Source: Thermodesulfobacteriota bacterium
GTDB lineage: Bacteria; Desulfobacterota_D; UBA1144; Nemesobacterales; UBA2774
DNA length: 64,000 nt
Reading direction: 5' to 3'
Assembly: GCA_965216785.1 (NCBI GenBank)
Contig: OZ244197.1
Coordinates: 96,001-160,000, forward strand
The notes beneath the pieces are model-generated. The model saw nothing but the letters and a program-made list of their open reading frames with translations. It was not told where the DNA came from and made no database searches. Below are positions 1 through 64,000 of the stretch, in pieces. Made by a program: the position numbers and the translations under genes. Numbering within the stretch: position 1 is the stretch's first letter; each line of letters begins with the position of its first letter.

Positions 1-1
1 A

Positions 2-115
2 TCTTGCCTCTCTCTGACCGAAGAATTTTTTTCTAGGATGCAAGTAACTCCGACTTATCAAAGACTGGATGAAATCGATATTCAGACTCTTAAGGAAAAA
101 CTACTAATTGGGTAA
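2..115 (+). CDS. 3' end of an ORF entering from the left edge (element A, unknown function)
   Basis: Open frame from base 2 (SCLSLTEEFFSRMQ...KLLIG) to TAA at 113-115, just upstream of the integrase. Confidence 0.3.
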   Translation, partial: SCLSLTEEFFSRMQVTPTYQRLDEIDIQTLKEKLLIG

Positions 116-182
116 AAATTATATGCGAAAAAATAATGCTAATTCTATAAAACTTCATGAGTCAATTAAATAGAGGGGAAAT

Positions 183-1370
183 ATGTCTGTATTCAAGAAA
201 AATAACCGTTGGTATATAGATTATTACCTTCCTGATGGAAAAAGAAAAAGAGAAGTAGTAACTATCGATGGAGTAGACCCATCTAAAATATCCCGAGAAG
301 ATGCAAAAAAAGCATTAACAATCCGCAAGGCTGAGTTAGCAGAAGGCAAGTTTAAAATTGCTCAGACTAGAAAACCAATACCCTTCAAAAAACTGGCAAT
401 GAGGTACTTGGATTATTCAAAAACTAATAAGAGAGCTTGGGTAAGAGATGAGCAGTCTCTTAATCATCTCGAGGCTTTCTTTGAAAATAAAAAACTTCAC
501 CAGATCACACCTTGGCTAATAGAAAAATATAAATCAGAAAGGAAAAGAATAGTAAAGCCGGCAACTGTGAACAGAGAACTGGATACTCTAAGACATATGC
601 TGAATATAGCGGTCGTTTGGAAGATGATAGATGAGACCCCTTACAAAGGTATCAAACATTTTAGAGTAAATAATTCAAATCTAAGAATCTTGAGCGAATC
701 GGAATTTAATAACCTCTATGAATCTGGTTCTTTAGAATTAAAACCAATCATTCTAACTGCATACCTGACAGGTATGAGACTAGGAGAAATTCTGAAACTA
801 AGATGGGAAGATATAGATTTTAAGGATGATTATATCGTAGTCAGAGATAGTAAGAATTATGAAAGTAGAGCGATTTCCATCCACCATACCCTAAAGAAAG
901 CTTTGTCACAACTTAAAAGCAATACTCAATCTGAATATGTTTTTGAGGGAAGAAAAACTGTTAAAAGAGCTTGGCAAAAAGCGTTGAAGCAATCAGGTAT
1001 TACACATTGCAGATTTCACGACTTAAGACATACATTTGCCAGCAACCTAGTTATGAAGGGAGTCGACATTGTAACTGTCGCTGAGCTTTTGGGGCATAAA
1101 GATTTATCAATGACAAAACGTTATTCTCATCCTAGTCCGGAACATAAGAAGAAGGCTATTAATAGGCTAAATCTCGATAGTATGGACACCTATTTAGACA
1201 CCAAAACGTCTCAGAGGAATGAACAAAAGAGGGAAGAAGCGGGACAAGATACTGTAATTAATAGAGAAAAAGTGGTCGGGGTGGCCGGACTTGAACCGGC
1301 GGCCTCTGCGTCCCGAACGCTATTCAAGACTTTTGTGTTAGTCTGTGTGCAAACGTGTGAAGTTGCATAA
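183..1370 (+). CDS. Tyrosine recombinase/phage integrase (element A); C-terminus reads through the att site
   Basis: TGMRLGEIL, HDLRHTFAS, LLGHKDLSMTKRY catalytic motifs; N-terminal arm-binding-like WYIDY; GAGGGG RBS. Confidence 0.93.
   Translation: MSVFKKNNRWYIDYYLPDGKRKREVVTIDGVDPSKISREDAKKALTIRKAELAEGKFKIAQTRKPIPFKKLAMRYLDYSKTNKRAWVRDEQSLNHLEAFFENKKLHQITPWLIEKYKSERKRIVKPATVNRELDTLRHMLNIAVVWKMIDETPYKGIKHFRVNNSNLRILSESEFNNLYESGSLELKPIILTAYLTGMRLGEILKLRWEDIDFKDDYIVVRDSKNYESRAISIHHTLKKALSQLKSNTQSEYVFEGRKTVKRAWQKALKQSGITHCRFHDLRHTFASNLVMKGVDIVTVAELLGHKDLSMTKRYSHPSPEHKKKAINRLNLDSMDTYLDTKTSQRNEQKREEAGQDTVINREKVVGVAGLEPAASASRTLFKTFVLVCVQTCEVA
1183..1202 (+). promoter_or_regulatory. Putative arm-type integrase binding sites of element A
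   Basis: TGGACACC-tatt-TAGACACC, 12-bp period, inside the 3' end of int, ~100 bp from the core. Confidence 0.5.
1267..1320 (-). repeat. att site: 3' fragment of tRNA-Pro (48 nt including CCA), 54-bp direct repeat with 13797-13850
   Basis: Identical to 13797-13850; identity stops at the 5' side of the anticodon stem. Confidence 0.95.
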
Positions 1371-1458
1371 TTGCCTTTATTTATTGAGTAATTCCATAGA
1401 CTAGAGTATATACCTTTTGTGCGTAGTTGAACTTGATTGTGTGAAAGGGGAACTGGGT

Positions 1459-1479
1459 TACTGACATTTTCACTGACAT
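1459..1479 (+). promoter_or_regulatory. Putative arm-type integrase sites, left end of element B
   Basis: TACTGACAT-ttt-CACTGACAT matches TACTGACAT-atc-CACTGACAA at 13736-13756. Confidence 0.7.
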
Positions 1480-1643
1480 GTGGGGGGGGGCAGTACACAC
1501 CCTACCCCAGGCGAGCCAAGCTCTACCCGAACGCATATGGGTGGTAAGACTCTCGCCTCGGAACAAATAATCTATGGGTTGTCTATAACAAACTTTAATT
1601 ATAGTCACATATATAAAATCCTATTTTTCTGAGGCAGGTCAAG

Positions 1644-2453
1644 TTACTTGCAGTACTGTTTTACAGCATCAGTAGCTTGTGGGAATCCCAATTTGCTTGC
1701 TTCGGCAATATCTAAACACCCAGACTTACGTTGACCGAGAGTCATTTTCACAACTCCCCTGTTATATAGTGCTGCAACATTTTTTGGATTAAGTTCTAGA
1801 GCTTTATCAAAATCATCTATTGCTCCTCGATTGTCTTGTAGCATACTCTTAGTTGTTCCTCGGTTGTAAAATGATTGTTCATCTTTTGGATTCAATTCTA
1901 TCGCTTTGCTGTAGTCATCCAGCGAACCTCTTATATCACCTAAGGAAGACTTGGCATTACCCCTATTTAGATAAAAATTAGAATTACTTGGATTTAATTC
2001 AATTGCTTTATTGTAATCTTTTATTGAACTATGCTTATCTTCCAAATAAGAATAAATAACTCCCCTGCTATTAAAAGCTTCGGCATCATCAGGGTTCACT
2101 TCTATCGCCTTGTTACAGTCTTCAATCGCTCCAAGATAATTGCCTAGCGCTGCTTTCGCTAAACCCCTTTGAGAGTAGGCTTCACTATAATTTGGATTTA
2201 ATTCTATCGCTTGCGTGTAATCCTTTATTGAATCCCTGTAATTTTCCAATGCAAGCTTAGTAGCTCCTCTAAGATAGTAAGCCTTTGTGTAATCTTGCTT
2301 AAGCTCTATTGCTTTATTGAAATCCTTTAATGCTCCATAATCATCTCCATTTTCGAATTTAATAAATCCTCTATCAAAATACTCTTCGGCTGTCTGGGCA
2401 AAGACTAATCCAGTTAGAAATATTAACAATATAAATACGATTAAGAATTTCAT
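1644..2453 (-). CDS. Secreted tetratricopeptide repeat protein
   Basis: Signal peptide (VFA-QTAEEY), ~7 34-aa TPR units (AIELNP...YxNRG), C-terminal CLDxxxAxxLG...YC cap. Confidence 0.9.
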   Translation of the reverse strand: MKFLIVFILLIFLTGLVFAQTAEEYFDRGFIKFENGDDYGALKDFNKAIELKQDYTKAYYLRGATKLALENYRDSIKDYTQAIELNPNYSEAYSQRGLAKAALGNYLGAIEDCNKAIEVNPDDAEAFNSRGVIYSYLEDKHSSIKDYNKAIELNPSNSNFYLNRGNAKSSLGDIRGSLDDYSKAIELNPKDEQSFYNRGTTKSMLQDNRGAIDDFDKALELNPKNVAALYNRGVVKMTLGQRKSGCLDIAEASKLGFPQATDAVKQYCK

Positions 2454-2468
2454 TATTATCACATCATG

Positions 2469-2876
2469 TTATTCCCAATCTCGTGGATTGAGAGATGACA
2501 AGCCTTCATAAATATCATTATGATGTAAAAAATACCAAGCTTCTTCTTTTGTTTGCATATTTTTTAACCACGATTCAATTTGAACATAAACTAGCCCTCT
2601 AACCATAGCCTTATCCATTATTTCTTTTAATGAGTCATAATCTTTTCTAGTAAAGTATTGATAATAATGATTCTTCATAATTACTCTAATAGAATTGCAA
2701 GTCGAAGTTTTCATGAATTGATGAATGTCTGTAATGTCTAGGTTTGGAAATTTATCTTCCAATAGGCTGGTTTGTATATGAATTAAAAAAACTTCATACG
2801 GACGCCCTACAGTATAGTGCTTATACATTAGGAACAAGAATATTAAAACTATAATAATTCCAATACTAGCTAGCAA
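2469..2876 (-). CDS. Hypothetical protein with N-terminal TM anchor
   Basis: 135-aa ORF, hydrophobic N-terminus, AGGAG RBS, co-oriented with TPR gene. Confidence 0.6.
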   Translation of the reverse strand: MLASIGIIIVLIFLFLMYKHYTVGRPYEVFLIHIQTSLLEDKFPNLDITDIHQFMKTSTCNSIRVIMKNHYYQYFTRKDYDSLKEIMDKAMVRGLVYVQIESWLKNMQTKEEAWYFLHHNDIYEGLSSLNPRDWE

Positions 2877-3064
2877 GAAGTTACATCTCCTTAAATGTCT
2901 GCTAAAGTCTGTTTCTATTTAGAATTAGATTAAAGCCAGAGCTATACAATTACAAGGTGGTTTTCGCTAATTGAGAAATTCCAAAAGGATAAGATATTAA
3001 GGTGAGCTCCGTAGTAGAATCATTTGATACTTAATAACCTAAAATACGGTAGGCCTAAAAGATG

Positions 3065-3478
3065 TTAAAGCTCAGCCTTACTATTAGATAAGGATTCATA
3101 ATCAATTGTGTGTATTTTAATGGCCTTGCGGTTTGCTCTTTCAAGCATATCGCAGACAATAGAGTTTTCACTAAGTATATGGGCAAAGACGACTACGAGG
3201 TCTACCTGGTGTTCTTGTAGCATAATTTGATTGCGGCGTTTATAACCGTAGTCACCCATAGACTTGTGGGTAGGATATATAACTTGGTCGATACCTATCT
3301 TAGCGCAGAGGGCTTGAGCCGCTGTCTCAGGACCTGGTTCGCCTCCATGAATGATAAGAAGCTCTTTCCCCTTTGAATGAGATTCTTTCCTTAACCTGAG
3401 GATTAAATCTTGTACTATTCTATCGTATGTCCAGTGAGGGGAACCGCAAATAACGACTCTCAATACCGTCTCCGTCAC
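3065..3478 (-). CDS. SLOG-family protein (YspA/DUF2493-like)
   Basis: VVICGS, IIHGGxxGxE and GYKRRNQIML...DLVVVF motifs. Confidence 0.75.
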   Translation of the reverse strand: MTETVLRVVICGSPHWTYDRIVQDLILRLRKESHSKGKELLIIHGGEPGPETAAQALCAKIGIDQVIYPTHKSMGDYGYKRRNQIMLQEHQVDLVVVFAHILSENSIVCDMLERANRKAIKIHTIDYESLSNSKAEL

Positions 3479-3716
3479 CCCTACAGAGACAGTCCCATGG
3501 TTGTTTGAAAAGTCTAATATCTAGCCTCCTTGAATACAAGGGGTTTCATTGAGATTCATATTTGGAATTTGTGTTTGAATTTGTATAGACTCATACTGCT
3601 TTGTTAAGCTGTTTTTAGGGAGATTAATTTTACCAGCTATTTAATGGGAAGTAGTATACTCAAATCTAGTTGTCATCTATGCTTCAAAAAAGTATAGTTA
3701 ATTTAGGTAATGTTGG

Positions 3717-4184
3717 ATGATAATCAAATATATTCTTATAGCACTAGCTTTGCATATTAGTATTACGATTGCCTATCCCGGAGTTTATGCAAAGGATGCA
3801 AGTATAGATGATTGCAAAGAATTTGTTATCGTATATAACCGATATACCAAAAAGCAGGAAAAACTTTTGACTTTTGATTCTAGAGAAAATATTCCAAATA
3901 TTACTGTAGAAAGGGTCAAGAAAACTCATTATGCTGGAATTGTAATCGGAGACCCGGAAGGGAAAGAGCCGATAGGCATGGTACATGTTGCTGATTGCGA
4001 TTTGTCAAAAGCGATATTAGATAAATCGCCAAAAAAATCATTGATTAATACAAGGACCACTGACATTTTCTATTTACCTACAGAAATAAAAGGATGCTAT
4101 GCTTTTAATGATTTTACTGAAGAGGAACGCAAACTTGGATATTATCAATTGGACTTTGTGAGATGTGAGAGCCTTGAAAAGTAA
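3717..4184 (+). CDS. Hypothetical secreted protein
   Basis: 155-aa ORF with signal-peptide-like N-terminus, 4 Cys. Confidence 0.6.
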   Translation: MIIKYILIALALHISITIAYPGVYAKDASIDDCKEFVIVYNRYTKKQEKLLTFDSRENIPNITVERVKKTHYAGIVIGDPEGKEPIGMVHVADCDLSKAILDKSPKKSLINTRTTDIFYLPTEIKGCYAFNDFTEEERKLGYYQLDFVRCESLEK

Positions 4185-4368
4185 AACTTAACCAAAATTG
4201 AAGACGAAGTATTCATAATGGGGGGGTATAAGCAGAATATTTGGCTACCTTTATTTATTGGTTTTAATGTACACAATTCCAACTTAAATCCTGCTTGACA
4301 AATGGGGAGCAGTAAATTGCTTAATGTTAAGTTAAAGCAATTAATCTGATTCGGAGAGTAATCAGAAA

Positions 4369-5358
4369 TTGACCAAAGGAACTACAAAGGCAAAGAAACG
4401 AAAAGATTCTGCTAAGAAAAAAGAATCTACATCCAAAAGCAAGATTATTCCCAACATAAAACCATATTTGGTCCATCTTTTAGCTAGTGCATTCGAAAAC
4501 GAAACCCTTCAGTTTACAGCTTCAAAGTCAATTGAGTCCTTAGCTAATACAGGGGATATTAAACACTTAAGAACCTTATCCACTATTCCGAGTATTTACC
4601 TAGAAAAAATATTTTGGAAACAGCTCAATGAGTGGAATTATTATGCTTATGATGGTGATAAAAATGCTGAGCTACTATTAGAAACAGTATTTAAAGGCTC
4701 TAGAAATGCGATTATTACATATAAATCCAAGAGAACCGGGAGACCCCCTAAATCGTTGCCTCATGAGATTGCAATTGTAGATGAATATTTCAAGTTACAA
4801 GAAGGACTATTAAAGAACGCAGTTGAGGACGGCCAGAAGAAAGAGATAAGCAAATATTACTCTGACCTCGATAATGGCAAGGTATCCAAAAATGACAAAG
4901 TATTAGCAAAGCAAATCCAAGCAAATATCGAGAGAAGGAAGAGAAATCTAACAGCATTTTTAAGAAAAGAAAAACTAGAAATTTCTAATACTAAAGTCGA
5001 TAAGATGCTTCTTAATTCCAACTCAGAAATATCAATCGAGATACTAGCTTCAAGGCATGGAGTAGGTACTAGAAAGATAAAGGGACTTTTAGCAAAAGAA
5101 GACCCTGATTATAAGTATGTAGTAGATTTTTATTCGCCTGGGTCCACAACTAAAAGGATAGATTATATTAAGTATCGTGTAGAAAGAGTAAAAGCTCGGC
5201 AAGAATCAAATGATGATGATAGCTATTATAGGATTCTGTCCAAAAAACTAGGAGTACCAGTCAAAACGCTCAAAGAACAAAACCCCCATATTCATCCTAC
5301 TACGGTCAGAACTCCCCATATATCTAGAGTCTCATCAAAGTCTCCATCCAAAAAATAA
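4369..5358 (+). CDS. Hypothetical basic protein (possible DNA-binding regulator upstream of xis)
   Basis: 329-aa Lys-rich ORF with GRPPK motif; position typical of satellite regulators. Confidence 0.6.
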   Translation: MTKGTTKAKKRKDSAKKKESTSKSKIIPNIKPYLVHLLASAFENETLQFTASKSIESLANTGDIKHLRTLSTIPSIYLEKIFWKQLNEWNYYAYDGDKNAELLLETVFKGSRNAIITYKSKRTGRPPKSLPHEIAIVDEYFKLQEGLLKNAVEDGQKKEISKYYSDLDNGKVSKNDKVLAKQIQANIERRKRNLTAFLRKEKLEISNTKVDKMLLNSNSEISIEILASRHGVGTRKIKGLLAKEDPDYKYVVDFYSPGSTTKRIDYIKYRVERVKARQESNDDDSYYRILSKKLGVPVKTLKEQNPHIHPTTVRTPHISRVSSKSPSKK

Positions 5359-5386
5359 TTCCCCCATTTCACATCACTACATTTTT

Positions 5387-5422
5387 CGTGTGCGGAAACT
5401 AACCCTTCTATTTCCACACACG
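5387..5422. promoter_or_regulatory. Inverted repeat (operator or hairpin) upstream of the xis-helicase operon
   Basis: CGTGTGCGGAAA-N12-TTTCCACACACG, 11/12 complementary. Confidence 0.45.
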
Positions 5423-5484
5423 GGAATTTTACGCATCCATGTACCTTTATTTTCAAATTATCACAACTCTAAAGGAGTAGACAC

Positions 5485-5703
5485 ATGAATAGTTTGAAAC
5501 CAAGACTTATTGATAGGGAAGAGCTTCTGGAGTTATACCCAGCCCTTGCAAGTAAAGGTAAAAATAAATTTTATCGTCTTCAATGGCTAACCCGTTCTCG
5601 GCAAATTCCGGTAATAAGAATCGGGCGGAGGTTGTATTTTGATGTGACCGAAATTGAAGCCTGGCTTGATAGTAAGAGAGTTCATATCGGAGTAATAGAA
5701 TGA
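5485..5703 (+). CDS. Excisionase/AlpA-like HTH DNA-binding protein
   Basis: 72 aa, IPVIRIGRRLYFD..IEAWL wing motif (HTH_17-like); AAGGAG RBS. Confidence 0.8.
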   Translation: MNSLKPRLIDREELLELYPALASKGKNKFYRLQWLTRSRQIPVIRIGRRLYFDVTEIEAWLDSKRVHIGVIE

Positions 5704-7241
5704 ACCGGTACGGTGAACATAAGAAGGCACCAAAGTTTCAAAAATCACTTTACACTGAAGAGGTGGAGCAGACTGAGATAATTATTCTTGCGGCTCTTAT
5801 TTTTGGGGATTTAGACTTTTCGGAGGTACAAGGTGTGTTAGTTAGTAGAGACTTTTATACTGAAGACCATCAATCTATTTTCAAGGTACTTGAAGAGCTT
5901 TACAGAAAAGGTGAGCCAACTGACATTCTGACTGTCACTAATGGGCTTCGTAATGCTAGAAGAAGTAACGGTCGGGAATGGACACAATACCTTTTGTCTC
6001 TCGATGCTAATGCTCTACCACTTAGCACTAATAATCTGGACTACCATATCCGGAATATTATAACCTTCTCTCGAAAACGAGAGCTTTGCAATGATGCACA
6101 TAATCTTGCTATGGCAGTTTCGAACGATAATCTCGATGATGTGAGAAGCCTTGTTGATGCTATTTCAAATTATCAATATGACGATACGTTTAATGATGTA
6201 CTTATACTCGCTGAACAAGCAATAACTCCTCGGACTTGGCTCTTAGAAGGTGCAATACCGGATGGTTATCCAACAATCATTTATGGGGCTGGTGGTTTGG
6301 GTAAGAGTTTTCTAGCATTACAGCTCGCCATACTCGCGTGCCAAGGAGGACAAAAATTCTTACATCTTAAATTCCCGGAAAAGCCTAAGAATGTCTTACT
6401 AGTAGATTATGAACTTGACGAAAGTGAGCAAGCACGACGTGCTAAGCAAATAGCCAGAGGCTTAAACCTCCCAGACGTACCAATAAATCTACATTACATA
6501 TCACCCGCTCAAGGGCTGGCTAGGTTACTTCCGAAACTCAAAGGATTAATACAATCAAAAGATATTAGGTTCGTTATCATAGACTCCATAGGAGCTTCAG
6601 GAACGGACGGGGAGAGCGTCCAGGATGTTGTGAGCCTACTGACGAAAATTAAAGAACTAGGAGCACCAACACTAGTACTGGACCACCAGAGCAAAATGCA
6701 GTCTGGTGACAAATATGGGAATAAGACCCCGTTCGGCACTGTTTATAAAGAAAACTTATCTCGCTCGGTATTCCAATTGTCCAAGGTTGAGGCAGTGGGT
6801 AATAGGGTAACTCTTAAGCTGAGACATAGAAAAGCAAATTTCAGCAGGCTTCTGGATGACTTGGTATTCGACATGTATTTTGAGGGGGATAGAGTCCTTT
6901 TCACGGAGTCAAATGTTAAATCTGATGAAACCAAGGAGGTTGACTTAGTTGATGCAGCTATCAGGGAGCTTGAAGGAGAGGGAAGAAAAGTCAATCAAGA
7001 TGCTATAAAGGAAAGACTCAAGGGAGTTCTGGCTAAGAATAAGGTTGTATCGATATTAGAAGAAAGGAAGGGAGAACTTTGGGACGAAAAACCGGGTAAC
7101 CGCAAGGAAAAATTATATAAATCTAAAAATCCAAAAAGCGGTTCCCTTAGTAATCAGACTTTTGGACTTTTGGAAAATGAGCGAGATTTTGAGATTCCTC
7201 CCGAGTTGATGGATGATAATGAAGAGCTTGGAGGTTGGTAG
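5700..7241 (+). CDS. Replicative helicase: DnaB-like N-terminal domain plus AAA_25 (RSF1010 RepA-like) ATPase
   Basis: DFY..HQ.IF..L..LYRKGEPTDILTV (DnaB N-term); Walker A GAGGLGKS; VDYE; Walker B VIIDS; LDH. Confidence 0.85.
   Translation: MNRYGEHKKAPKFQKSLYTEEVEQTEIIILAALIFGDLDFSEVQGVLVSRDFYTEDHQSIFKVLEELYRKGEPTDILTVTNGLRNARRSNGREWTQYLLSLDANALPLSTNNLDYHIRNIITFSRKRELCNDAHNLAMAVSNDNLDDVRSLVDAISNYQYDDTFNDVLILAEQAITPRTWLLEGAIPDGYPTIIYGAGGLGKSFLALQLAILACQGGQKFLHLKFPEKPKNVLLVDYELDESEQARRAKQIARGLNLPDVPINLHYISPAQGLARLLPKLKGLIQSKDIRFVIIDSIGASGTDGESVQDVVSLLTKIKELGAPTLVLDHQSKMQSGDKYGNKTPFGTVYKENLSRSVFQLSKVEAVGNRVTLKLRHRKANFSRLLDDLVFDMYFEGDRVLFTESNVKSDETKEVDLVDAAIRELEGEGRKVNQDAIKERLKGVLAKNKVVSILEERKGELWDEKPGNRKEKLYKSKNPKSGSLSNQTFGLLENERDFEIPPELMDDNEELGGW
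7122..7174. promoter_or_regulatory. Putative iteron-type replication origin inside the 3' end of the helicase gene
   Basis: TCTAAAAA TCCAAAAA facing ACTTTTGG ACTTTTGG: two inverted pairs of 8-bp repeats. Confidence 0.5.
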
Positions 7242-7562
7242 ATGAGGTCAGTGCTAACGGAAAAAGACAGGCTTTTGAAACTGACATTAGACGGTATAAC
7301 CAAGAGGTATCCGTCTGGCCTATATGAATGGCTTTTCAAATATAAGATTGAAGTTCATGAGCGTATAATCGAGCTAGAGGACAGGATTGATGAGAATTTC
7401 AACGATAATGGAAGCATACAGGAGCTGAAAGCCCTTTTGAGAGGATACTGGGTAGAGCACATAAAAGCTGAACGGGATTTTGAGCTGAGTGGCAAGCCTG
7501 ATGCATCATTGGAGGAAATAAGGTCTGAAAGGATAGATACGCTAGAGCAAAGGCATGTTTAA
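7242..7562 (+). CDS. Hypothetical protein coupled to helicase
   Basis: 106-aa ORF, stop/start abutting both neighbours. Confidence 0.7.
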   Translation: MRSVLTEKDRLLKLTLDGITKRYPSGLYEWLFKYKIEVHERIIELEDRIDENFNDNGSIQELKALLRGYWVEHIKAERDFELSGKPDASLEEIRSERIDTLEQRHV

Positions 7563-8008
7563 TGAAAAAAAATGAGCTTAGCTTGAAAGATTTTCCGCCG
7601 AAACTGCGAAGACTAGCCCGATTTATGCTCGAAAATGAAGAAAAAAAGACTGTTTCGCATGCTTGTCGAGAGCTTGGTTTCAACAAAAGAAGTATTTTCA
7701 CTATGATTCACCGGTCTAAAAGAAAAGGTCATGATTTCAATGAGTTGCTAGCGGATGTATCAGATTTTTATCTCAAAACAGAGTTGATTAATGTTGATAA
7801 AAAGACCATAGAATGGGCCTTAACAGGCTCGGCTCGGGATAGAGAATTATTTTACAAGCGTATAGGGGTGCTTAAAAACAGCCCCAAGATTGAGATTAAT
7901 AACAATCTAGGGCTTACTTTTGCTGTGAAAGTGGATAACGTGAGCGACTCTAATAAAAGGCCTAAAGGGCAAAATGAATTAAGACCTTATATTCCTAACA
8001 AAAGTTAA
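7562..8008 (+). CDS. Terminase small subunit-like HTH protein (phBC6A51-like)
   Basis: TVSHACRELGFNKRSIF HTH, GSARDRELFYKRIG helix, C-terminal beta tail; follows the rep module. Confidence 0.55.
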   Translation: MKKNELSLKDFPPKLRRLARFMLENEEKKTVSHACRELGFNKRSIFTMIHRSKRKGHDFNELLADVSDFYLKTELINVDKKTIEWALTGSARDRELFYKRIGVLKNSPKIEINNNLGLTFAVKVDNVSDSNKRPKGQNELRPYIPNKS

Positions 8009-8047
8009 AAATACTAATTTACTACTATCGCACTATGTCATGCTTAG

Positions 8048-8641
8048 TTAGAAACTATATTGTTTTGTAATACCGGTTTGTTTAAGTATTTCAGGACGTT
8101 CTGTTTCAATTTCAGTAACATTATCCTCTACTATATCTAATTTTAATTGGTCCCATTCAAAGTTATGTATTTTTACTTGGTCGAACTTAGAGTAAGCAAT
8201 CCAAAAAAAACAACTATCTTTGATATTTTGAGGGAAAAGGAGAGGGTACTTGATAACCTTGTTCTCAAAATTTCCTTGTTTAATTCGTTCTATTCCATTC
8301 CTCCATTCAGAAATGAACACCTCACCTATATCAAAAGATGGATGAATCACAAGATATGAAGGGTTAACAATATGCAGGTCCGTGTCTTTACTATATGCCA
8401 TAATTTCAGCGCGATTATCGACGATGTCAAGAAGGTCATTATTAATAATCTCAACGTAATTATCTCGAACAGCATCACGGTTCAATGATACAATTGAGAC
8501 TACAGCCCAAAATGGTTTATATTTCTTACCCAAATCTACACCAGATATTAGCTCACACCACTCTTCTACAGTATCCACCTCATGGTTCGAACAACTTAAG
8601 AACAGGGAAAATAATATTAATGCAAGGGCAGATTTTTTCAT
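8048..8641 (-). CDS. Hypothetical lipoprotein
   Basis: MKKSAL...FLSC lipobox. Confidence 0.65.
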   Translation of the reverse strand: MKKSALALILFSLFLSCSNHEVDTVEEWCELISGVDLGKKYKPFWAVVSIVSLNRDAVRDNYVEIINNDLLDIVDNRAEIMAYSKDTDLHIVNPSYLVIHPSFDIGEVFISEWRNGIERIKQGNFENKVIKYPLLFPQNIKDSCFFWIAYSKFDQVKIHNFEWDQLKLDIVEDNVTEIETERPEILKQTGITKQYSF

Positions 8642-8735
8642 TATTGTTTTGACCTGTGTCATAATGCCATATCTTATTACATTTTTGTAAAAATATAAAG
8701 GCGGGGAGACAAGAAAAATATTCAGTTATTAGGAT

Positions 8736-8984
8736 GTGTATATTATAATAAATACCGTGACTACTTTAGCGCTTATATTAAAAATCATTGTTTATATATG
8801 GATTGTACTAATACTTATTAATATTGCCATCGTATTGGTAAGAATTGTGTTGGAACAAGGAATATTTCGGTTATGGGAAACTTTAAGCCCTTTTAATCTT
8901 AGCTACTATATTCCTATGTTCATAGCGCTAGCTCCTGGAATGATATTAATATATATTGCAAATAAATTACAAGAACGGGCATAA
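8736..8984 (+). CDS. Small membrane protein (2 TM)
   Basis: 82-aa hydrophobic ORF. Confidence 0.55.
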   Translation: MYIIINTVTTLALILKIIVYIWIVLILINIAIVLVRIVLEQGIFRLWETLSPFNLSYYIPMFIALAPGMILIYIANKLQERA

Positions 8985-9028
8985 AAATGAATTGAAGCAC
9001 AATTAAGAAATAAGTTGATAGAGAAACT

Positions 9029-9835
9029 ATGAAAAAATCAATCCTATTATTGTTAATCGTTTTAATACCAACATTTGCTGTTAGTCAGACGGCTGAAGAG
9101 TATTTTGATTTAAGTCTCAATAAAATTGATAATGGTGATTACTCAGGAGCAATACAAGACTTAAACAAGGCAATAGAGCTTAAACCTAATCAAGATGCAT
9201 ATAGCAATAGAGGACTTGCTAAATCTAAATTAGGTGACAATAGAGGTGCTATTGAGGATTATAACAAGGCTATAGAGTTAGACTCTAAATTTGCTCCGGC
9301 TTATAATAATAGGGGTATGGCAAAGGGTAACCTAGGGGACTACAGTGGTGCAATACTGGATTACAATAAGGCTATAGAGCTAAACCCCCAATTAACTGAT
9401 GCATATGCTGGTAGGGGTGATGCTAAATCTAAATTAGGTGACAATAGAGGTGCTATTGAGGATTATAACAAGGCTATAGAGCTAAACCCTAAATTTGCTT
9501 TAGCATACTACAACAGGGGTCTAGCTAAAGCTAAACTAGGTGACTTTAAAGAAGCTATACAGGATAATAACAAGGCTATAGAGCTAAACCCCAATCTTGC
9601 TTTAGCATACTACAACAGGGGTCTAGCTAAAGCTAAACTAGGTGACTTTAAAGAAGCAATGCAGGATTGGAATAAGGCTATAGAGTTAGACCCTAATCTT
9701 GGTTTAGCATACCTTAACAGGGGTGTCGTTAAGTTAAATAACGGTCAAAATGAATCCGCTTGCCAAGACTTCTCTAAGGCAGGTGAGATGGGTATTAGTC
9801 AAGCTTATGATGTTATAAAGCAATACTGCCAGTAA
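9029..9835 (+). CDS. Secreted tetratricopeptide repeat protein
   Basis: Signal peptide, ~7 TPR units, ACQDFSKAGEMG...YCQ cap. Confidence 0.92.
   Translation: MKKSILLLLIVLIPTFAVSQTAEEYFDLSLNKIDNGDYSGAIQDLNKAIELKPNQDAYSNRGLAKSKLGDNRGAIEDYNKAIELDSKFAPAYNNRGMAKGNLGDYSGAILDYNKAIELNPQLTDAYAGRGDAKSKLGDNRGAIEDYNKAIELNPKFALAYYNRGLAKAKLGDFKEAIQDNNKAIELNPNLALAYYNRGLAKAKLGDFKEAMQDWNKAIELDPNLGLAYLNRGVVKLNNGQNESACQDFSKAGEMGISQAYDVIKQYCQ
9217..9657 (+). repeat. Exact 61-bp intragenic duplications within TPR units
   Basis: 9217-9277 = 9421-9481 (offset 204); 9495-9555 = 9597-9657 (offset 102). Confidence 0.85.
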
Positions 9836-9859
9836 TAATTAGAAATTAAAGAATGCACG

Positions 9860-10081
9860 ATGCTGATAATATTTAGGATAATTTCAATTCCATTTTTCTT
9901 GTTAGCATTCCTGAAATGGATTACATATAATCCTGATTGCAACCCATTTCTAATTGGCGGATGCGGGTTATTAGATATAGGTATTAGTGGAACAATTGCT
10001 ATGGTCATAAATTGGGTAATTATTGTCGTTCTACTTGTAATAGGGGTTTGGTTATGGGATAAGGGGAAAATAAAAAGTTAA
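9860..10081 (+). CDS. Small membrane protein (2 TM, Cys pair in loop)
   Basis: 73-aa hydrophobic ORF. Confidence 0.55.
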   Translation: MLIIFRIISIPFFLLAFLKWITYNPDCNPFLIGGCGLLDIGISGTIAMVINWVIIVVLLVIGVWLWDKGKIKS

Positions 10082-10098
10082 AGAGATTAGAAATAGAG

Positions 10099-11346
10099 AT
10101 GGGAATAGAATGGAATAAAAATTATAATGAGCAACAAATTAAAGTTTTATTAGAAGAAGTGCAAAAAATAAGTTTGAGTCCACTTACACTTGGTATAAAT
10201 TCAGTTATTTGTTCAGCTTTAAAATTCAATGATGAAATTTTTCGTGAAAAAGCTGAAGAACTTGTCATCACTGCAATAAATAATATTGGTAGGAGAAATA
10301 TTAATAGAAATAACATTTTAGTTGAATTGGATAAGTTACAAGGGGAATATATTAGAAAGGCAAAAAAGAATTATCATATAGCCACAAGTATTTCTCTTGC
10401 TACTCAGGACAATATTAATAGTATAAAATGCGATAATGTAAAATTTGATTTCTACAAAACATTCCCTAAGAAATACAAAAGGCAAGCATACTTAAATGAT
10501 AAAAAGCATATTATTAATAGTGTGCTACAAAATCCAAATATCCCTAATAACTACTCGCCTATTATCATTAAAGTTAGAGCTAGAACAGGAGTAGAAGCGG
10601 GTAAAATAGCCTTAGATTACTTAGATTTCATTATTGGAATCTGGAATTTCGCACTGAATTTTCCCAAAGGCCCTACTATGCATTTCAAAGAAATTAAACA
10701 AAATCCAATTAATACAGTACTAAAAGGGCCAATCCATACTATTCACAAACAAAACGGTGATATAGATAATGAAGATTTATTTTTTTATGAAGATGACTAT
10801 TATGGACCGATTCAACCTACTTATATTAATAGTAGGAAATTTCAAGAGATAAAAAATACCGAAATGAGAATTAGGAGACGTCTATCGATTAATAAGAAGT
10901 GGGGTTTAAAAATCAGAGACTCTCTAATTAGATACTCGAGAGCACTTGAAAATTATAATTACTCATATTGTTTCTTGCAACTTTGGAATATTCTGGAATT
11001 TCTTACACGTGCAGAAGAAATAGGAAATCATACAATTACTGTTAAAAAAACAGGGAATTTATTCCATAAAGACGAAGCCGAAATACAAAGAGCTTTGATA
11101 GATTTCCTAAGAATTACCAGAAATTCATTAGTACATTCAAGTCAATTCCAATCAGGTGTAAAAAAGATGGACATCACACATCAGCTCAAATTTTATGTTG
11201 AAGAATTAATCCGGTATCACTATGCAGCAATTAAAATTTTTGATAATTTTAATCAAGCTCTCAATTATTTAGATTTGCCGTATGACGAAAAAGAGATTAA
11301 AAGTAGATTAAAAGTCTTAAAGGTATTTTCTAAAAATAGATTGTGA
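10099..11346 (+). CDS. ApeA-like HEPN-domain protein (putative RNase, anti-phage)
   Basis: C-terminal FLQLWNILEFL helix followed by RNSLVH (Rx4H) motif; very low GC. Confidence 0.7.
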   Translation: MGIEWNKNYNEQQIKVLLEEVQKISLSPLTLGINSVICSALKFNDEIFREKAEELVITAINNIGRRNINRNNILVELDKLQGEYIRKAKKNYHIATSISLATQDNINSIKCDNVKFDFYKTFPKKYKRQAYLNDKKHIINSVLQNPNIPNNYSPIIIKVRARTGVEAGKIALDYLDFIIGIWNFALNFPKGPTMHFKEIKQNPINTVLKGPIHTIHKQNGDIDNEDLFFYEDDYYGPIQPTYINSRKFQEIKNTEMRIRRRLSINKKWGLKIRDSLIRYSRALENYNYSYCFLQLWNILEFLTRAEEIGNHTITVKKTGNLFHKDEAEIQRALIDFLRITRNSLVHSSQFQSGVKKMDITHQLKFYVEELIRYHYAAIKIFDNFNQALNYLDLPYDEKEIKSRLKVLKVFSKNRL

Positions 11347-11649
11347 CCTGTATACTGCTCCTCTTTTGTTAAGCCCAGTTATAGTTGGAATTATTAAGAA
11401 TGCGAATGCTTCCTAGCTATTATGACAAGCTCCTGCATAGGGTTTTCTGTAAAAAATCTAACTTAACTTATGGTCCTACTAAGGAGGGTGGCAGGTCAGG
11501 GGTTTGACAATAAAGCCTATAGACTATGTATCTGTTTCTAAGTAATTTTTTAGAAGCAATGAGAAAATGAGAAGAGTCATTCTGTATATAGTATTATTTT
11601 TTTGTAATCTAGCTTAAACAAATGAATAAAGCCTATGTTTATTAGGTTA

Positions 11650-12266
11650 TTACTGGCAATACTTCTTGATTAAATCATAGGCATCCATATACCCTAGCTC
11701 ACCCGCTTTAGACAGGTCTAGACAGCCAGAATCTTTTTGACCTAGATTTATTTTAGCACCAGCTCTGTTGTAGTATGCCAGTGCACCTTTAGGGTCTAAC
11801 TCAATAGCCACGTTACAGTCTTGTATCGCTCCTCTGTTATCACCTAGATTTATTTTAGCACACACATTCTAGAGTAATCGTTAGCAGCCAGAGCATCAAA
11901 ATTAGGATTAAGTTCAATAGCTTTTTTACAATCCTGTATTACTCCCAAATCGTCACCTAAACCTGATTTGGAAATAGCCCTAATTTGATAAGCTAACATC
12001 AGGAATAAATTATAGTAATCAGTAATATTAGGATATGGATAATCTATTATTATTTGCTCAACAATATCAATCGCTTTGTTGCAGTTTTGTATTGCTCCTC
12101 TGTAATCTTTTTTTAGAGACATTCTTATTGCACTATTCCTTAAACGTGTGGCCTAGATTTCTTTGTCCCGCACCTCTTCTCTTATTATCTGGAATTGTTC
12201 AATAGTCTCGGCAAGAGCTAACTCAAGTGTTATCAATATCAATAAAAGAAGGATTGATTGTCTCAT
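11650..12266 (-). pseudogene. Secreted TPR protein pseudogene
   Basis: ATG 12266 gives signal peptide MRQSILLLLILITLELALA; in-frame TAG at 12155-12153; frameshift near 11865; intact GCLDLSKAGELG...YCQ cap. Confidence 0.8.
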
Positions 12267-12448
12267 ACTTATCCCATTATATTATTTTCTCTCTTAATTG
12301 TTATCCCACAGTCTTCTCTGGTTCTCTCTAGCATCCGCTCTGCTTCTGTGGACAGCTCCTGATATTTGATAATGTACTGCCCCCCATAATAGGTCCATAA
12401 GTAAAGTTTGGTTTTAGAAAAATGGAGCGGTACAAAAACTGATGTGCG

Positions 12449-12486
12449 TTGACTATGTTAGAATATGTAAGTATAATATACTTACA
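12449..12486 (+). promoter_or_regulatory. Sigma70 promoter with overlapping perfect palindromic operator
   Basis: TTGACT-17-TATAAT; TGTAAGTATA-a-TATACTTACA (12466-12486) covers the -10. Confidence 0.8.
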
Positions 12487-12699
12487 GTGACAGCAAAAAG
12501 ATTAAGAACTAAAATGTTTCAGGTTTGGCTGCATCCGAAAGAGTATGAGTTTCTAAATACATATGCCAAAGAAAATATGATGACAGCGTCCGAGATAGTA
12601 CGCGGATGGATACACGAAGTCATGAAACGGGAAGGGCTTGTGATTAAGGAGCCTTCTCTTCCGGAGCTCTCAAAAACTAAAAAGGGGGTTAAGAATTAA
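12487..12699 (+). CDS. Ribbon-helix-helix (CopG-like) regulator coupled to integrase
   Basis: FQVWL..KEYEFL..YA....TASEIVR pattern; probable near-leaderless GTG; TAATG overlap with int. Confidence 0.65.
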   Translation: MTAKRLRTKMFQVWLHPKEYEFLNTYAKENMMTASEIVRGWIHEVMKREGLVIKEPSLPELSKTKKGVKN

Positions 12700-13772
12700 T
12701 GGGGAGTGTATATCTGAGAGGTAATTCATATGTAGGCCAGTATAGAGATAGGGGCAGAATAGTACAGAAGACATTAGGGAAAAAAGGGGTAATTACAAAA
12801 ACAGCAGCTCGGGCAATTCTAGCGAAGCTGGAGGAAGCAGTCATGCTGAAGAAATACGACTTGCTCGATGCCGATATTCCCACCTTGAATGAATTTGCAA
12901 GTGAATATATTAAACATGGCAAAGAAGTATTAAAGAAGAGGTCATGGGAACGTGACATATATGGATTAAGACAGTTCAAAGAACACTATGGCAATCGCTT
13001 ACTTTCTGAAATAACATCTAGGAACATAGATGATTTCAAGAAGATTAGACTTAAAGCTGTCTCAACTGGTACTGTGAACAGGGAGCTACAATGTATTAGA
13101 AGTCTCTTCAATCTAGCTAAACGTTGGAAAAGATTTTTTGGTAATAACCCAGTTAGCGAAGCCAGACTTATACAGGTTAATAACCAAAAAGAGCGCATAC
13201 TTTCAAAGGAAGAAGAGGATAGACTTCTGGCACTCTCTAATCCTTACCTCAAGCCGATTCTGATTACAGCTTTAAACACTGGTATGAGGAAAAATGAGAT
13301 ACTTACCCTAAAGTGGACAAATATTGACCGAGATACTAGTGTGATAACACTGGAACATACCAATACTAAAACTAAAACAACTAGGCGGATACCTATAAAC
13401 TCCGTTCTTAGAAAGCTATTATTAGAGCAAATGCTTAAGTCAGGTGGTAATGAATTTATTTTTCTTAACCCGACGGGTAATCCATATAAACGACATGACT
13501 CAATTAAAGGAGCATTCGAAAGACTTTGTAAAAAGGCTGGTGTAACAGGACTCCGTTTCCATGACCTTAGGCATACCGCTGCGACTAGAATGATAGAAGC
13601 AGGAGCGTCTATTGTGGCCGTGAGTAAAATTCTTGGACACTCAGATATTAAAATGACTATGCGTTATACACATCCCGATACTTCCCTAAAAGAAGCCGTA
13701 GAATTGCTGACAAAACCTATTATTTCCGAGCCAACTACTGACATATCCACTGACAATGAAGAAATGGGTTAA
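12699..13772 (+). CDS. Tyrosine recombinase/phage integrase (element B)
   Basis: TGMRKNEIL, HDLRHTAAT, ILGHSDIKMTMRY. Confidence 0.95.
   Translation: MGSVYLRGNSYVGQYRDRGRIVQKTLGKKGVITKTAARAILAKLEEAVMLKKYDLLDADIPTLNEFASEYIKHGKEVLKKRSWERDIYGLRQFKEHYGNRLLSEITSRNIDDFKKIRLKAVSTGTVNRELQCIRSLFNLAKRWKRFFGNNPVSEARLIQVNNQKERILSKEEEDRLLALSNPYLKPILITALNTGMRKNEILTLKWTNIDRDTSVITLEHTNTKTKTTRRIPINSVLRKLLLEQMLKSGGNEFIFLNPTGNPYKRHDSIKGAFERLCKKAGVTGLRFHDLRHTAATRMIEAGASIVAVSKILGHSDIKMTMRYTHPDTSLKEAVELLTKPIISEPTTDISTDNEEMG
13736..13756 (+). promoter_or_regulatory. Putative arm-type integrase sites, right end of element B
   Basis: Tandem ACTGACA with 12-bp period, same as 1459-1479. Confidence 0.7.
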
Positions 13773-13802
13773 TGTGCTCCGAACGAAAGTGCCCGTAAAA
13801 AG

Positions 13803-13880
13803 TGGTCGGGGTGGCCGGACTTGAACCGGCGGCCTCTGCGTCCCGAACGCAACGCTCTAGCCAATCTGAGCTACACCCCG
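13803..13880 (-). tRNA. tRNA-Pro (anticodon CGG), intact, CCA encoded
   Basis: CGGGGTGTAGCTCAGATTGGCTAGAGCGTTGCGTTCGGGACGCAGAGGCCGCCGGTTCAAGTCCGGCCACCCCGACCA folds as a cloverleaf. Confidence 0.97.
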
Positions 13881-13895
13881 TATTAAAGACTCAAT

Positions 13896-13924
13896 ATTTT
13901 ACCTAGTAAACATGACTTTTCTAG
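13896..13924 (-). promoter_or_regulatory. Putative element-supplied promoter for the intact tRNA-Pro
   Basis: TAAAAT (13901-13896) 15 nt upstream of tRNA +1; weak -35 (CTAGAA/TAGAAA). Confidence 0.5.
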
Positions 13925-13940
13925 GCCAATTAAGACTCTA

Positions 13941-13961
13941 TAGTTAGACAATGGTAAGACA
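13941..13961 (+). promoter_or_regulatory. Putative arm-type integrase sites, left end of element C
   Basis: TAGTTAGACA-a-TGGTAAGACA; same motif and 11-bp period at 19872-19892. Confidence 0.65.
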
Positions 13962-14553
13962 CCATAACCTACTATATTTCCTATGTAAGTATCTATTATA
14001 ACATAATATTCTCTATAAAGATAGTACTAGACACTACTAGAACTAGACTCATTTGAGTACATATTTGACTTGGCTAGTCAATAAGTTTCCTTTAATCTTC
14101 TACTATATTTAGAGGTAAGAGAATAGTGTCTCAGAGTGTTATAAACACTCATAATAGTAGGACTAATGGACTCTATATGACTATATGGTAATAATGGTGC
14201 TAGTCATAGTCTACAGTTGTACTCATAGAGCAATATTGGCTACTATAGACCCCCCTAGAAGACCCATAGGGGTACCTCTACACCACACAATATTCCAGCA
14301 TAGTACTCTTATGTGACCCCCATGATAATGAGGCTAGCTAAGTCCCCCACACACATATAAAATTATCAATAGACCCAGCTAGAAACATATATGACAATAT
14401 GCTCTTTTACTGTTCCCATAGTAAACATGAGAGCAGTTGGGCTTATGAATAGTACCAATAAATAATCCAACTTAAACTATGGAACTAATACCAACATCCG
14501 AACAATGACGATAATAGCTATTTTCGCTGCAGTCTTTCATTATTTTGACACTC

Positions 14554-14745
14554 TCAATCGATTGAAAAACAGTAACCAGATGGTTCAAAGTTCTTCTTGC
14601 CACATACACAACCAGAACCGCACATTGAGTGAGAAAAACACTTACCGGTAAAGCAGATACCAGCGAAGCAAGGCTTTGTCATATACACATAACCGGATAC
14701 TGCAACTGCTATTATAAAAACTCCAATCAAAATATATTTAATCAT
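14554..14745 (-). CDS. Small secreted Cys-rich peptide, cystine-knot-like
   Basis: GGAGG RBS, signal peptide, mature part with C-x4-C-x5-C-x3-C-x-C-x10-C. Confidence 0.7.
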   Translation of the reverse strand: MIKYILIGVFIIAVAVSGYVYMTKPCFAGICFTGKCFSHSMCGSGCVCGKKNFEPSGYCFSID

Positions 14746-15227
14746 TATGCACCTCCATTTATAAGTGTTAAAGCCTACAATAGCCTATTATACATATATC
14801 TCCGTTTTCCAGAAAGCTGTATACTTTGATATACCAACTCAGCCTTTAGGAATATTCTCTTATAACTAGTTGATTTAGCCGTCTCCGACCTGTTATCCAA
14901 TTCTGTCAACTTGCATAAAAAAACTAATAATATCTTTATATTACGTATCCATGTCCACTATACGAGGGTCTAGTACTTATATTAAATATTGACCCTAGAA
15001 AATTACCAGTGATGAGTATTACGTAACTTACTCATATCACTGCATATTATCATTTAGGCACATCTATAATTTGCACTATGAGTCATTTACTGAGAAATAG
15101 TTGCTATAGACCTACAGAGATAATGGTTCAATTGAGACCTATCCACCCCATATCCAAGTGGATAAACTGTCACAAACACTAATACATAGTATATACTTTC
15201 TATTGTATAAATACTACAAATTACCTA

Positions 15228-15256
15228 TTGACATTTGATAGATTATCAGGTTCAAT
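15228..15256 (+). promoter_or_regulatory. Putative polB promoter with palindrome in spacer
   Basis: TTGACA-17-TTCAAT; TGATA-gat-TATCA at 15236-15248. Confidence 0.4.
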
Positions 15257-15375
15257 GGTTTTTAACAAGACGTAGAATTATAGACCTAAACATAAATCAA
15301 GATAATCCAATGATAATAGTATCTTAGACCATGGTTTCGCAGATAGATCAATCTATGGCTCTGGAGTGATTAATA

Positions 15376-17643
15376 ATGAATGAATTAGAACTCAGTAGGA
15401 TAGATGATTCCAAGTACAATAGTGTAATAACCCCAGTAAAACGTGAAAAGAAGATACATGAGAACCCACTTATAATAGGATTTGATGCTAACTTATATCC
15501 TTATAAAGGAATGTTTCAGTATCTATCTCTGTCTTTCCATGTTGATGGGGAAACCAGAAGGTACTTTGCCAACGATATATATTATCCTTATAACACACCG
15601 CATACATGCAACGGTAAATACACTATAAAACTTCTTTCAGATTATATCTTTCATTTCCTTTCTGAACTTAAAATTGAATATGATTCAGACTGCATTTACC
15701 TCATAACCCATAATGCAAATGATGAATTAAGCCATTTTGATATATCTAAGAACTACAAACTAAAACCTATAGGTAAGGGTTTATGTTTAGAAGGCACAAT
15801 TAATAACACACTTCTAAATAAAGATCTCAAGCTCAGAATAATTGATATTTATAGCCTTATAAATAAAAGTCTCAAAGATATAGGCAATTATATAGGTATA
15901 CATAGAGTCACATGTAATGAGTTGTTTGAAAGACTTAAGGAATTGAGATTTGAGAATTTAGACATAAGCCAATTATTTGATGACGATATATTCGGGAATG
16001 ACTGCTTAATGGATGCTGAAATAACTTTTGAGGCATTCACGAGACTCAGGTTATTCTTTGTAGAAAATCATAATGTAGACATGCTCAACTTCTATTCACT
16101 CCCCTCACTAGCTGGATACATATTCCAGAGAGATCATATTAATAAACCAACTGTAAGATCAAAAACTATTAAAGAGGCTAGGAAGCAAAAGAAAACTCTT
16201 TCAGATGGTGATGAAAAATATTACGATGTTCCTCAGAAAAAAGAGATATTCAATGGTGATCTTAATGTTAGAAAATGTTCCATGTTGGCCTATCATGGAG
16301 CAAGGATAGAAACTTTCTGCAGAGGCCGGTTTGAAGACAAAAGACTCATATATTACGATGTAGATTCTCTATATCCTTCATCTTCCATACTACAGCCATT
16401 ACCAGTGGCTAATACTAGATGGGTTAACTACAATAAAAGAAACGCTGAAAAGTTTCTTAACCAAGCTGAGGGTTTCGTCGAGGTAGAGTTTAGCTATTCA
16501 CCTGAAACATTTTATCCATGCCTGCCTGTGTCTGGTCTAAGGGATAATATTCTATATTTCCCCCTATCTGGAATAACTTACTGCACTATTTCTGAGCTTA
16601 GAATGGCTATTAAGCTAGGTCTCAGTGATTATATGATTCTTTCAGGTTATTGTTTCTATCCTACCAAAAGAGAAAAGCAACACCCCCTAGCCAGCTTCAT
16701 GAATGACATGCTTGAGAGGAAGCAAAATTCTGAGAAGGGAAGTCTTGAATATATCATGTATAAAATGCAAATGAACTCCCTTGTTGGCAAGCTGGTACAA
16801 AGGGATAAGAACAATGAGACATTAGGAATGTTACATGAAGGCAGTATTTCCAGGGATGTATATGGGAGGGTTGATAATTATAGGAAAGCCAAGGTCGGTT
16901 CTCTGTGGTATCCGGAATGGGCTTCTCTAATTTTAGGAAAAGCTAGAGCCTTAATGTCTGAATTTATATGTAAGGGCACATATTTTATCTCCTCTGATTC
17001 CGTATTGTTACCAAAAGACATAGATATAAATTGTGATTCACTGGACGAATTAAGAAGTGTAGGAAGCAATCTCAGGAAAGAACATGATGTTGACCATGGA
17101 CTAATCATAAGAGCTAGATTGTATGCTCTAAATCCTCTAAATGAAAACCCTAGGCAAAGACATTTAGCTAGGCATGCTGTATCGTGTAAACCTGAAGAGT
17201 TTCGGAATATTATGATCGAGGGATATAAGACTAGAAACATTCCTGACATGTCGTTCACTTCTAAGAAAGCTGTTAAGTATGAAAAATCCATACTAGAAGG
17301 AAAACATTTAAACTCTATGGAAAAGAAGGAATCCAGTATTGAAATAAAATGGGATGGAAAGAGAAGACTATTTAAGGAAGTGGAGAATCCATTCTGTGAC
17401 TTTAGTTGGAGTAGAGCACTAGATGCCAAGGAAGTAGAAAACAATGATATGAGAAGACCTCCTAAACTGAAACCTGGAAGAAAGCAAGGTAAGAAGCTCG
17501 ATACTCCAAAGAAAAGGGACATTGTTAGACTATATAAGGAAGGCAAGAAACAAAAAGAAATAGCTAAGGAATTGGGTATATCCAAAGGATATGTAAGTAA
17601 GGTGTTCAAAGAATTTAATTTGAGTTATCGGGACTTGAACTAA
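15376..17643 (+). CDS. Family B DNA polymerase, primer-independent (piPolB)-like, with C-terminal HTH
   Basis: IGFDAN, YHGARIE, YDVDSLYPS, YPCLPV...FPLSG, KMQMNSLVGK, ISSDS, WDGKR motifs; C-terminal KQKEIAKELGISKGYVSK HTH. Confidence 0.88.
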   Translation: MNELELSRIDDSKYNSVITPVKREKKIHENPLIIGFDANLYPYKGMFQYLSLSFHVDGETRRYFANDIYYPYNTPHTCNGKYTIKLLSDYIFHFLSELKIEYDSDCIYLITHNANDELSHFDISKNYKLKPIGKGLCLEGTINNTLLNKDLKLRIIDIYSLINKSLKDIGNYIGIHRVTCNELFERLKELRFENLDISQLFDDDIFGNDCLMDAEITFEAFTRLRLFFVENHNVDMLNFYSLPSLAGYIFQRDHINKPTVRSKTIKEARKQKKTLSDGDEKYYDVPQKKEIFNGDLNVRKCSMLAYHGARIETFCRGRFEDKRLIYYDVDSLYPSSSILQPLPVANTRWVNYNKRNAEKFLNQAEGFVEVEFSYSPETFYPCLPVSGLRDNILYFPLSGITYCTISELRMAIKLGLSDYMILSGYCFYPTKREKQHPLASFMNDMLERKQNSEKGSLEYIMYKMQMNSLVGKLVQRDKNNETLGMLHEGSISRDVYGRVDNYRKAKVGSLWYPEWASLILGKARALMSEFICKGTYFISSDSVLLPKDIDINCDSLDELRSVGSNLRKEHDVDHGLIIRARLYALNPLNENPRQRHLARHAVSCKPEEFRNIMIEGYKTRNIPDMSFTSKKAVKYEKSILEGKHLNSMEKKESSIEIKWDGKRRLFKEVENPFCDFSWSRALDAKEVENNDMRRPPKLKPGRKQGKKLDTPKKRDIVRLYKEGKKQKEIAKELGISKGYVSKVFKEFNLSYRDLN

Positions 17644-17741
17644 TCACTATTTTATCTTCAATCTATCTTCACAATATGAGTCTAGTATATGTATCTAAAT
17701 ATAAGTTTGAAAAGTAGTGTGAATTTCTATAACTTAATAAT

Positions 17742-18521
17742 ATGATTTGTAAATCGGAACAATGTGGAAAGGAAATACCCAATAACTCAATATATTGCCC
17801 ATCTTGTGGTCATATTGTTGGCAACCAACCGCATAAAGTAATAGATGTAATTTATAGAAGTGGTATTTCAGAATTTAACGAAAATACAAGAATAAATCTA
17901 ATATTTAGTAGACATGATGTAGAGTTCCAAGAAAAACCCAAACTAAGTTTCCTAACAAATAAATTACACGAACCCAAGTATGTACTTTCTATAGATAATA
18001 TTAAAAGTGTCAAATTTTATGGAAGCACGGGAACAACTGCAATTAATACAGCAAACGGTGAAATAGTACTGTCAGAAAGACAATTTAGACTTTATGAAAT
18101 TTTTAGTCAATTATCAAATATTCCTTCAGATACTGTAGATGAGATTAAATCACCTCCATCGGATGCACCAGATTTACTTAAGTTCGTATGTATATCCCTA
18201 ATACTATTATCTCTTTTTGGCCTAAAACGATTCTTTAATAATGTAGGTAAAATTGATTTTAGCGATAATGCAAGTTTTGTATTAGGATTTTTTCTGAGCT
18301 TGCCAACTTTTATTTTGTTGATTCTGTCTTGCTACAAAATATTGCGAGGAAGAAAATGGGCATCATATTGTGCTCAAGTACTACTTGCCTTTTTTATATT
18401 GATAGCTTATCTAGAGTTTAAACTATCCCTTTTGGGAATATTAATAATCATAATCATATCAATTGTAATCTTTTATTTGAATACAAGAAAAGTAAAAGAC
18501 TATCTAAGGGATAAAAACTAA
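17742..18521 (+). CDS. Zinc-ribbon membrane protein
   Basis: N-terminal CKSEQCG...YCPSCG; four C-terminal TM segments. Confidence 0.75.
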   Translation: MICKSEQCGKEIPNNSIYCPSCGHIVGNQPHKVIDVIYRSGISEFNENTRINLIFSRHDVEFQEKPKLSFLTNKLHEPKYVLSIDNIKSVKFYGSTGTTAINTANGEIVLSERQFRLYEIFSQLSNIPSDTVDEIKSPPSDAPDLLKFVCISLILLSLFGLKRFFNNVGKIDFSDNASFVLGFFLSLPTFILLILSCYKILRGRKWASYCAQVLLAFFILIAYLEFKLSLLGILIIIIISIVIFYLNTRKVKDYLRDKN

Positions 18522-18545
18522 TTAAGCCTGTTTGTTATGGATTGA

Positions 18546-18731
18546 CCTAAATTTTATAAGTCCTTACAGTTCGCTAATTCAGTTAGAGCTAAATATCCTG
18601 AAGCATACTTCCGTAGGGGTATAGAACGAATAAGCATCAGTCAGATAGAAACTAGCTGTCTAGATCTCTCAAAATCAGGTGAATTAGGATTTTTCCAAAC
18701 CTGCGATTATATAAAAGAAATATGCCAATAA
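18546..18731 (+). pseudogene. Remnant C-terminus of a TPR protein
   Basis: Frame reads KYPEAYFRRG...SCLDLSKSGELGFFQTCDYIKEICQ*, preceded by in-frame TGA; not in the ORF track. Confidence 0.75.
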
Positions 18732-18744
18732 TCAAAACTACATT

Positions 18745-19788
18745 TCACTCTCTTTTATTTAGCCAGGGCAATCTAGACACGGTCTTTTTCTTATAATCGT
18801 TTGACACATGAGAGTAAATCATAGTAGTAGAAATACTAGAATGTCCGAGTAGTTCCTTAATAGAAACTAGGTCAACCTGATTCATGACTAAATGTGATGC
18901 AAAAGTATGTCTTACTGAGTGAGGGGTAGCTTTTATTCCGGCTTTAGAACATGCTTTATTGAAGCTGTTCTTAATACTCGTAACCCTAGAACCATCAGGG
19001 TGACAGATTAGATAGTTTTTCTGGTCAGCATGTCTAATTGAGACCTGCATTGATTTGGGATGTACATAGTACTTACTCAACCATTCTAACATTTCACTTA
19101 ACTCATAATTGATAGGAACTATCCTGTAGTTGCTAGTCTTCTGACTTTTCACTATGATCACATTATTCTCCAGGTCTATATCAGTGAATTTAAGCTGTAA
19201 TACCTCTCCTATCCTCATGCCGGTATTCCTTAGAACTATTATTATAGGTCTGAGCCATGCACTAGAGCACTCTAATAGACGCTGAACTTCTTCAATAGAT
19301 AGAAAGTTAGGTGGTCTTTTTGGTAGCTTTAAAATAGTAATATGAGGCACTTTTTCAATAAAGTTCCACTCTAATGCCTTTTTTAGTATGGCACTAAGAA
19401 CTGTAAGTTCTCTATTGAGACTAGAAGGAGCCAACCCTTGATCTATTCTGATAGATTTATAATCCTCAATGCATTTATTATCTATCTTCGCTAGACTCAA
19501 ATTACCAAATGAAATCTTGAGATGTTTGATGGCCTGAATTTCTCTTTTATATGTGGATTTCGCCTTATTGGTTTTACAATATTTCAGGTATTGATCTATA
19601 TAGTCATAAAAGAGTATTTCTTTAGTCTCTCTAATGTCTAACCTACCCTTTATATGTTCCAGTTCCAATTGCTTTAGAATCTTTCTGGCTTCCTTCTTAT
19701 CTACTCTCCCAATTCTAATCCACTTCTTCTTTCTATTAATACTGAATACGGCATAATAAGAATTATGTTTGTATGCTAATGAAGCCAT
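18745..19788 (-). CDS. Tyrosine recombinase/phage integrase (element C)
   Basis: TGMRIGEVL, HSVRHTFAS, LLGHSSISTTMIY; AGGAGG RBS. Confidence 0.95.
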   Translation of the reverse strand: MASLAYKHNSYYAVFSINRKKKWIRIGRVDKKEARKILKQLELEHIKGRLDIRETKEILFYDYIDQYLKYCKTNKAKSTYKREIQAIKHLKISFGNLSLAKIDNKCIEDYKSIRIDQGLAPSSLNRELTVLSAILKKALEWNFIEKVPHITILKLPKRPPNFLSIEEVQRLLECSSAWLRPIIIVLRNTGMRIGEVLQLKFTDIDLENNVIIVKSQKTSNYRIVPINYELSEMLEWLSKYYVHPKSMQVSIRHADQKNYLICHPDGSRVTSIKNSFNKACSKAGIKATPHSVRHTFASHLVMNQVDLVSIKELLGHSSISTTMIYSHVSNDYKKKTVSRLPWLNKRE

Positions 19789-19852
19789 AGCATGCCTCCT
19801 GAAGTTGATTCACAGGAAGGTCCTTCAGTAGATGGTGGGTTTTAACATTATC

Positions 19853-19892
19853 TGGTAAGTCTAGGGCTGTTTGGTTAGAACATGGTTAGACA
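19853..19892 (+). promoter_or_regulatory. Putative arm-type integrase sites, right end of element C
   Basis: TGGTAAGTCT, TGGTTAGAAC, TGGTTAGACA. Confidence 0.65.
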
Positions 19893-19970
19893 GCCTTGGC
19901 CTTAACTGGACTAGGAACCATATAACATATTGTACTTACTAGGTATTTTAGGTGGGTCTAAGGTGGTATA

Positions 19971-20017
19971 CTCTGCGTCCCGAACGCAACGCTCTAGCCA
20001 ATCTGAGCTACACCCCG
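19971..20017 (-). repeat. att site: 5' fragment (47 nt) of tRNA-Pro
   Basis: Identical to 13834-13880; lacks the T-arm, acceptor 3' strand and CCA. Confidence 0.95.
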
Positions 20018-20026
20018 TGAGCATTT

Positions 20027-20054
20027 AATTTACTATAAATAGAGCGGGTTGCAA
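20027..20054 (-). promoter_or_regulatory. Probable native tRNA-Pro promoter, now upstream of the 5' fragment
   Basis: TTGCAA-16-TAAATT ending 9 nt before the fragment's first base. Confidence 0.55.
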
Positions 20055-20188
20055 GAGAGCATAGTGTACTTTTTTCAGTGCTTTTCTGTACACGCCCTCG
20101 GTGTATTAAATATTGCCATTGAAATATGGATGACACTTAATACTTATCTAGCTTCGATACAGCCTTTAAGAGGTTCGGTTGATTGTAT

Positions 20189-20560
20189 CTAGTCCGAGCA
20201 CACCCACTCTTTTTGTTCGGGATTATATTCGAAGGAATCACACCACCCGTCCATCCACCAGTCTTCCCCTACGGTATAATTATTCCACCAAAAGTTTGCT
20301 GTGCCGGAGACAGTTTCTTTTTGTAATTTGCCTACATTTGTGAATTGAACCCTATCACTCTCACCCAATATCGCATCATCAGTTACTTCAACAACCACAA
20401 AAGAGATTTCCTCATCATCTTTTGTTATTATTTTTACTTTATCCCCAGGTTCTATGAGCGTTTGGATACTAGAAGGATTGTTTTTAATGCCCACATAGCT
20501 AGCGAACGGGGAACAGGATACAAAAAATGTTAGTAAGACGAATAATGTATATTGATTCAT
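20189..20560 (-). CDS. Hypothetical lipoprotein
   Basis: FFVSC lipobox. Confidence 0.65.
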   Translation of the reverse strand: MNQYTLFVLLTFFVSCSPFASYVGIKNNPSSIQTLIEPGDKVKIITKDDEEISFVVVEVTDDAILGESDRVQFTNVGKLQKETVSGTANFWWNNYTVGEDWWMDGWCDSFEYNPEQKEWVCSD

Positions 20561-20590
20561 TCTAATTAGGCTCTTCTAAACTGTTTCATA

Positions 20591-21532
20591 TTATTGAATC
20601 TCATTCACAACATTTACTGTGATATCACCAATTGCCCTAGTCAACATATTCACTACAAGTTCAGTATTGCTTTGCATGTCTTCCACATATTCACATTTAG
20701 GGTCATAATACAATTCCTCTCTTTCCCAAATGACTCTTCCATTTCTGGTTGAAACCATTTTCCCTTTTAAGTCTATCCACGTTCTAACTGAATATTGGAC
20801 ATATCTTTCTATAATCGGTTTCAATGTCTCTAGCTCTTTTAGCAATTCTGCTTGCTTATTAGATATTGCCGTTTCAGAACTAAATAGAAGCTCATTTACA
20901 CCACTTGGACCTATACGGCTATAAGTGTATTGACCATAAACTTCATTCCATCTCGTTATAGCTTCGTTATATCCTGTATCATCTGAGCTTAGCGGTCCCA
21001 AATAAGGTTTCTCCCCGATGAAACCCGATACAAGCTGTTTAGGGCAAAGCTTTACTTCAATATTTTCTATAGCAATATCCAACACCGTGTCAAAACCTTG
21101 TTGTGCCAATATCGAGGGGCTTTGAACTTTTGAAATCTCAGCTTCGAAAGAAGCACCCGTATTTTCAAAATAATCATCAATATGCTCAGACAATAATGTA
21201 TCAATATTGATTTCGGATATATCTTCTCCAAATTCATCCGCATAATTACTGTCTATGTTACTTCTGCGTAATTCTTCAACCACCATAGCTACCAAAAGGA
21301 AAGGTGCTATCAATCCTGAGGCTTCACTATTCATAAAAATCTCGTAATATCTTTTTTGCATCTTAGAAATATTTGCCTGGAGCTCTTCGTCTGCTTGTAC
21401 ATGTATAGCCATTTTTTTGATTCTGGATTTATCCGGTTCAGTTAGAGGAATAATAGTCCTGGTTTTAGGGGCGCAGGATGCTGATAGGATGAACAGGCTT
21501 AAACAAAATATAAAAAATGATTTGTGTTTCAT
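20591..21532 (-). CDS. Hypothetical lipoprotein
   Basis: LSASC lipobox, 313 aa. Confidence 0.7.
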   Translation of the reverse strand: MKHKSFFIFCLSLFILSASCAPKTRTIIPLTEPDKSRIKKMAIHVQADEELQANISKMQKRYYEIFMNSEASGLIAPFLLVAMVVEELRRSNIDSNYADEFGEDISEINIDTLLSEHIDDYFENTGASFEAEISKVQSPSILAQQGFDTVLDIAIENIEVKLCPKQLVSGFIGEKPYLGPLSSDDTGYNEAITRWNEVYGQYTYSRIGPSGVNELLFSSETAISNKQAELLKELETLKPIIERYVQYSVRTWIDLKGKMVSTRNGRVIWEREELYYDPKCEYVEDMQSNTELVVNMLTRAIGDITVNVVNEIQ

Positions 21533-21550
21533 TTTATTTTCCCTGTTTTT

Positions 21551-22606
21551 TTACGGACCGCTGCCGGTGTTTTCATCGGAAATGATTGTCCGGTCGCCAG
21601 TGAATTGGTCTATAAACACAACTGCACGTATATCACGTTCTCTATCAATTACTACAAAATCTCCATCTGCAGTCACTGCAATGGCTTTAGGGAGCAGTAT
21701 TTCCGGACCCATGCCGACGTTTCCATCAGATATGATTGAGCGGTCGCCTGTGAACTGATCAACATGCACTACAGCACCCATACCAGAATCAACTACCACA
21801 AAATCTCCACCAGGCGTCACTGCTATATCCTCGGGCATGTCAAATTCCGGTCCAATCCCGGTCGTCTCATCGGAAATGATCGTGCGGTCGCCTGTGATCT
21901 GATCCACATGTATTACGGTACCGAAGCCACCCAATCCAGTAACAATATCAAGTACTATATAATCCCCGTCTGATGTTGATTCTATGCTAACAGGGACCTC
22001 TATGCCCGGACCATTGCCCGTATTCTCATCAGAGATGATCGTACGGTCTCCCGTGATCTGATCTACATGTACTACTGCGGTCTGAAATCCATTAACCACC
22101 ACAAAATCGCCATCTGGTGTCACTGCCAAATCTCTCAAAAAGAAAAACTCAGGCCCGACACCAGTGTTTTCATCGGAAATGATTGTTCTCTTACCTGTGT
22201 TTTGATCTACATTCGCAACCGTGTTACCACCAAGTACTGCAAAATCCCCGCCTGCTCTTACCGCAATTCGACCAATACCAATATTCGCACCACCTCCCGT
22301 ACGGTCTTTATCTAGGGGTGCAAATTGTGAGATTATCACACGATCCCCTGTAACCTGATCCACATGCACTAACGCCCCCTGATCAGCCACCGCAAAATCT
22401 CCATCTGGCGTTACTACTATGTCATTAGGTTCGTGAAAGCCCATGAAAGGCTCGGACGGTCTAGAACGATTACAGTTTGAGCTCCCTCCAAGGACGCCGC
22501 AGCCTATTCCACAGCATTCAGGAGTATCGCAAGCCGATAATGAGACACTTATCATAATGACTAATAATAGAAAGCCCTGGAGTTTATATCCTTTAACGGT
22601 ATTCAT
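21551..22606 (-). CDS. Beta-propeller repeat lipoprotein (~50-aa DIAVTPDGDF...VDQxTGDRTIISD repeats)
   Basis: LSAC lipobox, Cys-rich linker, ~6 repeats; ATG 22606 with GGAGG, ATGA overlap. Confidence 0.8.
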   Translation of the reverse strand: MNTVKGYKLQGFLLLVIMISVSLSACDTPECCGIGCGVLGGSSNCNRSRPSEPFMGFHEPNDIVVTPDGDFAVADQGALVHVDQVTGDRVIISQFAPLDKDRTGGGANIGIGRIAVRAGGDFAVLGGNTVANVDQNTGKRTIISDENTGVGPEFFFLRDLAVTPDGDFVVVNGFQTAVVHVDQITGDRTIISDENTGNGPGIEVPVSIESTSDGDYIVLDIVTGLGGFGTVIHVDQITGDRTIISDETTGIGPEFDMPEDIAVTPGGDFVVVDSGMGAVVHVDQFTGDRSIISDGNVGMGPEILLPKAIAVTADGDFVVIDRERDIRAVVFIDQFTGDRTIISDENTGSGP

Positions 22607-23730
22607 ACATTTAACCTCCGCATTGGTTTTCTGAATTTTCTCTGGCAACGACCTAATCCTATTCTCACGGCGGCTATTACCAAAGGGATAAATAGAAAAA
22701 CCGGAATCGATGAAGCAGGGCCAATTGGCGCTACAGAACACCCACCGCCGGCTCCGGCTCCTGCACCGCCAAGTGCCACAGAGAAAACCTGGACACGGTC
22801 AGATTCTACAACGTATACATTGCCTGAGCTGTCCACGGCTACTCCATTTGGGGATACGATTTGAATCCTAGCATTTTCGTCGCTACTGCCGAACTTGAAA
22901 AGAAAGTTTCCGTTTAAATCGAATATCTGGATGCGATTATTGTTAGCGTCTGCGACGTATATATTGCCGGAGCTGTCGAGCGCAATGTCAGCAGGAAACA
23001 TAAATTCACCATCACCTGTCCCATTACTGCCGAACTTGAAAATAAAATTTCCGTTTGAATCAAATTTCTGGATGCGATGATTAGCCGAGTCCGCAACGTA
23101 GATATTCCCAGAATTGTCCAACTCTATATCTAAAGGCCCCATAAACTCGCCATCGCCCGAGCCTTTAGCGCCGAATTTAAAAATGAAATTGCCGTTTGAA
23201 TCAAATACTTGCACGCGATTATTCTCTTGCGCATGAATATCATTATTCGAGTCTGTGACGTAGATATTCCCTGAGCTGTCTAATGCGATGGCAGATGGAA
23301 ATCCAAATTCACCATCATCCGAGCCTTGTGTGCCGAACTCGAAAATGAAATTGCCGCTTGAATCAAACTTCTGGATGAGGCGATTCAATGCATCAGCTAC
23401 GTATATATTGCCTGAGCTCTCCAACCCCAAATCTGTTGGGCCGTCAAATAAGCCGTCAGTATGATTGGTTATGAACTCGAAAATGAAATTGCCGTTTGAA
23501 TCAAACTTCTGGATACGTTTATTTTCAGTGTCTGCAACGTAGATATTGCCTACGCTATCCAATTCTATATCAGATGCACCATCAAATTCGCCTTCACCGG
23601 AACCACAGGACCCAAAAGTTAAAATCAGAGTTACGGATGCTGCAAAAACAATATTCGTTATTATGACCATGAGTAATGGTATTAAAGTGATGGGACGCAA
23701 TATATTCATTACAGTTTGTTTGAATTTCAT
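22603..23730 (-). CDS. NHL-repeat 6-bladed beta-propeller with C-terminal GGGC/TM sorting tail
   Basis: DSSGNIYVAD..N.RIQKFD repeats; GGGCS, hydrophobic segment and basic tail. Confidence 0.85.
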   Translation of the reverse strand: MKFKQTVMNILRPITLIPLLMVIITNIVFAASVTLILTFGSCGSGEGEFDGASDIELDSVGNIYVADTENKRIQKFDSNGNFIFEFITNHTDGLFDGPTDLGLESSGNIYVADALNRLIQKFDSSGNFIFEFGTQGSDDGEFGFPSAIALDSSGNIYVTDSNNDIHAQENNRVQVFDSNGNFIFKFGAKGSGDGEFMGPLDIELDNSGNIYVADSANHRIQKFDSNGNFIFKFGSNGTGDGEFMFPADIALDSSGNIYVADANNNRIQIFDLNGNFLFKFGSSDENARIQIVSPNGVAVDSSGNVYVVESDRVQVFSVALGGAGAGAGGGCSVAPIGPASSIPVFLFIPLVIAAVRIGLGRCQRKFRKPMRRLNV

Positions 23731-23774
23731 GTTAGATCCTCCTTCTTGTATTAAAAATGAGACATTTTTTACAT

Positions 23775-25082
23775 TCAGAATGCACATTCATCAAACTCAA
23801 CTTCACTTGGGAATCGTATCTGTATCCAATTATGAACTATCAAATTTTGCTCTTCTGTGTGTGTTTTCATCAAATTGTTCTTATAGTAATAAGACATATT
23901 ATTGTCTCGAAGCAGTTGAAAGATTTGTCCGTTAAGATTAACAGTCGTAGCCGCAGTGCAGTCGATCTCGCGTATAAAGGGATCAGGTGGCGTATCTAAG
24001 AGACCGTCACCATCGAATACACTTGCGTTGCCCCCGTTATCGAAAAGAAAATCCTCGGCTTCGGCTAGAGTGTCGAATTCCTTGGCAAATGTGTGGCTGA
24101 GTCCAAAGTAATGGCCAATTTCATGTCCAAATAGTTCTATATTCTGCTCTCCACAGATACCAGTATCGTTAAATCCCGGCATAACAATGAAGTCATATCC
24201 AGTCGAAGAGAAACCTCCTCCAGTAGGAAAATTCCCGGGTCCGTGACGGAAGAATACAACTATTTTATTTGGGAACTCTGCCGCAATTGAATTACCAAAA
24301 CTCCTTACATTTTCCCATACCGGACCTGACGTGGACGAAAAGAGTATATTGTTCATATCTGTGTTCATTACTTCCATCCAATCAGGCCCCGTCTCACTTG
24401 GCTCAAACTCAAACTGAATTTTAGAATTGGCAAAGGTCTCGTTAGCTTTGTCTAGCCAAAGTTTCACCTCTTGCGGTGTGATATTGGCACTACGGCTACC
24501 GTCGTCATCAGATACTCTTACAGCAAGTACACGTATAGTTATATTCTTTATATCACATTGAAAACCAGTGCCGCACAGACTCTTTTCATCTAACCTGCAA
24601 GGCTCAAATCTAAACTCTCCGGACGCTACAGGGCTTAAATTCCCGCGGTTGTCCTCGGCCTGCACGGTCCACGTCCAGCCGCCAAGGTTGCTATCTATCA
24701 CAAACGAGTTACAGCTTGTATCGGTATATTCTGAATTGGGTACAAAAGTATTGATTATTGGTAATGTAGCTCCGGTACGCATAACAAATATGTGATAGCC
24801 TTTAATTCCGTTAGGTGAGTCGGAATCGGTCCAATCAAAAAAAATTCTATGGCCATAACCACGGACGGGATCAAGAGGACAGCCTATGCTCGGATTGTTC
24901 TGCTCGATTACATCGTGATTAATCGGTGTCAGCAGGACAGGTGTCGTTACATTTACAGCTTGCTCTGGCGGCGGATCTTCTGTAAATGAGTCTCCATCTT
25001 GCCCGCTGTTACAACCGCCGACTACTCCGAGCCCTATCAATACGACTAATACAGAAAATCCAATTAATTTTAGGTGTCTCAT
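23775..25082 (-). CDS. Lipoprotein zinc metalloprotease (M43/pappalysin-like)
   Basis: VGGC lipobox, HEIGHYFGLSH, DTPPDP, NNMSY Met-turn. Confidence 0.85.
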   Translation of the reverse strand: MRHLKLIGFSVLVVLIGLGVVGGCNSGQDGDSFTEDPPPEQAVNVTTPVLLTPINHDVIEQNNPSIGCPLDPVRGYGHRIFFDWTDSDSPNGIKGYHIFVMRTGATLPIINTFVPNSEYTDTSCNSFVIDSNLGGWTWTVQAEDNRGNLSPVASGEFRFEPCRLDEKSLCGTGFQCDIKNITIRVLAVRVSDDDGSRSANITPQEVKLWLDKANETFANSKIQFEFEPSETGPDWMEVMNTDMNNILFSSTSGPVWENVRSFGNSIAAEFPNKIVVFFRHGPGNFPTGGGFSSTGYDFIVMPGFNDTGICGEQNIELFGHEIGHYFGLSHTFAKEFDTLAEAEDFLFDNGGNASVFDGDGLLDTPPDPFIREIDCTAATTVNLNGQIFQLLRDNNMSYYYKNNLMKTHTEEQNLIVHNWIQIRFPSEVEFDECAF

Positions 25083-25231
25083 AATTACCCTCCAATAAGT
25101 TTTTTGCCACATGCCTAGACTTATAAACTACTTTTATGTCGATTAGCGCTATCAGTGCTATATTGCGTGTCGTTCTGCACCACCGTAGCCTCCTATTGGG
25201 GAACTCTTCGATTTATAATTCACCCTTTCCC

Positions 25232-25554
25232 TCAATCTTTGATCTTATTAACTATCTCTATAGCAAACAAGAAAAGCGCTATAAGCACTGGACATAACCC
25301 ATATATACAAACATCAATAATCTCATTAAACCACGCATCCATATTTACACCCCACTCTTGTAATCTATTGTTAAAGACCCTTATCCATAATTCAGACGTT
25401 TCCACTTAGTTATGTCTATTAATGTGCTCACATCATTCAGGGATTCGGAGAGCATTGTATAGATTCCAAATATATAGAAGCTGAAGAAAATGAGAATAAG
25501 AGAGCAAATCCCCAGGATTTGAAGTAGGTATTTAAATCTTTTAAGTTCGTTCAT
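25232..25554 (-). pseudogene. Possible frameshifted small membrane protein, divergent target of TetR
   Basis: GAGG RBS plus ATG 25554 gives a 57-aa TM ORF; a second frame continues with another TM segment to 25232. Confidence 0.35.
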
Positions 25555-25598
25555 TTCTTACCTCTTTTTAATTCGCATTGAATTTCCCATTCAGGAAA

Positions 25599-25666
25599 TG
25601 AACACTGTTTAATTCCATAGTATCACAGAATTGAACACTGTTCAAGAGGTAATTTAACAATGTTCA
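25599..25666. promoter_or_regulatory. Three TetR operators, consensus TGAACA-n-TGTTCA
   Basis: 25599-25611, 25631-25645 (perfect arms), 25654-25666. Confidence 0.8.
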
Positions 25667-25684
25667 AAAAAATCAGTTATACTT

Positions 25685-26293
25685 ATGTATATGGGAAGAA
25701 GAAGCGATCATTCACGTGATAAGATTAAGCAGATGGCTATAGATGCAGGAAGGAATTTAATAGAAACTAAAGGCTTTTCAGGGCTAAGTGCGAGGAAGGT
25801 CGCAAAAGAAATAGGATACACGGTGGGAACATTATACAATGTATTCGATAACTTCACTGACCTAATTTGTCACATAAACTACACTACATTGGAAAGCCTA
25901 AAGGCACATCTTGAAGAAAACTCCAAACCCGGCAAAAACAGAGTCGAGGCGCTAAAACAGCTAGGAGAGTCTTATGTCGAGTTTGCAAGAGACAACACTC
26001 ACCTTTGGTCTGCTCTATTTGAATTTCAGCATCCAAAAGATTATCTATTGCCAAAATGGTATTCCGATAAGGTCAGGAGCATTTTCGAGCTGCCGGTAAA
26101 AATTATAGCTCCAATATTCAATGGAAACATGAATAGGGCGGAATATGAAACAAGGGTAGTTTGGGGAGGCGTTCACGGAATATGCCTTTTAGGTGTAAGC
26201 GATAGACTAGGTCTCGGCAGTGACGAATTGCTCAAATCAAAAGTAAATTCTCTTATCACTAATTATATGAGAGGAATGGGTGTTGAAGAATGA
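25685..26293 (+). CDS. TetR/AcrR family regulator (WHG-type C-terminus)
   Basis: LSARKVAKEIGYTVGTLYNVF HTH; WGGVHG. Confidence 0.92.
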   Translation: MYMGRRSDHSRDKIKQMAIDAGRNLIETKGFSGLSARKVAKEIGYTVGTLYNVFDNFTDLICHINYTTLESLKAHLEENSKPGKNRVEALKQLGESYVEFARDNTHLWSALFEFQHPKDYLLPKWYSDKVRSIFELPVKIIAPIFNGNMNRAEYETRVVWGGVHGICLLGVSDRLGLGSDELLKSKVNSLITNYMRGMGVEE

Positions 26294-26338
26294 ATTCAGC
26301 TAGATAATTCCTCTTTAATCCATGTTTGAATTGCTCGA

Positions 26339-27073
26339 CTACATCCTGTTACACCTTAACACAACCGCTCCACCGCTCGAATAATTTCCGGCAGGCGTGA
26401 AGATCGGATCAAGTCCCGACATGTAATCCCCTTCATTTCTAAGAGTGAAGTTCTTGCCCGCCATATAGTAACCATCCGGGAACTCTATATATATATCAGC
26501 CTTATTTTTACCCTTGACGTCTCCGCTTATTTTGCCCCCGCCTTTATTTTTTATCCATATATGGTCATTTGCATTACCAGAAATATGCCCTTCAAGATTA
26601 CTTCCATTTTGCCTGATGTTGAGTATCGCTTTGCCGCATTCCCACATACCTGAAAAGCTCTTAACCTTTGGATCACGGATAGATGGATCCATATTTAAAG
26701 CCTCATATGTTACACCCCAATATATGGAATTCGGATTCTGATCCACGCCGGGATTATTTCTCTGAAAAGACTTTTTTGTTTTATAATATTTACCTGTTCT
26801 AGGGTTTTTGTATCCTCTTGCCTCTGCATGCAAAGTTATTATCCCTACAGGCACACCTAAATCATGATATCCCCCGGGGGGTATTTCTATCTCATTAGTT
26901 ATCGTTTTCTTACTATAGTCAAGAGAGTGATCCGAATAGTACTCCGCCCATACCGTTAAAGTAACTCCTGTGTTATTTTTGATTGTTGCAGCAGTAAGCG
27001 GCCTATAAGCAAATGAATTATCCGCTAAACAAAAGAGAAGAATAAATGCCATAACTGATGTAACAGATTTCAT
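26339..27073 (-). CDS. Hypothetical secreted protein
   Basis: Signal peptide SFA-Y; beta-rich. Confidence 0.7.
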   Translation of the reverse strand: MKSVTSVMAFILLFCLADNSFAYRPLTAATIKNNTGVTLTVWAEYYSDHSLDYSKKTITNEIEIPPGGYHDLGVPVGIITLHAEARGYKNPRTGKYYKTKKSFQRNNPGVDQNPNSIYWGVTYEALNMDPSIRDPKVKSFSGMWECGKAILNIRQNGSNLEGHISGNANDHIWIKNKGGGKISGDVKGKNKADIYIEFPDGYYMAGKNFTLRNEGDYMSGLDPIFTPAGNYSSGGAVVLRCNRM

Positions 27074-27227
27074 ATCTAGATCCTTCCATTAATTGATTCT
27101 AAAAGAAGCAGGTTGGCTTCTACCTTGTCATTTTTGATTCAGTCTCTTCATGAGCTACATCTCATTGAGAGTTAATTTACTATAGCATGAGTGGACTGCA
27201 AAATATATATATTGAAACTGAGAAGGA

Positions 27228-27683
27228 TTATTTAATTACCGCGTCCTGCATCCGCTCTGAGTAGTCCCAGGTATATAGCTTTTGGGGGGTTATTATTATC
27301 GCTACTTCATCGCCGCGCGAAAGGAGATAATTGGCCAGACTTGAATCCGTGCCACCTAAGTAACGGATGATCAACTCTTCCAAAATATCCATCGCTCCCT
27401 CCTCTACCAAATTTACCGTTCCCTTCCCTCTTATGCCGCGGTAGGGAGGGGTTTCGGGAGCTATCTCAAATGCGCAGCGGGGGTCTTGACTAAGAAACTT
27501 TACGAGCTTGGAGCTTTTCTGAGTGGAGCAAATGAGCTTACCGTCTGAGTACAGATACCAAAGAGATAGGATCATAGGCCAGCCCTGTGTTGTAATACAC
27601 GAGAGGCGAAGAGGAATGTTGGTATCTGTGAGAAACCTCTCGTCCTGATCAGATAATAGGGTCTTTTTTACAGTATCCGCCAT
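27228..27683 (-). CDS. Pyridoxamine 5'-phosphate oxidase-family (split-barrel flavin/F420-binding) protein
   Basis: GWPMILSLWY...DPRCAFEI...WDYS. Confidence 0.85.
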   Translation of the reverse strand: MADTVKKTLLSDQDERFLTDTNIPLRLSCITTQGWPMILSLWYLYSDGKLICSTQKSSKLVKFLSQDPRCAFEIAPETPPYRGIRGKGTVNLVEEGAMDILEELIIRYLGGTDSSLANYLLSRGDEVAIIITPQKLYTWDYSERMQDAVIK

Positions 27684-27891
27684 CGCATTAAGAAGTCATA
27701 CGCGCCGCAGCGCCGAGCGCTTTTGACTTATTTAGAAGAATTTTAACTGCTAAATCACAAAGAACGCTGGAGCCTTTACTTTCCGACTAATTTAAAGATA
27801 GCTGATCCTCAGTTCTCAGTCTATTCAATTAGTACGGTTCTTGACTGATATGACGCGGCACATACACTCCGCCCGTGTGCTTTTTTAGACT

Positions 27892-28275
27892 CTAAACACT
27901 TGGGGGAAAGAGCCTTGACAGGCTGCCGTAGCAGTCGGGACATATGAACTGGTTTACAGAAACCATAACCAAACTGCCGCCTGCGTGGCCGCATGCCCAG
28001 CAGCGAAAAGCCTCAAGCGGCTTTATATCACTCTCCGCCTGCTCGCTACCGTGATATTTATCGTACAATGATTGGGAAGTGCCTTTGTATTCCATGAGAC
28101 GGCAGAGCACGTACTCATTGCGCTTACGCTCGTGGTACTTCTCGTCTATGTACATGTAAATGAGCATCCGGGGGCCCGAATGAAGAGAGAAAGGATTAAA
28201 AGCTTCTCTTATATCCTCGAAACTATGAGCTTCTTTTTCCTTCTTTAACTGCAAAACGCCGTTCTTATTATTCAT
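27892..28275 (-). CDS. Hypothetical protein with C-terminal zinc finger
   Basis: CWAC...CPDC; AGGAGG upstream. Confidence 0.65.
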   Translation of the reverse strand: MNNKNGVLQLKKEKEAHSFEDIREAFNPFSLHSGPRMLIYMYIDEKYHERKRNEYVLCRLMEYKGTSQSLYDKYHGSEQAESDIKPLEAFRCWACGHAGGSLVMVSVNQFICPDCYGSLSRLFPPSV

Positions 28276-28629
28276 ATCGCCACCATCCTCCTTGGGTCTG
28301 TTTACCCTATGAATAAAATAAGTCCTCGTTTACTGAAGCTTCAATATCGACAATACACCGTCAGAAAAGCGAAACGGCTTTCTTTTAAACCTCCTTATGT
28401 ACGTATGGTTTTTAAAACCGGGAAAAACGAGTGAGACAATAAGTCATTATCACAGGCCTGAAAGGGATTTCTGGGCCCGGATGAATCTCCGCCACCTAAT
28501 TTTTGATATATGGAAGTCATATCATGACATCCTTTAATCTTTTAAAGGATATAACCAACAGAAGAAAAAATGTCAAGAAAGCGTCCTTAATATAAAAACT
28601 TTATCTTGGAAGCCTAATTGATGGAATGC

Positions 28630-29613
28630 TTAGTACTCCACGAGCTCTACTCTTCTATTCTTTGCTCTACCTTCTTCAGTAGAATTAGATGCTACAGGGG
28701 CGAGGAAACCGAGGCCTTTCGGGGTGACTCTCGCAGGGTCTATCGCGTGCTCGCTCACCAATACTCCGACAACAGCCTCCGCCCTCTTCTGAGAGAGATC
28801 GGAGTTATAGTCCAGGCTGCCCTTGTTATCCGTATGACCCACGATAAAGAGCTTTAGGTCCGGGTTGTCATTCAGAAGTGTCGCGATCTCCTTAATTGTC
28901 GCTGCCGACTCGGGTTTTATGTCAGCCTTGTCGAAGTCAAAGAGGATGCCGTAAATCGATATACTGCCGGTCTCGAAAATCTCCTCTGCCATAGCGCTCG
29001 CATCCACAGTAACAAGCCCCTCGTCCATGGGGGCAATCTCGATGATGTCTACCTGTGTGTAGATATGGTTTTTGTCGGGGCCGCCGCCCGTGGTGTTCTT
29101 AACGGTGTAGAGAGAGACGTAAATATCCCCGTCTTCACCCGTGTGTTTTGCGGCAAGATAGCGCTGTTCATAGTAATTATCCCCAAAGCCGTTTTTGTAG
29201 TCGACCACTTTGTGGTTGAAGGGTCTGCCTCCGCACTCTTTGTTGCTGCAAGTGAAGAGGATTTCAAAACCCTCTGCTTTAAGGGCATCTTCGTAGTTCC
29301 TGAATACCTCTAATGTGGAGCGGTCTTCGGGCAGGTAGTACGAGATTTTAGTAACATTTCCTTCCAGAGTTTCACTTGCCTCCGCTTTGGAATTGCCGGG
29401 CTCTCCCGGGGCATGAACCACTTTGCCCGTAAGAAGAACATATTCGTCAAACTCCCTGAAGTCATAATCTGTGATTTCAGAGCCATCGTACCTTGAGACC
29501 TTGGGGTGGTCCTGGCTTCCCTGGACATCCGCCGAGTAGGCAAGCTTAAACGGTAGAGCCAGTACAAGAATCAGCAAAGCCAGATTGAACCTTAGAAAAA
29601 GTGATTGATCCAT
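28630..29613 (-). CDS. OmpA-family protein with DUF4892-like domain
   Basis: GSQDHP..SRY; FDFDKA, VGHTD, NRRVE. Confidence 0.92.
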   Translation of the reverse strand: MDQSLFLRFNLALLILVLALPFKLAYSADVQGSQDHPKVSRYDGSEITDYDFREFDEYVLLTGKVVHAPGEPGNSKAEASETLEGNVTKISYYLPEDRSTLEVFRNYEDALKAEGFEILFTCSNKECGGRPFNHKVVDYKNGFGDNYYEQRYLAAKHTGEDGDIYVSLYTVKNTTGGGPDKNHIYTQVDIIEIAPMDEGLVTVDASAMAEEIFETGSISIYGILFDFDKADIKPESAATIKEIATLLNDNPDLKLFIVGHTDNKGSLDYNSDLSQKRAEAVVGVLVSEHAIDPARVTPKGLGFLAPVASNSTEEGRAKNRRVELVEY

Positions 29614-29749
29614 CGTGTTTCCCTCCAACTTAAAAATGAATGGTTAATAATAAATGATATTCATCGGAATAATCAACTACTATTAATACCGGGGAGAGAA
29701 AGTGTTAAGATTGATATATTGAAGCCTGCATAGATTGGAGTAAGACAAA

Positions 29750-30550
29750 ATGGAGTTAAAGGAACTCGGCAATACTGGGGTGATGATAGCAGAGATTGGG
29801 CTAGGTACCTGGAGATATAAAGGAGGGGTCGAGCCGCTGAGAGCGGGTATTGAGCTTGGGGCTACATTGATCGATACGGCAGAGGGATACTATACGGAAG
29901 ACGTCGTGGGAGAAGCTATAAAAGGTATACGAGAAAAAGTGTTTGTCGCAACGAAAGTCTCGGGCAGACACCTGGCTCATGACGAGGTGCTCAGGTCTTG
30001 CGAGGAGAGCCTTTATCAACTGGGCACCGATTACATCGACCTGTATCAGATACACTGGCCGAACCCGAGCTATCCGATAAAGGGTACGATGGAAGCGCTC
30101 GGGAAGCTCGCAAACAGGGGACTGGTGAGATTTATCGGCGTAAGTAACTTTGACATTGATGACATCCAGGAAGCGCAGTTTTACCTGGACAACTACAAGA
30201 TTGTATCGAACCAGGTGAGATATAACTTGAGCGACAGGTCTATTGAGGACGGCCTTTTGCCATATTGCCAGGAGCAAAATATAACGGTGCTCGCGTACAC
30301 CCCGCTCGGCGACGGGAGCCTGACGAGAATGCCGACTATATCGGGGAGAGGAAGGATGAGCGTCTTAAAGGAAGTCGCAGAGGAGTGCGGTAAAACGATG
30401 GGACAGGTGGCGCTTAACTGGTGTAACTCAAGGGCAAGCGTCGTATCGATACCGAAGTCAAACAGCGTAGAGCGGACAATTGAGAACTGCGGGGCTTCTG
30501 GGTGGAGGCTCACAGAAGATCAGATTCGAAGGTTGGATGAAGCGTTTTAG
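29750..30550 (+). CDS. Aldo/keto reductase
   Basis: GLGTW, IDTAEGY, DLYQIHWP, IGVSNF, IPKS. Confidence 0.95.
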   Translation: MELKELGNTGVMIAEIGLGTWRYKGGVEPLRAGIELGATLIDTAEGYYTEDVVGEAIKGIREKVFVATKVSGRHLAHDEVLRSCEESLYQLGTDYIDLYQIHWPNPSYPIKGTMEALGKLANRGLVRFIGVSNFDIDDIQEAQFYLDNYKIVSNQVRYNLSDRSIEDGLLPYCQEQNITVLAYTPLGDGSLTRMPTISGRGRMSVLKEVAEECGKTMGQVALNWCNSRASVVSIPKSNSVERTIENCGASGWRLTEDQIRRLDEAF

Positions 30551-30657
30551 CTCAAAACGCATAGAAAATGAATCTTTTGAAAGATCCGTTTAATCATAAT
30601 TTGCGTATGTATAAATAAAGCAGCGACAAAACCTAGGGGATCTCAAAAGGTTCGATA

Positions 30658-31572
30658 ATGATAAAAAGAATACATGCGCCGTTTAAGCTTGCGGTCTTAG
30701 CAACAATATCAATATTACTTATTACGCTTCTCGTAAAAAGCCCCTCAAATTCATTTACAATAATATCTTATGGAGTCGAAAAGACGGATAGCGCTGAGTT
30801 TGACCAATCTTACGCGCTGTATGATTCGCTGCTGAACAAGTACGTTTCGAAAGGCAGGGTAAATTACCAAGGATTTATTGATTCGAGAGCTGACTTTGAG
30901 GGTTTCCTCGAATCCATGGGCTCGGTTGACCCCGTTGAGTTTGACTCATGGCCTGAGCATGAAAAGCTCGCATTCTGGATAAACGCTTACAACGCTTTTA
31001 CGATTAAGGCAATAATCGACCACTATCCGATTAAAAGAAGCTTCAGCCTCGTAGGTATATTCTACGCCCCCTCGAACAGCATACTACAGATAAAAGGGGT
31101 ATGGAAAAAGCTGCAGTTCCGGGCGGTAGACAGAATGGTTACACTGGACGAGATTGAGCACGAGATACTTAGAAAAGAGTTCAACGAGCCGCGGATACAC
31201 ATGGCGATTGTGTGCGCGTCTGTATCTTGCCCAGATCTGAGCGGCAAAGCGTATACAGGTGATAAGATCGAGGAGCAATTGGCCGCTGCGGCTGTAAGAT
31301 TTGTAAATGATCCTGACAAGGGGGTCTCCATTAACGAGAAAGACGGACGGGTTAAAGTATCCAAGATATTTAAATGGTTCGGGGATGATTTTATAAAAAA
31401 TTACGGGGACGGCGTGAAAATTAAGAATGAGAGCTTGAAGAATAACGCCGTACTTAATTTTATCAGTGATTACCTTGTTTCAGAGAGTAAAAATGACTTC
31501 ATCGAGAAGGGCAACTATAAGCTCGGCTATCTGAAATACGACTGGCACTTAAATGAAATGCCCGGTACTTAA
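30658..31572 (+). CDS. DUF547 domain protein
   Basis: LAFWINAYNA, EPRIHMAIVCASVSCP, YDWHLN. Confidence 0.92.
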   Translation: MIKRIHAPFKLAVLATISILLITLLVKSPSNSFTIISYGVEKTDSAEFDQSYALYDSLLNKYVSKGRVNYQGFIDSRADFEGFLESMGSVDPVEFDSWPEHEKLAFWINAYNAFTIKAIIDHYPIKRSFSLVGIFYAPSNSILQIKGVWKKLQFRAVDRMVTLDEIEHEILRKEFNEPRIHMAIVCASVSCPDLSGKAYTGDKIEEQLAAAAVRFVNDPDKGVSINEKDGRVKVSKIFKWFGDDFIKNYGDGVKIKNESLKNNAVLNFISDYLVSESKNDFIEKGNYKLGYLKYDWHLNEMPGT

Positions 31573-31610
31573 CCCCCGTCCGATAATCCCATATGGCCGC
31601 TTCTCTAAGG

Positions 31611-31859
31611 CTACTCGGGCGCGTCCATGCGGCTCATTTCATCCGACGCGTAAGCCATCGCGGAAGAATAGGCGGAGACGCAGTAAGGCACCAAGAAAGT
31701 GAGTACGCATTTAAACACGAGCCTTGGAGTAATATTCATCTCCAGAAGCTGGTCGTGATGATTAATTATTATCAGAATCGGCGCTACGATTACGGCAACC
31801 CTTATTGCCCTCCAAACCGTGTCTTTTCTGAAGAAGTTTCTAATGAATGCATTCATCAT
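31611..31859 (-). CDS. nrtS: NrtS-family small membrane protein
   Basis: VA..V..IL..IN, LTFLVPYCVS. Confidence 0.75.
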   Translation of the reverse strand: MMNAFIRNFFRKDTVWRAIRVAVIVAPILIIINHHDQLLEMNITPRLVFKCVLTFLVPYCVSAYSSAMAYASDEMSRMDAPE

Positions 31860-32016
31860 ATACGTACCTAAATTATATGATTACCACCCACAAATAAAGA
31901 TGCATGGGATTCTGCCTCAGGTAATCTAATATATTCAGATGACCGAAACCCGCTTGGGTTTCCGTTTATAAGATAAACTGAATTACAATCAACTTGATAT
32001 TAAATCCGGAGGCATT

Positions 32017-33828
32017 ATGTCTGAGAATAACAGTGAGAGGAATATGGACTGGGACCTTACGAGCTACTTTGTGGAGTACGGGGGCCCTGAGATGAAGGAG
32101 TTTAAGGCAAAGTTAAAAGAAGATATTCTAACAATGAAAGATGAAGCGGCTTCTCTTTCCCACCTGGACAACGAAAACCGAGAGGATTGGGAGAAGATTT
32201 TTATTAAAAATGAAGAGATAGCCGCTCGTTATTCTCACCTGAGGTCTTACATCGGATGTCTAGCTTCAGCGGACAGTTTAAACGAGGATTTTCTGAAAGA
32301 AGAGGCCGAGATGGCTTCACTCGGAGCTGAATATTCAAAATTAAACGTAGAGCTTCTAAGATCAATCAAGGACGCGTCTGACGAGGCGTTTTCAAATTTT
32401 ACTAACCTGAGCTCGCTTGAGACGGCTGCGTATTATCTAGGCCGGGTACGTGAAGAAGCGCAGAAAAGGATGAAGCCCGAGGAGGAGATACTGGCGGCGG
32501 ACCTGGGTGTGGACGGCATCGGCGCATGGGGCCGTTTGTACGATACTGTGTCGAGTAAGCTGGAGTTCGATATGGAGTACCCTGACGGAAGCGTAAAGAA
32601 ACTACCCATGTCTCAGAGACGCTCGCTTATGGAAACGCCCGATAGGGAAATACGAAAAGCAGCTTTCGAAGGCGGGAACAAAGCCTGGCAGGGAATAGAG
32701 GACGTGGCTGCAGGGGCGCTTAACGCAATTGCAGGAACGAGGCTAACGCTTAACCGCCACAGGGGTATAGACCATTTTCTGGAAGTAGCTCTATTTCAGT
32801 CATCCATTAGCAGAAAAACCCTGGACTCGATGTTCGAGGCAATAAACTCAGAAATAGATATCCCCCGCGACATACTGCGGTACAAAGCAAAGACCATGGA
32901 TAGGGACAAGATCGCCTGGTATGACCTGGGAGCACCGCTAGAGCTTGAAAACCAGAAAAAGCTTGAGTGGAATGACGCGAAAAAGCTGGTGGGAGACTCT
33001 TTCACTACAGCCTACCCAGAGCTTGGGGAATTCGTAGACAGCGCCTTCAAAAAGAACTGGATTGATTATACACCTAGGGAAGGCAAACGTCCCGGAGGGT
33101 TTTGCACAGGATCTCTGCTAACTAAAGAATCGAGAATCTTTATGACTTACAACGATACGATAGGGGACGTGCTCACTCTCGCGCACGAAGCGGGACACGC
33201 TTTTCACAGCCACGTGATGCGTGACATACGTACTTACGCCCACTACTACCCAATGACTCTCGCGGAGTCGGCATCTACGTTCGGGGAGATGATACTCGCT
33301 GAAGGAGTATTAGAAGACCCCGGTGTTGAGGATTCGGAGAAGGCGCTGATGCTTGACACCGAAGTTAATCACGGCGCGATTTATTTGATGGATATACCTG
33401 TGCGTTTTGAATTTGAAAAGGCGTTTTACGAGGAGCGACAAAAAGGGGAAGTGAGCGTTAGCCGACTTAAGGAGCTTATGGCACAAACACAGAGACGGAT
33501 ATTCGGGGATGTGCTTGAAGAGGGGGGAGAGGATCCTTATTTCTGGGCGTCCAAGCTTCATTTCTACATCACGGGGGTTACATTCTACAACTTCCCTTAT
33601 ACGTTCGGATATCTCCTTAGCCGGGGGCTATTTTCACTCTTCAAAAAAGAAGGCTCTGACTTCCTTCCTAAATATGAGGAATTTCTGAGGCTAACGGGCT
33701 CAGACACAGCGGAGAATGTAGCAAGACGCAGTATCGGGCAGGACCTTGAATCGCCTGAATTCTGGGTGGAATCTATCCGGACGCTTAAAGAGCCTTTTGA
33801 GAGGCTAAAAGGAATTTTAGAAAGCTAA
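32017..33828 (+). CDS. pepF: M3 family oligoendopeptidase F
   Basis: WDL, GKRPGGFC, HEAGH, AESAS, FYNFPYTFG. Confidence 0.92.
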   Translation: MSENNSERNMDWDLTSYFVEYGGPEMKEFKAKLKEDILTMKDEAASLSHLDNENREDWEKIFIKNEEIAARYSHLRSYIGCLASADSLNEDFLKEEAEMASLGAEYSKLNVELLRSIKDASDEAFSNFTNLSSLETAAYYLGRVREEAQKRMKPEEEILAADLGVDGIGAWGRLYDTVSSKLEFDMEYPDGSVKKLPMSQRRSLMETPDREIRKAAFEGGNKAWQGIEDVAAGALNAIAGTRLTLNRHRGIDHFLEVALFQSSISRKTLDSMFEAINSEIDIPRDILRYKAKTMDRDKIAWYDLGAPLELENQKKLEWNDAKKLVGDSFTTAYPELGEFVDSAFKKNWIDYTPREGKRPGGFCTGSLLTKESRIFMTYNDTIGDVLTLAHEAGHAFHSHVMRDIRTYAHYYPMTLAESASTFGEMILAEGVLEDPGVEDSEKALMLDTEVNHGAIYLMDIPVRFEFEKAFYEERQKGEVSVSRLKELMAQTQRRIFGDVLEEGGEDPYFWASKLHFYITGVTFYNFPYTFGYLLSRGLFSLFKKEGSDFLPKYEEFLRLTGSDTAENVARRSIGQDLESPEFWVESIRTLKEPFERLKGILES

Positions 33829-33861
33829 AGTGTTAGATCAATAGAGCACAGGCGGCGGAGA

Positions 33862-34788
33862 TTACCACTTATCTAAGACGTTCAGCAGACCCGTTTGTGA
33901 GGAGTGAAACACCATATCTACTATTAAGGTCGCCATGATTACAAGCATATAGATAATAGATACCCCAAACGCCCTTCCATACCCCTTGTCCTTTATAGTG
34001 CTCCAGATGATCACGTAGTCAAAATAGACACCTGAGATTACGGCGAATATCGCAAAGAATATGCTGGCATAACCAAGAAACCAAAGCGACAGACTTAGAG
34101 GAAGCAGGGCAATCGAATAAAGAAGAATCATGACGTTTGTGAACTTGGTGCCTAGCGCAACAGGCATCACAGGTACCCCCGCCTTTTTGTAATCGAGCTT
34201 ATACTTCTGAGCCAGCGCCCAGAAATGTGGCGGCTGCCAGAGCATCATGAATATAAATAATATATAGCCATCTGCGCCTATTGCGGGCTGCACGGCCGAG
34301 TATCCGATTAAAACCGGGAGCGCTCCGGGAAGCCCGCCCAGGATCGTGCCGTACGGGGAGCTTCTTTTTAAATAGAGCGTGTATAGAAGCGTATAACTTA
34401 AGAAGGCTGCTATGGTTAAAAGGGCGTTTACTACGTTTATGTAATAAAAAGATATAAAAAGAGAGATGACTAGGAACACCGTCGATATAGCCACAGCGCT
34501 CTTAACCCCGAGTGCCTCGAGAGCGTCTACGCGCTTACTGAGCCTGTTCATCAGGATATCGATCTGCTTATCGAGAACGTTATTCAGAATTGCTGAGCCT
34601 GCCGCGCTGAGTAGAAGAGATACGAGGGTAAGCACTAATAAAGAAAGAGAGGGAATACCCCGGTTCGCAAGCACAATCCCCGCAAACCCGGTGAAAGCAA
34701 CGCTCAAAATAATTCCGGGCTTAGCAAGGAGAATAGTCGATACCACTATCTTCGCGGGAGCGCTTTGGGCTTGTTCCATTGTATTCAT
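33862..34788 (-). CDS. ctaB: Protoheme IX farnesyltransferase
   Basis: KPGI, D..MNR, WQPPHFWAL, DYKKAGVP. Confidence 0.95.
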   Translation of the reverse strand: MNTMEQAQSAPAKIVVSTILLAKPGIILSVAFTGFAGIVLANRGIPSLSLLVLTLVSLLLSAAGSAILNNVLDKQIDILMNRLSKRVDALEALGVKSAVAISTVFLVISLFISFYYINVVNALLTIAAFLSYTLLYTLYLKRSSPYGTILGGLPGALPVLIGYSAVQPAIGADGYILFIFMMLWQPPHFWALAQKYKLDYKKAGVPVMPVALGTKFTNVMILLYSIALLPLSLSLWFLGYASIFFAIFAVISGVYFDYVIIWSTIKDKGYGRAFGVSIIYMLVIMATLIVDMVFHSSQTGLLNVLDKW

Positions 34789-34818
34789 TAAACCCTGACC
34801 CTGGGACTGAGTTTTAGA

Positions 34819-35673
34819 TTATACACTACTTTCCCGCATACCCCGAAACCAAGTGTAGAACGCTGCGGTTAATATAAATAGCGCTACTAAAAGATGGAGA
34901 GCTATAACCAGGAAGTGGAGCTTTGAGCTTACTACGAGCACGCCAAGGAGTACTTGAACGATTATAAGCCCGAGTATCACAAGAATTTCGTTTCTGTACT
35001 TCGCAAGTCCTTTTTGTGAGTAAGAAAACAGCAGCAAAAGGAGCACTATTGCCGTTATTATGTAAGCTAATGTCCTGTGAGCGAAATGGTTCAGTATGAT
35101 CCCCGACAGCTCGGGCGGTATCCAGTAGCCAAGACATGTGGGGAAATCAGGGCACGCAAGACCGGCATCGGAATGCCTGACATATGCGCCGAGGATCGCC
35201 TGGCACGTAATGAGTATGGCTAGGAAAAAGAACACTCCCTTATAACCGTCTATACTGAAGAGAGTTTTTTGCTCCACCCCGTCAAAGGACACCATGTAGA
35301 GCACTAGAAGGAATATGACCATCGCGTTTGCAAAGTGGAATGTGGTAAGGTCCACCGGAAGCTCGAGGAGCACCACTATGCCTCCGAGAATAATTTGGAA
35401 AATGAGTAGAAGCACTGTTATAACAGGCAGGGCTTTTACAGCTCCGATATAACTCCTGACGCGCTGGTAGGCGAGTATGACAATAAACACGGAGGTCACG
35501 CCGCCTATAACCCTGTGCGTGAATTCCATATAGATATCCCATCTAAATGGTGGAAGTACTTTGCCGTGGCAAAGCGGCCAATCGGGACATGCGAGTCCCG
35601 CCTTGAGGCCTGCTACCAGGTTTCCCCATATTAAGAGTAAAAACAGAAGTGAAAGGGCGATCTTGCCAATCAT
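34819..35673 (-). CDS. ctaA: Heme A synthase
   Basis: AGLACPDWPLC, EFTHR, second AGLACPDFP. Confidence 0.95.
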   Translation of the reverse strand: MIGKIALSLLFLLLIWGNLVAGLKAGLACPDWPLCHGKVLPPFRWDIYMEFTHRVIGGVTSVFIVILAYQRVRSYIGAVKALPVITVLLLIFQIILGGIVVLLELPVDLTTFHFANAMVIFLLVLYMVSFDGVEQKTLFSIDGYKGVFFFLAILITCQAILGAYVRHSDAGLACPDFPTCLGYWIPPELSGIILNHFAHRTLAYIITAIVLLLLLFSYSQKGLAKYRNEILVILGLIIVQVLLGVLVVSSKLHFLVIALHLLVALFILTAAFYTWFRGMRESSV

Positions 35674-35688
35674 ATATTCTAAAACCGC

Positions 35689-35997
35689 TTAGATAGGAAA
35701 TATCCTGGTAAAAGTATCGATGATGGTCATACCTATCAGGAGTGCCAATAGAGCTAAGGGGAAAAGAGCAAAGCCCCAGGTGATACTGTCTTCAAATTTG
35801 AGGTGCATAAAGAAGAGCGCGACCACCGCAGCTTTTACGGATGCAACACTCATCGCTACGACTATATTGAATATACCCACATCTATGTATGATACGTAAA
35901 CGGTAACAGCCGTTAGTATCATTAGTAGAATCCATATTAATATGTATGTTTTATAACTCGTTATATGGTGCTCTTCGCTGCTTGAATGTGATGACAT
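35689..35997 (-). CDS. ctaF: Cytochrome c oxidase subunit IV
   Basis: KAAVVALFFMHLK. Confidence 0.9.
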   Translation of the reverse strand: MSSHSSSEEHHITSYKTYILIWILLMILTAVTVYVSYIDVGIFNIVVAMSVASVKAAVVALFFMHLKFEDSITWGFALFPLALLALLIGMTIIDTFTRIFPI

Positions 35998-36014
35998 TTT
36001 AAGTTGATACCTCC

Positions 36015-36620
36015 TTAGCCTATTAAATAAAGAAGCGGGAATAGATAGATCCAAATTAAGTCCACTAAGTGCCAGTAAAGCCCGCCGAGCTCTACAGGCG
36101 TGCTGTATTTTTCATTGAATTTGCCCTTCATAGTAAGAACTAGAATTGTCGCTAGAATACCTATACCTATGAAAACGTGAAGCATATGAAGACCAGTCAG
36201 CATAAAGTAGAGAGAGAAGAAAATACTGGTGTCGGGGTATATGTGGTGTGAGAATTTAGCTCCGTACTCAAAATACTTAACCACAGCGAACGCGAGGCCG
36301 CATAAGATCGTAATAAAAAGCATAAGTGAAGTAAGCTTCTGTTTACCCCTTTGTATCGCGGTAACACCAATGGCCATTGTCATACTACTGAATATAAGTA
36401 CGCATGTGTTTATTGCGCCCATCTCCCGGTTTAGCTCTCTGTGCTGCTCCAAAAACATTTCCGGATACTTGGCTCTGAAAATCGCGTACGCTGCGAAGAG
36501 GCCGCCGAAAAGCATTACCTCCGTGCCTAAAAAGAGCCACATACCCAGCTTGGATACGCCGTAAGCCTCACGCGGGCTCATCTCGTGCCCGTGGGATTTA
36601 TCCATAGTAGCTTGTTCCAT
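36015..36620 (-). CDS. ctaE: Cytochrome c oxidase subunit III
   Basis: GMWLFLGTE, TGLHMLHV, YWHLVD. Confidence 0.95.
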   Translation of the reverse strand: MEQATMDKSHGHEMSPREAYGVSKLGMWLFLGTEVMLFGGLFAAYAIFRAKYPEMFLEQHRELNREMGAINTCVLIFSSMTMAIGVTAIQRGKQKLTSLMLFITILCGLAFAVVKYFEYGAKFSHHIYPDTSIFFSLYFMLTGLHMLHVFIGIGILATILVLTMKGKFNEKYSTPVELGGLYWHLVDLIWIYLFPLLYLIG

Positions 36621-36698
36621 TTTCAATTATCTCCTAATAACTCTATCCTTCTTTATTTATGTCCCTATGCTATTTCTAAATGCTAAATATTATCTCTT

Positions 36699-38303
36699 TT
36701 AACTCTTTTTACCGTAGCCGTAAGTCCAGTCGGTAACATGTGGTATTTCTTCAAAATTCTCATGAGGCGGAGGTGATGGGACCTGCCACTCAAGTGAGAG
36801 CGACCCGTAGGGGTTCTGAGGCGCTTTTTCCTTTGAGAATAGTCCAGATATCAGGTTTACGGTCATGATAAGAAGCCCAAGACCCAATATCCACGATCCG
36901 TAAGTTGATAGAGCCATGAGCGATTCGAATTCCTCAGGATATGTAGCGTAGCGTCTCGGCATACCCTGAACACCCAAGAAGAACTGAGGGAAAAACGTAA
37001 CGTTGAACCCAACGAAGATGAGGAACCAGGAAATTTTGGCAATACTCTCGTTAAACATCTTGCCGAACCACTTGGGATACCAGAAGTGAAGCGCTCCCAA
37101 AAAGCCCATTACCGTACCTCCAATCATGACGTAGTGCATGTGAGCAACTACAAAATACGTGTCGTGGAGGTGAATATCGGCCGCTAATGCGCCGAGGAAG
37201 AGCCCCGTGAGTCCGCCGATGGTGAAGAGGAAAAGAAAACCAAGCGCATAGAGCATGGCGGAGTGGAGCTGAATAGAGCCTTTATATAGGGTAGCAGTCC
37301 AGTTGAAAACTTTTATTGCCGTAGGTATGGCTACAAGGAAAGTGAGGAACGAGAAAATAGTCGCCGCGACCTCTGAAATGCCCGCTGTGAACATATGGTG
37401 CGCCCATACTAAAAAGCTTATGAACGCAATGCCAAGACTCGAATATGCAATTGCCTTATATCCAAATATGGGCTTTCTGGCAAAGACCGGAATTATCTCT
37501 GAGATGACACCCATCGCGGGGATGATCATGATGTATACGGCCGGGTGCGAGTAGAACCAGAAAAAGTTCTGAAATAGCACCGGGTCACCGCCCTTGGCGG
37601 GATCGAAGAATCCTACTCCGAGCGTTCTTTCCGCAATAAGCAGTAAGAGCGTAATACCAACTACCGGGGTAGCAAGAAGCTGAAGTATGGCTGTTGCGTA
37701 TGAGGCCCATATGAAAAGCGGTAGTCTGTGCCAGGTCATTCCGGGCGCCCTCATTTTATGAATAGTTACGATGAAGTTCATACCGGTTAGAATCGATGAG
37801 AACCCGAGCACGAACACTCCGAACGTTATAAGCACTACGTCCGCGTCGGTCGTGGCACTGTAGGGCGTATAGAACGTCCAGCCGGTATCTGCGGGCTGAA
37901 GAAGCGCAAACAGTACGATCACGGTCCCAAGAAGGTATATCCACCAACTTCCAATATTTAGCTTGGGGAACGCCACATCAGGCGCGCCTATCATAAGCGG
38001 TATTAGAAAGTTACCGAAGCTCGCCGCAAGTCCAGGGACAATGAAGAAGAATACCATCATGGACCCGTGCAGCGTAAAGAGCACGTTGTATGTGTGTGGA
38101 TCTACAAAGTCCGCAACGGGCGTTAGAAGCTCATAGCGCATAAGCAGCGCTATAATGCCTGCAATCGCGAAGAAAACCGATATCGAGATTAGATATAGGA
38201 TTCCGATTTTTTTATGATCAGTCGTTACAAGCCAGGAAAGCAGCCCCGGTTTCTCTTGTAAAAACGGTACATACACATGTTCGGCAATAGTATTATTTGC
38301 CAT
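36699..38303 (-). CDS. ctaD: Cytochrome c oxidase subunit I (type A2)
   Basis: [34 protein letters not shown]. Confidence 0.97.
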
Positions 38304-38331
38304 TATTACGCCTCCTTAAAGATTAAAAACT

Positions 38332-39270
38332 TCAGTTAAGTGTTTTCATATACGCAATTAGCGCAGAAATGTCATCTTCGCTTAGTATACCTTTAAATGA
38401 CGGCATTACAGGCTGAAACCCCTTTACAATCTGAGCCTGCGGCTCAAGTATCGACTGTCTTATATAATTTTCATCCACAGAGTAGCTTTCGCCGTCCGCA
38501 AGCTCTCCTGTCTTGCCTATTAGGCCCTTAAAAGACGGACCTAAAACCACCGAGCCGTCAACGCTGTGACAGGCGTTACAACCCTTTTCCGTATATAGCT
38601 TTTCCCCAAGCTCCGCAGCACTCAAACCGGCAACCGCGGGGCCTTCTTCTACCTGGGCTCCGTTCTCCCATATATCATAGGCTTCAGGGCTCAGTACGTT
38701 CACCTTTGCGAGCATTTTCGAATGCCCGGTGCCGCAGTACTCGGCACAGAACAAATCGAACGTGCCGACTTTAGTCGGAGTAAACCAGAGCTGGGTATAA
38801 CGCCCGGGAATGAGATCTTGCTTAACGCGGAACTGCGGTACGAAAAAGCTGTGCAGCACGTCGTCAGCCCTCATCACCATTCTTACCGGAACATTCTGTT
38901 CTACAAAAAGCTCGTTCAACGTTTTCTTACCGTTATAATAATCAAACTCCCAAAGCCACTGCTTTCCTACCACAGTTATATCGACCGCGTCCTTAGGCGG
39001 GGTCCTCATGTCCTTATAGACAACAAAGGCGTATACGAATAGGACAATAAGCAGAATCGATGGGATTACGGTCCAAATTATTTCTAATGGCTCGCTTCCG
39101 GTGATGTAAGGAGTCTCGTCGTTCTCTGAGCGTCTTCTATATTTTATAGAGAAATAAACTAGCAAAACCGTTATGAGCACAAAGAAAACGACAGACATTA
39201 TAGTAATAAGCCACAGCACCCCGTCCACTTTACCAGCCAGATTCGATGCAACTTCGGGAATCCAAGTCAT
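38332..39270 (-). CDS. ctaC: Cytochrome c oxidase subunit II with fused cytochrome c (caa3)
   Basis: DVLHSF, CAEYCGTGHSKM CuA motif, CNACH. Confidence 0.96.
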   Translation of the reverse strand: MTWIPEVASNLAGKVDGVLWLITIMSVVFFVLITVLLVYFSIKYRRRSENDETPYITGSEPLEIIWTVIPSILLIVLFVYAFVVYKDMRTPPKDAVDITVVGKQWLWEFDYYNGKKTLNELFVEQNVPVRMVMRADDVLHSFFVPQFRVKQDLIPGRYTQLWFTPTKVGTFDLFCAEYCGTGHSKMLAKVNVLSPEAYDIWENGAQVEEGPAVAGLSAAELGEKLYTEKGCNACHSVDGSVVLGPSFKGLIGKTGELADGESYSVDENYIRQSILEPQAQIVKGFQPVMPSFKGILSEDDISALIAYMKTLN

Positions 39271-39294
39271 ATGATATCCTTTAAACCTCCATTC

Positions 39295-40116
39295 CTATTG
39301 GGGGTCCTTATTCTCTCTTCTCCAGAAATATGTCAATGTTCCGCATAACAGCAGTAACGTGACAACCCCGCTTGCTTTAACAATATTGAGCGCTTTTAGT
39401 GCATATCTTTTTCCAATCGGATCAAACCCATAGCAAAAAAGAAGTACCTGATTCATTAATTTAGATGAGCCTATTTCCCCTCTTGAAGTCTCAAGAAGTG
39501 ACAGCCTGAAGTCTGAGGGTTCATGCTGTATACCGTGTAGATACCTCGTGACTTTTCCTTCGGGTGAAATAAAAATCAGAGCGGAGCCGTGGGCAAACTC
39601 GTCCCCGTCTTTAAAGTATCTGAATCCCACAGAATCGGTAAGACTTTTAATGTTTTCGGCACTACCTGTAAGAAACTGCCAGTCCGACACACCCGGGTCG
39701 GCGTTTTTAACCGCCCCTCTGTAACGTAGAGCCTTAGACTCGGCAAGCTCAGGGGTTTCTTCAGGGTCAAAGCTCACTGTTAGTACTTTATAATCTTCAC
39801 CGAGAGTAAGGTAGTTGAGCTCACCTATTACTTGAAGAAGTCCGTCTGTCGCGAAATTACAAACTCTCGGGCAGCTATAGTACACTAGGTTCAAAACTGT
39901 GGGAACATCTTGGGATAGTAATTCTTTGGTTGTGACTGTATCTCCGGTTTCATTTACAAGCTCTATGTCAGAAGGTATATAGGCCCCGAGTTTTTCATCG
40001 ATCCCCATATTCTTAACGTCTCTTGCATCTGTCAGCGCGAAAGCAATATTGGAGCTAAGCAGCATTAGCGTCGCAGCTGTAATCACAGTAAACCGAATGT
40101 AAATATTATTATTCAT
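39295..40116 (-). CDS. SCO family copper chaperone
   Basis: YYSCPRVC, SFDP.ET, FAH. Confidence 0.92.
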   Translation of the reverse strand: MNNNIYIRFTVITAATLMLLSSNIAFALTDARDVKNMGIDEKLGAYIPSDIELVNETGDTVTTKELLSQDVPTVLNLVYYSCPRVCNFATDGLLQVIGELNYLTLGEDYKVLTVSFDPEETPELAESKALRYRGAVKNADPGVSDWQFLTGSAENIKSLTDSVGFRYFKDGDEFAHGSALIFISPEGKVTRYLHGIQHEPSDFRLSLLETSRGEIGSSKLMNQVLLFCYGFDPIGKRYALKALNIVKASGVVTLLLLCGTLTYFWRRENKDPQ

Positions 40117-40397
40117 GAAATTATATGCCCTAATTACAGAACTCTTTGTATCACCCGACTACACTCGCTTTGCCTGCAAACTACTTATGATGAAGAGTCG
40201 GCTTTTCCCATAATTTCAGTGTGATAACAGGGTATTACTATAAATACTGGTGTGGTTATTTGCCTTTATGTATTCTTGACCCTAATAACCAAAACGTGCT
40301 TGATTGTAGCTGATTATAAAATCATGTCAAGCCCGGAATGAAGCGCGTATGAAGACAATATTTGGAACTTAAAACTATTGATTATAGTATTATTCCT

Positions 40398-41360
40398 ATG
40401 GGCTCAATTACAGATATAGAAGGTATAAAAGTAGGACACGCCTCTGACACTGAAGCGGTAACCGGGTGTACAGTGATACTTTTTGATAAACCCGCACTAG
40501 GCGCAGTCGACATGAGAGGCGGCGGAACGAGTACAAGACAGATAGACCCTCTGCTCTCACACAACACGTTCGGAAAAATCCACGGAGTGCTGTTTACCGG
40601 CGGTAGCGCGTTTGGCCTTGACGCCTCGAGTGGGGTAATGAAATATCTTGAGGAAAATAATACGGGCCTCCACGTGGGCGGCGGAACTTATGTGCCCTCT
40701 GTTCCCACAGCCGTTATATTCGACCTCGGTATAGGGGACGGAACCGTGAGACCGAACAGTGAAATGGGATACAGAGCCTGTGTCAACGCTAAGAGTGATA
40801 ACACTGAGCAAGGCAGCGTGGGCGCGGGAACGGGAGCAAGTATCGGAAAGCTCCTTGGAATAAGCCATGCGACGAAGGGGGGAATCGGGCAGTCGAGCTT
40901 CAAATTTGAAAACGGAGTCACGGTCGGAGTACTTACGGTAGTGAATGCTTTTGGAGATATCGTATCGAGAAAAACGGGGGAAGTAATAGCAGGGCTTAGA
41001 GACACGCCTGACGGGAATACTTTTCCGGGTACCGTAAATCTTATGAGAAAGGGCGTGGTGAGAGAATTTGAAGAGCCTTGGAATACAACACTAGCCCTGG
41101 TCGCAACCGACGCGGAGCTGTCCAACGGAGAGCTTGAGAGAGTATCCATAATGGCTCAAAGCGGACTTTCCAAAGTGATCTCTCCCGTAAACACAGGAGC
41201 AGACGGCGATCTGGTAGTAGCAGTATCCACAGGAGGCCTTAAGGGAGACGCAAATGCCGTTGGCTCGGTCGCGGCTGAGCTGCTCGCGGAATCTATAGTA
41301 AGGGCGTCCCAGGAATCTAAAAGCCTTGGCGGCGTACCATCCCCAGCGGATTTTAGGTAG
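40398..41360 (+). CDS. P1/S58 family peptidase (DmpA-like)
   Basis: GIKVGH, TGCTV, GGSAFGL, GAGTGA, NTTL. Confidence 0.9.
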   Translation: MGSITDIEGIKVGHASDTEAVTGCTVILFDKPALGAVDMRGGGTSTRQIDPLLSHNTFGKIHGVLFTGGSAFGLDASSGVMKYLEENNTGLHVGGGTYVPSVPTAVIFDLGIGDGTVRPNSEMGYRACVNAKSDNTEQGSVGAGTGASIGKLLGISHATKGGIGQSSFKFENGVTVGVLTVVNAFGDIVSRKTGEVIAGLRDTPDGNTFPGTVNLMRKGVVREFEEPWNTTLALVATDAELSNGELERVSIMAQSGLSKVISPVNTGADGDLVVAVSTGGLKGDANAVGSVAAELLAESIVRASQESKSLGGVPSPADFR

Positions 41361-41367
41361 AGAAAAG

Positions 41368-42495
41368 CTATTTAAGGTCTATAGCCTCTCCTGCAGACAT
41401 GGAGAACTTTCGCATCCTGATCCCAAGCACGATGCCGACCCCGATAAAAGCGGTAAGTGTGGAAGAGCCACCGTAGCTGAATATCAGAAGCGGCACTCCC
41501 GTAACGGGCAGTAGACCGACAACCATGCCTACATTGACAAGGACGTGCCAGAAGAACATCGCGGCTATTCCGAACGATACAAGCATCGAGAATTTATCAC
41601 GCGATCGTCCCGAAGTATCCAGAATCCAAAGGATGATCATAAAATAAAGAAGCAGCGCGAATATCCCGCCCAAAAAACCCCACTCTTCTGCGAGTACAGA
41701 GAAAGCGAAATCCGTCTGCTGCGCGGGAATAAATCTGAGCTGAGACTGAGAGCCTGCCTTAAACCCCTTTCCGATTATCCTTCCCGAGCCTACTGCAATC
41801 TGTGACTGAATTGCATTGTAACCTGCGTCAAGCGGGTCTCTTGAGGGATCGAGAAAAGTCTTGATCCTGTCTTTTTGATAGGGCTTCAGAAAAAAGTTCC
41901 ACGCGGGATATGACAGAGCAAGCAGCGCGACTAATATTAAAGCTACAGAGCGTTTCCTGACACCCATGAAAAGCACCATGCTCCCCGAGATGAGAATAAT
42001 GGTGAGAGCGGTCCCCAGATCGGGCTGCATCATCACAAGAGCAAGCGGAAGCCCGATTAGCGCAGCGGGCTTAATTAGATCGAGGAAGCCGTAAGGACCC
42101 TGCTGGTAGTCATTGTCGTAGAACCGCGCGAGAGCCAGAATCAGCGGGATCTTAATAAACTCGGAGGGTTGTATCGTCCCTAGAGAGCCGATCTGAATCC
42201 AGCTCGATGAGCCGGAGACTGTCTTTCCGAAAAAGAGCACATAGACAAGAAGCAGTACCGAGAGAGCGTAGATATATAGAGAGTACCTTTTGAGGAGACG
42301 GTAGTTAATAAAGGATATGAGTATCATGATGACTATGCCGATGACCACCCAAACAAGCTGTTTTTTGAATGAAGCAAGCCCGGTCTCGTATGAAGCGCTG
42401 TAGAGGTTGAGTAGCGCTATGCACGAAAAAGCTATAGTCATAAAGAATAAAGACCACCCGAAGCCAATGAGCAGTCTTCTATCAAACATTATCAT
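41368..42495 (-). CDS. rodA: Rod shape-determining protein RodA
   Basis: QPSEF, QPDLGT, TDF, SYGGSS. Confidence 0.96.
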   Translation of the reverse strand: MIMFDRRLLIGFGWSLFFMTIAFSCIALLNLYSASYETGLASFKKQLVWVVIGIVIMILISFINYRLLKRYSLYIYALSVLLLVYVLFFGKTVSGSSSWIQIGSLGTIQPSEFIKIPLILALARFYDNDYQQGPYGFLDLIKPAALIGLPLALVMMQPDLGTALTIILISGSMVLFMGVRKRSVALILVALLALSYPAWNFFLKPYQKDRIKTFLDPSRDPLDAGYNAIQSQIAVGSGRIIGKGFKAGSQSQLRFIPAQQTDFAFSVLAEEWGFLGGIFALLLYFMIILWILDTSGRSRDKFSMLVSFGIAAMFFWHVLVNVGMVVGLLPVTGVPLLIFSYGGSSTLTAFIGVGIVLGIRMRKFSMSAGEAIDLK

Positions 42496-44293
42496 CTAAG
42501 TCTCTTGTCTCCTGAAGCTTTTTATAAAGCTCTAGAATCTGCTTTGCCAGAGGAGCTGCGACAGCGCCTCCCTTGCCTCCGTGCTCTACAAGCACAACGA
42601 CCGCGATCTCAGGGGCCTGTGCCGGAGCATAGGACATAAACCAGGCATGGTCTCCGTGTTTTCTCTTATCGCTTTGAGAATCAAGTGATACGACCTGCGC
42701 TGTGCCGGTCTTGCCAGCAACTGTATAATTCTCCATCCTGGCCCTTCTCCCCGTTCCGCCCGGGTCGTTGACAACCCCTATAAGAGCGTCCTGTATTAAA
42801 GCGATCTTATCATCTTCGAGAGGTATGGTCGCGACTACCTCCGCGCTGTTCTGAACTACGGTTTCACCTTCTCTGGTTTTAATCTTCCTGACAATATTTG
42901 GCTTTAAAATAGCGCCTCCGTTGGCAACCGAGGCGGTCATCATCGCTACCTGAAGAGGAGTCGCGCTTACGTAGCCCTGCCCTATGGCGGAGACTACAGT
43001 CTCACCCTGATACCAGGGTTTGTTGAATCTTTTAAGCTTCCATTCTCTGCTCGGAGCTACCCCCGCCCTTTCTTCTATACCGATTCCTGAAAGAGAGCCG
43101 AAACCAAACAATTTTATGTACTTACTGAATTTGTCTATGCCTAATTTCTCAGCCAATTTATAAAAATACACATCACAGGAATGTACTACGGCGAGTCTTA
43201 AATTGACCCATCCGTGTCCGCCTCTTTTCCAGCATCTAAATGTATTTCTTCCAAGCTTGTATTGACCGGGGCAGTTTACGAGCGTATCCGGGGTTACTAC
43301 GCCTTCTTTCAGCCCCGCTACGACCGGGACGACTTTAAACACCGATCCTGGCGCGTAAACACCCTGGGTGGAACGGTTAAGAAGAGGATAGGATTTATCG
43401 TTTATGAGCTCTGACCAGGTTTTTGAGTCTATACCTTTTATAAAATCTTCGGGATTAAAAGTGGGATTACTGGCAAGCGCGAGCACCTCGCCCGTATTTA
43501 CGTCAACGGCAACTATGGAGCCTGACTGCTCACCAAGCGCCTCCTCGGCTCCTCTCTGAAGATCTATATCGACAGTGAGTATGACGTCATTTCCCGATAC
43601 GCTCTTTTTGTTCGTGAGGTCTTTTTGAAATAGGCTGGAATCGACCCCCCTGCCGAGCGCATCAGTTACGTTTTGGATGTAACCGTCCTCACCGCGGAGG
43701 TAGGACTGCCAATTCTTCTCTACACCGCTTTTGCCCACCAGGTCGTTTCTGTTGGTCTTGGGATCCTTCTTGAGCTCATCTTCACTCACTTTACCTATGT
43801 ATCCGAGAAACGACGCGCCGAGCTTGCCGCGCGGGTATTTTCTCAGGTTGTTAACCTCTACGATCAGACCGGGGAGAGCGCTCTTACGGGCCTCTATGTA
43901 AGCAAGCTGGTCACGGTCGATGTCCTTGGCCAGAAGCACTGGACTGAAGCGGCTTATTTTCTTGGCGGAGTTTATTTTCTCTACTAAGGAGGAGGGCTCT
44001 AAATTGAGCACGCCTGAAAGCGATAGGCTAAGCTCTTGTATATCCTGAATCTCTTCAGGCAGCGCGTACACATCGAAAGAAGGACGGTTGACGACAAGCT
44101 CTCTTCCGAATCTGTCTAGAATCCTTCCCCTGGGCGCGGGGACTCTTTCAATTCTTATTCGGTTATCGAGCGAGAACTCTTCAAACTCGTCGCCCTTAAG
44201 TACCTGGAGATACCAGAGCCTCGAGGCCAGCACAAGGAATGCTATAGCCAGAATGACGGTAACAATTACGAGTCTATTTTTGAAGTTTTGCAT
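42482..44293 (-). CDS. mrdA: Penicillin-binding protein 2
   Basis: PGSVFK, SCD, KTGTAQ. Confidence 0.96.
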   Translation of the reverse strand: MQNFKNRLVIVTVILAIAFLVLASRLWYLQVLKGDEFEEFSLDNRIRIERVPAPRGRILDRFGRELVVNRPSFDVYALPEEIQDIQELSLSLSGVLNLEPSSLVEKINSAKKISRFSPVLLAKDIDRDQLAYIEARKSALPGLIVEVNNLRKYPRGKLGASFLGYIGKVSEDELKKDPKTNRNDLVGKSGVEKNWQSYLRGEDGYIQNVTDALGRGVDSSLFQKDLTNKKSVSGNDVILTVDIDLQRGAEEALGEQSGSIVAVDVNTGEVLALASNPTFNPEDFIKGIDSKTWSELINDKSYPLLNRSTQGVYAPGSVFKVVPVVAGLKEGVVTPDTLVNCPGQYKLGRNTFRCWKRGGHGWVNLRLAVVHSCDVYFYKLAEKLGIDKFSKYIKLFGFGSLSGIGIEERAGVAPSREWKLKRFNKPWYQGETVVSAIGQGYVSATPLQVAMMTASVANGGAILKPNIVRKIKTREGETVVQNSAEVVATIPLEDDKIALIQDALIGVVNDPGGTGRRARMENYTVAGKTGTAQVVSLDSQSDKRKHGDHAWFMSYAPAQAPEIAVVVLVEHGGKGGAVAAPLAKQILELYKKLQETRDLDDNV

Positions 44294-44765
44294 GAAGCCT
44301 CGCAATCACCCAAAATAGCGGAATTCCTACAATCGTATTAACTACGGCTTGAGTCATAATTTCACTCAGCGTTAGAGTGAAGTATGTATCCTGTCTAATT
44401 TTAAATATAGAAATAATAAATGTCCATGAAAAAATTGTAGCTACAAAAATCACCAGTCCCTGCACGAGCCACTTTTTGAGATAAACGTGGTTAGAGCTCG
44501 TTCTAACCAGGAGATACGCGCTCAGGCGCGAAATAGTGAAAGTGCCCGGCAAATTGCCGGAGAGTACATCCATAAGATAACCGTTACCCGTGGCTAATAC
44601 GAGACTCCCCCTTACCTCTGAATATACGCCGAGAAATACGATTAGGATTAGATTTAAGTCCGGGAATACATAACCTACTTTTCTAGGCGATAATATTGTT
44701 GTCTGGAGTGTGATAAAGAGTAAGGATATGAGAGCGAATAATATTATGGATAGTGTTTTATTCAT
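44274..44765 (-). CDS. mreD: Rod shape-determining protein MreD
   Basis: Hydrophobic, PDL motif, operon position. Confidence 0.85.
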   Translation of the reverse strand: MNKTLSIILFALISLLFITLQTTILSPRKVGYVFPDLNLILIVFLGVYSEVRGSLVLATGNGYLMDVLSGNLPGTFTISRLSAYLLVRTSSNHVYLKKWLVQGLVIFVATIFSWTFIISIFKIRQDTYFTLTLSEIMTQAVVNTIVGIPLFWVIARLHAKLQK

Positions 44766-45585
44766 TTAATACGACGCTGTCCACGTTTTTAAGTATTATA
44801 ACCACCTCTTCAAGCGAATTTAAATCCACGTGCGGGGAAACAGTTGCGGTGATAAAGCTGCCGTCTGCTTCGATGTCTGTCACAGTACCTATTATCACAC
44901 CCTTGGGGAAAAAGCCGTCCTTGCCAGAGGATATGACTTTATCGCCAATGCTTACGTCTGATTTCTTTTCTATATACTGCATGATACAGCCGCTGCCGGT
45001 GCCTTTCACAATGCCCCTTGCCCGCGTTCTGTGAATGTAGGCGTCGACCGCGCTTACAGGGTCGGTGATGAGAAGCACTTCGGAGCTCTTGTCGGCTGAA
45101 ACGAGTATCCGGCCTACTATTCCGTCGTAAGACGCGACGGGCATTCCCTGGGTTATACTGGAGCCCGTGCCCTTATCGACTAAGACGACCTGGGAGCGGA
45201 GTATGGAGGGGCTTGCGCCTATCACGTTTGCAGACACCACGGGATAGGAGGTTCTCTCTTTAAATTTGAGGAGCTTCTTCAGCCTTTTATTTTGCACCTG
45301 TGCTTCGCTAAGCTCAAACCTTTCCTGACGAAGAATATCGATCTCCTGCTGGAGCCTCATGTTGTCCTCTCTAAGCTGTACCAGGTCAAGGTATCTGTAC
45401 CAAACGGATACAACCTTGCTCGTAGAGGCTGAAACGAATTTCTGAGGATAATAAGTCACTGCCAGGACTAACCTGGATAGGGGATTATTGGCGGCCTTAT
45501 CCTGCTGGTATAGAGAGAAGAGCTGGATAGCCGCAAAAAACAGAATTAGTGTAATAAGTATAGTACGGCGTTTAAAGAAGCCCAT
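44758..45585 (-). CDS. mreC: Rod shape-determining protein MreC
   Basis: Coiled coil, DKG, GIVGR, FPKG. Confidence 0.95.
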   Translation of the reverse strand: MGFFKRRTILITLILFFAAIQLFSLYQQDKAANNPLSRLVLAVTYYPQKFVSASTSKVVSVWYRYLDLVQLREDNMRLQQEIDILRQERFELSEAQVQNKRLKKLLKFKERTSYPVVSANVIGASPSILRSQVVLVDKGTGSSITQGMPVASYDGIVGRILVSADKSSEVLLITDPVSAVDAYIHRTRARGIVKGTGSGCIMQYIEKKSDVSIGDKVISSGKDGFFPKGVIIGTVTDIEADGSFITATVSPHVDLNSLEEVVIILKNVDSVVLNE

Positions 45586-45636
45586 TTACCACCCACAACC
45601 GTATTTAAGTTTAATAAGAGAAATCTAACCGGGTTT

Positions 45637-46680
45637 CTAAGAATAGGCCATGCTTACTTCTCTTAGAAGGTTCAGCTCATCAAGAGCCTTACCCGATCCG
45701 AATACTACGCATGTTAGAGGATCATCGGCTCTTGCAACCGGAAGCCCGGTCTCTTCTTTAATGAGCTCGTCCAGATTGCCGAGAAGCGCGCCCCCTCCGG
45801 TTAGTATAATTCCGCTGTCGACAATATCGGCAGCAAGCTCCGGGGGAGTTCTTTCAAGGGTCTGTTTTATGGCCTCGATGATGAGACTTACGGGCTCGGT
45901 GAGGGCCTCTTTAACTTCTTCTGAAGTTATTTCAATCGTACGGGGAATACCCGCTCGAAGGTCTCTGCCTTTTACGTTCATTGAGCCCACGTCACCGTTT
46001 CCGAGCACTTTGCCCAGTTTCTTTTTCACATCCTCTGCTGTTCTCTCACCAATCAGCATGTTGTAGTTACGCTTTACGTACTGCAGAATGGATTCGTCAA
46101 GCTTGTCGCCGCCTACTTTGATCGATTTGCTAACAACAATTCCCGCAAGAGAAATAACCGCTACCCCTGTGGTACCGCCCCCAATATCGACAACCATGTT
46201 GCCCGCGGGTTCTGTGACCGGCATGCCTGCTCCGATTGCGGCGGACATGGTCTCTTCGATCAGATAAACTTCCCTCGCTCCTGCAGCCTCTGCAGATTCT
46301 TTCACTGCCCTTTTTTCTACCTCTGTGATACCTATAGGAACGGATACGATAATCCTTGGCCTAACGAAGCTCTTACGGTTATTATGAGTTTTTCTGATGA
46401 AGTACTCGAGCATCTTCTGAGCGACGTCAAAATCGGCGATCACCCCATCCTTAAGAGGCCTGATAGCCTTAATTGAGCCTGGCGTTCTTCCGACCATATT
46501 CTTTGCTTCCGTACCTACGGCCAGGATCTTCTTGGTGCCCTTCACATCTTCCTGAACGGCCACCACAGAAGGCTCGTTGGCTACAATCCCCTTACCTCTT
46601 ACATAAACAAGCGTATTTGCAGTTCCCAAATCAACAGCCAGGTCATTTGAAAACCACCCTAGTATAGCGTCAAATATCAT
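45637..46680 (-). CDS. mreB: Actin-like MreB
   Basis: [22 protein letters not shown]. Confidence 0.97.
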
Positions 46681-46889
46681 TTCCAGAACCCTCCCAACCG
46701 AATTAATGCAAAACCCGAGTAAAAATTATTAATTACGGCTCTTTAATGAATATACCCAACCCTAATTATTAAGTACTTTTTCAAAAAATACAACCGTAAC
46801 TTCATACTATAATTGAAAGGGAAATAAAATCAAGGAGTTTCGGGGCAATATTAACCCTATTTATACCATATTCCGGATATATAACCGAG

Positions 46890-47978
46890 CTAAAAAGGAA
46901 TGCTGGAAACAACGGCATTATCTTGAGTTTCAGATTTACTGTCTTCAGCCGATTTAACAGTGATTTTAGTGCCGGGCTCCTTGAACTCTCTTCTTATGTA
47001 CCCAAGCGCAATCGGCTTTCCTAAAGATGGTGAGAACACCCCGCTTGTGATACGCCCGATTTTACGCTCCCCTAAAAATAATTGATCCCCAGGTTCAGGA
47101 ACCCTGTCTCCCTCGACCACAAACCCCATGAGATGCCAGTTGACATGCCCTCTCCATTTTATCCTTGCCACTACCTCCTGCCCCACATAACAGCCCTTCT
47201 CGAAATCAAGCGCGTCCCAAAGGGCCGCCTCGATCGGGATGTTGCTCTCATCCATATCAGTGCCGTAGACCGCAATGCCAGCCTCGACACGGAGAGTATT
47301 CATTGCTTCAAATCCTGCCGGGGTTATGCCGAATTCCTCGCCGCTGGTAATGAATAAATTCCAGACTGTGGAAGCAGCTTCTCCGGGCATATAGATATCG
47401 TAACCGTCCATGGGAGTCCTACTCACTTTTACGACCGTTACATCATTGCCGTTTATATCGGCACGAAAATGATCGTATTCCTCCATATCTTTGGGAGAGG
47501 TTCCTAAAGTTTTGAATAGTAGTTCTCTAGCCTTGGGACCATTTATCGAGAAAAGCCCGAGCTCTTCAGAGAGGTCGTCTATATCCGCCTTATAGGATAG
47601 TCTGTATTTCTTAAGTAGCTCGGCTACTTTTAGATTCAGGCCGGGCTCCAGATCAAGAAACGCGGAAGCCTCTTCTTTGTACACCTTCATATCCGAAACC
47701 ATACGCCCCTTAACCGTCAGAAGCGCCGCGTGCACGCCCTTTTCGGGCTCAAGCTTTACTACGTCGTTTGTGAGCATGCCCTGGAGGAATCTGAGATGGT
47801 CTTTGCCCGAGAGTCTGAGCTTGCCGCGGTGCGAGAGGTCTGAAATACCAACCGTAGTCCTTACAGCCTCATACTCGTTTTTAGTATCTCCGTAGTCGCT
47901 TGGTAATAGCCAATCTCCATTATCTGTGAAGTTTGCGCCTGATGCCAGGTGTGTGTCGTGAAGAGTAAGTTTATTCAT
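46890..47978 (-). CDS. ygfZ: GcvT-fold folate-binding protein YgfZ-like
   Basis: KGCYVGQE signature. Confidence 0.85.
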   Translation of the reverse strand: MNKLTLHDTHLASGANFTDNGDWLLPSDYGDTKNEYEAVRTTVGISDLSHRGKLRLSGKDHLRFLQGMLTNDVVKLEPEKGVHAALLTVKGRMVSDMKVYKEEASAFLDLEPGLNLKVAELLKKYRLSYKADIDDLSEELGLFSINGPKARELLFKTLGTSPKDMEEYDHFRADINGNDVTVVKVSRTPMDGYDIYMPGEAASTVWNLFITSGEEFGITPAGFEAMNTLRVEAGIAVYGTDMDESNIPIEAALWDALDFEKGCYVGQEVVARIKWRGHVNWHLMGFVVEGDRVPEPGDQLFLGERKIGRITSGVFSPSLGKPIALGYIRREFKEPGTKITVKSAEDSKSETQDNAVVSSIPF

Positions 47979-48183
47979 AATACGGTCCGGTTTTGTAAAG
48001 TATGAACGAATATTAATCTATGTACTGATAATATAAAGGGTCGTAGACCCTCACACAAAGCTGAATCCTTCACCGCACGCGCGCTATCTAATACGTAACA
48101 ATTTGAATGCGGGATTAGAGTATAACTTGAAAAACTTATCTTCAAATGTAGTATAAAGCCAAGACAATCTCCGAGGTTAGAAA

Positions 48184-49137
48184 ATGACAGACATTTCAAA
48201 GCTAAAAACAAGACATAAAGTGATAATCATGGGCTCGGGTCCCGCGGGTCTGACTGCGGCTCTCTACACGGCGAGAGCTAACCTGGAACCCATAATATTT
48301 GAGGGGCTCGAGGCCGGAGGGCAGCTTACGCTGACCACGGACGTAGAGAACTACCCGGGGTTTCCGGACGGAGTGATGGGTCCTGATCTGATGAACGCTA
48401 TGAGAGCCCAGGCTGTTAAGTTCGGCGCTGTTTCGATAATGGAGGAGATTACCTCTGTCGATCTGAGCGTAAGACCGTTTAAAGTGACCGCAGGTGATAC
48501 GGAGCTAGAGACGGATACTTTTATAATAGCTTCGGGGGCATCGGCTAAGATGCTGGGGCTTGATTCCGAAAAAGAGCTTTTGGGACACGGGGTGTCCACG
48601 TGCGCCACTTGCGACGGGTTCTTCTTTAAAGATAAAGAGCTTATCGTCGTAGGCGGTGGGGACAGCGCTGTAGAAGAGGGAATTTTCCTTACAAAGTTCG
48701 CATCCAGAGTGAACCTCGTGCATAGAAGGGACGAATTAAGAGCCTCCAAGATACTCCAGGACCGTGCTTTCGCGAATGAGAAAATGAATTTCATTTGGGA
48801 CAGCGAAGTAGAAGAAGTGCTCGGCGATAAAGAAGGCGGCGTAAGCGGAGTGAAGATAAAGAACGTAAAGACCGGGGAGGTTACAGAGAAAGAAGCGCAG
48901 GGAGTATTTGTAGCTATCGGTCATAACCCTAACACAACGCTCTTTAAAGGGCAGCTCGAAATGGATGATGTCGGCTATCTGATCACAAAAGCCGGGAGCA
49001 CGGAAACCAACGTGCCCGGCGTATTCGCAGCGGGAGACGTGCAGGATAATAAGTACCGTCAGGCCGTAACGGCTGCCGGGACCGGGTGCATGGCCGCGCT
49101 TGACGCAGAGAAATTTCTCGAAGAGCATGGGGAATAA
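48184..49137 (+). CDS. trxB: Thioredoxin reductase
   Basis: GSGPAG, CATCDG, GGGDSA. Confidence 0.97.
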   Translation: MTDISKLKTRHKVIIMGSGPAGLTAALYTARANLEPIIFEGLEAGGQLTLTTDVENYPGFPDGVMGPDLMNAMRAQAVKFGAVSIMEEITSVDLSVRPFKVTAGDTELETDTFIIASGASAKMLGLDSEKELLGHGVSTCATCDGFFFKDKELIVVGGGDSAVEEGIFLTKFASRVNLVHRRDELRASKILQDRAFANEKMNFIWDSEVEEVLGDKEGGVSGVKIKNVKTGEVTEKEAQGVFVAIGHNPNTTLFKGQLEMDDVGYLITKAGSTETNVPGVFAAGDVQDNKYRQAVTAAGTGCMAALDAEKFLEEHGE

Positions 49138-49228
49138 GACATAGGGATTGCTTTAAGTACCGGTATTTCATTCAATTTGAATCCCGACATACTGTTATAG
49201 AACGGAAATTCTGTCCGGTCTTCCAGTT

Positions 49229-50644
49229 ATGAATAGTCCCAATGAAAACCACACCCTGAATATTACATCCATAGTTTCGGGGATTATACTCCTCGGCCTC
49301 TTCATCATACTTTGGTACATTTCACCACAATTCTCATTAGATATACCTCTTTCCGAGCAGCCTGTAATAATGCTCGTTTCGATCCTGGTCATAGCGGGCG
49401 CTGTATATCTGCTGGCACTCAGAAAGACACTGAAAGCAGCTCTTACTAAGAATTACTTCCTATGGATACTGGCAGTAGGCATTGCGATGAGGGTACTTAT
49501 GATCGTGTCTGTGCCGATCCTCGAAGACGATTACTTCCGCTACCTATGGGACGGAGGGGTGACGGTAAGCGGTGTGAACCCCTACAGCTTCTCACCTGAA
49601 AACGTTTTGGGAAACAACGGTATTCCCGAGAAGCTCGCGGAACTAGCCGGTGAGTCAGGCGGAATCATTGAGAATATAAACAACCCTTCCGTTCGAACAA
49701 TCTATCCGCCAATCGCCCAGGCCGCGTTCGCTCTCTCTTACCTAATCGATCCATTTGGTTTAATAACCTGGAGAATAATACTCCTGGTTTTCGATTTTAT
49801 AACACTCTTGCTATTATTCTACGCCCTTAGGGCAAAGAAGCGGCCATATGCGTATTTAATGATTTACTGGTGGAACCCGCTGCTCGTAAAAGAGATATTC
49901 AACTCGGGCCACCTGGACGTTTTGGTATTTCCTTTTGTTCTGGGCGGACTTTTGCTTGCGTCACAAAACCGACACGTAAGATCCACCCTAAGCTTGGTTA
50001 TAGGGTTCGGGATAAAGCTATGGCCCGCATTCCTGCTGCCTCTCGTGCTGCGCCCCCTACTCTCACAGCCGAGAAGACTTGCCGCGGCTTTACTGTTGAT
50101 GGTGATAATTCTCGGCGCGCTATTCGTACCGGTATATATGTCGGGGCTTGACCAGAGCTCCGGGTTTATCGCTTATGGAGAAAGGTGGCAGAATAACGAT
50201 TCAATTTTCAGAGGGCTTATTCTGATTTCCGAGGTAGCTCTCGATACGCTTGGCTACCAAGCTTTTCACAAATACGTTTTGGCCCGCGTGCTTGTCGCGG
50301 CGCTCATAGCGCTCTGGATAATTTTCATAACCTTCGGCGGTAGATTCAGAGACGTAGATTTATATAAAAAGAGTCTTTTCATCATAGCGTTTGTATTCCT
50401 TCTAAGCCCGACCCAATTTCCTTGGTATTACACGTGGCTTCTACCACTGCTCGCAGTGGCTCCGAGATTCTCTCTGCTTCTGCCGACTCTTCTCCTGCCG
50501 CTTTATTATCTTCGCTATTATTTTGAGCCGATGGGGAGGATAGATATTTTCACTGATCTGGTGGTGTGGGTAGAGTTCGTTCCGGTATGGATATTCATTC
50601 TAATTGAATGGCGCAGGGGTCTTAGTTCCTCTCAATATGACTAG
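49229..50644 (+). CDS. GT-C membrane glycosyltransferase (GT87/DUF2029-like)
   Basis: DDYFRYLWDG, TIYPP, WNP, GHLD, PWY. Confidence 0.85.
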   Translation: MNSPNENHTLNITSIVSGIILLGLFIILWYISPQFSLDIPLSEQPVIMLVSILVIAGAVYLLALRKTLKAALTKNYFLWILAVGIAMRVLMIVSVPILEDDYFRYLWDGGVTVSGVNPYSFSPENVLGNNGIPEKLAELAGESGGIIENINNPSVRTIYPPIAQAAFALSYLIDPFGLITWRIILLVFDFITLLLLFYALRAKKRPYAYLMIYWWNPLLVKEIFNSGHLDVLVFPFVLGGLLLASQNRHVRSTLSLVIGFGIKLWPAFLLPLVLRPLLSQPRRLAAALLLMVIILGALFVPVYMSGLDQSSGFIAYGERWQNNDSIFRGLILISEVALDTLGYQAFHKYVLARVLVAALIALWIIFITFGGRFRDVDLYKKSLFIIAFVFLLSPTQFPWYYTWLLPLLAVAPRFSLLLPTLLLPLYYLRYYFEPMGRIDIFTDLVVWVEFVPVWIFILIEWRRGLSSSQYD

Positions 50645-51432
50645 CGCTTATTTAGACGCTCTAATAAATCAGGGAGCACCTTTTCCGCGGCTTGGATTCC
50701 ACACTCTATAATCTCTTGTCCACGGTGAAAATCCATGACTTTAACATGAGATACCCTCGGCTCTATTAATATATCGGGAGGATCCTTCTCGTAGCGGAAC
50801 TGATTGATGCGCCTCTGCGCGATGATGGAGCTCCTCTGGACTATCTCCACGATCGACCAGTTCCCTTCTTCCTGGTCAGTGGAGTTTGATATATCCGCGA
50901 GAAGATCTACGGCTATTACCACACGGGCCCCTAACGCTCGAGCGGCCGCTACGGGGACAGACTCGAGGATGCCGCCGTCAACCAGGATCTTGTCTTCATA
51001 AATTACAGGTTTAAACAGACCCGGGATCGAGACGCTTGCGTGCACAGCTCTTCGCAAGTCGCCTTTTGTAAAGGTTATCACTTCAGCTTTTTTAAGATCG
51101 ACAGAGAGGGCGGCAAAAGGTTTTTTGAGCTCTTCAATGTTCGTCTCGGGAACAAAATCGTTAAGGAGCTTTTCAATGTAGTCGCCGGTAAAAATCCCCA
51201 TTGCCGGCCAGCTGGGTCCGAGACGCAGCGCAAGCTCGGCACGGCTTACGTTGGCCGCATATTCCTCGAATCTTTCAATACTACCCGAAGCGTAAACCAC
51301 CCCCACAAGCGCGCCGATGCTCGTTCCGGTCACGATGTCGCAGTCTATGCCCGCTTCCCTGAGCACTCTAAGCACTCCTAGATGCGCAAACCCCTTAGCC
51401 CCGCCGCCGCCGAGAGCTAAACCTATCTTCAT
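50641..51432 (-). CDS. Patatin-like phospholipase
   Basis: GGGGAKG, GTSIG, DGG. Confidence 0.93.
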   Translation of the reverse strand: MKIGLALGGGGAKGFAHLGVLRVLREAGIDCDIVTGTSIGALVGVVYASGSIERFEEYAANVSRAELALRLGPSWPAMGIFTGDYIEKLLNDFVPETNIEELKKPFAALSVDLKKAEVITFTKGDLRRAVHASVSIPGLFKPVIYEDKILVDGGILESVPVAAARALGARVVIAVDLLADISNSTDQEEGNWSIVEIVQRSSIIAQRRINQFRYEKDPPDILIEPRVSHVKVMDFHRGQEIIECGIQAAEKVLPDLLERLNKR

Positions 51433-51469
51433 CTGAACTCCCGGAACATCTTGGTCGATATCAGCATAA

Positions 51470-52636
51470 TTAAAACGAGTCGAAAAATTTTTTTATATAA
51501 CCTGTAAGCTCTCGGTATTCGAGTAAAAACGAGTCGTGTCCGTAGGGAGAGTCTATATCATAGTAATCAAGGTCTACACCGTTTGCCGTGAGCGCATCCA
51601 CAATCTCCTTTGACTGATATGTGGGGAACAGCCAGTCCGAGGTAAAGGATGAGACAAACACTTTTTTGCACTTTATTCTGGAAAAGGATTCCATGAGATC
51701 CTCATAGCCTTCAGCGGCGTCGTAGATATCGATCGCGCGCATGACGTAAATGTAGCTGTTGGCGTCGAACCTATCGACGAACTTCTCGCCCTGATACTCG
51801 AGATAGTTCTCGATATCGAACTTACTGTCGAGACGCTTTTTCATATTTTCGGGGTCAGAGTGCTTTCTGCCGAATTTCTCCCAAAGCCACCCGTGATTGA
51901 GATAGGTGATGTGACCGATCATCCTAGCAATGGCGAGACCGTTTCGGGGCAGCTTGCGCCCGTAGTAGTGCCCTCCGTTCCAGTTGGGATCGTCGATAAT
52001 AGCCCTTACACCCACCTTGTGTATGGCAATGGACTGCGGGTTGGAATTGGCGCCGGAAGCTATGAGAGCAATGGACTCGACAAGCTCAGGATACAGAAGC
52101 GCCCACTCAATTGCCTGCATCCCGCCCATCGACCCCCCGATTACGCATTTAATGCCCTTGATGCCAAGGTGATCTATGAGGCTTTTCTGCACCCGCACCA
52201 TATCGCGAATCGTGACTACGGGGAATGTTTGTCCGTACTCTTTACCGGTCTCAGGATTTATTGACGAGGGACCTGTCGTGCCGTAGCAGCTCCCGAGAAT
52301 ATTTGAGCACACTACAAAATATTTATCGGTATCAAACGCCCGGCCCGGCCCGATCATCACGTCCCACCACCCGGGGTATTTGTCATCGGAATTGTGCCTT
52401 CCGGCCGCATGAGCGTTGGCGGTGAGCGCGTGCTCTATCAGGAGTACATTGTCCCCGGCATCGTTAAGCTCGCCATAAGTTTCATACGCAACCGTTATAG
52501 GCCCAAGCTCGCTCCCGTTATCCAGGACGAGCCTGTCCGGAGGCTCGGCGAAAGTATAGAACTCTGTCCAAACCAGCCCCACCGAGCCTTCTTTAATGTT
52601 GACAACAGGATTTTCGCCTAGTTGCCTCTGTGTCAT
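51470..52636 (-). CDS. metX: Homoserine O-acetyltransferase
   Basis: HALT, GGSMGG, FDANSY, GHDSFL; ATGA overlap with metY. Confidence 0.93.
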   Translation of the reverse strand: MTQRQLGENPVVNIKEGSVGLVWTEFYTFAEPPDRLVLDNGSELGPITVAYETYGELNDAGDNVLLIEHALTANAHAAGRHNSDDKYPGWWDVMIGPGRAFDTDKYFVVCSNILGSCYGTTGPSSINPETGKEYGQTFPVVTIRDMVRVQKSLIDHLGIKGIKCVIGGSMGGMQAIEWALLYPELVESIALIASGANSNPQSIAIHKVGVRAIIDDPNWNGGHYYGRKLPRNGLAIARMIGHITYLNHGWLWEKFGRKHSDPENMKKRLDSKFDIENYLEYQGEKFVDRFDANSYIYVMRAIDIYDAAEGYEDLMESFSRIKCKKVFVSSFTSDWLFPTYQSKEIVDALTANGVDLDYYDIDSPYGHDSFLLEYRELTGYIKKFFDSF

Positions 52637-53928
52637 GCCTTCGCCTTTTGAGAGGCCGCGAGAGCCTGGTCCAAGTCCCATATGAGATCATCCAGGTTCT
52701 CAAGACCAAGTGAGATACGAACCATCTCGGGTGTAACGCCTGCTAATTTTTGCTCTTCTTCGTTTAACTGACGGTGAGTCGTAGATGAGGGGTGTGCAAT
52801 AAGAGACTTCGCATCACCAACGTTTACAAGGTGGCTGAACAGCTCTACGCTGTCAATCAGTTTACGCCCGGCATCCATGCCTCCCTTGACTCCGAACGTG
52901 AACACCGAGCCCGGCCCCTTGGGAAGGTATTTATCTGCTAATTCTTTGTAAGGACTGTCCGGAAGACCCGAATAGTGAACCCATGTCACAGCCGGGTGAT
53001 CTTTTAAGAACTTGGCTACTTCCAGAGCGTTATGACAGTGCCTGTCCATCCTGAGAGGAAGTGTCTCAAGCCCCTGTAGGAACAGGAAGGAATTAAACGG
53101 GCTTAGAGCCTGACCGTGGGTTCTGAGAATTTCGACCCTGGCCCTGACTGAGTAGGCAAAGTTCCCGAAGGTCTCATAAAACTTTATACCGTGATAGCCT
53201 TTTGAGGGCTCTGTCATGCAGGGGAAATTACCGTTATCCCAGGGGAAATTGCCCGATTCAACAATTACTCCGCCAATTGACGTCCCGTGGCCGCAAATGA
53301 ATTTTGTGGCTGAGTTTACAACAATATCGGCGCCGTATTCTATGGGCTTACATAGATACGGTGTTGCAAAAGTGTTATCTATGATAAGTGGAAGTCCAGC
53401 GTCGTGGGCTATCTTGGCAACAGCTTCGATGTCGAGGATATTTCCAAGCGGGTTACTAATGGTCTCAGCGTATAAAGCTCTTGTTTTGTCTGTTATAGCT
53501 TTTTTAAAGTTCTCGGGATCCTCGGGATCTACGAACGTGACGTTAATACCAAGATCTCTAAGGTTCACATCGAACTGAGTGAACGTGCCTCCGTACAGAG
53601 TGCTTGAAGAAACGATCTCGTGGCCTGTTTGCATGATATTCAGGATTGAGGTCATCTGGGCGGCCATGCCCGAGCTTAGCGCGAGCGCCGCCGTGCCACC
53701 TTCGAGCGCCGCCATTCTTTCTTCGAACACGGCATTGGTGGGATTCATGATCCGGGTGTAAATGTTCCCGAACGCTTCAAGGTTAAAAAGACTTGCCGCG
53801 TGATCCGCGCTATCGAACACATACGCCGTAGTCTGGTGAATCGGCACCGCGCGCGACCCTGTTGAAGGATCGGGCAGCTGCCCCGCATGTACACACTGTG
53901 TATCGAATCCGAATTTTCTCTCTGACAT
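52633..53928 (-). CDS. metY: O-acetylhomoserine sulfhydrylase
   Basis: YTRIMNPT, DNTFATP, SATKF. Confidence 0.93.
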   Translation of the reverse strand: MSERKFGFDTQCVHAGQLPDPSTGSRAVPIHQTTAYVFDSADHAASLFNLEAFGNIYTRIMNPTNAVFEERMAALEGGTAALALSSGMAAQMTSILNIMQTGHEIVSSSTLYGGTFTQFDVNLRDLGINVTFVDPEDPENFKKAITDKTRALYAETISNPLGNILDIEAVAKIAHDAGLPLIIDNTFATPYLCKPIEYGADIVVNSATKFICGHGTSIGGVIVESGNFPWDNGNFPCMTEPSKGYHGIKFYETFGNFAYSVRARVEILRTHGQALSPFNSFLFLQGLETLPLRMDRHCHNALEVAKFLKDHPAVTWVHYSGLPDSPYKELADKYLPKGPGSVFTFGVKGGMDAGRKLIDSVELFSHLVNVGDAKSLIAHPSSTTHRQLNEEEQKLAGVTPEMVRISLGLENLDDLIWDLDQALAASQKAKA

Positions 53929-53954
53929 TCTACTCCCTCCTAATAAATTGGTAT

Positions 53955-54428
53955 CTATAGTTTTTTTGACGATATTAGATTTCTATTTACTCCCAGAAAA
54001 TTAATCCCGCCGAAAAGCCTTCCGTGCTCTATTTTAACACAGCGGTTCATAACTACCTCAAGTCCAGCTTGCCGCGCTCTTTCGGCAGCTTCCTCATTTA
54101 TAACTCCAAGCTGCATCCATACGACTTTGGCACCGATTGTAATGGCGTCCTCAACGATCGGCGGAACATCCTGAGGTCGCCTGAAAATATCCACGATATC
54201 GACAGGTCCCGGAATATCAAGGAGACTAGGGTAGCATATTTCACCCAATATTTCCTTATATGAAGGATTTACCGGGATAATTTTATAACCGAATCCCTTC
54301 ATATATTTCGCAGCGAAGCGGCTGGGTCTATTCCAGTTGTTCGAAAGCCCTACGACCGCAATAGTCTTATTCTGTTTTAATATACGCCTGATCGTGTTGT
54401 CGTCATATGAAACTTTGTCACCCATCAC
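53955..54428 (-). CDS. CoA-binding protein (YccU-like)
   Basis: IAVVGLS, IPVNP, WMQLG. Confidence 0.92.
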   Translation of the reverse strand: MMGDKVSYDDNTIRRILKQNKTIAVVGLSNNWNRPSRFAAKYMKGFGYKIIPVNPSYKEILGEICYPSLLDIPGPVDIVDIFRRPQDVPPIVEDAITIGAKVVWMQLGVINEEAAERARQAGLEVVMNRCVKIEHGRLFGGINFLGVNRNLISSKKL

Positions 54429-54467
54429 TATAATTTACCCCAGATGCCGCTTTAACTGCAATACTCA

Positions 54468-54496
54468 TTGACTTTAGAGGGCGCTTTACCTATTCT
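54468..54496 (+). promoter_or_regulatory. Putative sigma70 promoter for P450 (near-leaderless)
   Basis: TTGACT-17-TATTCT. Confidence 0.45.
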
Positions 54497-54506
54497 TGAA
54501 ATGGTC

Positions 54507-55877
54507 ATGGAAGCTGCCTATAAAGATTACAGGGAGAAGCAGCCGTTCTTCCCGCCGGGCCCGAAGGGGCTGCCTTTTGCGGGCTCAATGTTTGACTACT
54601 TCAAGGATATGCTCGGGTTCCTGATAAGAGTAAAAGAGGAATACGGGGATATAGCCTATTACAAGCTCGGCGCTAGAAAGATGTACTTACTCAGTAACCC
54701 TGAGCACATTAAAGACGTGCTGATTACCCATAACCGTAATTTTACAAAAAGCAGAGCTCTTCAGAGGGCAAAAATTGTGCTCGGAGAGGGGCTTCTGACA
54801 AACGAAGGCGCTTCTCACATTAAACAGAGAAGAATTATTCAGCCTATTTTTCATCATAAGAGAATACGCGGTTACGGGGATACGATGGCCGAGTACACGC
54901 GTCTGCGGACAGAGCGATGGGAAAACGGAGAGGTGCTGGACGTGCATAAAGAGATGATGCGTCTAACGCTCACGATAGTCGCGAAAACCCTTTTCGACGC
55001 AGACGTAGAGTCTGAGTCAGAGGAGATAGGGAAGTCGCTAACAAACCTGGTAACCCTGTTTCCGAGGCTTTTGTTCCCCTACTCGGAGTATCTGGATAAG
55101 CTGCCTCTTCCTGGGAATAAAAGATGTAACGACGCAATCGAACACCTGGATAAGATAATCTACGCAATGATAGAGGAGAGACGCAGCAAAAGCAATAGGC
55201 GAGAAGACCTTCTTACCATGCTGCTTGAAGCTCAGGACGAAGGCAGCGATGGCTCTACCATGAGTAATAAGCAGCTAAGGGATGAGGCGCTTACGTTATT
55301 TCTGGCGGGACAGGAAAGCACGGCGAACTCTCTTACATGGACTTTTTATCTCATTGCTCAGAACCCAGAAGTAGAAAACAGGGTGCATGAAGAGCTCGTA
55401 AGCGTTTTAAACGGCAGGCCCCCTTGTCTTGATAACATTGGCAAACTCTCATATACACAGAAAGTTTTTAAGGAGGCTCTCAGGCTATATCCACCCGCTT
55501 GGGCAGTCGCCAGAAGAGCGATAGAGGACTATACGGTCGGAGGGTACTTCGTGCCGGCAGGGACAGACGTATTTATGAGTCAATTTGTCGTGCACAGGGA
55601 CCCAAGGTTCTATAAGGAGCCCCTAAGGTTCGATCCGGACAGATGGACCCAGGATTTTGAGTCCTCTCTTCCTAAATTCGCCTATTTCCCCTTCGGAGGA
55701 GGGCCGAGGCGGTGTATTGGAGAGCCGTTTGCGTGGATGGAAGGGGTGATAATAATAGCCGCAGTAATGGCCGATTGGAAAATGCGGCTTGTGCCCAATC
55801 AGAAAATCGTACCTGACGCGCTTATAACGATACGTCCTAAGAACGGGATGAAGATGATAGTTGAAAAAAGGGCATGA
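54507..55877 (+). CDS. Cytochrome P450
   Basis: [20 protein letters not shown] heme motif. Confidence 0.95.
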
Positions 55878-56690
55878 CTACTTCCTGTTTTCATCCATAT
55901 AGCTAAAGTATTCAATCAGGTTATTTAGATCGCTCTCCGAGAGATCGGGGTGATCTGGCATTTGGGTGTAGCGATATTTCGAGGGCTCCTTGATAAGCTC
56001 TTTTATCATAAACTCCGAGCGGTAGGAGACGATGCTCCGGGGCGCGTTTAGGTCGGGGCCGATTTTCCCGCCCTCTCTATTCATAGCGTGGCACCTGACG
56101 CAGCGCCCTTTAAAAATCTCAAACCCCTTATACGCGCCAGAGCTTAAACCCGCACCCTCAGGATATACGAGCGGATAAGCGTCTTTAAAACTTATTAGGC
56201 TCATCTTTGCTAATTGCCAAGGCCAGGGATATTCATTTGCCGTAGTCTGATCCTCTCCGGTCCATACGACATAGAAAGGGCCCGGATAGGCTTTCTTATC
56301 GTCTATTAGCTCCCATCCTTCCTGATCGAGATCCTCAAAGACTACATATCCGCCGGGCTCGTTCAATTTTGAAGTTGCCGTCACACTCTCATAGCCGTCC
56401 AGCGCTATAAACGCCATATCCGTATAGTCAGGGCTCTTCCATTTATCGCCGAAGCCAAGAGTGGCCACATCTGCAAGCGAAAAGCCCCGGTATTTCTTTT
56501 TCTTACCGAAGTTTGGATGGAAAAACTCTATTTCGTAGACTTTGAGATTAGATTTCATTTCAGAGAGGGTCAATTGCTTAACCACTTGATTTGATACCTG
56601 AAAAAGGAGAGATGGGTTTTGCTCTCCGGCCATCCCAATGGGAGTAAATGAGAATATCAGCAGTAAAACCGCAAATAGATAATCTGTCAT
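55878..56690 (-). CDS. Periplasmic monoheme cytochrome c with N-terminal extra domain
   Basis: Signal peptide, ALDGY/GPFY/PWPWQL, CVRCH. Confidence 0.85.
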   Translation of the reverse strand: MTDYLFAVLLLIFSFTPIGMAGEQNPSLLFQVSNQVVKQLTLSEMKSNLKVYEIEFFHPNFGKKKKYRGFSLADVATLGFGDKWKSPDYTDMAFIALDGYESVTATSKLNEPGGYVVFEDLDQEGWELIDDKKAYPGPFYVVWTGEDQTTANEYPWPWQLAKMSLISFKDAYPLVYPEGAGLSSGAYKGFEIFKGRCVRCHAMNREGGKIGPDLNAPRSIVSYRSEFMIKELIKEPSKYRYTQMPDHPDLSESDLNNLIEYFSYMDENRK

Positions 56691-56714
56691 TTCTTAAGTT
56701 AATATCCCGGAAAA

Positions 56715-56954
56715 TCAATCAGCCGAATTATTCCCGGTATAGTTGGTAATGTATTCGCTTTGATCTGCGTAACCCGAGTCTCCCGTTAGCCCTGTACCCA
56801 CAGTATTGTTAGAGGATTCTTCGCTTCTGTCGGTGACGCAGTTTTTCACCAAGAGCGCTAACATGATAACTGCGATGATTACGAGAATAAGACTTGCTAT
56901 GTTTTTAGGGTTACGGGGTTTTCGCTTTTCGCCACTTTCACCTGAGTCGGTCAC
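56715..56954 (-). CDS. Hypothetical single-TM protein
   Basis: 79 aa, AGAGGA RBS. Confidence 0.55.
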   Translation of the reverse strand: MTDSGESGEKRKPRNPKNIASLILVIIAVIMLALLVKNCVTDRSEESSNNTVGTGLTGDSGYADQSEYITNYTGNNSAD

Positions 56955-57083
56955 TGATTATCCTCTTTAATTTTTAGCTTGGGAATGAGTATTATATCGG
57001 TATTTGAGAGGAAATAGGAGAGTTTGAATAAAATTAAAACTCCCGCATACTAATTTCTAATAACTGAACTTCAAAGACTAACC

Positions 57084-57848
57084 ATGAAACTTAAAGATAA
57101 GAGAGCGATAATTACGGGGGGCGGGACGGGTATCGGAAAAGCAACGGCGCTCCTGTTCGCAAGAGAAGGCGCGAGTGTAGTAATTACCGGTAGGACCGAA
57201 AAAACACTGGCTGAAGCTGCAGGTGAGGCAAAAAGAGAGAACCTCGAGATAGATTATCTAGTCTCGGACATCACAAATGAAAAAGATTGTAAAGATGCCG
57301 TTGACTATATGGTAGAGAGCTTCGGACGCCTAGACATACTGTTTAATAACGCAGGAGTTTCATACCAAGGCAATACGCATGAAACCGAGACCCAGATGTG
57401 GGATGAGACCTTTGATATTAACATAAAAGGCACTTTCCTTATGTCAAAGCACGCAATCCCTTACATGCTCGAGCAGGGCTACGGCTGCATAGTGAATAAC
57501 TCATCCATACTTGGGCTCAAGGCATCTACAGCCGGGTTTGCCGCCTATGCGGCGTCCAAAGGAGCCGTGAACCAGCTAACACGCAGTATGGCGCTCGAGT
57601 ACGCTGACAAAGGAATACGTGTGAACTGTATCTGCCCCGGAACTATCTACACACCGATGATGGACGAGCTGTTCGAAAAGTGGGGTGATAGAGAAATAGC
57701 TGAAAAGCGATTTATCTCTGTACATCCTATTGGAAGGCTGGCCGAGCCTGAAGAAATTGCGCACTCTGTGCTGTTTCTTTGTGACGATAACGTCGGATTT
57801 ATGACCGGGGCCATGATCTCTGTGGACGGGGGTATGAGCGCTAAGTAA
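57084..57848 (+). CDS. Short-chain dehydrogenase/reductase
   Basis: TGGGTGIG, NNAG, YAASK. Confidence 0.95.
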   Translation: MKLKDKRAIITGGGTGIGKATALLFAREGASVVITGRTEKTLAEAAGEAKRENLEIDYLVSDITNEKDCKDAVDYMVESFGRLDILFNNAGVSYQGNTHETETQMWDETFDINIKGTFLMSKHAIPYMLEQGYGCIVNNSSILGLKASTAGFAAYAASKGAVNQLTRSMALEYADKGIRVNCICPGTIYTPMMDELFEKWGDREIAEKRFISVHPIGRLAEPEEIAHSVLFLCDDNVGFMTGAMISVDGGMSAK

Positions 57849-57944
57849 CATTTAGGCTGCCTAACTAATTTATTACTTCTTTCTCTTTATTTATACTACT
57901 TAACCCGGTATGTTTTTTTGAAAAAAAGAAGGGGGATACATAAA

Positions 57945-58757
57945 ATGAACGAGAAGGATATAGGAGTTGATTACTCTGTACTTCACCAGATAGACAGCCC
58001 TGCGAACAGGCTGATAAGGGATTCGATTTGGGGGAAAGAAAATGACATCGGTCAGCAGTCTTTTATAACGCCGCGCTATCTGGACGCGCTTATCGAAAGG
58101 TGCGGTATTAATGAGAACACTTACCTTTATGACGTAGGCACCGGAGTGGGCGGCCCCGCAATATATATAGCCAACAAGACCGGGTGCAGAGTTGCCGGCG
58201 TTGACGTGGCAGAAGTCGGGATTGAGATGGCGGAGAAGCTCGCAAAAGCCTCTAACCTTAGGAGCAGAACAGAGTTTCATCTGACAGACGCTATGAACAC
58301 GCCTTTTGAGGAGGATACGTTTGACGTAGCCATGAGCTTAAACGTGATGAACGTTTTTGAGGACAAGGTCGGTCTCTTTAAAGAGGTCCTTAGAGTACTT
58401 AAGCCCGGAGGTATTTGGGCTTTTCTGAGCGGAACGTTCGATATGCCGGACGACCCGGAAGTAAAAAGGAAAATGGCGCGGGGTTATCTGATACCTCAGT
58501 ACTACGATTCACTCCCCTCGTACCGCCGCATGCTGAAAGAAGCTGGGTTTGAGGTTGAGGAGATAATCGAGTATGTCTCTGACTTTAGGGTACAGAACAA
58601 GAAATGGGGCGACGCCTATAAAAAGCACTATGACATAATTTCTGAGGAACAGGGAAAAGAGAACACCGATTATCACATTGAGTATTTCGATACATACCTG
58701 AGCCTGATTGACGTGGGCAAAGCCGCAAATCATCTGTTAATATCGAGAAAGCCCTAG
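57945..58757 (+). CDS. Class I SAM-dependent methyltransferase
   Basis: DVGTGVGG, RVLKPGG. Confidence 0.9.
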   Translation: MNEKDIGVDYSVLHQIDSPANRLIRDSIWGKENDIGQQSFITPRYLDALIERCGINENTYLYDVGTGVGGPAIYIANKTGCRVAGVDVAEVGIEMAEKLAKASNLRSRTEFHLTDAMNTPFEEDTFDVAMSLNVMNVFEDKVGLFKEVLRVLKPGGIWAFLSGTFDMPDDPEVKRKMARGYLIPQYYDSLPSYRRMLKEAGFEVEEIIEYVSDFRVQNKKWGDAYKKHYDIISEEQGKENTDYHIEYFDTYLSLIDVGKAANHLLISRKP

Positions 58758-58945
58758 AGCACAGGGAACGGTTCTGTTCTTAATACAACTGTCGATTTCT
58801 TAACCAGATAGAGCACTGAAAGTAAGACTATCGTATTAATACTTTAGTTTTATGTAATCTCAAAACTTCAACCTTTTTTAGTGTGGGAAATTAAATCTTG
58901 ATAAGGTAATGTAGAATCGACTAATATAATAAGCAGAGGACGAAA

Positions 58946-59026
58946 ATGAAAAAAAGTTATGGATATTCTGACTTAGCTTTGTTTACGATAATAATTGCCG
59001 GAATAGTCCTCTTTTTGTTTTCATAA
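58946..59026 (+). CDS. Putative 26-aa single-TM small protein
   Basis: GAGGA RBS, MKKSYGYSDLALFTIIIAGIVLFLFS, followed by terminator. Confidence 0.45.
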   Translation: MKKSYGYSDLALFTIIIAGIVLFLFS

Positions 59027-59071
59027 AATTTGTAATATCAGCTTAACTACATCTTGCCTTTTGCTTCTCTT

Positions 59072-59112
59072 AACCCTCCTACTTCCTCCTCAGGATTTAG
59101 GAGGGTTTTTTT
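59072..59112 (+). terminator. Intrinsic terminator
   Basis: AACCCTCCTA...TAGGAGGGTT followed by T-run. Confidence 0.7.
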
Positions 59113-59668
59113 ATGTTTCTGTTAGCCAATCATCCCTGAGCATAGAGTAAACTACGTGGTCTACAAAATGATCGTACAGCCATTCTGCCTGACGCAGAAC
59201 TCCCTCCTCTTTAAACCCGAGCCTCTCGGGTACAGCGCGGCTTTTGGAATTGACGGGCGCGCATCTTATCTCCACCCGGTTAAACCCCATATTGTTAAAC
59301 GCGTAATCCGTGAGGCCGCGGCAGGCCCTGGTGATGAGCCCACTGCCCTGATATGTCTCACCCAGCCAGTACCCGATGTGCGTAGAGCGGTTTAGCCAGT
59401 CAATGCGGTGAAGGCTGATGATACCGGCTATTGCGCTCTCGGTGCAGACTGCCAGGTTCATAGATAAGTTATCACTGTATTGCTTTCTTGAGAGCTTGAT
59501 GAAATCCACGGTGTTTTGAAGGTATTGATTGTTGTCAAGCCATGGAAGCCACTTACGTAGATACTGCCTATTGGAATCGATAAGTTCGAATAATTCCCCG
59601 GCGCGGCTCTCGTCAAGAGAGCTGAGCTCCAGAACCTCGTCTATTTTCAGCTCGAATTCGTCGTACAT
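59111..59668 (-). CDS. RimJ/RimL-family GNAT acetyltransferase
   Basis: LRKWLPW, IGYWLG, GF..EG.LR. Confidence 0.92.
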   Translation of the reverse strand: MYDEFELKIDEVLELSSLDESRAGELFELIDSNRQYLRKWLPWLDNNQYLQNTVDFIKLSRKQYSDNLSMNLAVCTESAIAGIISLHRIDWLNRSTHIGYWLGETYQGSGLITRACRGLTDYAFNNMGFNRVEIRCAPVNSKSRAVPERLGFKEEGVLRQAEWLYDHFVDHVVYSMLRDDWLTET

Positions 59669-59678
59669 AATACTTCCA

Positions 59679-60353
59679 TCAACTCGCTTGAGTGGGCGCT
59701 TGAAAAGGATTGTCGGTGCTTACGCTTACGCCTGATTGAGAATATAGTTTTCTGTATACATGAATTGACGCCATAAGAGTAATAGGGAATGCGACTAAAT
59801 AACCAACAAAGATGAGAAGCATTCCGATCAGGAGTATTAGCCCAATTAACATATCAAACAGGAAAAGACGCCACTTTATGCCATTTGTAATCTCAGAGCT
59901 CATGTTAAAGGCCGGAACAATATCCATACCCTTATCCACAACCAGGTAGAGAACGAACTGGTATTTAACCATGAAGTAGAAGCCCGGAACTATAAATAGT
60001 ATCAACCCTGCAGCGACAATAAGAAAATACAGCACATTAGCGAGCAGGAACTTAAAAAATAGCGGGAGGGAAAGTGTCAATATATCCTGCAAATCTCCTC
60101 TGTCGCCTTCATATATATTTAGAGCGACCCTAATGAAAACGATGTTCATAAACACACTGAACAGCGCAGAGCCGATGTTAAAAATTAAGGAAAGACTTGG
60201 AAGCTTCTCTTCGAATAAGCTTGCAAAAGTGCTGAAGAAAAAGCTTATCAAAAACACTATCAATATGAGTACGATGAAAAAACCGAGGTTCTCCGTCATT
60301 TTCTTCCATCCGTAGCTGATCGCCTCATCTATTGAAAACATCTTTTCGTTCAT
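59679..60353 (-). CDS. Integral membrane protein (DUF975-like)
   Basis: Multi-TM, IVPG motif. Confidence 0.75.
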   Translation of the reverse strand: MNEKMFSIDEAISYGWKKMTENLGFFIVLILIVFLISFFFSTFASLFEEKLPSLSLIFNIGSALFSVFMNIVFIRVALNIYEGDRGDLQDILTLSLPLFFKFLLANVLYFLIVAAGLILFIVPGFYFMVKYQFVLYLVVDKGMDIVPAFNMSSEITNGIKWRLFLFDMLIGLILLIGMLLIFVGYLVAFPITLMASIHVYRKLYSQSGVSVSTDNPFQAPTQAS

Positions 60354-60370
60354 GTGAGTTCTCCTATGAC

Positions 60371-61132
60371 TTACTTGGGCTTGTGTGCTGAAAAGAATAT
60401 ACGGTTATAGGGATAAAAAACCGGAGAGCCCGGGTATGACGATTTAAGCTTATCACCAATATCTGCCAGGAACTGTTCATGAAGCTCCGCGGGAAGGCGC
60501 TCAAGATAGGGCAAAATGGCTGTGCTCGAAAGCCAATCCAGCACCGCGTATGAGTCCGGGAGCACATGCGGATATATCTTTTCGAATACGACTAAGTCCT
60601 CTGCCCCACAGTCATATAAAAGCTCTGCATATTCCCTGATGGTAAGTACAGAATAATTTCTCGTCCACCCTTCTAAAGCCGAAGTATAGGGCTCCTCCAT
60701 ACCAGTCTCTAGAATGAAGCTCTGTGTTGGGTGGTTATGGTTTGAGGGAAGCTGTACAGCCAGCTGACCGCCCGGGCGGATGTGAGAAAAGAGTTTGGGA
60801 ATAAGCTCTCTGTGCTCAGGGACCCACTGGATTGCCGCGTTTGAGAAAATTAAGTCCCAATCATCCTCTATATCCGTAATGGAACGGAGCTCGAAACTTA
60901 GTCCGGGACATGATTTGTCCCTTGCCTGCTCAAGCATTTGTGGTGAAGAGTCTATTCCCAGTATTCGGCTTCCCGGTAGTTTCTCAGAGAGCATTTTCGT
61001 AAGCTCTCCCGTGCCGCAGCCCAGGTCAATAACCGACATCCCATCTTTGACGGTAATTAAATCTGCAAGATTGTAAAAGGGCGCAAAGCGCTCTTCCTGA
61101 AACTTATGATAGAGCTCTGGGTTCCATGACAT
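60371..61132 (-). CDS. tam: Trans-aconitate 2-methyltransferase-like
   Basis: WNP..Y, DLGCGTG, SNAAIQW, LAVQLP. Confidence 0.85.
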   Translation of the reverse strand: MSWNPELYHKFQEERFAPFYNLADLITVKDGMSVIDLGCGTGELTKMLSEKLPGSRILGIDSSPQMLEQARDKSCPGLSFELRSITDIEDDWDLIFSNAAIQWVPEHRELIPKLFSHIRPGGQLAVQLPSNHNHPTQSFILETGMEEPYTSALEGWTRNYSVLTIREYAELLYDCGAEDLVVFEKIYPHVLPDSYAVLDWLSSTAILPYLERLPAELHEQFLADIGDKLKSSYPGSPVFYPYNRIFFSAHKPK

Positions 61133-61262
61133 AGGCTGCTCCTGTTTTAAATATCGGGTAAAAATACTTAATACATAATATTATTTCCACTTACGACACA
61201 AAGAAATAATATGTTATGATTCTCTCCCCGTAGAAAGTTTATATATTAATTGGAGAGATTAT

Positions 61263-61649
61263 ATGTCCAGTCTCGTATACATAGCAATCGGCGGCGCTAC
61301 AGGAGCGCTTCTCAGGTATTCAGTGTCGGGTATCACTTACAAGTACTTTGACGGCTTTTTACCATGGGGTACGTTGGCTGTAAATATGATTGGGTGCTTT
61401 GCCATCGGGTTTTTATGGCAGATATTCGAAGTAATCGGGAGCTCACCCAATTCAAGGGCGTTCATTTTTATCGGTATACTGGGGGCCTTTACTACATTCT
61501 CGACATTCGGGCTCGAGAGCTTTAATCTCTTGAGAGAGGGACAAGTGGGTTATGCGCTTATAAACATTGTGCTGAGTAACGCGCTTGGTTTGGGACTGGT
61601 ATTTGCCGGGTTTATATTATCAAGATACATGATGAGCCTAATTAGATAG
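61263..61649 (+). CDS. crcB: Fluoride channel CrcB/Fluc
   Basis: GGATGALLRY, GTLAVN, GAFTTFSTF. Confidence 0.95.
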   Translation: MSSLVYIAIGGATGALLRYSVSGITYKYFDGFLPWGTLAVNMIGCFAIGFLWQIFEVIGSSPNSRAFIFIGILGAFTTFSTFGLESFNLLREGQVGYALINIVLSNALGLGLVFAGFILSRYMMSLIR

Positions 61650-61658
61650 GAGAGTGTT

Positions 61659-61991
61659 ATGAAAACTCGGGAAGAGGGGATGCTGCTTAGAATATTTATC
61701 GGTGAGACGGACAGGGCACAAGGAAAAGCGCTGTATGAGCAGATTGTGCTTAAAGCCAAAGAGCTACACCTGGCTTCAGTAAGTGTTACAAGGGGTATTA
61801 TGGGCTATGGAGCAGACAGTGAAATACACACTGCTAAAATACTGAGGCTTTCAGACGATCTGCCGGTTATAGTCGAGATTATAGACACGGAGGAAAACCT
61901 GGAAACGATACTTCCCTACCTGGAAGAGTGGATCGAGGACGGATTCGCAACCTTGGAAAAAGTTAGGGTTATTCAATATGGTAAGAGATGA
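61659..61991 (+). CDS. DUF190 (PII-like) protein
   Basis: LLRIFIGE, RGIMGYG, LPVIVEIID; usual crcB neighbour. Confidence 0.92.
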   Translation: MKTREEGMLLRIFIGETDRAQGKALYEQIVLKAKELHLASVSVTRGIMGYGADSEIHTAKILRLSDDLPVIVEIIDTEENLETILPYLEEWIEDGFATLEKVRVIQYGKR

Positions 61992-62073
61992 TCTCTTGCA
62001 AGGGATTATCTTGAAGGGGCATTCCAACTAATTTAAACTATCTGTGCAAGTAATATTAAGCTGAGGGAAATAA

Positions 62074-62517
62074 ATGAAGATAGCGGTCGGGAGTGACGAG
62101 CGTACGCATCTGACTGATTTTGTAATCGATGAGCTTGAAAAAAGAGGCATAGATATTGAGCTTCATGGACCTCTTAACGGTGAGGATATTGAATGGACGG
62201 ACGTCGCCGAAAGGGTGTCTGAAAGGGTAAGGGACGGGGAGTGCGAGCAGGGAATACTGTTCTGCTGGACGGGGACTGGGGTTAGCATAGCGGCAAACAA
62301 GGTGCCGGGCGTCAGAGCGGCCCTTTGCGTGGACGCGAAAACGGCTGAGGGCGCAAGGAAATGGAACGACGCGAACGTGCTCGCGATGAGCCTGCGGATG
62401 ACTTCGCCAACGCTTGCGGCTGAGATAATCGAAGCCTGGCTAAGCGCCGAGCCCGAAGAAGAGGAGCTTGAGAACATCGAGAAAGTAGGAAAGATCGAGA
62501 AAAAATACAACAGGTAG
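62074..62517 (+). CDS. rpiB: RpiB/LacA/LacB sugar-phosphate isomerase
   Basis: CWTGTGVSIAANK, WNDANVL. Confidence 0.85.
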   Translation: MKIAVGSDERTHLTDFVIDELEKRGIDIELHGPLNGEDIEWTDVAERVSERVRDGECEQGILFCWTGTGVSIAANKVPGVRAALCVDAKTAEGARKWNDANVLAMSLRMTSPTLAAEIIEAWLSAEPEEEELENIEKVGKIEKKYNR

Positions 62518-62543
62518 TAACGAAACAATAATTGGAGACAGAA

Positions 62544-63566
62544 ATGAAAAGCGAAGGTTACAACGTCGCAGTTGTAGGCGCCACAGGGGCGGTTGGACAG
62601 GAAATGATAGACATACTCTCGGAAAGAGACTTCCCAGTAAAAGAGTTAAGACCCCTTGCGTCTGAAAGATCGGCCGGGAAGAAAATTAAGTTCGGCGGAG
62701 AAAATATCGAAGTACAAAAGCTGGACGAGAACTCGTTTGAAGGAATAGACATTGCGCTCTTTTCGGCAGGCGGCGGGAGAAGCAGGGAATTTGCCCCCTT
62801 AGCAGTGGAAGCGGGAGCGGTGGTAATAGATAACAGCTCGGCTTTCAGGATGGATGAGGACGTGCCGCTGGTAGTTCCGGAGATTAATCCCGAGGCTATG
62901 GAGGGATACAGGAAAAAGGGGATAATCGCTAACCCTAACTGTACAACTGCCGTAACTATAATGGCGCTAAAGCCTCTTCACGACATAGGGAAAATTAAAA
63001 GAGTGGTTGCAGCGAGCTATCAGGCGGTTTCCGGCGCAGGGGCTCAAGCGATAGAGGAGCTGCGCTCGCAGACTCTTGCATGGGCGAATAATGAGAGCAT
63101 AGAGGCAAGCGCTTTTCCTCACCAGATAGCGTTTAACCTACTGCCGCATATAGACAGCTTTATGGAAAACGGTTATACGAAAGAGGAGATGAAGCTTCAT
63201 AACGAAACGCGGAAGATACTCTCTGATGATAAGATCGCGCTTACCGCAACGACGGTAAGGGTGCCTGTTTTCAGGGCGCACTCCGTAGCTGTGAACATTG
63301 AGACGGAGAAGAATATATCGATTACAGAGGCAAAAGAGGCGCTCGACAGATTTCCGGGTGTCAGGGTTGAGGATGAGCCTCAGAATCTCAAATATCCCAT
63401 GCCGATCGACGTTTCAGGGAAGGATGATTGTATAGTCGGGAGAATAAGAGAGGATTATACTGTCCCTTCAGGACTGAGTTTTTGGGTAGTGGGCGATCAG
63501 CTTAGAAAAGGGGCTGCGCTTAATGCGGTGCAAATTGCCGAGTTATTGGCAGAGGAGTATATCTGA
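62544..63566 (+). CDS. asd: Aspartate-semialdehyde dehydrogenase
   Basis: GATGAVG, NPNCTT, QAVSGAG, LRKGAALN. Confidence 0.97.
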   Translation: MKSEGYNVAVVGATGAVGQEMIDILSERDFPVKELRPLASERSAGKKIKFGGENIEVQKLDENSFEGIDIALFSAGGGRSREFAPLAVEAGAVVIDNSSAFRMDEDVPLVVPEINPEAMEGYRKKGIIANPNCTTAVTIMALKPLHDIGKIKRVVAASYQAVSGAGAQAIEELRSQTLAWANNESIEASAFPHQIAFNLLPHIDSFMENGYTKEEMKLHNETRKILSDDKIALTATTVRVPVFRAHSVAVNIETEKNISITEAKEALDRFPGVRVEDEPQNLKYPMPIDVSGKDDCIVGRIREDYTVPSGLSFWVVGDQLRKGAALNAVQIAELLAEEYI

Positions 63567-64000
63567 TGGCGCTAGGAAGTGTGATAAAGACTCTTGTAAA
63601 TAACCTTGTTACTCGTAATTACACCGAGATTCCGGAGAGGATTCAAACGGGACTCGATAAATACTTAAACGATAACGAGGAGATATTGTTAACACTCCTT
63701 AATTACCGCGCGATCTATAAAGCGCCCAGGTGGCTCGATAGCAATACGTTTTTTAACTCCTGGTTCGTACTGACTAATAGCAGAATAATAATCGCCCGGA
63801 ACTCTTCTCACTTTAAAAGATTCCGCGATATCCCGCTTAACGAGATAACCCAGATTTTTTATGAGCTTGAAGAAGACGAAGGCAGGATTTCGATAACCTG
63901 TCCGGGGAAAGAAGATATTATTGAATTTTCTAAGGGTACGTCCCCTTATTTTGAGAGCCTGGAAAAACAGCTAATCCATGCTCATGAGAACGCAAAGGAA
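63566..64000 (+). CDS. Partial bacterial PH-domain-like protein (runs off right edge)
   Basis: ATG overlapping the asd stop (TGATG); MALGSVIK...FVLTNSRIIIA. Confidence 0.6.
   Translation, partial: MALGSVIKTLVNNLVTRNYTEIPERIQTGLDKYLNDNEEILLTLLNYRAIYKAPRWLDSNTFFNSWFVLTNSRIIIARNSSHFKRFRDIPLNEITQIFYELEEDEGRISITCPGKEDIIEFSKGTSPYFESLEKQLIHAHENAKE

Follow-up and report, generated by a model that had tools for sequence, protein, structure and literature searches.

The tRNA-Pro(CGG) locus described here is a clear example of an uncommon arrangement that is already known. Its three unrelated elements, A, B and C, have most probably each integrated, and would each excise, independently of one another, with lambda-type crossover at the 7-nt anticodon loop. 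The window, i.e. the whole 64,000-nucleotide stretch of Thermodesulfobacteriota DNA that was analysed, and its left flank hold four att copies, a private pair of arm sites for each element, and three integrases of separate clades with intact catalytic motifs (Table 1).

Table 1. Features of the tRNA-Pro(CGG) locus (window coordinates; profile scores in bits).
Feature	Position	Strand	Basis or remark
IntA, tyrosine integrase (PF00589)	183..1370	+	Pfam
A-type arm pair, integrase-proximal	1184..1202	+	profile score 32.2
tRNA-Pro 3′ fragment (attL of A and attR of B)	1267..1320	-	core 1304-1320
Element B, 3′-type, 12,530 bp core to core, 36% GC	1321..13802	.	gene content, Pfam
B-type arm pair, far arm	1460..1478	+	profile score 30.0
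HTH_17 protein, element B	5485-5703		Pfam
DnaB-N/AAA_25 protein, element B	5700-7241		Pfam
IntB, tyrosine integrase (PF00589), convergent with tRNA	12699..13772	+	Pfam
B-type arm pair, integrase-proximal	13737..13755	+	profile score 32.9
Intact tRNA-Pro(CGG) (attL of B and attR of C)	13803..13880	-	core 13834-13850
Element C, 5′-type, 6,137 bp core to core, 34% GC	13881..19970	.	gene content, Pfam
Candidate replacement promoter from C, TAGAAA-16-TAAAAT	13896..13923	-	consensus match 9/12
C-type arm pair, far arm	13941..13961	+	profile score 24.6
41-bp non-coding block, candidate replication origin	14083..14123	.	conserved in PolB-carrying relatives, flanks not
Family B DNA polymerase, 755 aa, C-terminal HTH	15376..17643	+	Pfam PF03175 and HTH, alignment, model
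Zinc-ribbon membrane protein, element C	17742-18521		gene content, Pfam
IntC, tyrosine integrase (PF00589)	18745..19788	-	Pfam
C-type arm pair, integrase-proximal	19872..19892	+	profile score 30.1
tRNA-Pro 5′ fragment (attL of C)	19971..20018	-	core 19971-19987
Native tRNA promoter motif TTGCAA-16-TAAATT	20027..20054	-	now precedes 5′ fragment only

The core, CTCTGCGTCCCGAACGC, occurs in the window at 1304, 13834 and 19971, with no further copy on either strand. Element A, which reaches to C1:77160 and measures 20,113 bp core to core, is closed by a fourth core that lies 18.8 kb left of the window, at genome C1:77191 (window -18809). Two elements lie downstream of the tRNA-Pro and one upstream. 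ARAGORN finds a single gene in the window, the tRNA-Pro(CGG) (13806-13880 by Rfam boundaries), which is the sole whole copy in the genome and is 100% identical in 16 of 100 other genomes searched. Exact identity links it to the 3′ fragment (1267-1320 = 13797-13850, 54 bp; tRNA positions 31-78 plus six flanking bases) and to the 5′ fragment (13834-13881 = 19971-20018, 48 bp; positions 1-47 plus one flanking base), the two fragments having only 17 bp in common. The sequence scan thereby confirms the three cores and the 17-bp overlap of the original prediction, its lengths for B, C and B+C (12,530, 6,137 and 18,667 bp) are arithmetically right, and the gene is indeed a mosaic, flanked upstream by the arm of C and downstream by that of B. 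The 17-bp core is, nonetheless, a mere overlap of the window's own fragments. Across relatives, 5′ fragments end at tRNA positions 41-49 and integrase-linked 3′ fragments begin at 29-31, which shrinks the common interval to 31-41; because these ends bracket the 7-nt loop (34-40), the crossover is placed around it.

Pairwise identity among IntA, IntB and IntC is 29-34%, and all three ORFs are full length, with the TGMR, HxxRH, LGH and catalytic-Tyr motifs preserved. A quick IQ-TREE tree of 75 integrases separates the A, B and C clades (SH-aLRT 99-100). Arm-type sites, which have a role in intasome assembly (PMC2951348, consulted in excerpt), were assigned here from sequence pattern, and each motif forms a true pair present at both ends of its own element. 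When the best 18-mer common to an element's two arms was compared with 200 shuffles per element, the observed match was reached by none (A), one (B) and four (C). Under profiles built from sites at other loci (10, 16 and 22 sites), all six arm pairs come close to the profile maximum, including A's partner pair in its far arm outside the window (31.9 bits); in the six other arms, no score of a non-cognate profile exceeds 0.8, and background maxima over 300 random windows are 12.0, 8.4 and 12.1. On different tRNAs, and in 3′ as well as 5′ layouts, the arm motif goes with the integrase clade. The three distinct integrases with private motifs that had been proposed are thus borne out, and since each integrase needs both of its own arms, the expected circles are of 20,113, 12,530 and 6,137 bp.

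Several features raise the alternative that none of the three elements still excises and that the layout simply preserves integrations of the past. The TPR ORFs of B are fragmented at 11650-12122, the PolB of C has lost its family's ExoI glutamate, and IntA lacks the stop that relatives have ahead of the att site, its ORF continuing across the tRNA 3′ fragment and the core into the arm of B. In relatives (G002, G013, G094 and G096) all three types also occur in decayed form, and contig depth is not raised over any element. This reading is nevertheless decidedly unlikely, given the intact integrases, arm pairs near the profile maximum, and tRNA fragments that, inside the window, are 100% identical to the gene.

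For independently acting elements, the following history is proposed. A and B are tandem 3′-fragment islands. A's attP, carrying a tRNA 3′ half, would have integrated first and displaced the host 3′ half to C1:77160-77207, after which B would have entered the restored gene. C's attP would have brought an upstream region and a tRNA 5′ half, displacing the host promoter and 5′ half to 19971-20054, before, between or after the integrations of A and B. The working gene is therefore likely made up of C's 5′ half and B's 3′ half, with a sequence identical to the native one. The native promoter motif also precedes the gene in the same-genus genome G001, whose tRNA-Pro site holds none of A, B and C, and in most family members; it was not among the outputs of the consensus promoter scan. 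As for the tRNA having been called promoter-equipped, a candidate motif is present on C and its -10 region is kept in a C-type remnant (G002), but the match is at chance level (two in the stretch versus 1.4 expected).

The central claim of the original prediction was that crossover between the outer cores (1304 and 19971) frees an 18,667-bp circle carrying a portable attB; one integrase, or IntB and IntC together, would have to act on them in one step. A common loop makes strand exchange between the cores feasible in principle, both integrases look intact, and by sequence a whole tRNA would be on the circle. B's far arm even holds a lone C-type half-site 238 bp from the 1304 core, with a 10-nt core look-alike (1525-1551), where the paired C-type profile scores -0.6. 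However, with private arms and separate integrase clades, one-step excision would pair one B arm with one C arm, in sites that share 17 bp only. The circle would have no site bearing both arms of one clade. It could therefore be resolved into B and C circles but, by analogy with lambda-type recombination, would be unable to enter a genome whole through the standard attP x attB reaction. Contigs from what is probably the source sample (three runs), which drop rare variants, lack the 18,667-bp hybrid junction, nor was any hybrid seen beside 77 related integrases, a survey that is weak for rare circles. A second clade's arm appears in none of 11 inspected integrase loci lacking an adjacent tRNA piece. 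Entry of a B+C circle by homologous recombination would be expected to leave two whole tRNA-Pro(CGG) copies, and none of 101 genomes lists two that are whole and intact. One-step joint excision is very unlikely on these grounds, and the portable attB is not supported. One apparent hybrid, a B arm upstream of an IntC relative (L064), turned out to be a normal 3′ tandem whose arms are separated by a tRNA-Thr 3′ half. G017 holds two decayed near-whole tRNA-Pro copies 1.4 kb apart with no integrase match.

A B+C circle could also form in two steps: after separate excision of the two elements, the circle of B enters C's attP, giving a low-frequency, reversible by-product that falls apart again into two circles. 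A and B keep only three native bases left of the loop, while C keeps the whole native left side and seven bases to the right; C's attP is accordingly the best attB mimic at the locus. The attL of C, with at least 14 native bases left of the loop and seven right, may still be recognised by IntA or IntB, and 5′ fragments have been reused as sites by a second 5′-type element in G095, G050 and G052. Such a cointegrate is unlikely, as both circles are needed in one cell and the predicted junction is absent from the related loci and contigs examined; it is in any case compatible with independent elements and adds no new mechanism.

The locus could, finally, be an assembly artefact in which strain variants with A, B or C alone were merged through the tRNA repeats. 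At 48-54 bp, these repeats are longer than the apparent word size of 31 bases and interrupt short-word contigs wherever there is an att site, so that the contigs leave the order of elements unproven and cannot show single-element circles or empty sites. However, the genome is one 3.12-Mb contig, the order B arm, 3′ fragment, IntA recurs in G050, and two-sided tRNAs recur in relatives, with the G005 locus fully mapped. In three runs of one sample, probably the source sample, contig depth, which is not a copy number, is about equal without a split (X1: A 85.7, B 88.8/88.2, C 82.9, host flank 80; X4: A 293, B 277/269, C 273, host flank 282). Contigs cross cores 1304 and 19971 unbranched and, with a word depth of about 85-280x, show neither a hybrid joint nor a loose end at 1320 or 19971, although rare variants drop from contigs. 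Collapse of strain variants, once raised as a refutation, is extremely unlikely.

The suggested survey for B-only and C-only alleles agrees with independent elements, as the elements occur singly at tRNA-Pro in relatives. These are 5′-type in G022, G047, G095 and G028, with a relic in G013, and 3′-type and B-like in G050, G048, G027, G094 and G096. The 5′ layout comes flipped relative to the tRNA (an IntA relative in G028; IntC relatives at tRNA-Met and tRNA-Arg) or unflipped, in which case the element carries the other half (C, G022, G047, G095 and L063).

A reverse-orientation integrative element was reportedly described by Zhao and Williams in 2002 (J Bacteriol 184:859). That element, known here from citations alone (PMC6563490; PMC1635311), resembles C in that recombination displaces the 5′ part of the tRNA, an outcome that PMC6563490 describes as considerably less frequent and for which it gives archaeal cases. 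The layout here has two geometries. Islander islands likewise have a tyrosine integrase, a co-oriented tRNA fragment and an anticodon-centred crossover, 3′ fragments lying downstream and 5′ fragments upstream, and every member of a tandem has its own integrase and fragment. The consulted sections of that paper already report 5′-fragment islands, tandem arrays (125 of at least two) and the anticodon-centred site A, and report none flanking one gene on both sides (Hudson, Lau and Williams, PMC4383910). 5′ fragments occur in 159 of 3,919 islands there (its Table 1), or ~4%, against 4 of 15 end fragments in the source genome and 17 of 65 typed relatives, a biased, non-independent sample in which many were typed from the geometry of one end. 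5′-type islands are common in the lineage of the source genome.

Joint excision of tandem ICEs is enabled by their relatedness. In ICE arrays (SXT/R391; ICE-CIME accretion), the members are related, belong to a single family and share one site; as here, several elements sit at an attachment site and composites are possible (PMC5812530, in part). A, B and C differ from them in their unrelated arms, their integrases of 29-34% identity and their occupation of both sides of the gene. In the available text on PICI-like satellites and tycheposons (bioRxiv 10.1101/2020.12.28.424599), A and B find parallels in the tRNA-targeting tyrosine integrase and in gene content (HTH/excisionase-like gene, replication gene, cargo), the cargo of B being its TPR ORFs. 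A is further alike in its two small-terminase genes and replication initiator; no capsid gene was seen in A or B, and no small-terminase match in B.

Element C carries PolB, the zinc-ribbon membrane protein and IntC, whose start lies 182 bp past the 5′ fragment in the tRNA's direction. IntC and two 77% relatives are nested in a 7-row tree group (support 99) whose other four members are 3′-type at tRNA-Thr, and the far arm of C matches a Thr 3′-type element in G021 at 75% identity over 185 bp. C's ancestors were probably 3′-type IntC and PolB elements at tRNA-Thr(CGT). The PolB aligns with a PolC motif of YFISSDS and an ExoI of GFDAN versus the family's GFDTE. Its model (pLDDT 86.7) predicts a phi29-like fold (Z 22.1, rmsd 4.9, 494 aligned; next Z 10.5), and the best viral fold match is the His1 polymerase (E 4.8e-23). 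The putative origin is found with 0-3 mismatches in G005, G011 and G021 and is absent at up to 10 mismatches from the G041 and G047 PolB loci.

C resembles pipolins, as described in parts of PMC5695915 and PMC11551731, in combining a family B polymerase with a tyrosine recombinase, a tRNA site and direct repeats, and in a phi29-type fold with the first PolC aspartate replaced (SSDS in C; STDS, HTDS or STDG in relatives; SxTTDG in pipolins). It differs in its C-terminal HTH, its size (6 kb versus about 20 kb) and its 5′-type integration, where 99.8% of delimited pipolins are 3′-type; the pipolin KH-X8-KTRG motif is absent from all 168 relatives checked, and a plasmid collection gave no strong tblastn match. 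Casposons also encode their own PolB, protein-primed and sister to His1/His2 in family 1 and with a C-terminal HTH like that of C in family 2 (PMC4046053 and PMC4779613, in part). C instead has a tyrosine integrase and att direct repeats, and Cas1 and terminal inverted repeats were not found in it. One archaeal element that combines polB with a tyrosine integrase, unpublished and placed in the archaeal RNA-primed clade, is noted in the accessible text of PMC4046053. C is a minimal integrase and phi29-like PolB-HTH element without pipolin motifs or casposon Cas1. It is the best new lead of the analysis, and its own polymerase probably copies it in circular form.

The tRNA-Pro(CGG) gene is the sole tRNA in the window and the sole whole copy in the genome, and an Rfam scan of window positions 1-21000 found nothing beyond it. 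Three elements, each with its own integrase, lie at this gene: A and B, of the 3' type, end downstream in a 3' fragment of the tRNA, and C, of the 5' type, ends upstream in a 5' fragment. The core, a 17-bp tRNA sequence common to the att sites, occurs at the three positions of the original prediction, and a fourth copy with a second 3' fragment marks the far end of A. As predicted, the fragments repeat the gene region exactly and overlap each other in 17 bp only. The 3' fragments lie 12.5 and 32.6 kb downstream and the 5' fragment 6.1 kb upstream, all co-oriented on the minus strand. Core to core, the elements measure 20,113 bp (A), 12,530 bp (B) and 6,137 bp (C), with GC contents of 39%, 36% and 34% (genome, 46%). 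As in the tandem islands of Islander, A and B each have their own fragment and integrase; C, like a reverse island, supplies the tRNA 5' half (48-bp identity) and has C arms at both ends. In their integrases, co-oriented fragments, tandem arrangement and anticodon site all three resemble Islander-type tRNA islands, and the locus is a clean three-clade case of a known but uncommon layout.

Across 101 genomes of the order and additional fetched loci, 5' fragments of tRNA-Pro end at positions 41, 43, 44, 44, 47 and 49, whereas the 3' fragments begin at 29 or 31 when clean and at later positions when they are decayed relics. The interval common to the relatives' fragments covers tRNA positions 31-41, the loop TTCGGGA occupying positions 34-40. 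Judging from these end points, the 17 bp are simply what these particular fragments have in common, and the crossover corresponds to the anticodon-centred site A of Islander (PMC4383910, Table 1).

Coordinates of features at the tRNA-Pro(CGG) locus and in related loci. C1 is the contig of the source genome, G000; other G and L numbers are relatives' genomes and individual fetched loci.
Feature	Sequence	Position	Remark
Core copies (17 bp)	window	1304; 13834; 19971	
Fourth core	C1	77191	far end of A, with second 3' fragment
tRNA-Pro(CGG) gene	window	13803-13880	minus strand
3' fragment	window	1267-1320	exact over 54 bp
5' fragment	window	19971-20018	identical to 13834-13881 over 48 bp
IntA reading frame	window	183-1370	
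Far arm of B	window	1460	
Integrase arm of C	window	19872	
Core look-alike (10 nt)	window	1525-1534	within region 1525-1551
Single C-type half-site	window	1542	
Conserved block (41 bp)	window	14083-14123	non-coding
TPR genes of B	window	1644-2462; 9029-9835; 11650-12122	two intact, one fragmented
Example of a B cargo protein without match	window	10099-11346	
Lower-GC genes	window	20189-25112	beyond the 5' fragment
Gene joined to the tRNA in G002	window	26338-27089	
Cargo-bearing element A	G000:C1	77208-97303	L001:7208-20000 and L002
Flipped IntA relative	G028:C10 (L024)	9-11243	
tRNA-Pro(CGG) of G002	G002:C58 (L029)	1291-1375	
Decayed tRNA-Pro(CGG) pair of G017	L051	10182-11750	
Further 5'-fragment islands	C1	1322020-1330340; 1598985-1618944; 1806935-1825231	tRNA-Leu(CAA), Ser(TGA), Arg(CCT)

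The three tyrosine integrases are distinct, as originally described: all score above the Pfam PF00589 cut-off, and their pairwise identity is 29-34%. Their catalytic motifs are intact, and they score too low to pass the XerC/XerD or integron-integrase cut-offs. On a quick tree built from 75 integrases they fall into three clades with SH-aLRT support of 99-100; the rows of this tree were collected by similarity to the three queries, and 75 of 79 were used, omitting two duplicates and two short rows (L045 and L065). The arm-site motif originally described for each integrase was also recovered, as a paired motif private to its element and present at both ends. Profiles built from 10, 16 and 22 sites at other loci score the cognate arms at 31.9 and 32.2 bits for A, 30.0 and 32.9 for B, and 24.6 and 30.1 for C, values that are partly built in because patterns derived from these motifs served to choose the training sites. 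In any non-cognate arm or host flank the profiles reach at most 0.8 bits (background maxima over 300 random windows, 8.4-12.1), and these missing cross scores are the informative part. At other tRNAs, and in 3' and 5' layouts alike, the motifs also track integrase clade. In the lambda-type model the intasome is assembled through contacts of the N-terminal domain with arm sites (PMC2951348, accessible text), and on this model the motifs are putative arm-type binding sites. IHF-type sites near the cores are no more frequent than expected and were set aside: four stretches of 537 bp hold five matches with no more than one mismatch, and about 5.7 are expected.

Some details of these sites stand apart. 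The IntA reading frame has no stop ahead of the att site and continues across the 3' fragment of the tRNA and the core and on into the far arm of B, so its final residues would change upon recombination; in three relatives (L104, L107 and L109) a stop codon precedes the att site. The far arm of B also includes a core look-alike near a single C-type half-site, a region in which the paired C profile gives no score. In G028, a 59% IntA relative occupies the same tRNA-Pro(CGG) in flipped, 5'-type form, so a single integrase group can use one target in either orientation.

It had been proposed that B and C excise jointly as an 18,667-bp circle holding a whole, promoter-equipped tRNA, in effect a portable attB. 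The outer cores, however, pair the far arm of B with the integrase arm of C, so neither integrase has both its arms. Unlike ICE-CIME or SXT/R391-type composites, B+C does not have outer arms of the same family, with cross scores of at most 0.8 bits against 24.6-32.9 for cognate arms. A stretch of 17 bp is also short for RecA. A B+C circle, having no site that bears both arms of one clade, would be resolvable into two circles and would not integrate as a unit. In contigs from three runs of one sample, the two outer cores are crossed without a branch, a hybrid joint or a loose end; a hybrid junction has unique 31-base words and would be expected there if common. Rare variants are lost from contigs, and the 48-54 bp repeats mask single-element junctions. 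Contig depth in these runs is similar over A, B, C and flank. Two features speak the other way: the far arm of B holds a lone C-type half-site, and C's side of the core retains seven native bases to the right of the loop together with its entire left side. A B circle might therefore integrate into a C circle and yield the same 18.7-kb molecule in two steps. The portable-attB proposal is not supported, and hybrid circles, if rare, are possible.

None of 11 integrase loci without an adjacent tRNA piece has a second clade's arm, and no genome among the 101 listed two intact tRNA-Pro(CGG) genes. A candidate hybrid on a metagenome contig (L064), with a B arm upstream of a 75% IntC relative at a distance of 325 bp, proved to be an ordinary 3' tandem with a tRNA-Thr 3' half between the two arms. 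Three tRNA-Arg(CCT) copies on different contigs of G018 (L144, L146 and L147) were considered as a travelling whole tRNA and not accepted; they share about 190 bp of near-identical upstream sequence, like that of G021, their downstream elements differ, and co-binned strains fit equally well; the copies may reflect co-binned strains or a duplication. The two near-whole tRNA-Pro(CGG) copies of G017 were also set aside, both being decayed and without an integrase match; they lie 1.4 kb apart around one long ORF. A literature search, with most subscription papers outside its reach, returned no account of a 5'-type and a 3'-type element excising together.

The promoter proposed for the circle is at chance level. 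The candidate supplied by C, TAGAAA-16-TAAAAT, matches 9 of 12 consensus positions, and two such sites were found where 1.4 are expected; a scan at the native end listed nothing. In G002, a genome of the same genus in which the native motif is lost, the -10 region of this candidate is kept, although a co-directional ORF ends about 100 bp upstream. Other 5'-type elements vary: those of G022, G013, G047 and G005 carry near copies of the host promoter, and some others put the tRNA directly after the integrase gene. In the accessible text of PMC3617221, the tRNA-Pro(CGG) gene is dispensable in Salmonella, and by analogy it may be so here, in which case survival of the gene is no proof of expression.

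The order of events can be proposed from the fragments. A and B would each have carried in a tRNA 3' half, and C an upstream region and the 5' half. In the simplest order A would have entered first and B then into the restored gene; G050 has the same succession of B arm, 3' fragment and IntA at the same tRNA. In that case the 5' half of the working gene would come from C and its 3' half from B, an extension of the original view of the tRNA as a mosaic. In the same genus, G001 has the gene with its native promoter motif and no match to the A, B or C integrases in its contig; in G002 a decayed copy of C's far arm replaces the native promoter and no element is present. The tRNA-Pro(CGG) copy concerned is the only one found in G002; its upstream sequence is C-type and includes 12 nt that match the D arm of the tRNA itself, and the element body is gone. 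In the integrase tree, IntC and two 77% relatives (5'-type; targets Pro(CGG) and Ala(CGC)) fall, with support 99, in a group with 3'-type elements that occupy Thr(CGT), and C's far arm is 75% identical over 185 bp to a 3'-type element at Thr(CGT). From this nesting and arm match, C has probably switched both tRNA target and layout. Beyond the 5' fragment lies a stretch of lower-GC genes encoding putative lipoproteins, NHL-repeat propellers and a reprolysin-like peptidase, which G002 lacks; there the tRNA is joined to a gene further along the window.

The gene content of A and B resembles that of PICI-like satellites, with which they share integrase, HTH/excisionase-like and replication genes. 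B encodes HTH_17, DnaB-N and AAA_25 proteins. A encodes a replication initiator and a sigma-like regulator, with no excisionase identified. The small terminase (phrog_83) has two matches in A and none in B. Between its att sites A also carries a sigma-54 activator cluster and a collagen-like gene, which adjoin the replication initiator and the two small-terminase genes. The intact TPR genes of B have N-terminal hydrophobic leaders. Several B cargo proteins had no match in the Pfam, PHROG or PADLOC libraries tried, and PADLOC returned a single weak TPR match for 12 cargo proteins.

C encodes a 755-aa protein with a PF03175 match and a C-terminal HTH, here called PolB. Its predicted structure (pLDDT 86.7) is closest to the phi29 polymerase (Z 22.1, next 10.5; residues 30-656, rmsd 4.9 over 494 aligned) and, among viral models, to the His1 polymerase. 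A PDB sequence search gave no match, phage and plasmid collections held nothing past partial matches at 25-29%, and viral contigs one distant locus. A word search found 41 relatives, and 497 representatives match at E 1e-30 or better; motifs were checked in 168 proteins, the best 150 of the 497 being listed, and 75 of the 168 cover both the N-terminal and HTH regions. ExoI reads GFDAN in the window and GFDTE in the family. C-type PolB occurs in 6 of 101 genomes, and in every case the element or contig concerned also carries an IntC-clade gene; mapped elements measure 6.1, 6.7, 6.8 and about 23 kb. On an archaeal contig, a more distant copy occupies a 4.8-kb interval between a tRNA-Thr and its 3' fragment, and others are found beside tyrosine integrases in two Myxococcus genomes.

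Like pipolins, C combines a PolB and a recombinase between direct repeats at a tRNA. Pipolin polymerases are defined by SxTTDG and by KH-X8-KTRG in place of KxY (PMC5695915, accessible text); in contrast, PolC of the window protein reads YFISSDS, with TTDG anywhere in 3 of 168 relatives, and the second motif is found in 0 of 168, the window reading RARLY at that strand. Going by these motifs, C is classed as pipolin-like in layout while departing from two defining motifs. It differs from casposons as well, having no Cas1 among its three long ORFs (the remainder being short or antisense overlaps) and ends formed by att direct repeats, with no inverted repeat joining them among the longest 25 of 49. 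A 41-bp non-coding block, kept in 4 of the 6 PolB genomes and absent elsewhere in the 4.5 Mb scanned, is a candidate replication origin; the copies in the three genomes other than the source genome are near-identical to it, and their flanks differ. Upstream of the polymerase there are only ORFs of 66 aa or fewer, so no terminal protein is evident. A literature search of partial coverage found no description of this PolB family. Tentatively, and with the odds against the whole, C could be the prototype of undescribed, minimal (5-7 kb) self-synthesising elements, neither pipolins nor casposons, whose phi29-like PolB-HTH would replicate the excised circle from the conserved 41-bp origin without a terminal protein; the integrase clades of the lineage would repeatedly switch between 3' and 5' types, so that tRNAs with elements on both sides become routine, and B could enter the attB-like attP of C, forming a transient whole-tRNA circle.

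Among loci typed from the integrase-proximal end, 5'-type elements account for 10/24 in the C clade, 4/17 in the A clade and 3/24 in the B clade; these counts cover 65 of 77 distinct integrase loci (79 rows, two duplicates), with many calls from one end and kin that are not independent. In the source genome 4 of 15 tRNA end fragments are 5' fragments, two internal cross-hits excluded. Islander, in the accessible text of PMC4383910, lists a 5' fragment in 159 of 3,919 islands. Two-sided loci recur among the relatives. The tRNA-Arg(CCT) of G005 is flanked at 10.5 kb on its upstream side by a 5' fragment, accompanied by a C-clade integrase, and at 17 kb on its downstream side by a decayed 3' fragment, accompanied by one of the B clade; on a 2.7-kb contig of G097 the upstream side shows an IntA end and an A arm, and the downstream side IntB; relics flank Pro(CGG) on both sides in G013; G007 and G095 are partial cases. 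Three further loci (L044, L098 and L102) are 5'-side tandems, in which a 5' fragment lies between the arm of one element, upstream, and a second element, downstream. The source genome holds three more 5'-fragment islands; its Arg element has A's arm motif, a 3'-type Ala(GGC) element has B's, and C-type repeats are present in the Thr(CGT) element, which makes cross-talk between loci conceivable. The accessible portions of PMC9580842, PMC3119063 and PMC11476347 contain nothing on two-sided loci.

By itself the two-sided layout has small weight, since it combines known processes. The weight of the locus comes mostly from the frequent 3'/5' switching in this lineage and from C's unclassified polymerase. 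The survey suggests that elements of the 5' type, about 4% in Islander, approach a quarter here and that they arose several times and in two geometries; island finders seeking only 3' repeats would miss them. The locus also offers a test bed of three integrases with mapped, non-overlapping arm motifs on one 7-bp overlap, so direct cross-tests of arm specificity are possible. Should C's PolB prime with no terminal protein, it would add one more kind of self-priming or origin-directed family B polymerase, in a very small element, and be of interest to mobile-element and enzyme specialists.

Follow-up and report, generated by a model that had tools for sequence, protein, structure and literature searches.

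An island at tRNA-Pro(CGG) that carries the 5' half of its target gene and likely derives from a non-inverted, 3'-restoring island

An element that carries the 5' portion of the tRNA gene it targets, with an integrase that used the symmetric anticodon arm backwards, was reportedly described by Zhao and Williams in 2002. The Islander collection contains 159 islands with a 5' tDNA fragment out of 3919 (Hudson, Lau and Williams, PMC4383910, Table 1), and an earlier sequence-only reading of the locus studied here had stated that tRNA-targeting elements nearly always carry the 3' portion of the gene. A state-dependent int promoter switch was shown experimentally for ICEKp1 (PMC13023037), and the promoters Pint and Pcirc are described for ICEclc (PMC5812530). 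Islands also alter protein genes: dusA-associated islands supply a new 5' end with putative new -10/-35 boxes (PMC4482086), and SXT/R391 replaces the 5' end of prfC (PMC5812530). Pipolins use the 3' end in 99.8% of delimited cases, and their piPolB is marked by SxTTDG, KH-X8-KTRG, and TPR1/TPR2 (PMC5695915, PMC11551731). The 5'-restoring layout and an integration-dependent int promoter switch are thus both published, and the finding as first written for this locus is not new. What is new is that a 5'-restoring island, element C, likely derives from an ordinary 3'-restoring island and is not inverted. Our literature search, which covered mainly open-access text without supplements, returned no account of non-inverted 5' restoration nor of the islands of this lineage.

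Element C lies in the window (the whole 64,000-nucleotide stretch of DNA analyzed) and is a 6137-bp (6.1 kb) island, bounded by tRNA repeats, with a tyrosine integrase and a family-B polymerase. Its target and repeats are:

13803-13880, minus strand: tRNA-Pro(CGG), intact, as placed by ARAGORN and Rfam; it marks the far junction of element C.
13834-13881, minus strand: 48-nt identity block, tRNA nt -1 to 47, an exact repeat.
19971-20017, minus strand: displaced 5' tRNA fragment, nt 1-47, an exact repeat with 100% identity.

Positions 13834-13881 and 19971-20018 form an exact 48-nt direct repeat of nt 1-47 of the tRNA plus one upstream base, as expected from the first description of the far-end duplication as the 5' 47 nt of the gene. 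Both copies are on the minus strand, with the 5' fragment (20017-19971) upstream of the intact tRNA (13880-13803), the sole CGG isoacceptor among the 45 tRNA/tmRNA genes of the genome. The reconstructed attB contained a whole tRNA and the reconstructed attP none; neither an excised circle nor an empty site appeared among the contigs. Crossover in element C probably occurs in the anticodon loop (13847-13841), where the identity blocks of C (to nt 47), of the island in genome G047 (to nt 40), and of the neighboring element B (from nt 31) overlap.

It is scarcely credible that the copy at 19971-20017 is an assembly artifact, a possibility raised at the outset. In runs X1 and X4, short-read contigs (pieces 13852-20000 and 19989-25425) contain the three repeat junctions letter for letter, at equal depth (82.9 vs 80 and 272.7 vs 282.2), and these matches argue against a misassembled duplicate, although the two runs are possibly the source sample and the whole island is spanned by no single contig piece. 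Runs X5 and X6, which gave short scattered pieces only, were left out. The layout of element C also recurs in genomes G022, G047, G095, and G013.

The ORFs of element C are:

18745-19788, minus strand: intC, a tyrosine integrase of 347 aa, co-oriented with the tRNA, with R-H-R-H-Y motifs present.
15376-17643, plus strand: family-B DNA polymerase (PolB; PF03175), 755 aa, with a C-terminal HTH and homologs in five related islands.
17742-18521, plus strand: zinc-ribbon protein of 259 aa with hydrophobic stretches (cargo).
14554-14745, minus strand: cysteine-rich ORF of 63 aa with no Pfam family.

No conjugation genes were present among these ORFs. IntC scored 121 bits against PF00589, and its XerC/XerD/XerA scores (140-146) fell under the cut-offs of 220-335. 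Its ORF starts at 19788, 182 bases past the tRNA fragment, confirming a co-oriented integrase close to the fragment. It had no relative in viral_contigs, and a metagenome scan with intC yielded three close relatives among 20 loci. PolB, compared with the PDB by sequence, gave nothing below E 0.19. Its structure model is of low confidence (pLDDT 50.7), too weak to resolve TPR1/TPR2 subdomains, and the top Foldseek rank of phi29 polymerase (E 1.5e-8, TM 0.23) is a lead only. Among five homologs, S[ST]DS was present in 5/5, RxR[LG]Y stood in place of KTRG, and the H was not conserved; the exonuclease motif was degenerate in 3/5.

The flanks of the island carry a set of short elements at defined distances from the anticodon loop:

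13941-13960, minus strand: distal pair of putative arm-type repeats (TCT[A/T]AC consensus), at -113/-102.
19872-19892, minus strand: proximal pair of putative arm-type repeats, at +93/+104.
13995-14003, minus strand: TGTTATAAT, an outward-facing extended -10 candidate at -156, or 114 nt ahead of the tRNA, that is also conserved among the 3'-restoring sisters of the island.

The TCTAAC repeats are probably the arm sites of the integrase. The 3'-restoring Thr island of genome G005 has equal loop offsets (distal -113/-102, TGTTATAAT -156, proximal +93/+104; by pattern start, the G005 pairs are at -112/-102 and +94/+104), and it and element C each consist of int plus an opposed PolB in ~6-6.6 kb. 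The arm repeats, together with homology to the far ends of sister islands, identify the DNA upstream of the intact tRNA as element DNA, as had been proposed.

Element C is oriented like its 3'-restoring tRNA-Thr(CGT) sisters, its int following the first tRNA copy and pointing the same way. Unless it is the Thr sisters that are inverted, this geometry contradicts a classic inverted island, whose integrase would use the symmetric anticodon arm in reverse. Inverted 5' islands are common in the lineage, accounting for 17 of 81 classifiable integrases, among them five of the intC group and, in this genome, those of the Ser and Arg islands. However, int is divergent from the tRNA in the inverted members of that group, and we consider inversion very unlikely for element C. 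An orientation like that of the sisters would also be expected of an ordinary 3'-restoring or whole-tRNA island whose upstream copy lost its 3' half by local deletion after integration, the 5' mode then being accidental. Such erosion of the 3' part is seen in L082, which retains nt 1-57. A deletion would have shortened the distance from the loop to the proximal repeats, yet this is +93/+104 in C, G095, the sisters, and L082 (which, like L124, was compared without its far end), and the DNA past the tRNA fragment is homologous between C and G095, from a different genus. Local deletion is an improbable origin, if less so than inversion. The lengths of the identity blocks are graded, from Ala 1-57 (L082) through Pro 1-49 (G095) and Pro 1-47 (C) to Thr 12-75 (G021), which fits passage via a longer or whole tRNA copy.

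Careful tree building with 31 integrases placed L082, L124, and C together in one clade (100/99) nested in the Thr(CGT) 3'-restoring clade (100/98), and the sister was a 3'-type Met integrase (96/93). Inner nodes ordering the Thr sisters were weak (82/56 and 92/84), and the root direction comes from this one tree of a small, lineage-limited sample; a 106-row tree was a quick tree only. A constraint joining all five same-orientation 5' integrases was rejected (p-AU 0.0002). In the lineage as a whole, 5'-type integrases made up 22 of the 81 classifiable, and 5'-type islands are thus several times commoner here than the 4% of Islander.

We therefore favor, as reasonably probable, the origin of element C from a 3'-restoring ancestor by exchange of the tRNA half in the attachment site without inversion, which would have put the tRNA under an outward promoter that the island end already possessed. 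The attP scaffold would have remained fixed, with only the carried tRNA half swapped. Inter-island recombination could alternatively have joined a 5'-type att to this scaffold.

Two regions bear on transcription of the fragment and of the intact gene:

20027-20054, minus strand: P2, native-type tRNA-Pro promoter motif TTGCAA-16-TAAATT (TTGCAA 20054-20049, 16-nt spacer, TAAATT 20032-20027) before the tRNA fragment; at 28.2 bits, the genome-wide best match of a matrix trained on relatives.
13881-13945, minus strand: leader region E, element-supplied, lacking the native motif (-5.1 bits), with a weak TAGAAA-16-TAAAAT (13923-13896), an imperfect hairpin, and a homolog before the tRNA in G002.

The fixed-spacing motif precedes the intact tRNA in 12 of 14 chosen relatives; here it stands before the fragment and not before the intact gene. 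TTGCAA-16-TAAATT had been read as the host tRNA promoter, and its identity as the tRNA-Pro promoter motif is upheld, but it may not be chromosomal in origin, given a second copy at 27201-27151. P2 lies ~240 nt from int with no terminator in between; across 13700-20300 there is a single terminator-like site, at 14664-14644.

The sequence-only reading had assigned the promoter of the element to TAAAAT (13901-13896), which ends 15 nt ahead of the intact tRNA. That match is at chance level, with 29 sigma-70-like sites in 13700-20300 against 28.9 expected from shuffles in a consensus scan that is blind to extended -10 sites. TGTTATAAT is the better candidate for the tRNA promoter; the genome contains 144 copies of TGnTATAAT, and element C has one. 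The box is altered or absent at the far ends of some relatives, the Thr island of G000 having CATGATAAAT and the islands of G022, G013, and G095 none. An RNA-structure claim for the hairpin of region E was dropped, since folding was strong here (z -3.1, 0/500 shuffles) and not in G002 (z -0.7, 124/500).

In two relics without an integrase, a far end like that of C immediately precedes an intact tRNA, Pro(CGG) in G002 and Ala(CGC) in G011. The Ala relic carries TGTTACACT at -152, and no 5' fragment was present within 40 kb upstream. The G002 relic ends before the TGTTATAAT box and keeps the proximal region alone; upstream of it, no 5' fragment was found (the genome is 82% complete), nor was the native promoter motif within 6 kb of this only tRNA-Pro(CGG). 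Transcription of the G002 tRNA must therefore begin at the weak proximal site or come through from the gene upstream.

These data also bear on a purpose-built reciprocal promoter swap, in which TAAAAT at -15 would serve the tRNA, a truly chromosomal promoter would serve int, and loss would carry an addiction-like cost. TAGAAA-16-TAAAAT matches 9 of 12 with the native 16-nt spacing, G002 retains exactly the region with TAAAAT and no native motif nearby, and CCG accounts for 30% of Pro codons (long open frames). We nevertheless regard this explanation as unlikely, since the chance-level TAAAAT site lies within the hairpin, P2 may be island-borne, the int-side layout is ancestral and known, and Pro(CGG) is not essential in E. 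coli. The proposed cost of losing the left end is itself doubtful because Pro(UGG) is the only essential Pro tRNA in E. coli and is present in this genome. The island does restore the 5' half of the tRNA; the int half of the swap is common to 3'-restoring sisters and, in the accessible text, published for ICEKp1 and ICEclc, and so does not follow from 5' restoration.

The neighborhood of element C extends this history on both sides:

12699-13772, plus strand: integrase of element B, which is 3'-restoring and uses the same tRNA from the other side, with a 3' fragment at 1273-1320.
20055-27150, no strand: region D, 7.1 kb, GC 0.41, an integrase-less cargo block (NHL, M12-like, TetR, and others).
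27151-27201, minus strand: P1, where the promoter motif recurs (11.4 bits) ahead of a decayed tRNA 5' start.

The repeat of element B comprises tRNA nt 31-78, and the tRNA-Pro(CGG) would be a mosaic of two elements, C contributing the 5' half and B the 3' half. A zero-depth bin at 12841-13381 in X1 and X4 was set aside because the filter omits records. Region D is likely the relic of an older 5'-restoring island, as suggested by the duplicated promoter, the GC content, and analogues; neither arm-type repeats nor an integrase was found in it. P1 is a candidate for the original chromosomal promoter. With this second copy and its decayed tRNA start at 27201-27151, P2 at 20054 may be a copy brought by the older island.

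Under the non-inverted exchange that we favor, P2 would read via the half-tRNA into int in the integrated state, and the pre-tRNA made from the end promoter would begin with ~105 nt of leader. Excision would place that promoter in front of int, whose start would be 343 nt away in the 6137-bp circle, and would leave a whole tRNA behind P2 at the empty site once more. As regards int, this switch is inherited and already known; what sets the 5' mode apart is solely that the tRNA depends on the island end.

More generally, and with slightly more doubt than confidence, we propose that orientation and carried tRNA half are independent, switchable properties of attP, with all four combinations present in the lineage. 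An island whose far end already bears an outward promoter, serving int in the circle, could become 5'-restoring by a length-neutral exchange within a fixed arm scaffold, seizing transcription of the host tRNA; the island end could outlast the island as the sole upstream region of the tRNA (G002, G011), and the tRNA here would be wholly island-derived (5' from C, 3' from B). The sister comparison offers a concrete path for integrases to acquire a new target and polarity with no inversion. A matched natural pair, element C against the Thr islands found in this genome and in G005, lends itself to tests of attP architecture, of int expression via a whole or a half tRNA, and of how an island controls a tRNA of its host.

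Element C carries the 5' tRNA part like a reversed-orientation element, as that class is reportedly defined, but is not inverted relative to its 3'-restoring relatives; the half changed, not the direction. The Islander 5'-fragment islands share with it a tyrosine integrase, a co-oriented displaced 5' fragment upstream, and probably an anticodon-centered core, at sizes of 2-200 kb (PMC4383910), and element C has the end fragment in that orientation, a non-Xer tyrosine integrase, and a length of 6137 bp. In its accessible text, that paper draws no distinction between inverted and non-inverted 5' islands and is silent on promoters. As far as the accessible texts go, dusA islands and SXT/R391 differ in targeting protein genes (PMC4482086, PMC5812530), whereas the target here is a tRNA gene with an anticodon-arm core. 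Pipolins, as presented in the accessible parts of PMC5695915 and PMC11551731, likewise have PolB and a tyrosine integrase, lie at a tRNA between direct repeats, and show replacement of the first Asp of the PolC motif; the PolB of element C lacks an exact KH-X8-KTRG and has a C-terminal HTH, in a comparison by motif that does not establish membership. Similar in promoter layout are ICEKp1 and ICEclc (PMC13023037 and PMC5812530, accessible text), in which int is co-oriented just past the tRNA promoter (161 bp there, 182 here) and an outward end promoter faces int in the circle, a role for which the conserved TGTTATAAT motif is the candidate in element C. Those are 3'-restoring conjugative elements, whereas element C has no conjugation genes and shuffled sequences fold at least as well as its int leader (z +1.3 for the whole leader, weaker than 180/200 shuffles). 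In element C, moreover, read-through would pass the half-tRNA, and the end promoter would serve the tRNA as well as int.

Element C, the ~6.1-kb island at tRNA-Pro(CGG), is a genuine 5'-restoring tRNA island, a class that is already known. An exact 48-nt repeat, comprising tRNA nt 1-47 plus one base, joins 13834-13881 and 19971-20018, and no other CGG isoacceptor is encoded in the genome, a single contig of 3.12 Mb. In silico joining produced an empty site with a whole tRNA and a 6137-bp circle with none. The motifs and the 183-bp distance described in the sequence-only reading match the sequence. Short-read contigs from two sequencing runs (X1 and X4) carry all three junctions with zero differences and at near-equal depth, which speaks against a misassembled repeat; as the runs possibly come from the source sample, they test the assembly and are not an independent case. 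In addition to the 5' repeat, 3' fragments of the same gene are present, indicating that tRNA-Pro is used from both sides.

tRNA-Pro(CGG) and related sites (window positions; C1, genome coordinates)
1273-1320: tRNA-Pro 3' fragment, nt 31-78
13803-13880, minus strand: tRNA-Pro(CGG), sole tRNA in the window
19971-20017: displaced tRNA-Pro 5' fragment, nt 1-47
27151-27201: second promoter-motif copy and decayed tRNA start, possible island boundary
C1 77160-77207, 20 kb outward of 1273-1320: tRNA-Pro 3' fragment, nt 31-78

The gene lies between two 3'-restoring islands and, at its opposite end, one or two 5'-restoring islands; in its functional form it would therefore consist entirely of island-derived sequence. 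CCG makes up 30% of Pro codons (six-frame open frames of at least 300 aa), and Pro(UGG), according to the available text of PMC9643105 the only essential Pro tRNA in E. coli, is also present in this genome.

The GC content of element C is 0.34, versus 0.47 for the core. It encodes a tyrosine integrase of 347 aa (intC) whose scores fall short of the Xer cut-offs, together with a zinc-ribbon protein, a 63-aa ORF, and a 755-aa family-B polymerase (PolB) with a C-terminal HTH. Both ends are flanked by paired TCT[A/T]AC repeats, which we take to be arm sites as for lambda-type integrases, and the element-end motif had a single GTDB match (locus L226). CTAG is dense at the ends (13881-14400 and 19789-19970; 18.5 per kb versus 1.2 in the genome). 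In the far non-coding region, a block of 41-44 nt (14083-14126) is 93-98% identical in sister islands of relatives G005 and G011, better conserved than coding DNA, and is possibly an origin or protein-binding site.

Native promoter sequences were examined in 14 relatives whose locus appeared empty on the 5' side; G002, G012, G027, G028, G036, G048, G050, and carriers of 5' islands were left out. TTG-19-TA[AG]A[AT]T precedes the intact tRNA in 12 of the 14, and the motif is recognizable by eye, with one extra base, in the other two. With a matrix built from the 12, this genome excluded from training, the motif before the displaced fragment (P2, 20055) scored 28.2 bits, the highest of four genome sites above 14 bits; DNA before the intact tRNA-Pro scored -5.1 bits. 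The claim that this upstream DNA belongs to the element held at empty sites, where 13881-like sequence is absent. G002 does carry such DNA, but its locus is a relic: a cargo gene is followed by a degenerate arm repeat and a counterpart of the 13881-13945 leader, an integrase is absent, and the native promoter motif does not occur within 6 kb.

The sequence-only reading had assigned the tRNA promoter to TAAAAT at -15; this hexamer is a chance-level match, one of 29 to the consensus against an expectation of 28.9. TGTTATAAT at 13995-14003 is the single site of its kind in element C (144 in the genome). It is conserved in sister islands of G005, G011, and G021 and retained as TGTTACACT in an integrase-less G011 relic before tRNA-Ala(CGC). 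The Thr island of this genome has an altered version, and the G002 relic and G022-type ends lack it. By sequence, we lean slightly toward this candidate promoter over a proximal site or read-through. The proposed promoter exchange between tRNA and integrase is a plausible hypothesis, one half of which is generic. In two integrase-less relics (Pro-CGG, L032 3214-4140, G002; Ala-CGC, L236 16886-19771, G011), only a C-type island end directly precedes the tRNA. Surroundings of the int ribosome-binding site (e.g., CTTACGCAGGAGGCA) recur in the far arm of sister islands (L103, about 1230 and 7540; C1 Thr island), right after the extended -10 box, and are a possible operator or pairing element.

P2 may itself be carried by an island. 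The motif recurs at 27201-27151, ahead of a decayed tRNA start; this second copy resembles the promoter of G001 (same genus), where a homolog of 27892-28275 adjoins the promoter. The 7.1 kb between the copies has a GC content of 0.41 and cargo-like genes; neither arm repeats nor an integrase were found in it, which counts against an island-borne P2. Islands in G022, G013, and G047 bear promoter copies of this kind, and the copy that an older island carries in G095 is followed by a C-like integrase. Both ends could be compared for 11 5'-type islands: the upstream 40 nt are duplicated in six (at least 29 matches) and replaced in five, including element C.

An integrase survey yielded 103 matches above 120 bits, 81 with a classifiable tRNA end nearby (none for 20, ambiguous for two): 59 were 3' type and 22 were 5' type. 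Of these 22, 14 had an observed 5' fragment and nine had both ends observed; the others were classified by geometry. Seventeen of the 22 are inverted and five share the orientation of their 3'-type kin. In this genome, three of eight integrase-bearing tRNA islands are 5' type. The available Islander text gives a 5' fragment in 159/3919 islands (PMC4383910); for 22/81 versus 4%, kin are non-independent, with two near-duplicate pairs, so a binomial p is indicative rather than exact. PMC6563490, citing Zhao and Williams 2002, describes 5'-distal recombination as considerably less frequent in the text available.

Further islands (genome C1)
1322020-1330340: 5' fragment, Leu-CAA, no integrase match
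1598985-1618944: 5' fragment, Ser-TGA
1806935-1825231: 5' fragment, Arg-CCT
2026842-2027730 (also loci L169, L189): fourth geometry

The Ser-TGA and Arg-CCT integrases are inverted and related to those of neighboring elements B and A. In the fourth geometry, the integrase lies just upstream of a 3' fragment and is co-oriented with it; 3'-type members of this group mostly have the integrase converging on the tRNA. The integrase ORF of element A (183-1370) crosses the 1273-1320 fragment of the tRNA 3' part; integration and circularization would consequently give this integrase different C-termini.

intC and its relatives at L124 and L082 nest within a 3'-restoring Thr(CGT) clade (100/99 inside 100/98). 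A single clade of all five same-orientation 5' integrases was rejected (p-AU 0.0002). In G005, int and an opposed PolB are arranged alike in the Thr island, and offsets from the anticodon loop differ by no more than one base from those of element C (distal repeats -113/-102, TGTTATAAT -156, proximal repeats +93/+104). This shared layout indicates that element C was not inverted and that the carried half probably changed in a fixed-length scaffold. An intermediate with a longer tRNA copy is suggested by the block lengths, which are 57, 49, and 47 nt for the 5' side and nt 12-75 for the 3' side. We found no publication on non-inverted 5' restoration in a search covering mainly the main texts of open-access papers; the variant worth testing is this non-inverted origin within a fixed attP scaffold.

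In the available text on ICEKp1 (PMC13023037), int is driven by the host tRNA promoter in the integrated state and by an end promoter after excision, an arrangement that Pint/Pcirc of ICEclc resembles. Islands at dusA are described, in the portions available, as replacing the 5' end of the gene and bringing putative promoters along. Small tRNA islands pairing a tyrosine integrase with a PolB carrying a C-terminal HTH occur in 6/101 genomes of the order (window 15376-17643; L102, L103, L116, L134, L135); motif C of the PolB reads S[ST]DS, and the exonuclease motif is degenerate in three of five aligned homologs. Judged by gene content, the lifestyle of this family would be pipolin-like.

Follow-up and report, generated by a model that had tools for sequence, protein, structure and literature searches.

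A Family-B DNA Polymerase with a Fused C-Terminal HTH, Apparently from a Sister Lineage of piPolB, in a Small tRNA-Integrated Element

The window that we analysed, a stretch of 64,000 nucleotides from a Thermodesulfobacteriota contig, contains an element of 6,185 bp bounded by a 48-bp direct repeat of tRNA-Pro sequence, with one tyrosine integrase and a DNA polymerase (P0001 hereafter) that is the subject of this paper. The features are as follows.

13803..13880, minus strand: intact tRNA-Pro(cgg), the integration target (ARAGORN, Rfam)
13834..13881, no strand: att site, left copy, 48 bp, with the 5' 47 nucleotides of the tRNA
13943..13961, plus strand: putative integrase arm-type sites, GTTAGACA repeats
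14083..14126, no strand: conserved 44-bp non-coding motif, candidate origin or HTH-binding site
14554..14745, minus strand: Cys-rich protein of 63 amino acids with a hydrophobic N terminus, cargo (list of open reading frames, element comparison)
15376..17643, plus strand: family-B DNA polymerase with a C-terminal HTH (P0001), 755 amino acids (list of open reading frames, Pfam, AlphaFold, fold match)
15463..16140, plus strand: 3'-5' exonuclease domain with a degenerate active site (D37-A-N39; E117 and D213 kept; Exo III Tyr lost)
16159..16251, plus strand: long predicted beta-hairpin between Exo III and YxGG (model, spacer comparison)
16357..17124, plus strand: polymerase core, with motif A (D328/Y333), a TPR1-like region, motif B (K463/N467/V470-G-K), a TPR2-position segment of 40 amino acids, motif C (D541), E569 and R579-A-R581-L-Y583
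17476..17619, plus strand: GRK arm and three-helix HTH, Hin/resolvase-like, on a low-confidence linker (Pfam, model)
17742..18521, plus strand: zinc-ribbon membrane protein, cargo (L003 and L005 encode similar ones)
18745..19788, minus strand: tyrosine integrase, 347 amino acids (Pfam; R..H..R..H..Y residues present)
19971..20018, no strand: att site, right copy, 48 bp, an orphan 5' half of the tRNA (exact repeat, Rfam)

The two att copies are 48 identical bases, spaced 6,137 bp apart, and correspond to nucleotides 1-47 of tRNA-Pro(cgg); that is, it is the 5' half of the tRNA that is duplicated. A sequence similar to the putative arm-type sites lies near 19874-19892, and two related elements (L004 and L005) have exact 19-bp pairs just inside both ends. 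Between the left att copy and the polymerase are 1.5 kb of mostly non-coding DNA with the Cys-rich reading frame, homologues of which are present in L003 and L004 and were not seen in L005. G+C content is 34.4% in the element and 46% in the genome. Among the three other reading frames of the element, Pfam and NCBIfam gave no primase, terminal protein or virion family (terminal proteins being very divergent), and there was no match to Cas1, the recombinase being a tyrosine integrase instead. Read contigs from two runs, X1 and X4, made from a single sample that may be the source, agree with 13852-20000 at every position; no att joint turned up among those listed. Read depth over the element was 82.9 (flanks, 88.2 and 80.0) and, in the second run, 272.7 (flanks, 268.8 and 282.2), with no sign of extra copies of the element, depth being no measure of copy number. 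The tRNA-integrated 6.2-kb unit with one integrase is real, and an earlier note on this DNA was right to see here a small element with a single recombinase. A further integrase, at 12699-13772, is part of an adjacent element, which occupies the 3' half of this tRNA-Pro.

The polymerase reading frame contains every motif block that the earlier note had quoted: IGFDAN (34-39), THNANDE (111-117), IIDIY (155), DCLMDAE (209-215) and YHGARIE (306) in the N-terminal half; DVDSLYP (328-334), YPCLPV (380), FPLSG (395), KGSLEY (454) and NSLVGKLVQ (467) in the middle; and ISSDS (538-542), RARLY (579-583), HLARHAV (596) and WDGKR (659) in the C-terminal part. Pfam matches are DNA_pol_B_2 (E 5e-20) and, above cut-off, HTH_23 at 712-748 (E 9e-7), and the appended HTH is of the Hin/resolvase type, as had been proposed. 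The AlphaFold model (pLDDT 86.6 from an alignment of 32 sequences) has a phi29-like fold with inserts at both the TPR1 and TPR2 positions, the second predicted to be helical; its best solved-structure match is phi29 DNA polymerase (E 3e-14), and its best viral-model match is the His1 pPolB. A sequence search of solved structures returned no match for P0001 or for the E. coli piPolB, and an Atlas search returned generic DNA_pol_B_2 clusters only.

Are the altered motifs of this polymerase peculiarities of one gene, or are they what a whole family looks like? A word search gave 41 homologous proteins, and 502 representatives reached E 1e-30 or better in a profile search, the best 150 of them being taken; motif scoring covered 180 rows, with P0040 (judged by its motifs a true piPolB) and P0041 (a classical pPolB) excluded. 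In the family rows (the best 150 of the 502 representatives plus the word-search proteins), the motif A Asp and the motif B Lys are each kept in 170 of 171, the second Asp of motif C in 169 of 170 and the KxY Tyr in 145 of the 164 scored, and the catalytic residues of the polymerase are intact in the P0001 sequence. The first Asp of motif C is found in none of 170 rows, and the motif B Tyr position holds Tyr in 2 of 171, Ile in 102 and Val in 58. An HTH scoring at least 15 bits is present in 54 of 88 rows of at least 700 amino acids and in 0 of 46 rows of 570-680 amino acids; several homologues have PF02796 or PF13384, and there is a weak match to a DNA invertase PHROG. Because the changes in motifs B and C and the HTH are shared across family rows, they define a family: what the earlier note took for oddities of P0001 is normal across a large group. 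Between P0001 and the L002 protein, the one unsaturated pair, the polymerase domain has a dN/dS of 0.08 and the HTH likewise 0.08, showing purifying selection; the five remaining pairs have a polymerase-domain pS (0.73-0.84) above pN (0.17-0.29), with synonymous sites at or near saturation. Private decay of the polymerase domain and HTH, the outcome that the note itself had set against its idea, is rejected on these results. The TPR2-position segment is only 19 amino acids long in P0007, P0008 and P0010, which would weaken strand displacement in those proteins.

The exonuclease domain has had a different history. The Exo I motif DxE is kept in 130 of the 142 relatives scored; P0001-P0006 and P0009 have lost it, as have, separately, the L094 protein (P0045), the Myxococcus loci, P0093 and L077. 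The DAN at Exo I had been read correctly, and the further claim that Exo II and III are degenerate holds only in part, E117 and D213 being kept and the Exo III Tyr alone being lost. In an exonuclease-only tree the branch to P0001 is 1.60 (P0011, 0.53), and in a polymerase-only tree it is 0.44 (P0011, 0.24). Because DxE is lost and the exonuclease-tree branch is long, proofreading has likely been lost in P0001, as had been suspected, the Exo I Glu and the Exo III Tyr both being missing. Among P0001-P0006, exonuclease identity is 35-47% in 14 of 15 pairs and polymerase identity 61-82%, with P0001-P0002 the exceptional pair (exonuclease 87%, polymerase 78%); pairs with intact exonucleases (the 25 closest of 66) have 39-58% exonuclease identity at 56-65% polymerase identity. 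The domain is, on these comparisons, relaxed but not lost.

Where does such a family belong? In the available part of PMC5695915, three things define a piPolB: the motif SxTTDG; the motif KH-X8-KTRG, whose K613 is required for priming; and a place in a clade of its own kind. Our piPolB references were that of E. coli H10407 (L085, 866 amino acids, whose K613, K623 and R625 match the published numbering) and plasmid-borne homologues, with Fusobacterium and Helicobacter piPolBs assigned by motifs and BLAST; the sampling is narrow, a homologue search with the E. coli piPolB having given, among the matches listed, near-identical copies only. In a careful tree of 49 of 65 aligned rows (522 columns; 16 rows dropped for run time or as partial), which sampled six piPolBs and 14 pPolBs on long branches, with casposons present through His1/His2 only and without an RNA-primed outgroup, the piPolBs form one clade (support 100/99), the P0001 family and a clade of shorter polymerases form another (100/100), and the two are joined (100/99) against the 14 pPolBs. 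The grouping with protein-primed polymerases that the note had named as telling against its idea was not what we found. Domain trees agree with the sister placement (98 for the exonuclease, 94 for the polymerase), and a grouping of piPolB with the HTH clade to the exclusion of the short clade is rejected (AU p = 0.014, 24 rows). Of 170 family rows, 1 has TTDG and 19 have its final Gly (P0001 has ISSDS), and KTRG is found in 0 of 164 (P0001 has RARLY). The K613 position corresponds to E569 in P0001, Glu being found there also in phi29, GA-1, PRD1 and Bam35, and of 71 HTH-bearing rows, 44 have Glu and 12 have Lys there. A seven-sequence piPolB profile gives P0001 71 bits, held-out piPolBs 155-269 and pPolBs at most 42, the best family member (153 bits) coming near the weakest held-out piPolB (155). 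The spacer from Exo III to YxGG is 90-95 residues in the P0001 family, 75-93 in piPolB, about 63 in the short clade and 45-72 in pPolBs, and the motif B Tyr is missing from Fusobacterium piPolBs too.

Because both signature motifs fail and the tree gives a separate sister clade, P0001 is, on present sequences, not a divergent piPolB but a member of a separate sister lineage. The kinship with piPolB that the earlier note had proposed survives in that piPolB is the nearest named group; membership of that group does not. Likewise, RARLY is indeed present where KTRG had been expected, and the better reading of it is a variant of KxY, Tyr retained, rather than an eroded KTRG. The element, judged by its genes, lacks the piPolB hallmark of a pipolin and has the other attributes: an integrase with att direct repeats at a tRNA and, among its other reading frames, no primase, terminal protein or virion gene seen.

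The best-conserved non-coding piece of the element outside the att and arm sites is the 44-bp motif at 14083-14126, a predicted candidate site within the very region named earlier for EMSA. It is identical at 41-42 of 44 positions in L003, L004 and G021 (polymerase identity to P0001, 58% for L003 and 49% for L004), and of 120 genomes its pattern is present in 4, precisely those of family f1 that carry the gene, and in 0 of 116 others, with one match for a reversed control; of two family-f7 carriers, G056 matches at 27 of 44 positions and G066 gives no match. It is single-copy in the host genome and was not found in the archaeal elements or in viral contigs. Across elements, its position relative to the small gene varies, and it lies 0.6-1.25 kb from the polymerase start. 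A hairpin is ruled out by the lack of a stable fold (z +1.3, +1.1, -1.4, +1.5), an RNA by the lack of any Rfam match save the tRNA and a peptide by the lack of a reading frame conserved across it; a promoter scan was at chance (10 vs. 7.3 ± 2.9). The simplest reading is that the motif may be an origin or an HTH site.

Related elements in bacteria and archaea have the same plan. In 15 of 59 loci, an exact repeat of 45-62 bp flanks the polymerase on both sides, overlapping a called tRNA in 14 and delimiting elements of 3.4-8.7 kb; L006, L035, L036 and L038-L041 are close kin, the 15 not being independent cases, and the 3.4-kb L044 has a broken polymerase. Most of the other loci are short contigs, and in two long ones (L055 and L094), no integrase or att pair was found within the available DNA. 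Integrases differ, being phage-type in bacterial elements and of the split archaeal type in L006 (a Bathyarchaeota record) and similar contigs, which also have a small CcdA-like reading frame; because two kinds of integrase are used, the polymerase is the constant gene. Cargo is variable (TPR proteins, a trypsin-like protease, a radical SAM enzyme), and the subset of cargo reading frames scanned in the delimited elements contained no primase, helicase, Rep or capsid family. Of 120 genomes of the phylum, 6 carry the polymerase, a distribution that suits a mobile gene. Two short-polymerase contigs, L077 and L009, are tectivirus-like: both have a packaging ATPase and, just upstream of the polymerase, a basic reading frame of 193-238 amino acids, and L077 also has an endolysin and a protein with a match to a head-protein PHROG and a weak one to the coat protein of Toil (E 7e-5). 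The upstream reading frame of L077, a putative terminal protein, had no Pfam, PHROG or Atlas match, and no terminal inverted repeat was seen at the contig ends of L009. Since searches of viral contigs found no further short-clade contexts and a cluster look-up gave no useful names, the viral reading of the short clade comes from these two contigs.

We propose that the element's polymerase, a member of the sister lineage of piPolB, replicates the excised circle and that its fused HTH loads it on the element's own origin, a proposal to which we give an even chance. The integrase would recombine the two att copies and free a circle of 6,137 bp; the HTH would bind a site on that circle, most likely 14083-14126; and the phi29-type core would copy the circle by strand displacement. 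There would be no terminal protein. The primer would most likely be made by the polymerase itself, as in piPolB, although we put this at somewhat under an even chance, with a host primase, a transcript or a nick as a source of slightly lower probability. P0001 and its six closest relatives would work without proofreading, the exonuclease domain being kept as a scaffold. Bacterial and archaeal primases are unrelated; since carriers occur both in bacteria and in a Bathyarchaeota record, priming that does not depend on the host is favoured. Counting against self-priming, the position of the published priming Lys (K613, in the available part of PMC5695915) holds Glu or Gln in each of the 23 proteins scored among P0001-P0024, as in phi29.

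That last observation leads directly to the alternative that survives best, in which the polymerase replicates the element but needs a 3'-OH from outside. At the 44-bp site, a host primase or a transcript would provide it; otherwise a nick would, made in one archaeal subclade by a fused PD-(D/E)xK-like domain. The pPolB-type Glu and the widely kept KxY Tyr speak for it, L075, a more distant relative, has an AEP primase gene some 850 bp upstream and the polymerases of that archaeal subclade have an N-terminal nuclease-like domain, in which H80, D94 and K96 are invariant in 8 of 8 and whose four best structural matches are nucleases (Hjc, Hje and fusellovirus D212; Z 5.3-5.9; rmsd 3.0-3.9 over 74-78 residues). 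The domain points to nick priming in that subclade, if its model can be trusted; the model is poor (pLDDT 46.7), and a Z below 8 may reflect a common arrangement. P0001 has no such domain, moreover, and the family spans two domains of life. We regard this alternative as possible, if rather unlikely.

Could the polymerase nevertheless be a divergent piPolB in a small pipolin? Its family has in common with piPolB the [SA]HF form of Exo II, YAxRDA, a motif C without the first Asp, the blocks HARAG/RHG and (F/W)DxKR and an equally long hairpin spacer; the best-scoring family member reaches nearly the weakest held-out piPolB; and the plan of the element is that of pipolins. The rarity of TTDG, the absence of KTRG, the AU test and the low score of P0001 itself all speak the other way, as does its length of 755 amino acids, under the 800-amino-acid cut with which full piPolBs were taken (PMC11551731, available part), and we consider it improbable. 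We think it quite improbable, too, that the polymerase is a low-fidelity repair, gap-filling or defence enzyme rather than the element's replicase, with the HTH as an autorepressor. Repeated loss of the exonuclease would suit such an enzyme, and a role in damage tolerance has been suggested for piPolB (PMC5695915, in the part available); the polymerase stays constant, however, while integrases and cargo change, most relatives keep DxE, and the 44-bp motif is far from the polymerase start for an operator. Protein priming with an unrecognised or borrowed terminal protein, for instance from a helper virus, is suggested by the pPolB fold matches and by the basic reading frame that L077 and L009, virus-like nearest relatives, have where PRD1 has its terminal protein, but excision by a tyrosine integrase yields a circle without ends and no gene upstream of the polymerase is conserved across elements, so that we give it hardly any weight.

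We return, then, to a replicase of the element's own, from the sister lineage of piPolB. That lineage, with members in bacteria and archaea and on two virus-like contigs, is apparently undescribed: in the literature outside subscription papers, we found no HTH-fused PolB element or piPolB sister clade, and the available part of the PMC11551731 supplement has no Bathyarchae, Myxococc, Thermodesulfo, Dadabacteria or archaeon entry, a control term being found there. By its genes and repeats, the element represents a new lineage of pipolin-like element, one that extends such elements to archaea, where they were reported to be negligible; the nine archaeal hits of that study, in its available part, could be members of the P0001 family. 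The clade bears on how the primer independence of piPolB arose from protein-primed ancestors, and because it mixes pPolB and piPolB motifs, members with intact and dead exonucleases and Glu and Lys at the priming position, the question becomes testable with a few purified enzymes. If a replicative polymerase had a sequence-specific DNA-binding domain of its own, it would make for an unusual replicon of a single gene, with the 44-bp motif as a concrete substrate. Tentatively, and with more doubt than conviction, we suggest that the family links protein-primed viral polymerases to primer-independent piPolBs, the short form serving tectivirus-like viruses and the HTH form a self-starting, origin-finding replicase of minimal integrative circles in bacteria and archaea. 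If this were true, replicase, origin-binding initiator and primase would be united in one chain.

How does all of this compare with what is already known? Like pipolins, the element has a PolB, probably of the TPR1/TPR2 type, as its hallmark, a tyrosine integrase and tRNA direct repeats, and no primase or terminal protein gene was seen in it. Pipolins are about 20 kb long, lie at tRNA 3' ends in 99.8% of cases and gave only nine archaeal hits (PMC11551731, available part), whereas P0001-family elements are 3.4-8.7 kb and common in archaeal contigs, and the one in the window duplicates the 5' half of its tRNA. With piPolB itself, the P0001 family has in common the lost first Asp of motif C, the style of the exonuclease domain, the hairpin spacer and a place as its sister group; it differs in motif A (DxxSLYP, against a DLxxAY type), in motif C (xTDS, against TTDG), in having RxRLY and not KTRG, in a motif B Tyr that is nearly always Ile or Val and in its C-terminal HTH. 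The pPolBs (phi29, PRD1, Bam35, Toil, His1/His2, ABV) are alike in overall fold, in the canonical motif A, in the Ser after the catalytic Asp of motif C, in the KxY Tyr and in the Glu ten residues earlier, yet all 14 lie across the 100/99 branch from the P0001 family. The classical YxDTDS with its two Asp is not found in the family (His1/His2 and others vary here as well), and pPolBs copy linear genomes with a terminal protein, whereas the window element has direct att repeats, an integrase and no conserved gene upstream of the polymerase, and is presumably circular when free. Family 1 casposons are also integrated prokaryotic elements, found in archaea, with a pPolB-type polymerase; they differ in using Cas1 and in having inverted repeats at their ends and a gene for a putative terminal protein (PMC4046053, available part). 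Their polymerase is described there as sister to His1/His2, which fall outside the P0001 clade, casposon sequences themselves being absent from our tree. Finally, the HTH resembles the C-terminal domain of Hin and the resolvases, in which a GR arm likewise precedes three helices, and differs from it in being fused to a DNA polymerase.

A second integrated element, roughly 12.6 kb long (window about 1268-13851), occupies the 3' half of the tRNA-Pro that holds the element encoding the HTH-fused polymerase. Its features, together with a third integrase, are these:

183-1370, third integrase
1273 and 13803, repeat of the second element
5700-7241, ORF in the second element that looks like a DnaB-N/AAA helicase
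12699-13772, integrase of the second element
within the second element, TPR cargo

A further copy of this repeat lies upstream in the genome, 18.8 kb ahead of the point where the window begins, and this copy and the third integrase together suggest a tandem array of elements at one tRNA.

The polymerase P0001 and its relative P0002 are 87% identical in the exonuclease domain and 78% in the polymerase domain, whereas every other pair in the subclade shows the opposite order; recombination between elements is a possible cause. A small membrane-anchored protein (14554-14745, minus strand) is conserved in the related elements L003 and L004, with the cysteine pattern PC(F/L)AGIC..KC..S..C...C.C.K and no family match above the cut-off. 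The records of L003 and L005 are titled Spirochaetia, yet their genomes fall in the family or order of the window's host, so these titles look unreliable.

One archaeal polymerase subclade (L006:4830-5636 and L035-L043) bears a 250-aa N-terminal domain in which H..D.K residues are invariant. Its structural matches, of Hjc-like type, are weak, and it may be a nickase fused to the polymerase. A distant family member, flanked by a 20-bp direct repeat with copies 2.4 kb apart, lies near an AEP primase gene (PF22548, L075:20-856). An exonuclease-degenerate polymerase-HTH gene (L094:10483-14249) sits close to a tRNA-Pro(cgg). Its neighbours are an AAA ATPase on one side and, on the other, a type I restriction locus that includes an insertion sequence; no integrase was seen there.

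The short sister polymerase is encoded on virus-like contigs of 12-15 kb (L077 and L009, the latter in a record titled Methanobacterium), with a basic ORF directly upstream, a packaging ATPase and, probably, a capsid protein. Fusobacterium and Helicobacter plasmids (L001, L096, L098) encode piPolB-type polymerases, and those of Fusobacterium lack the motif B Tyr.
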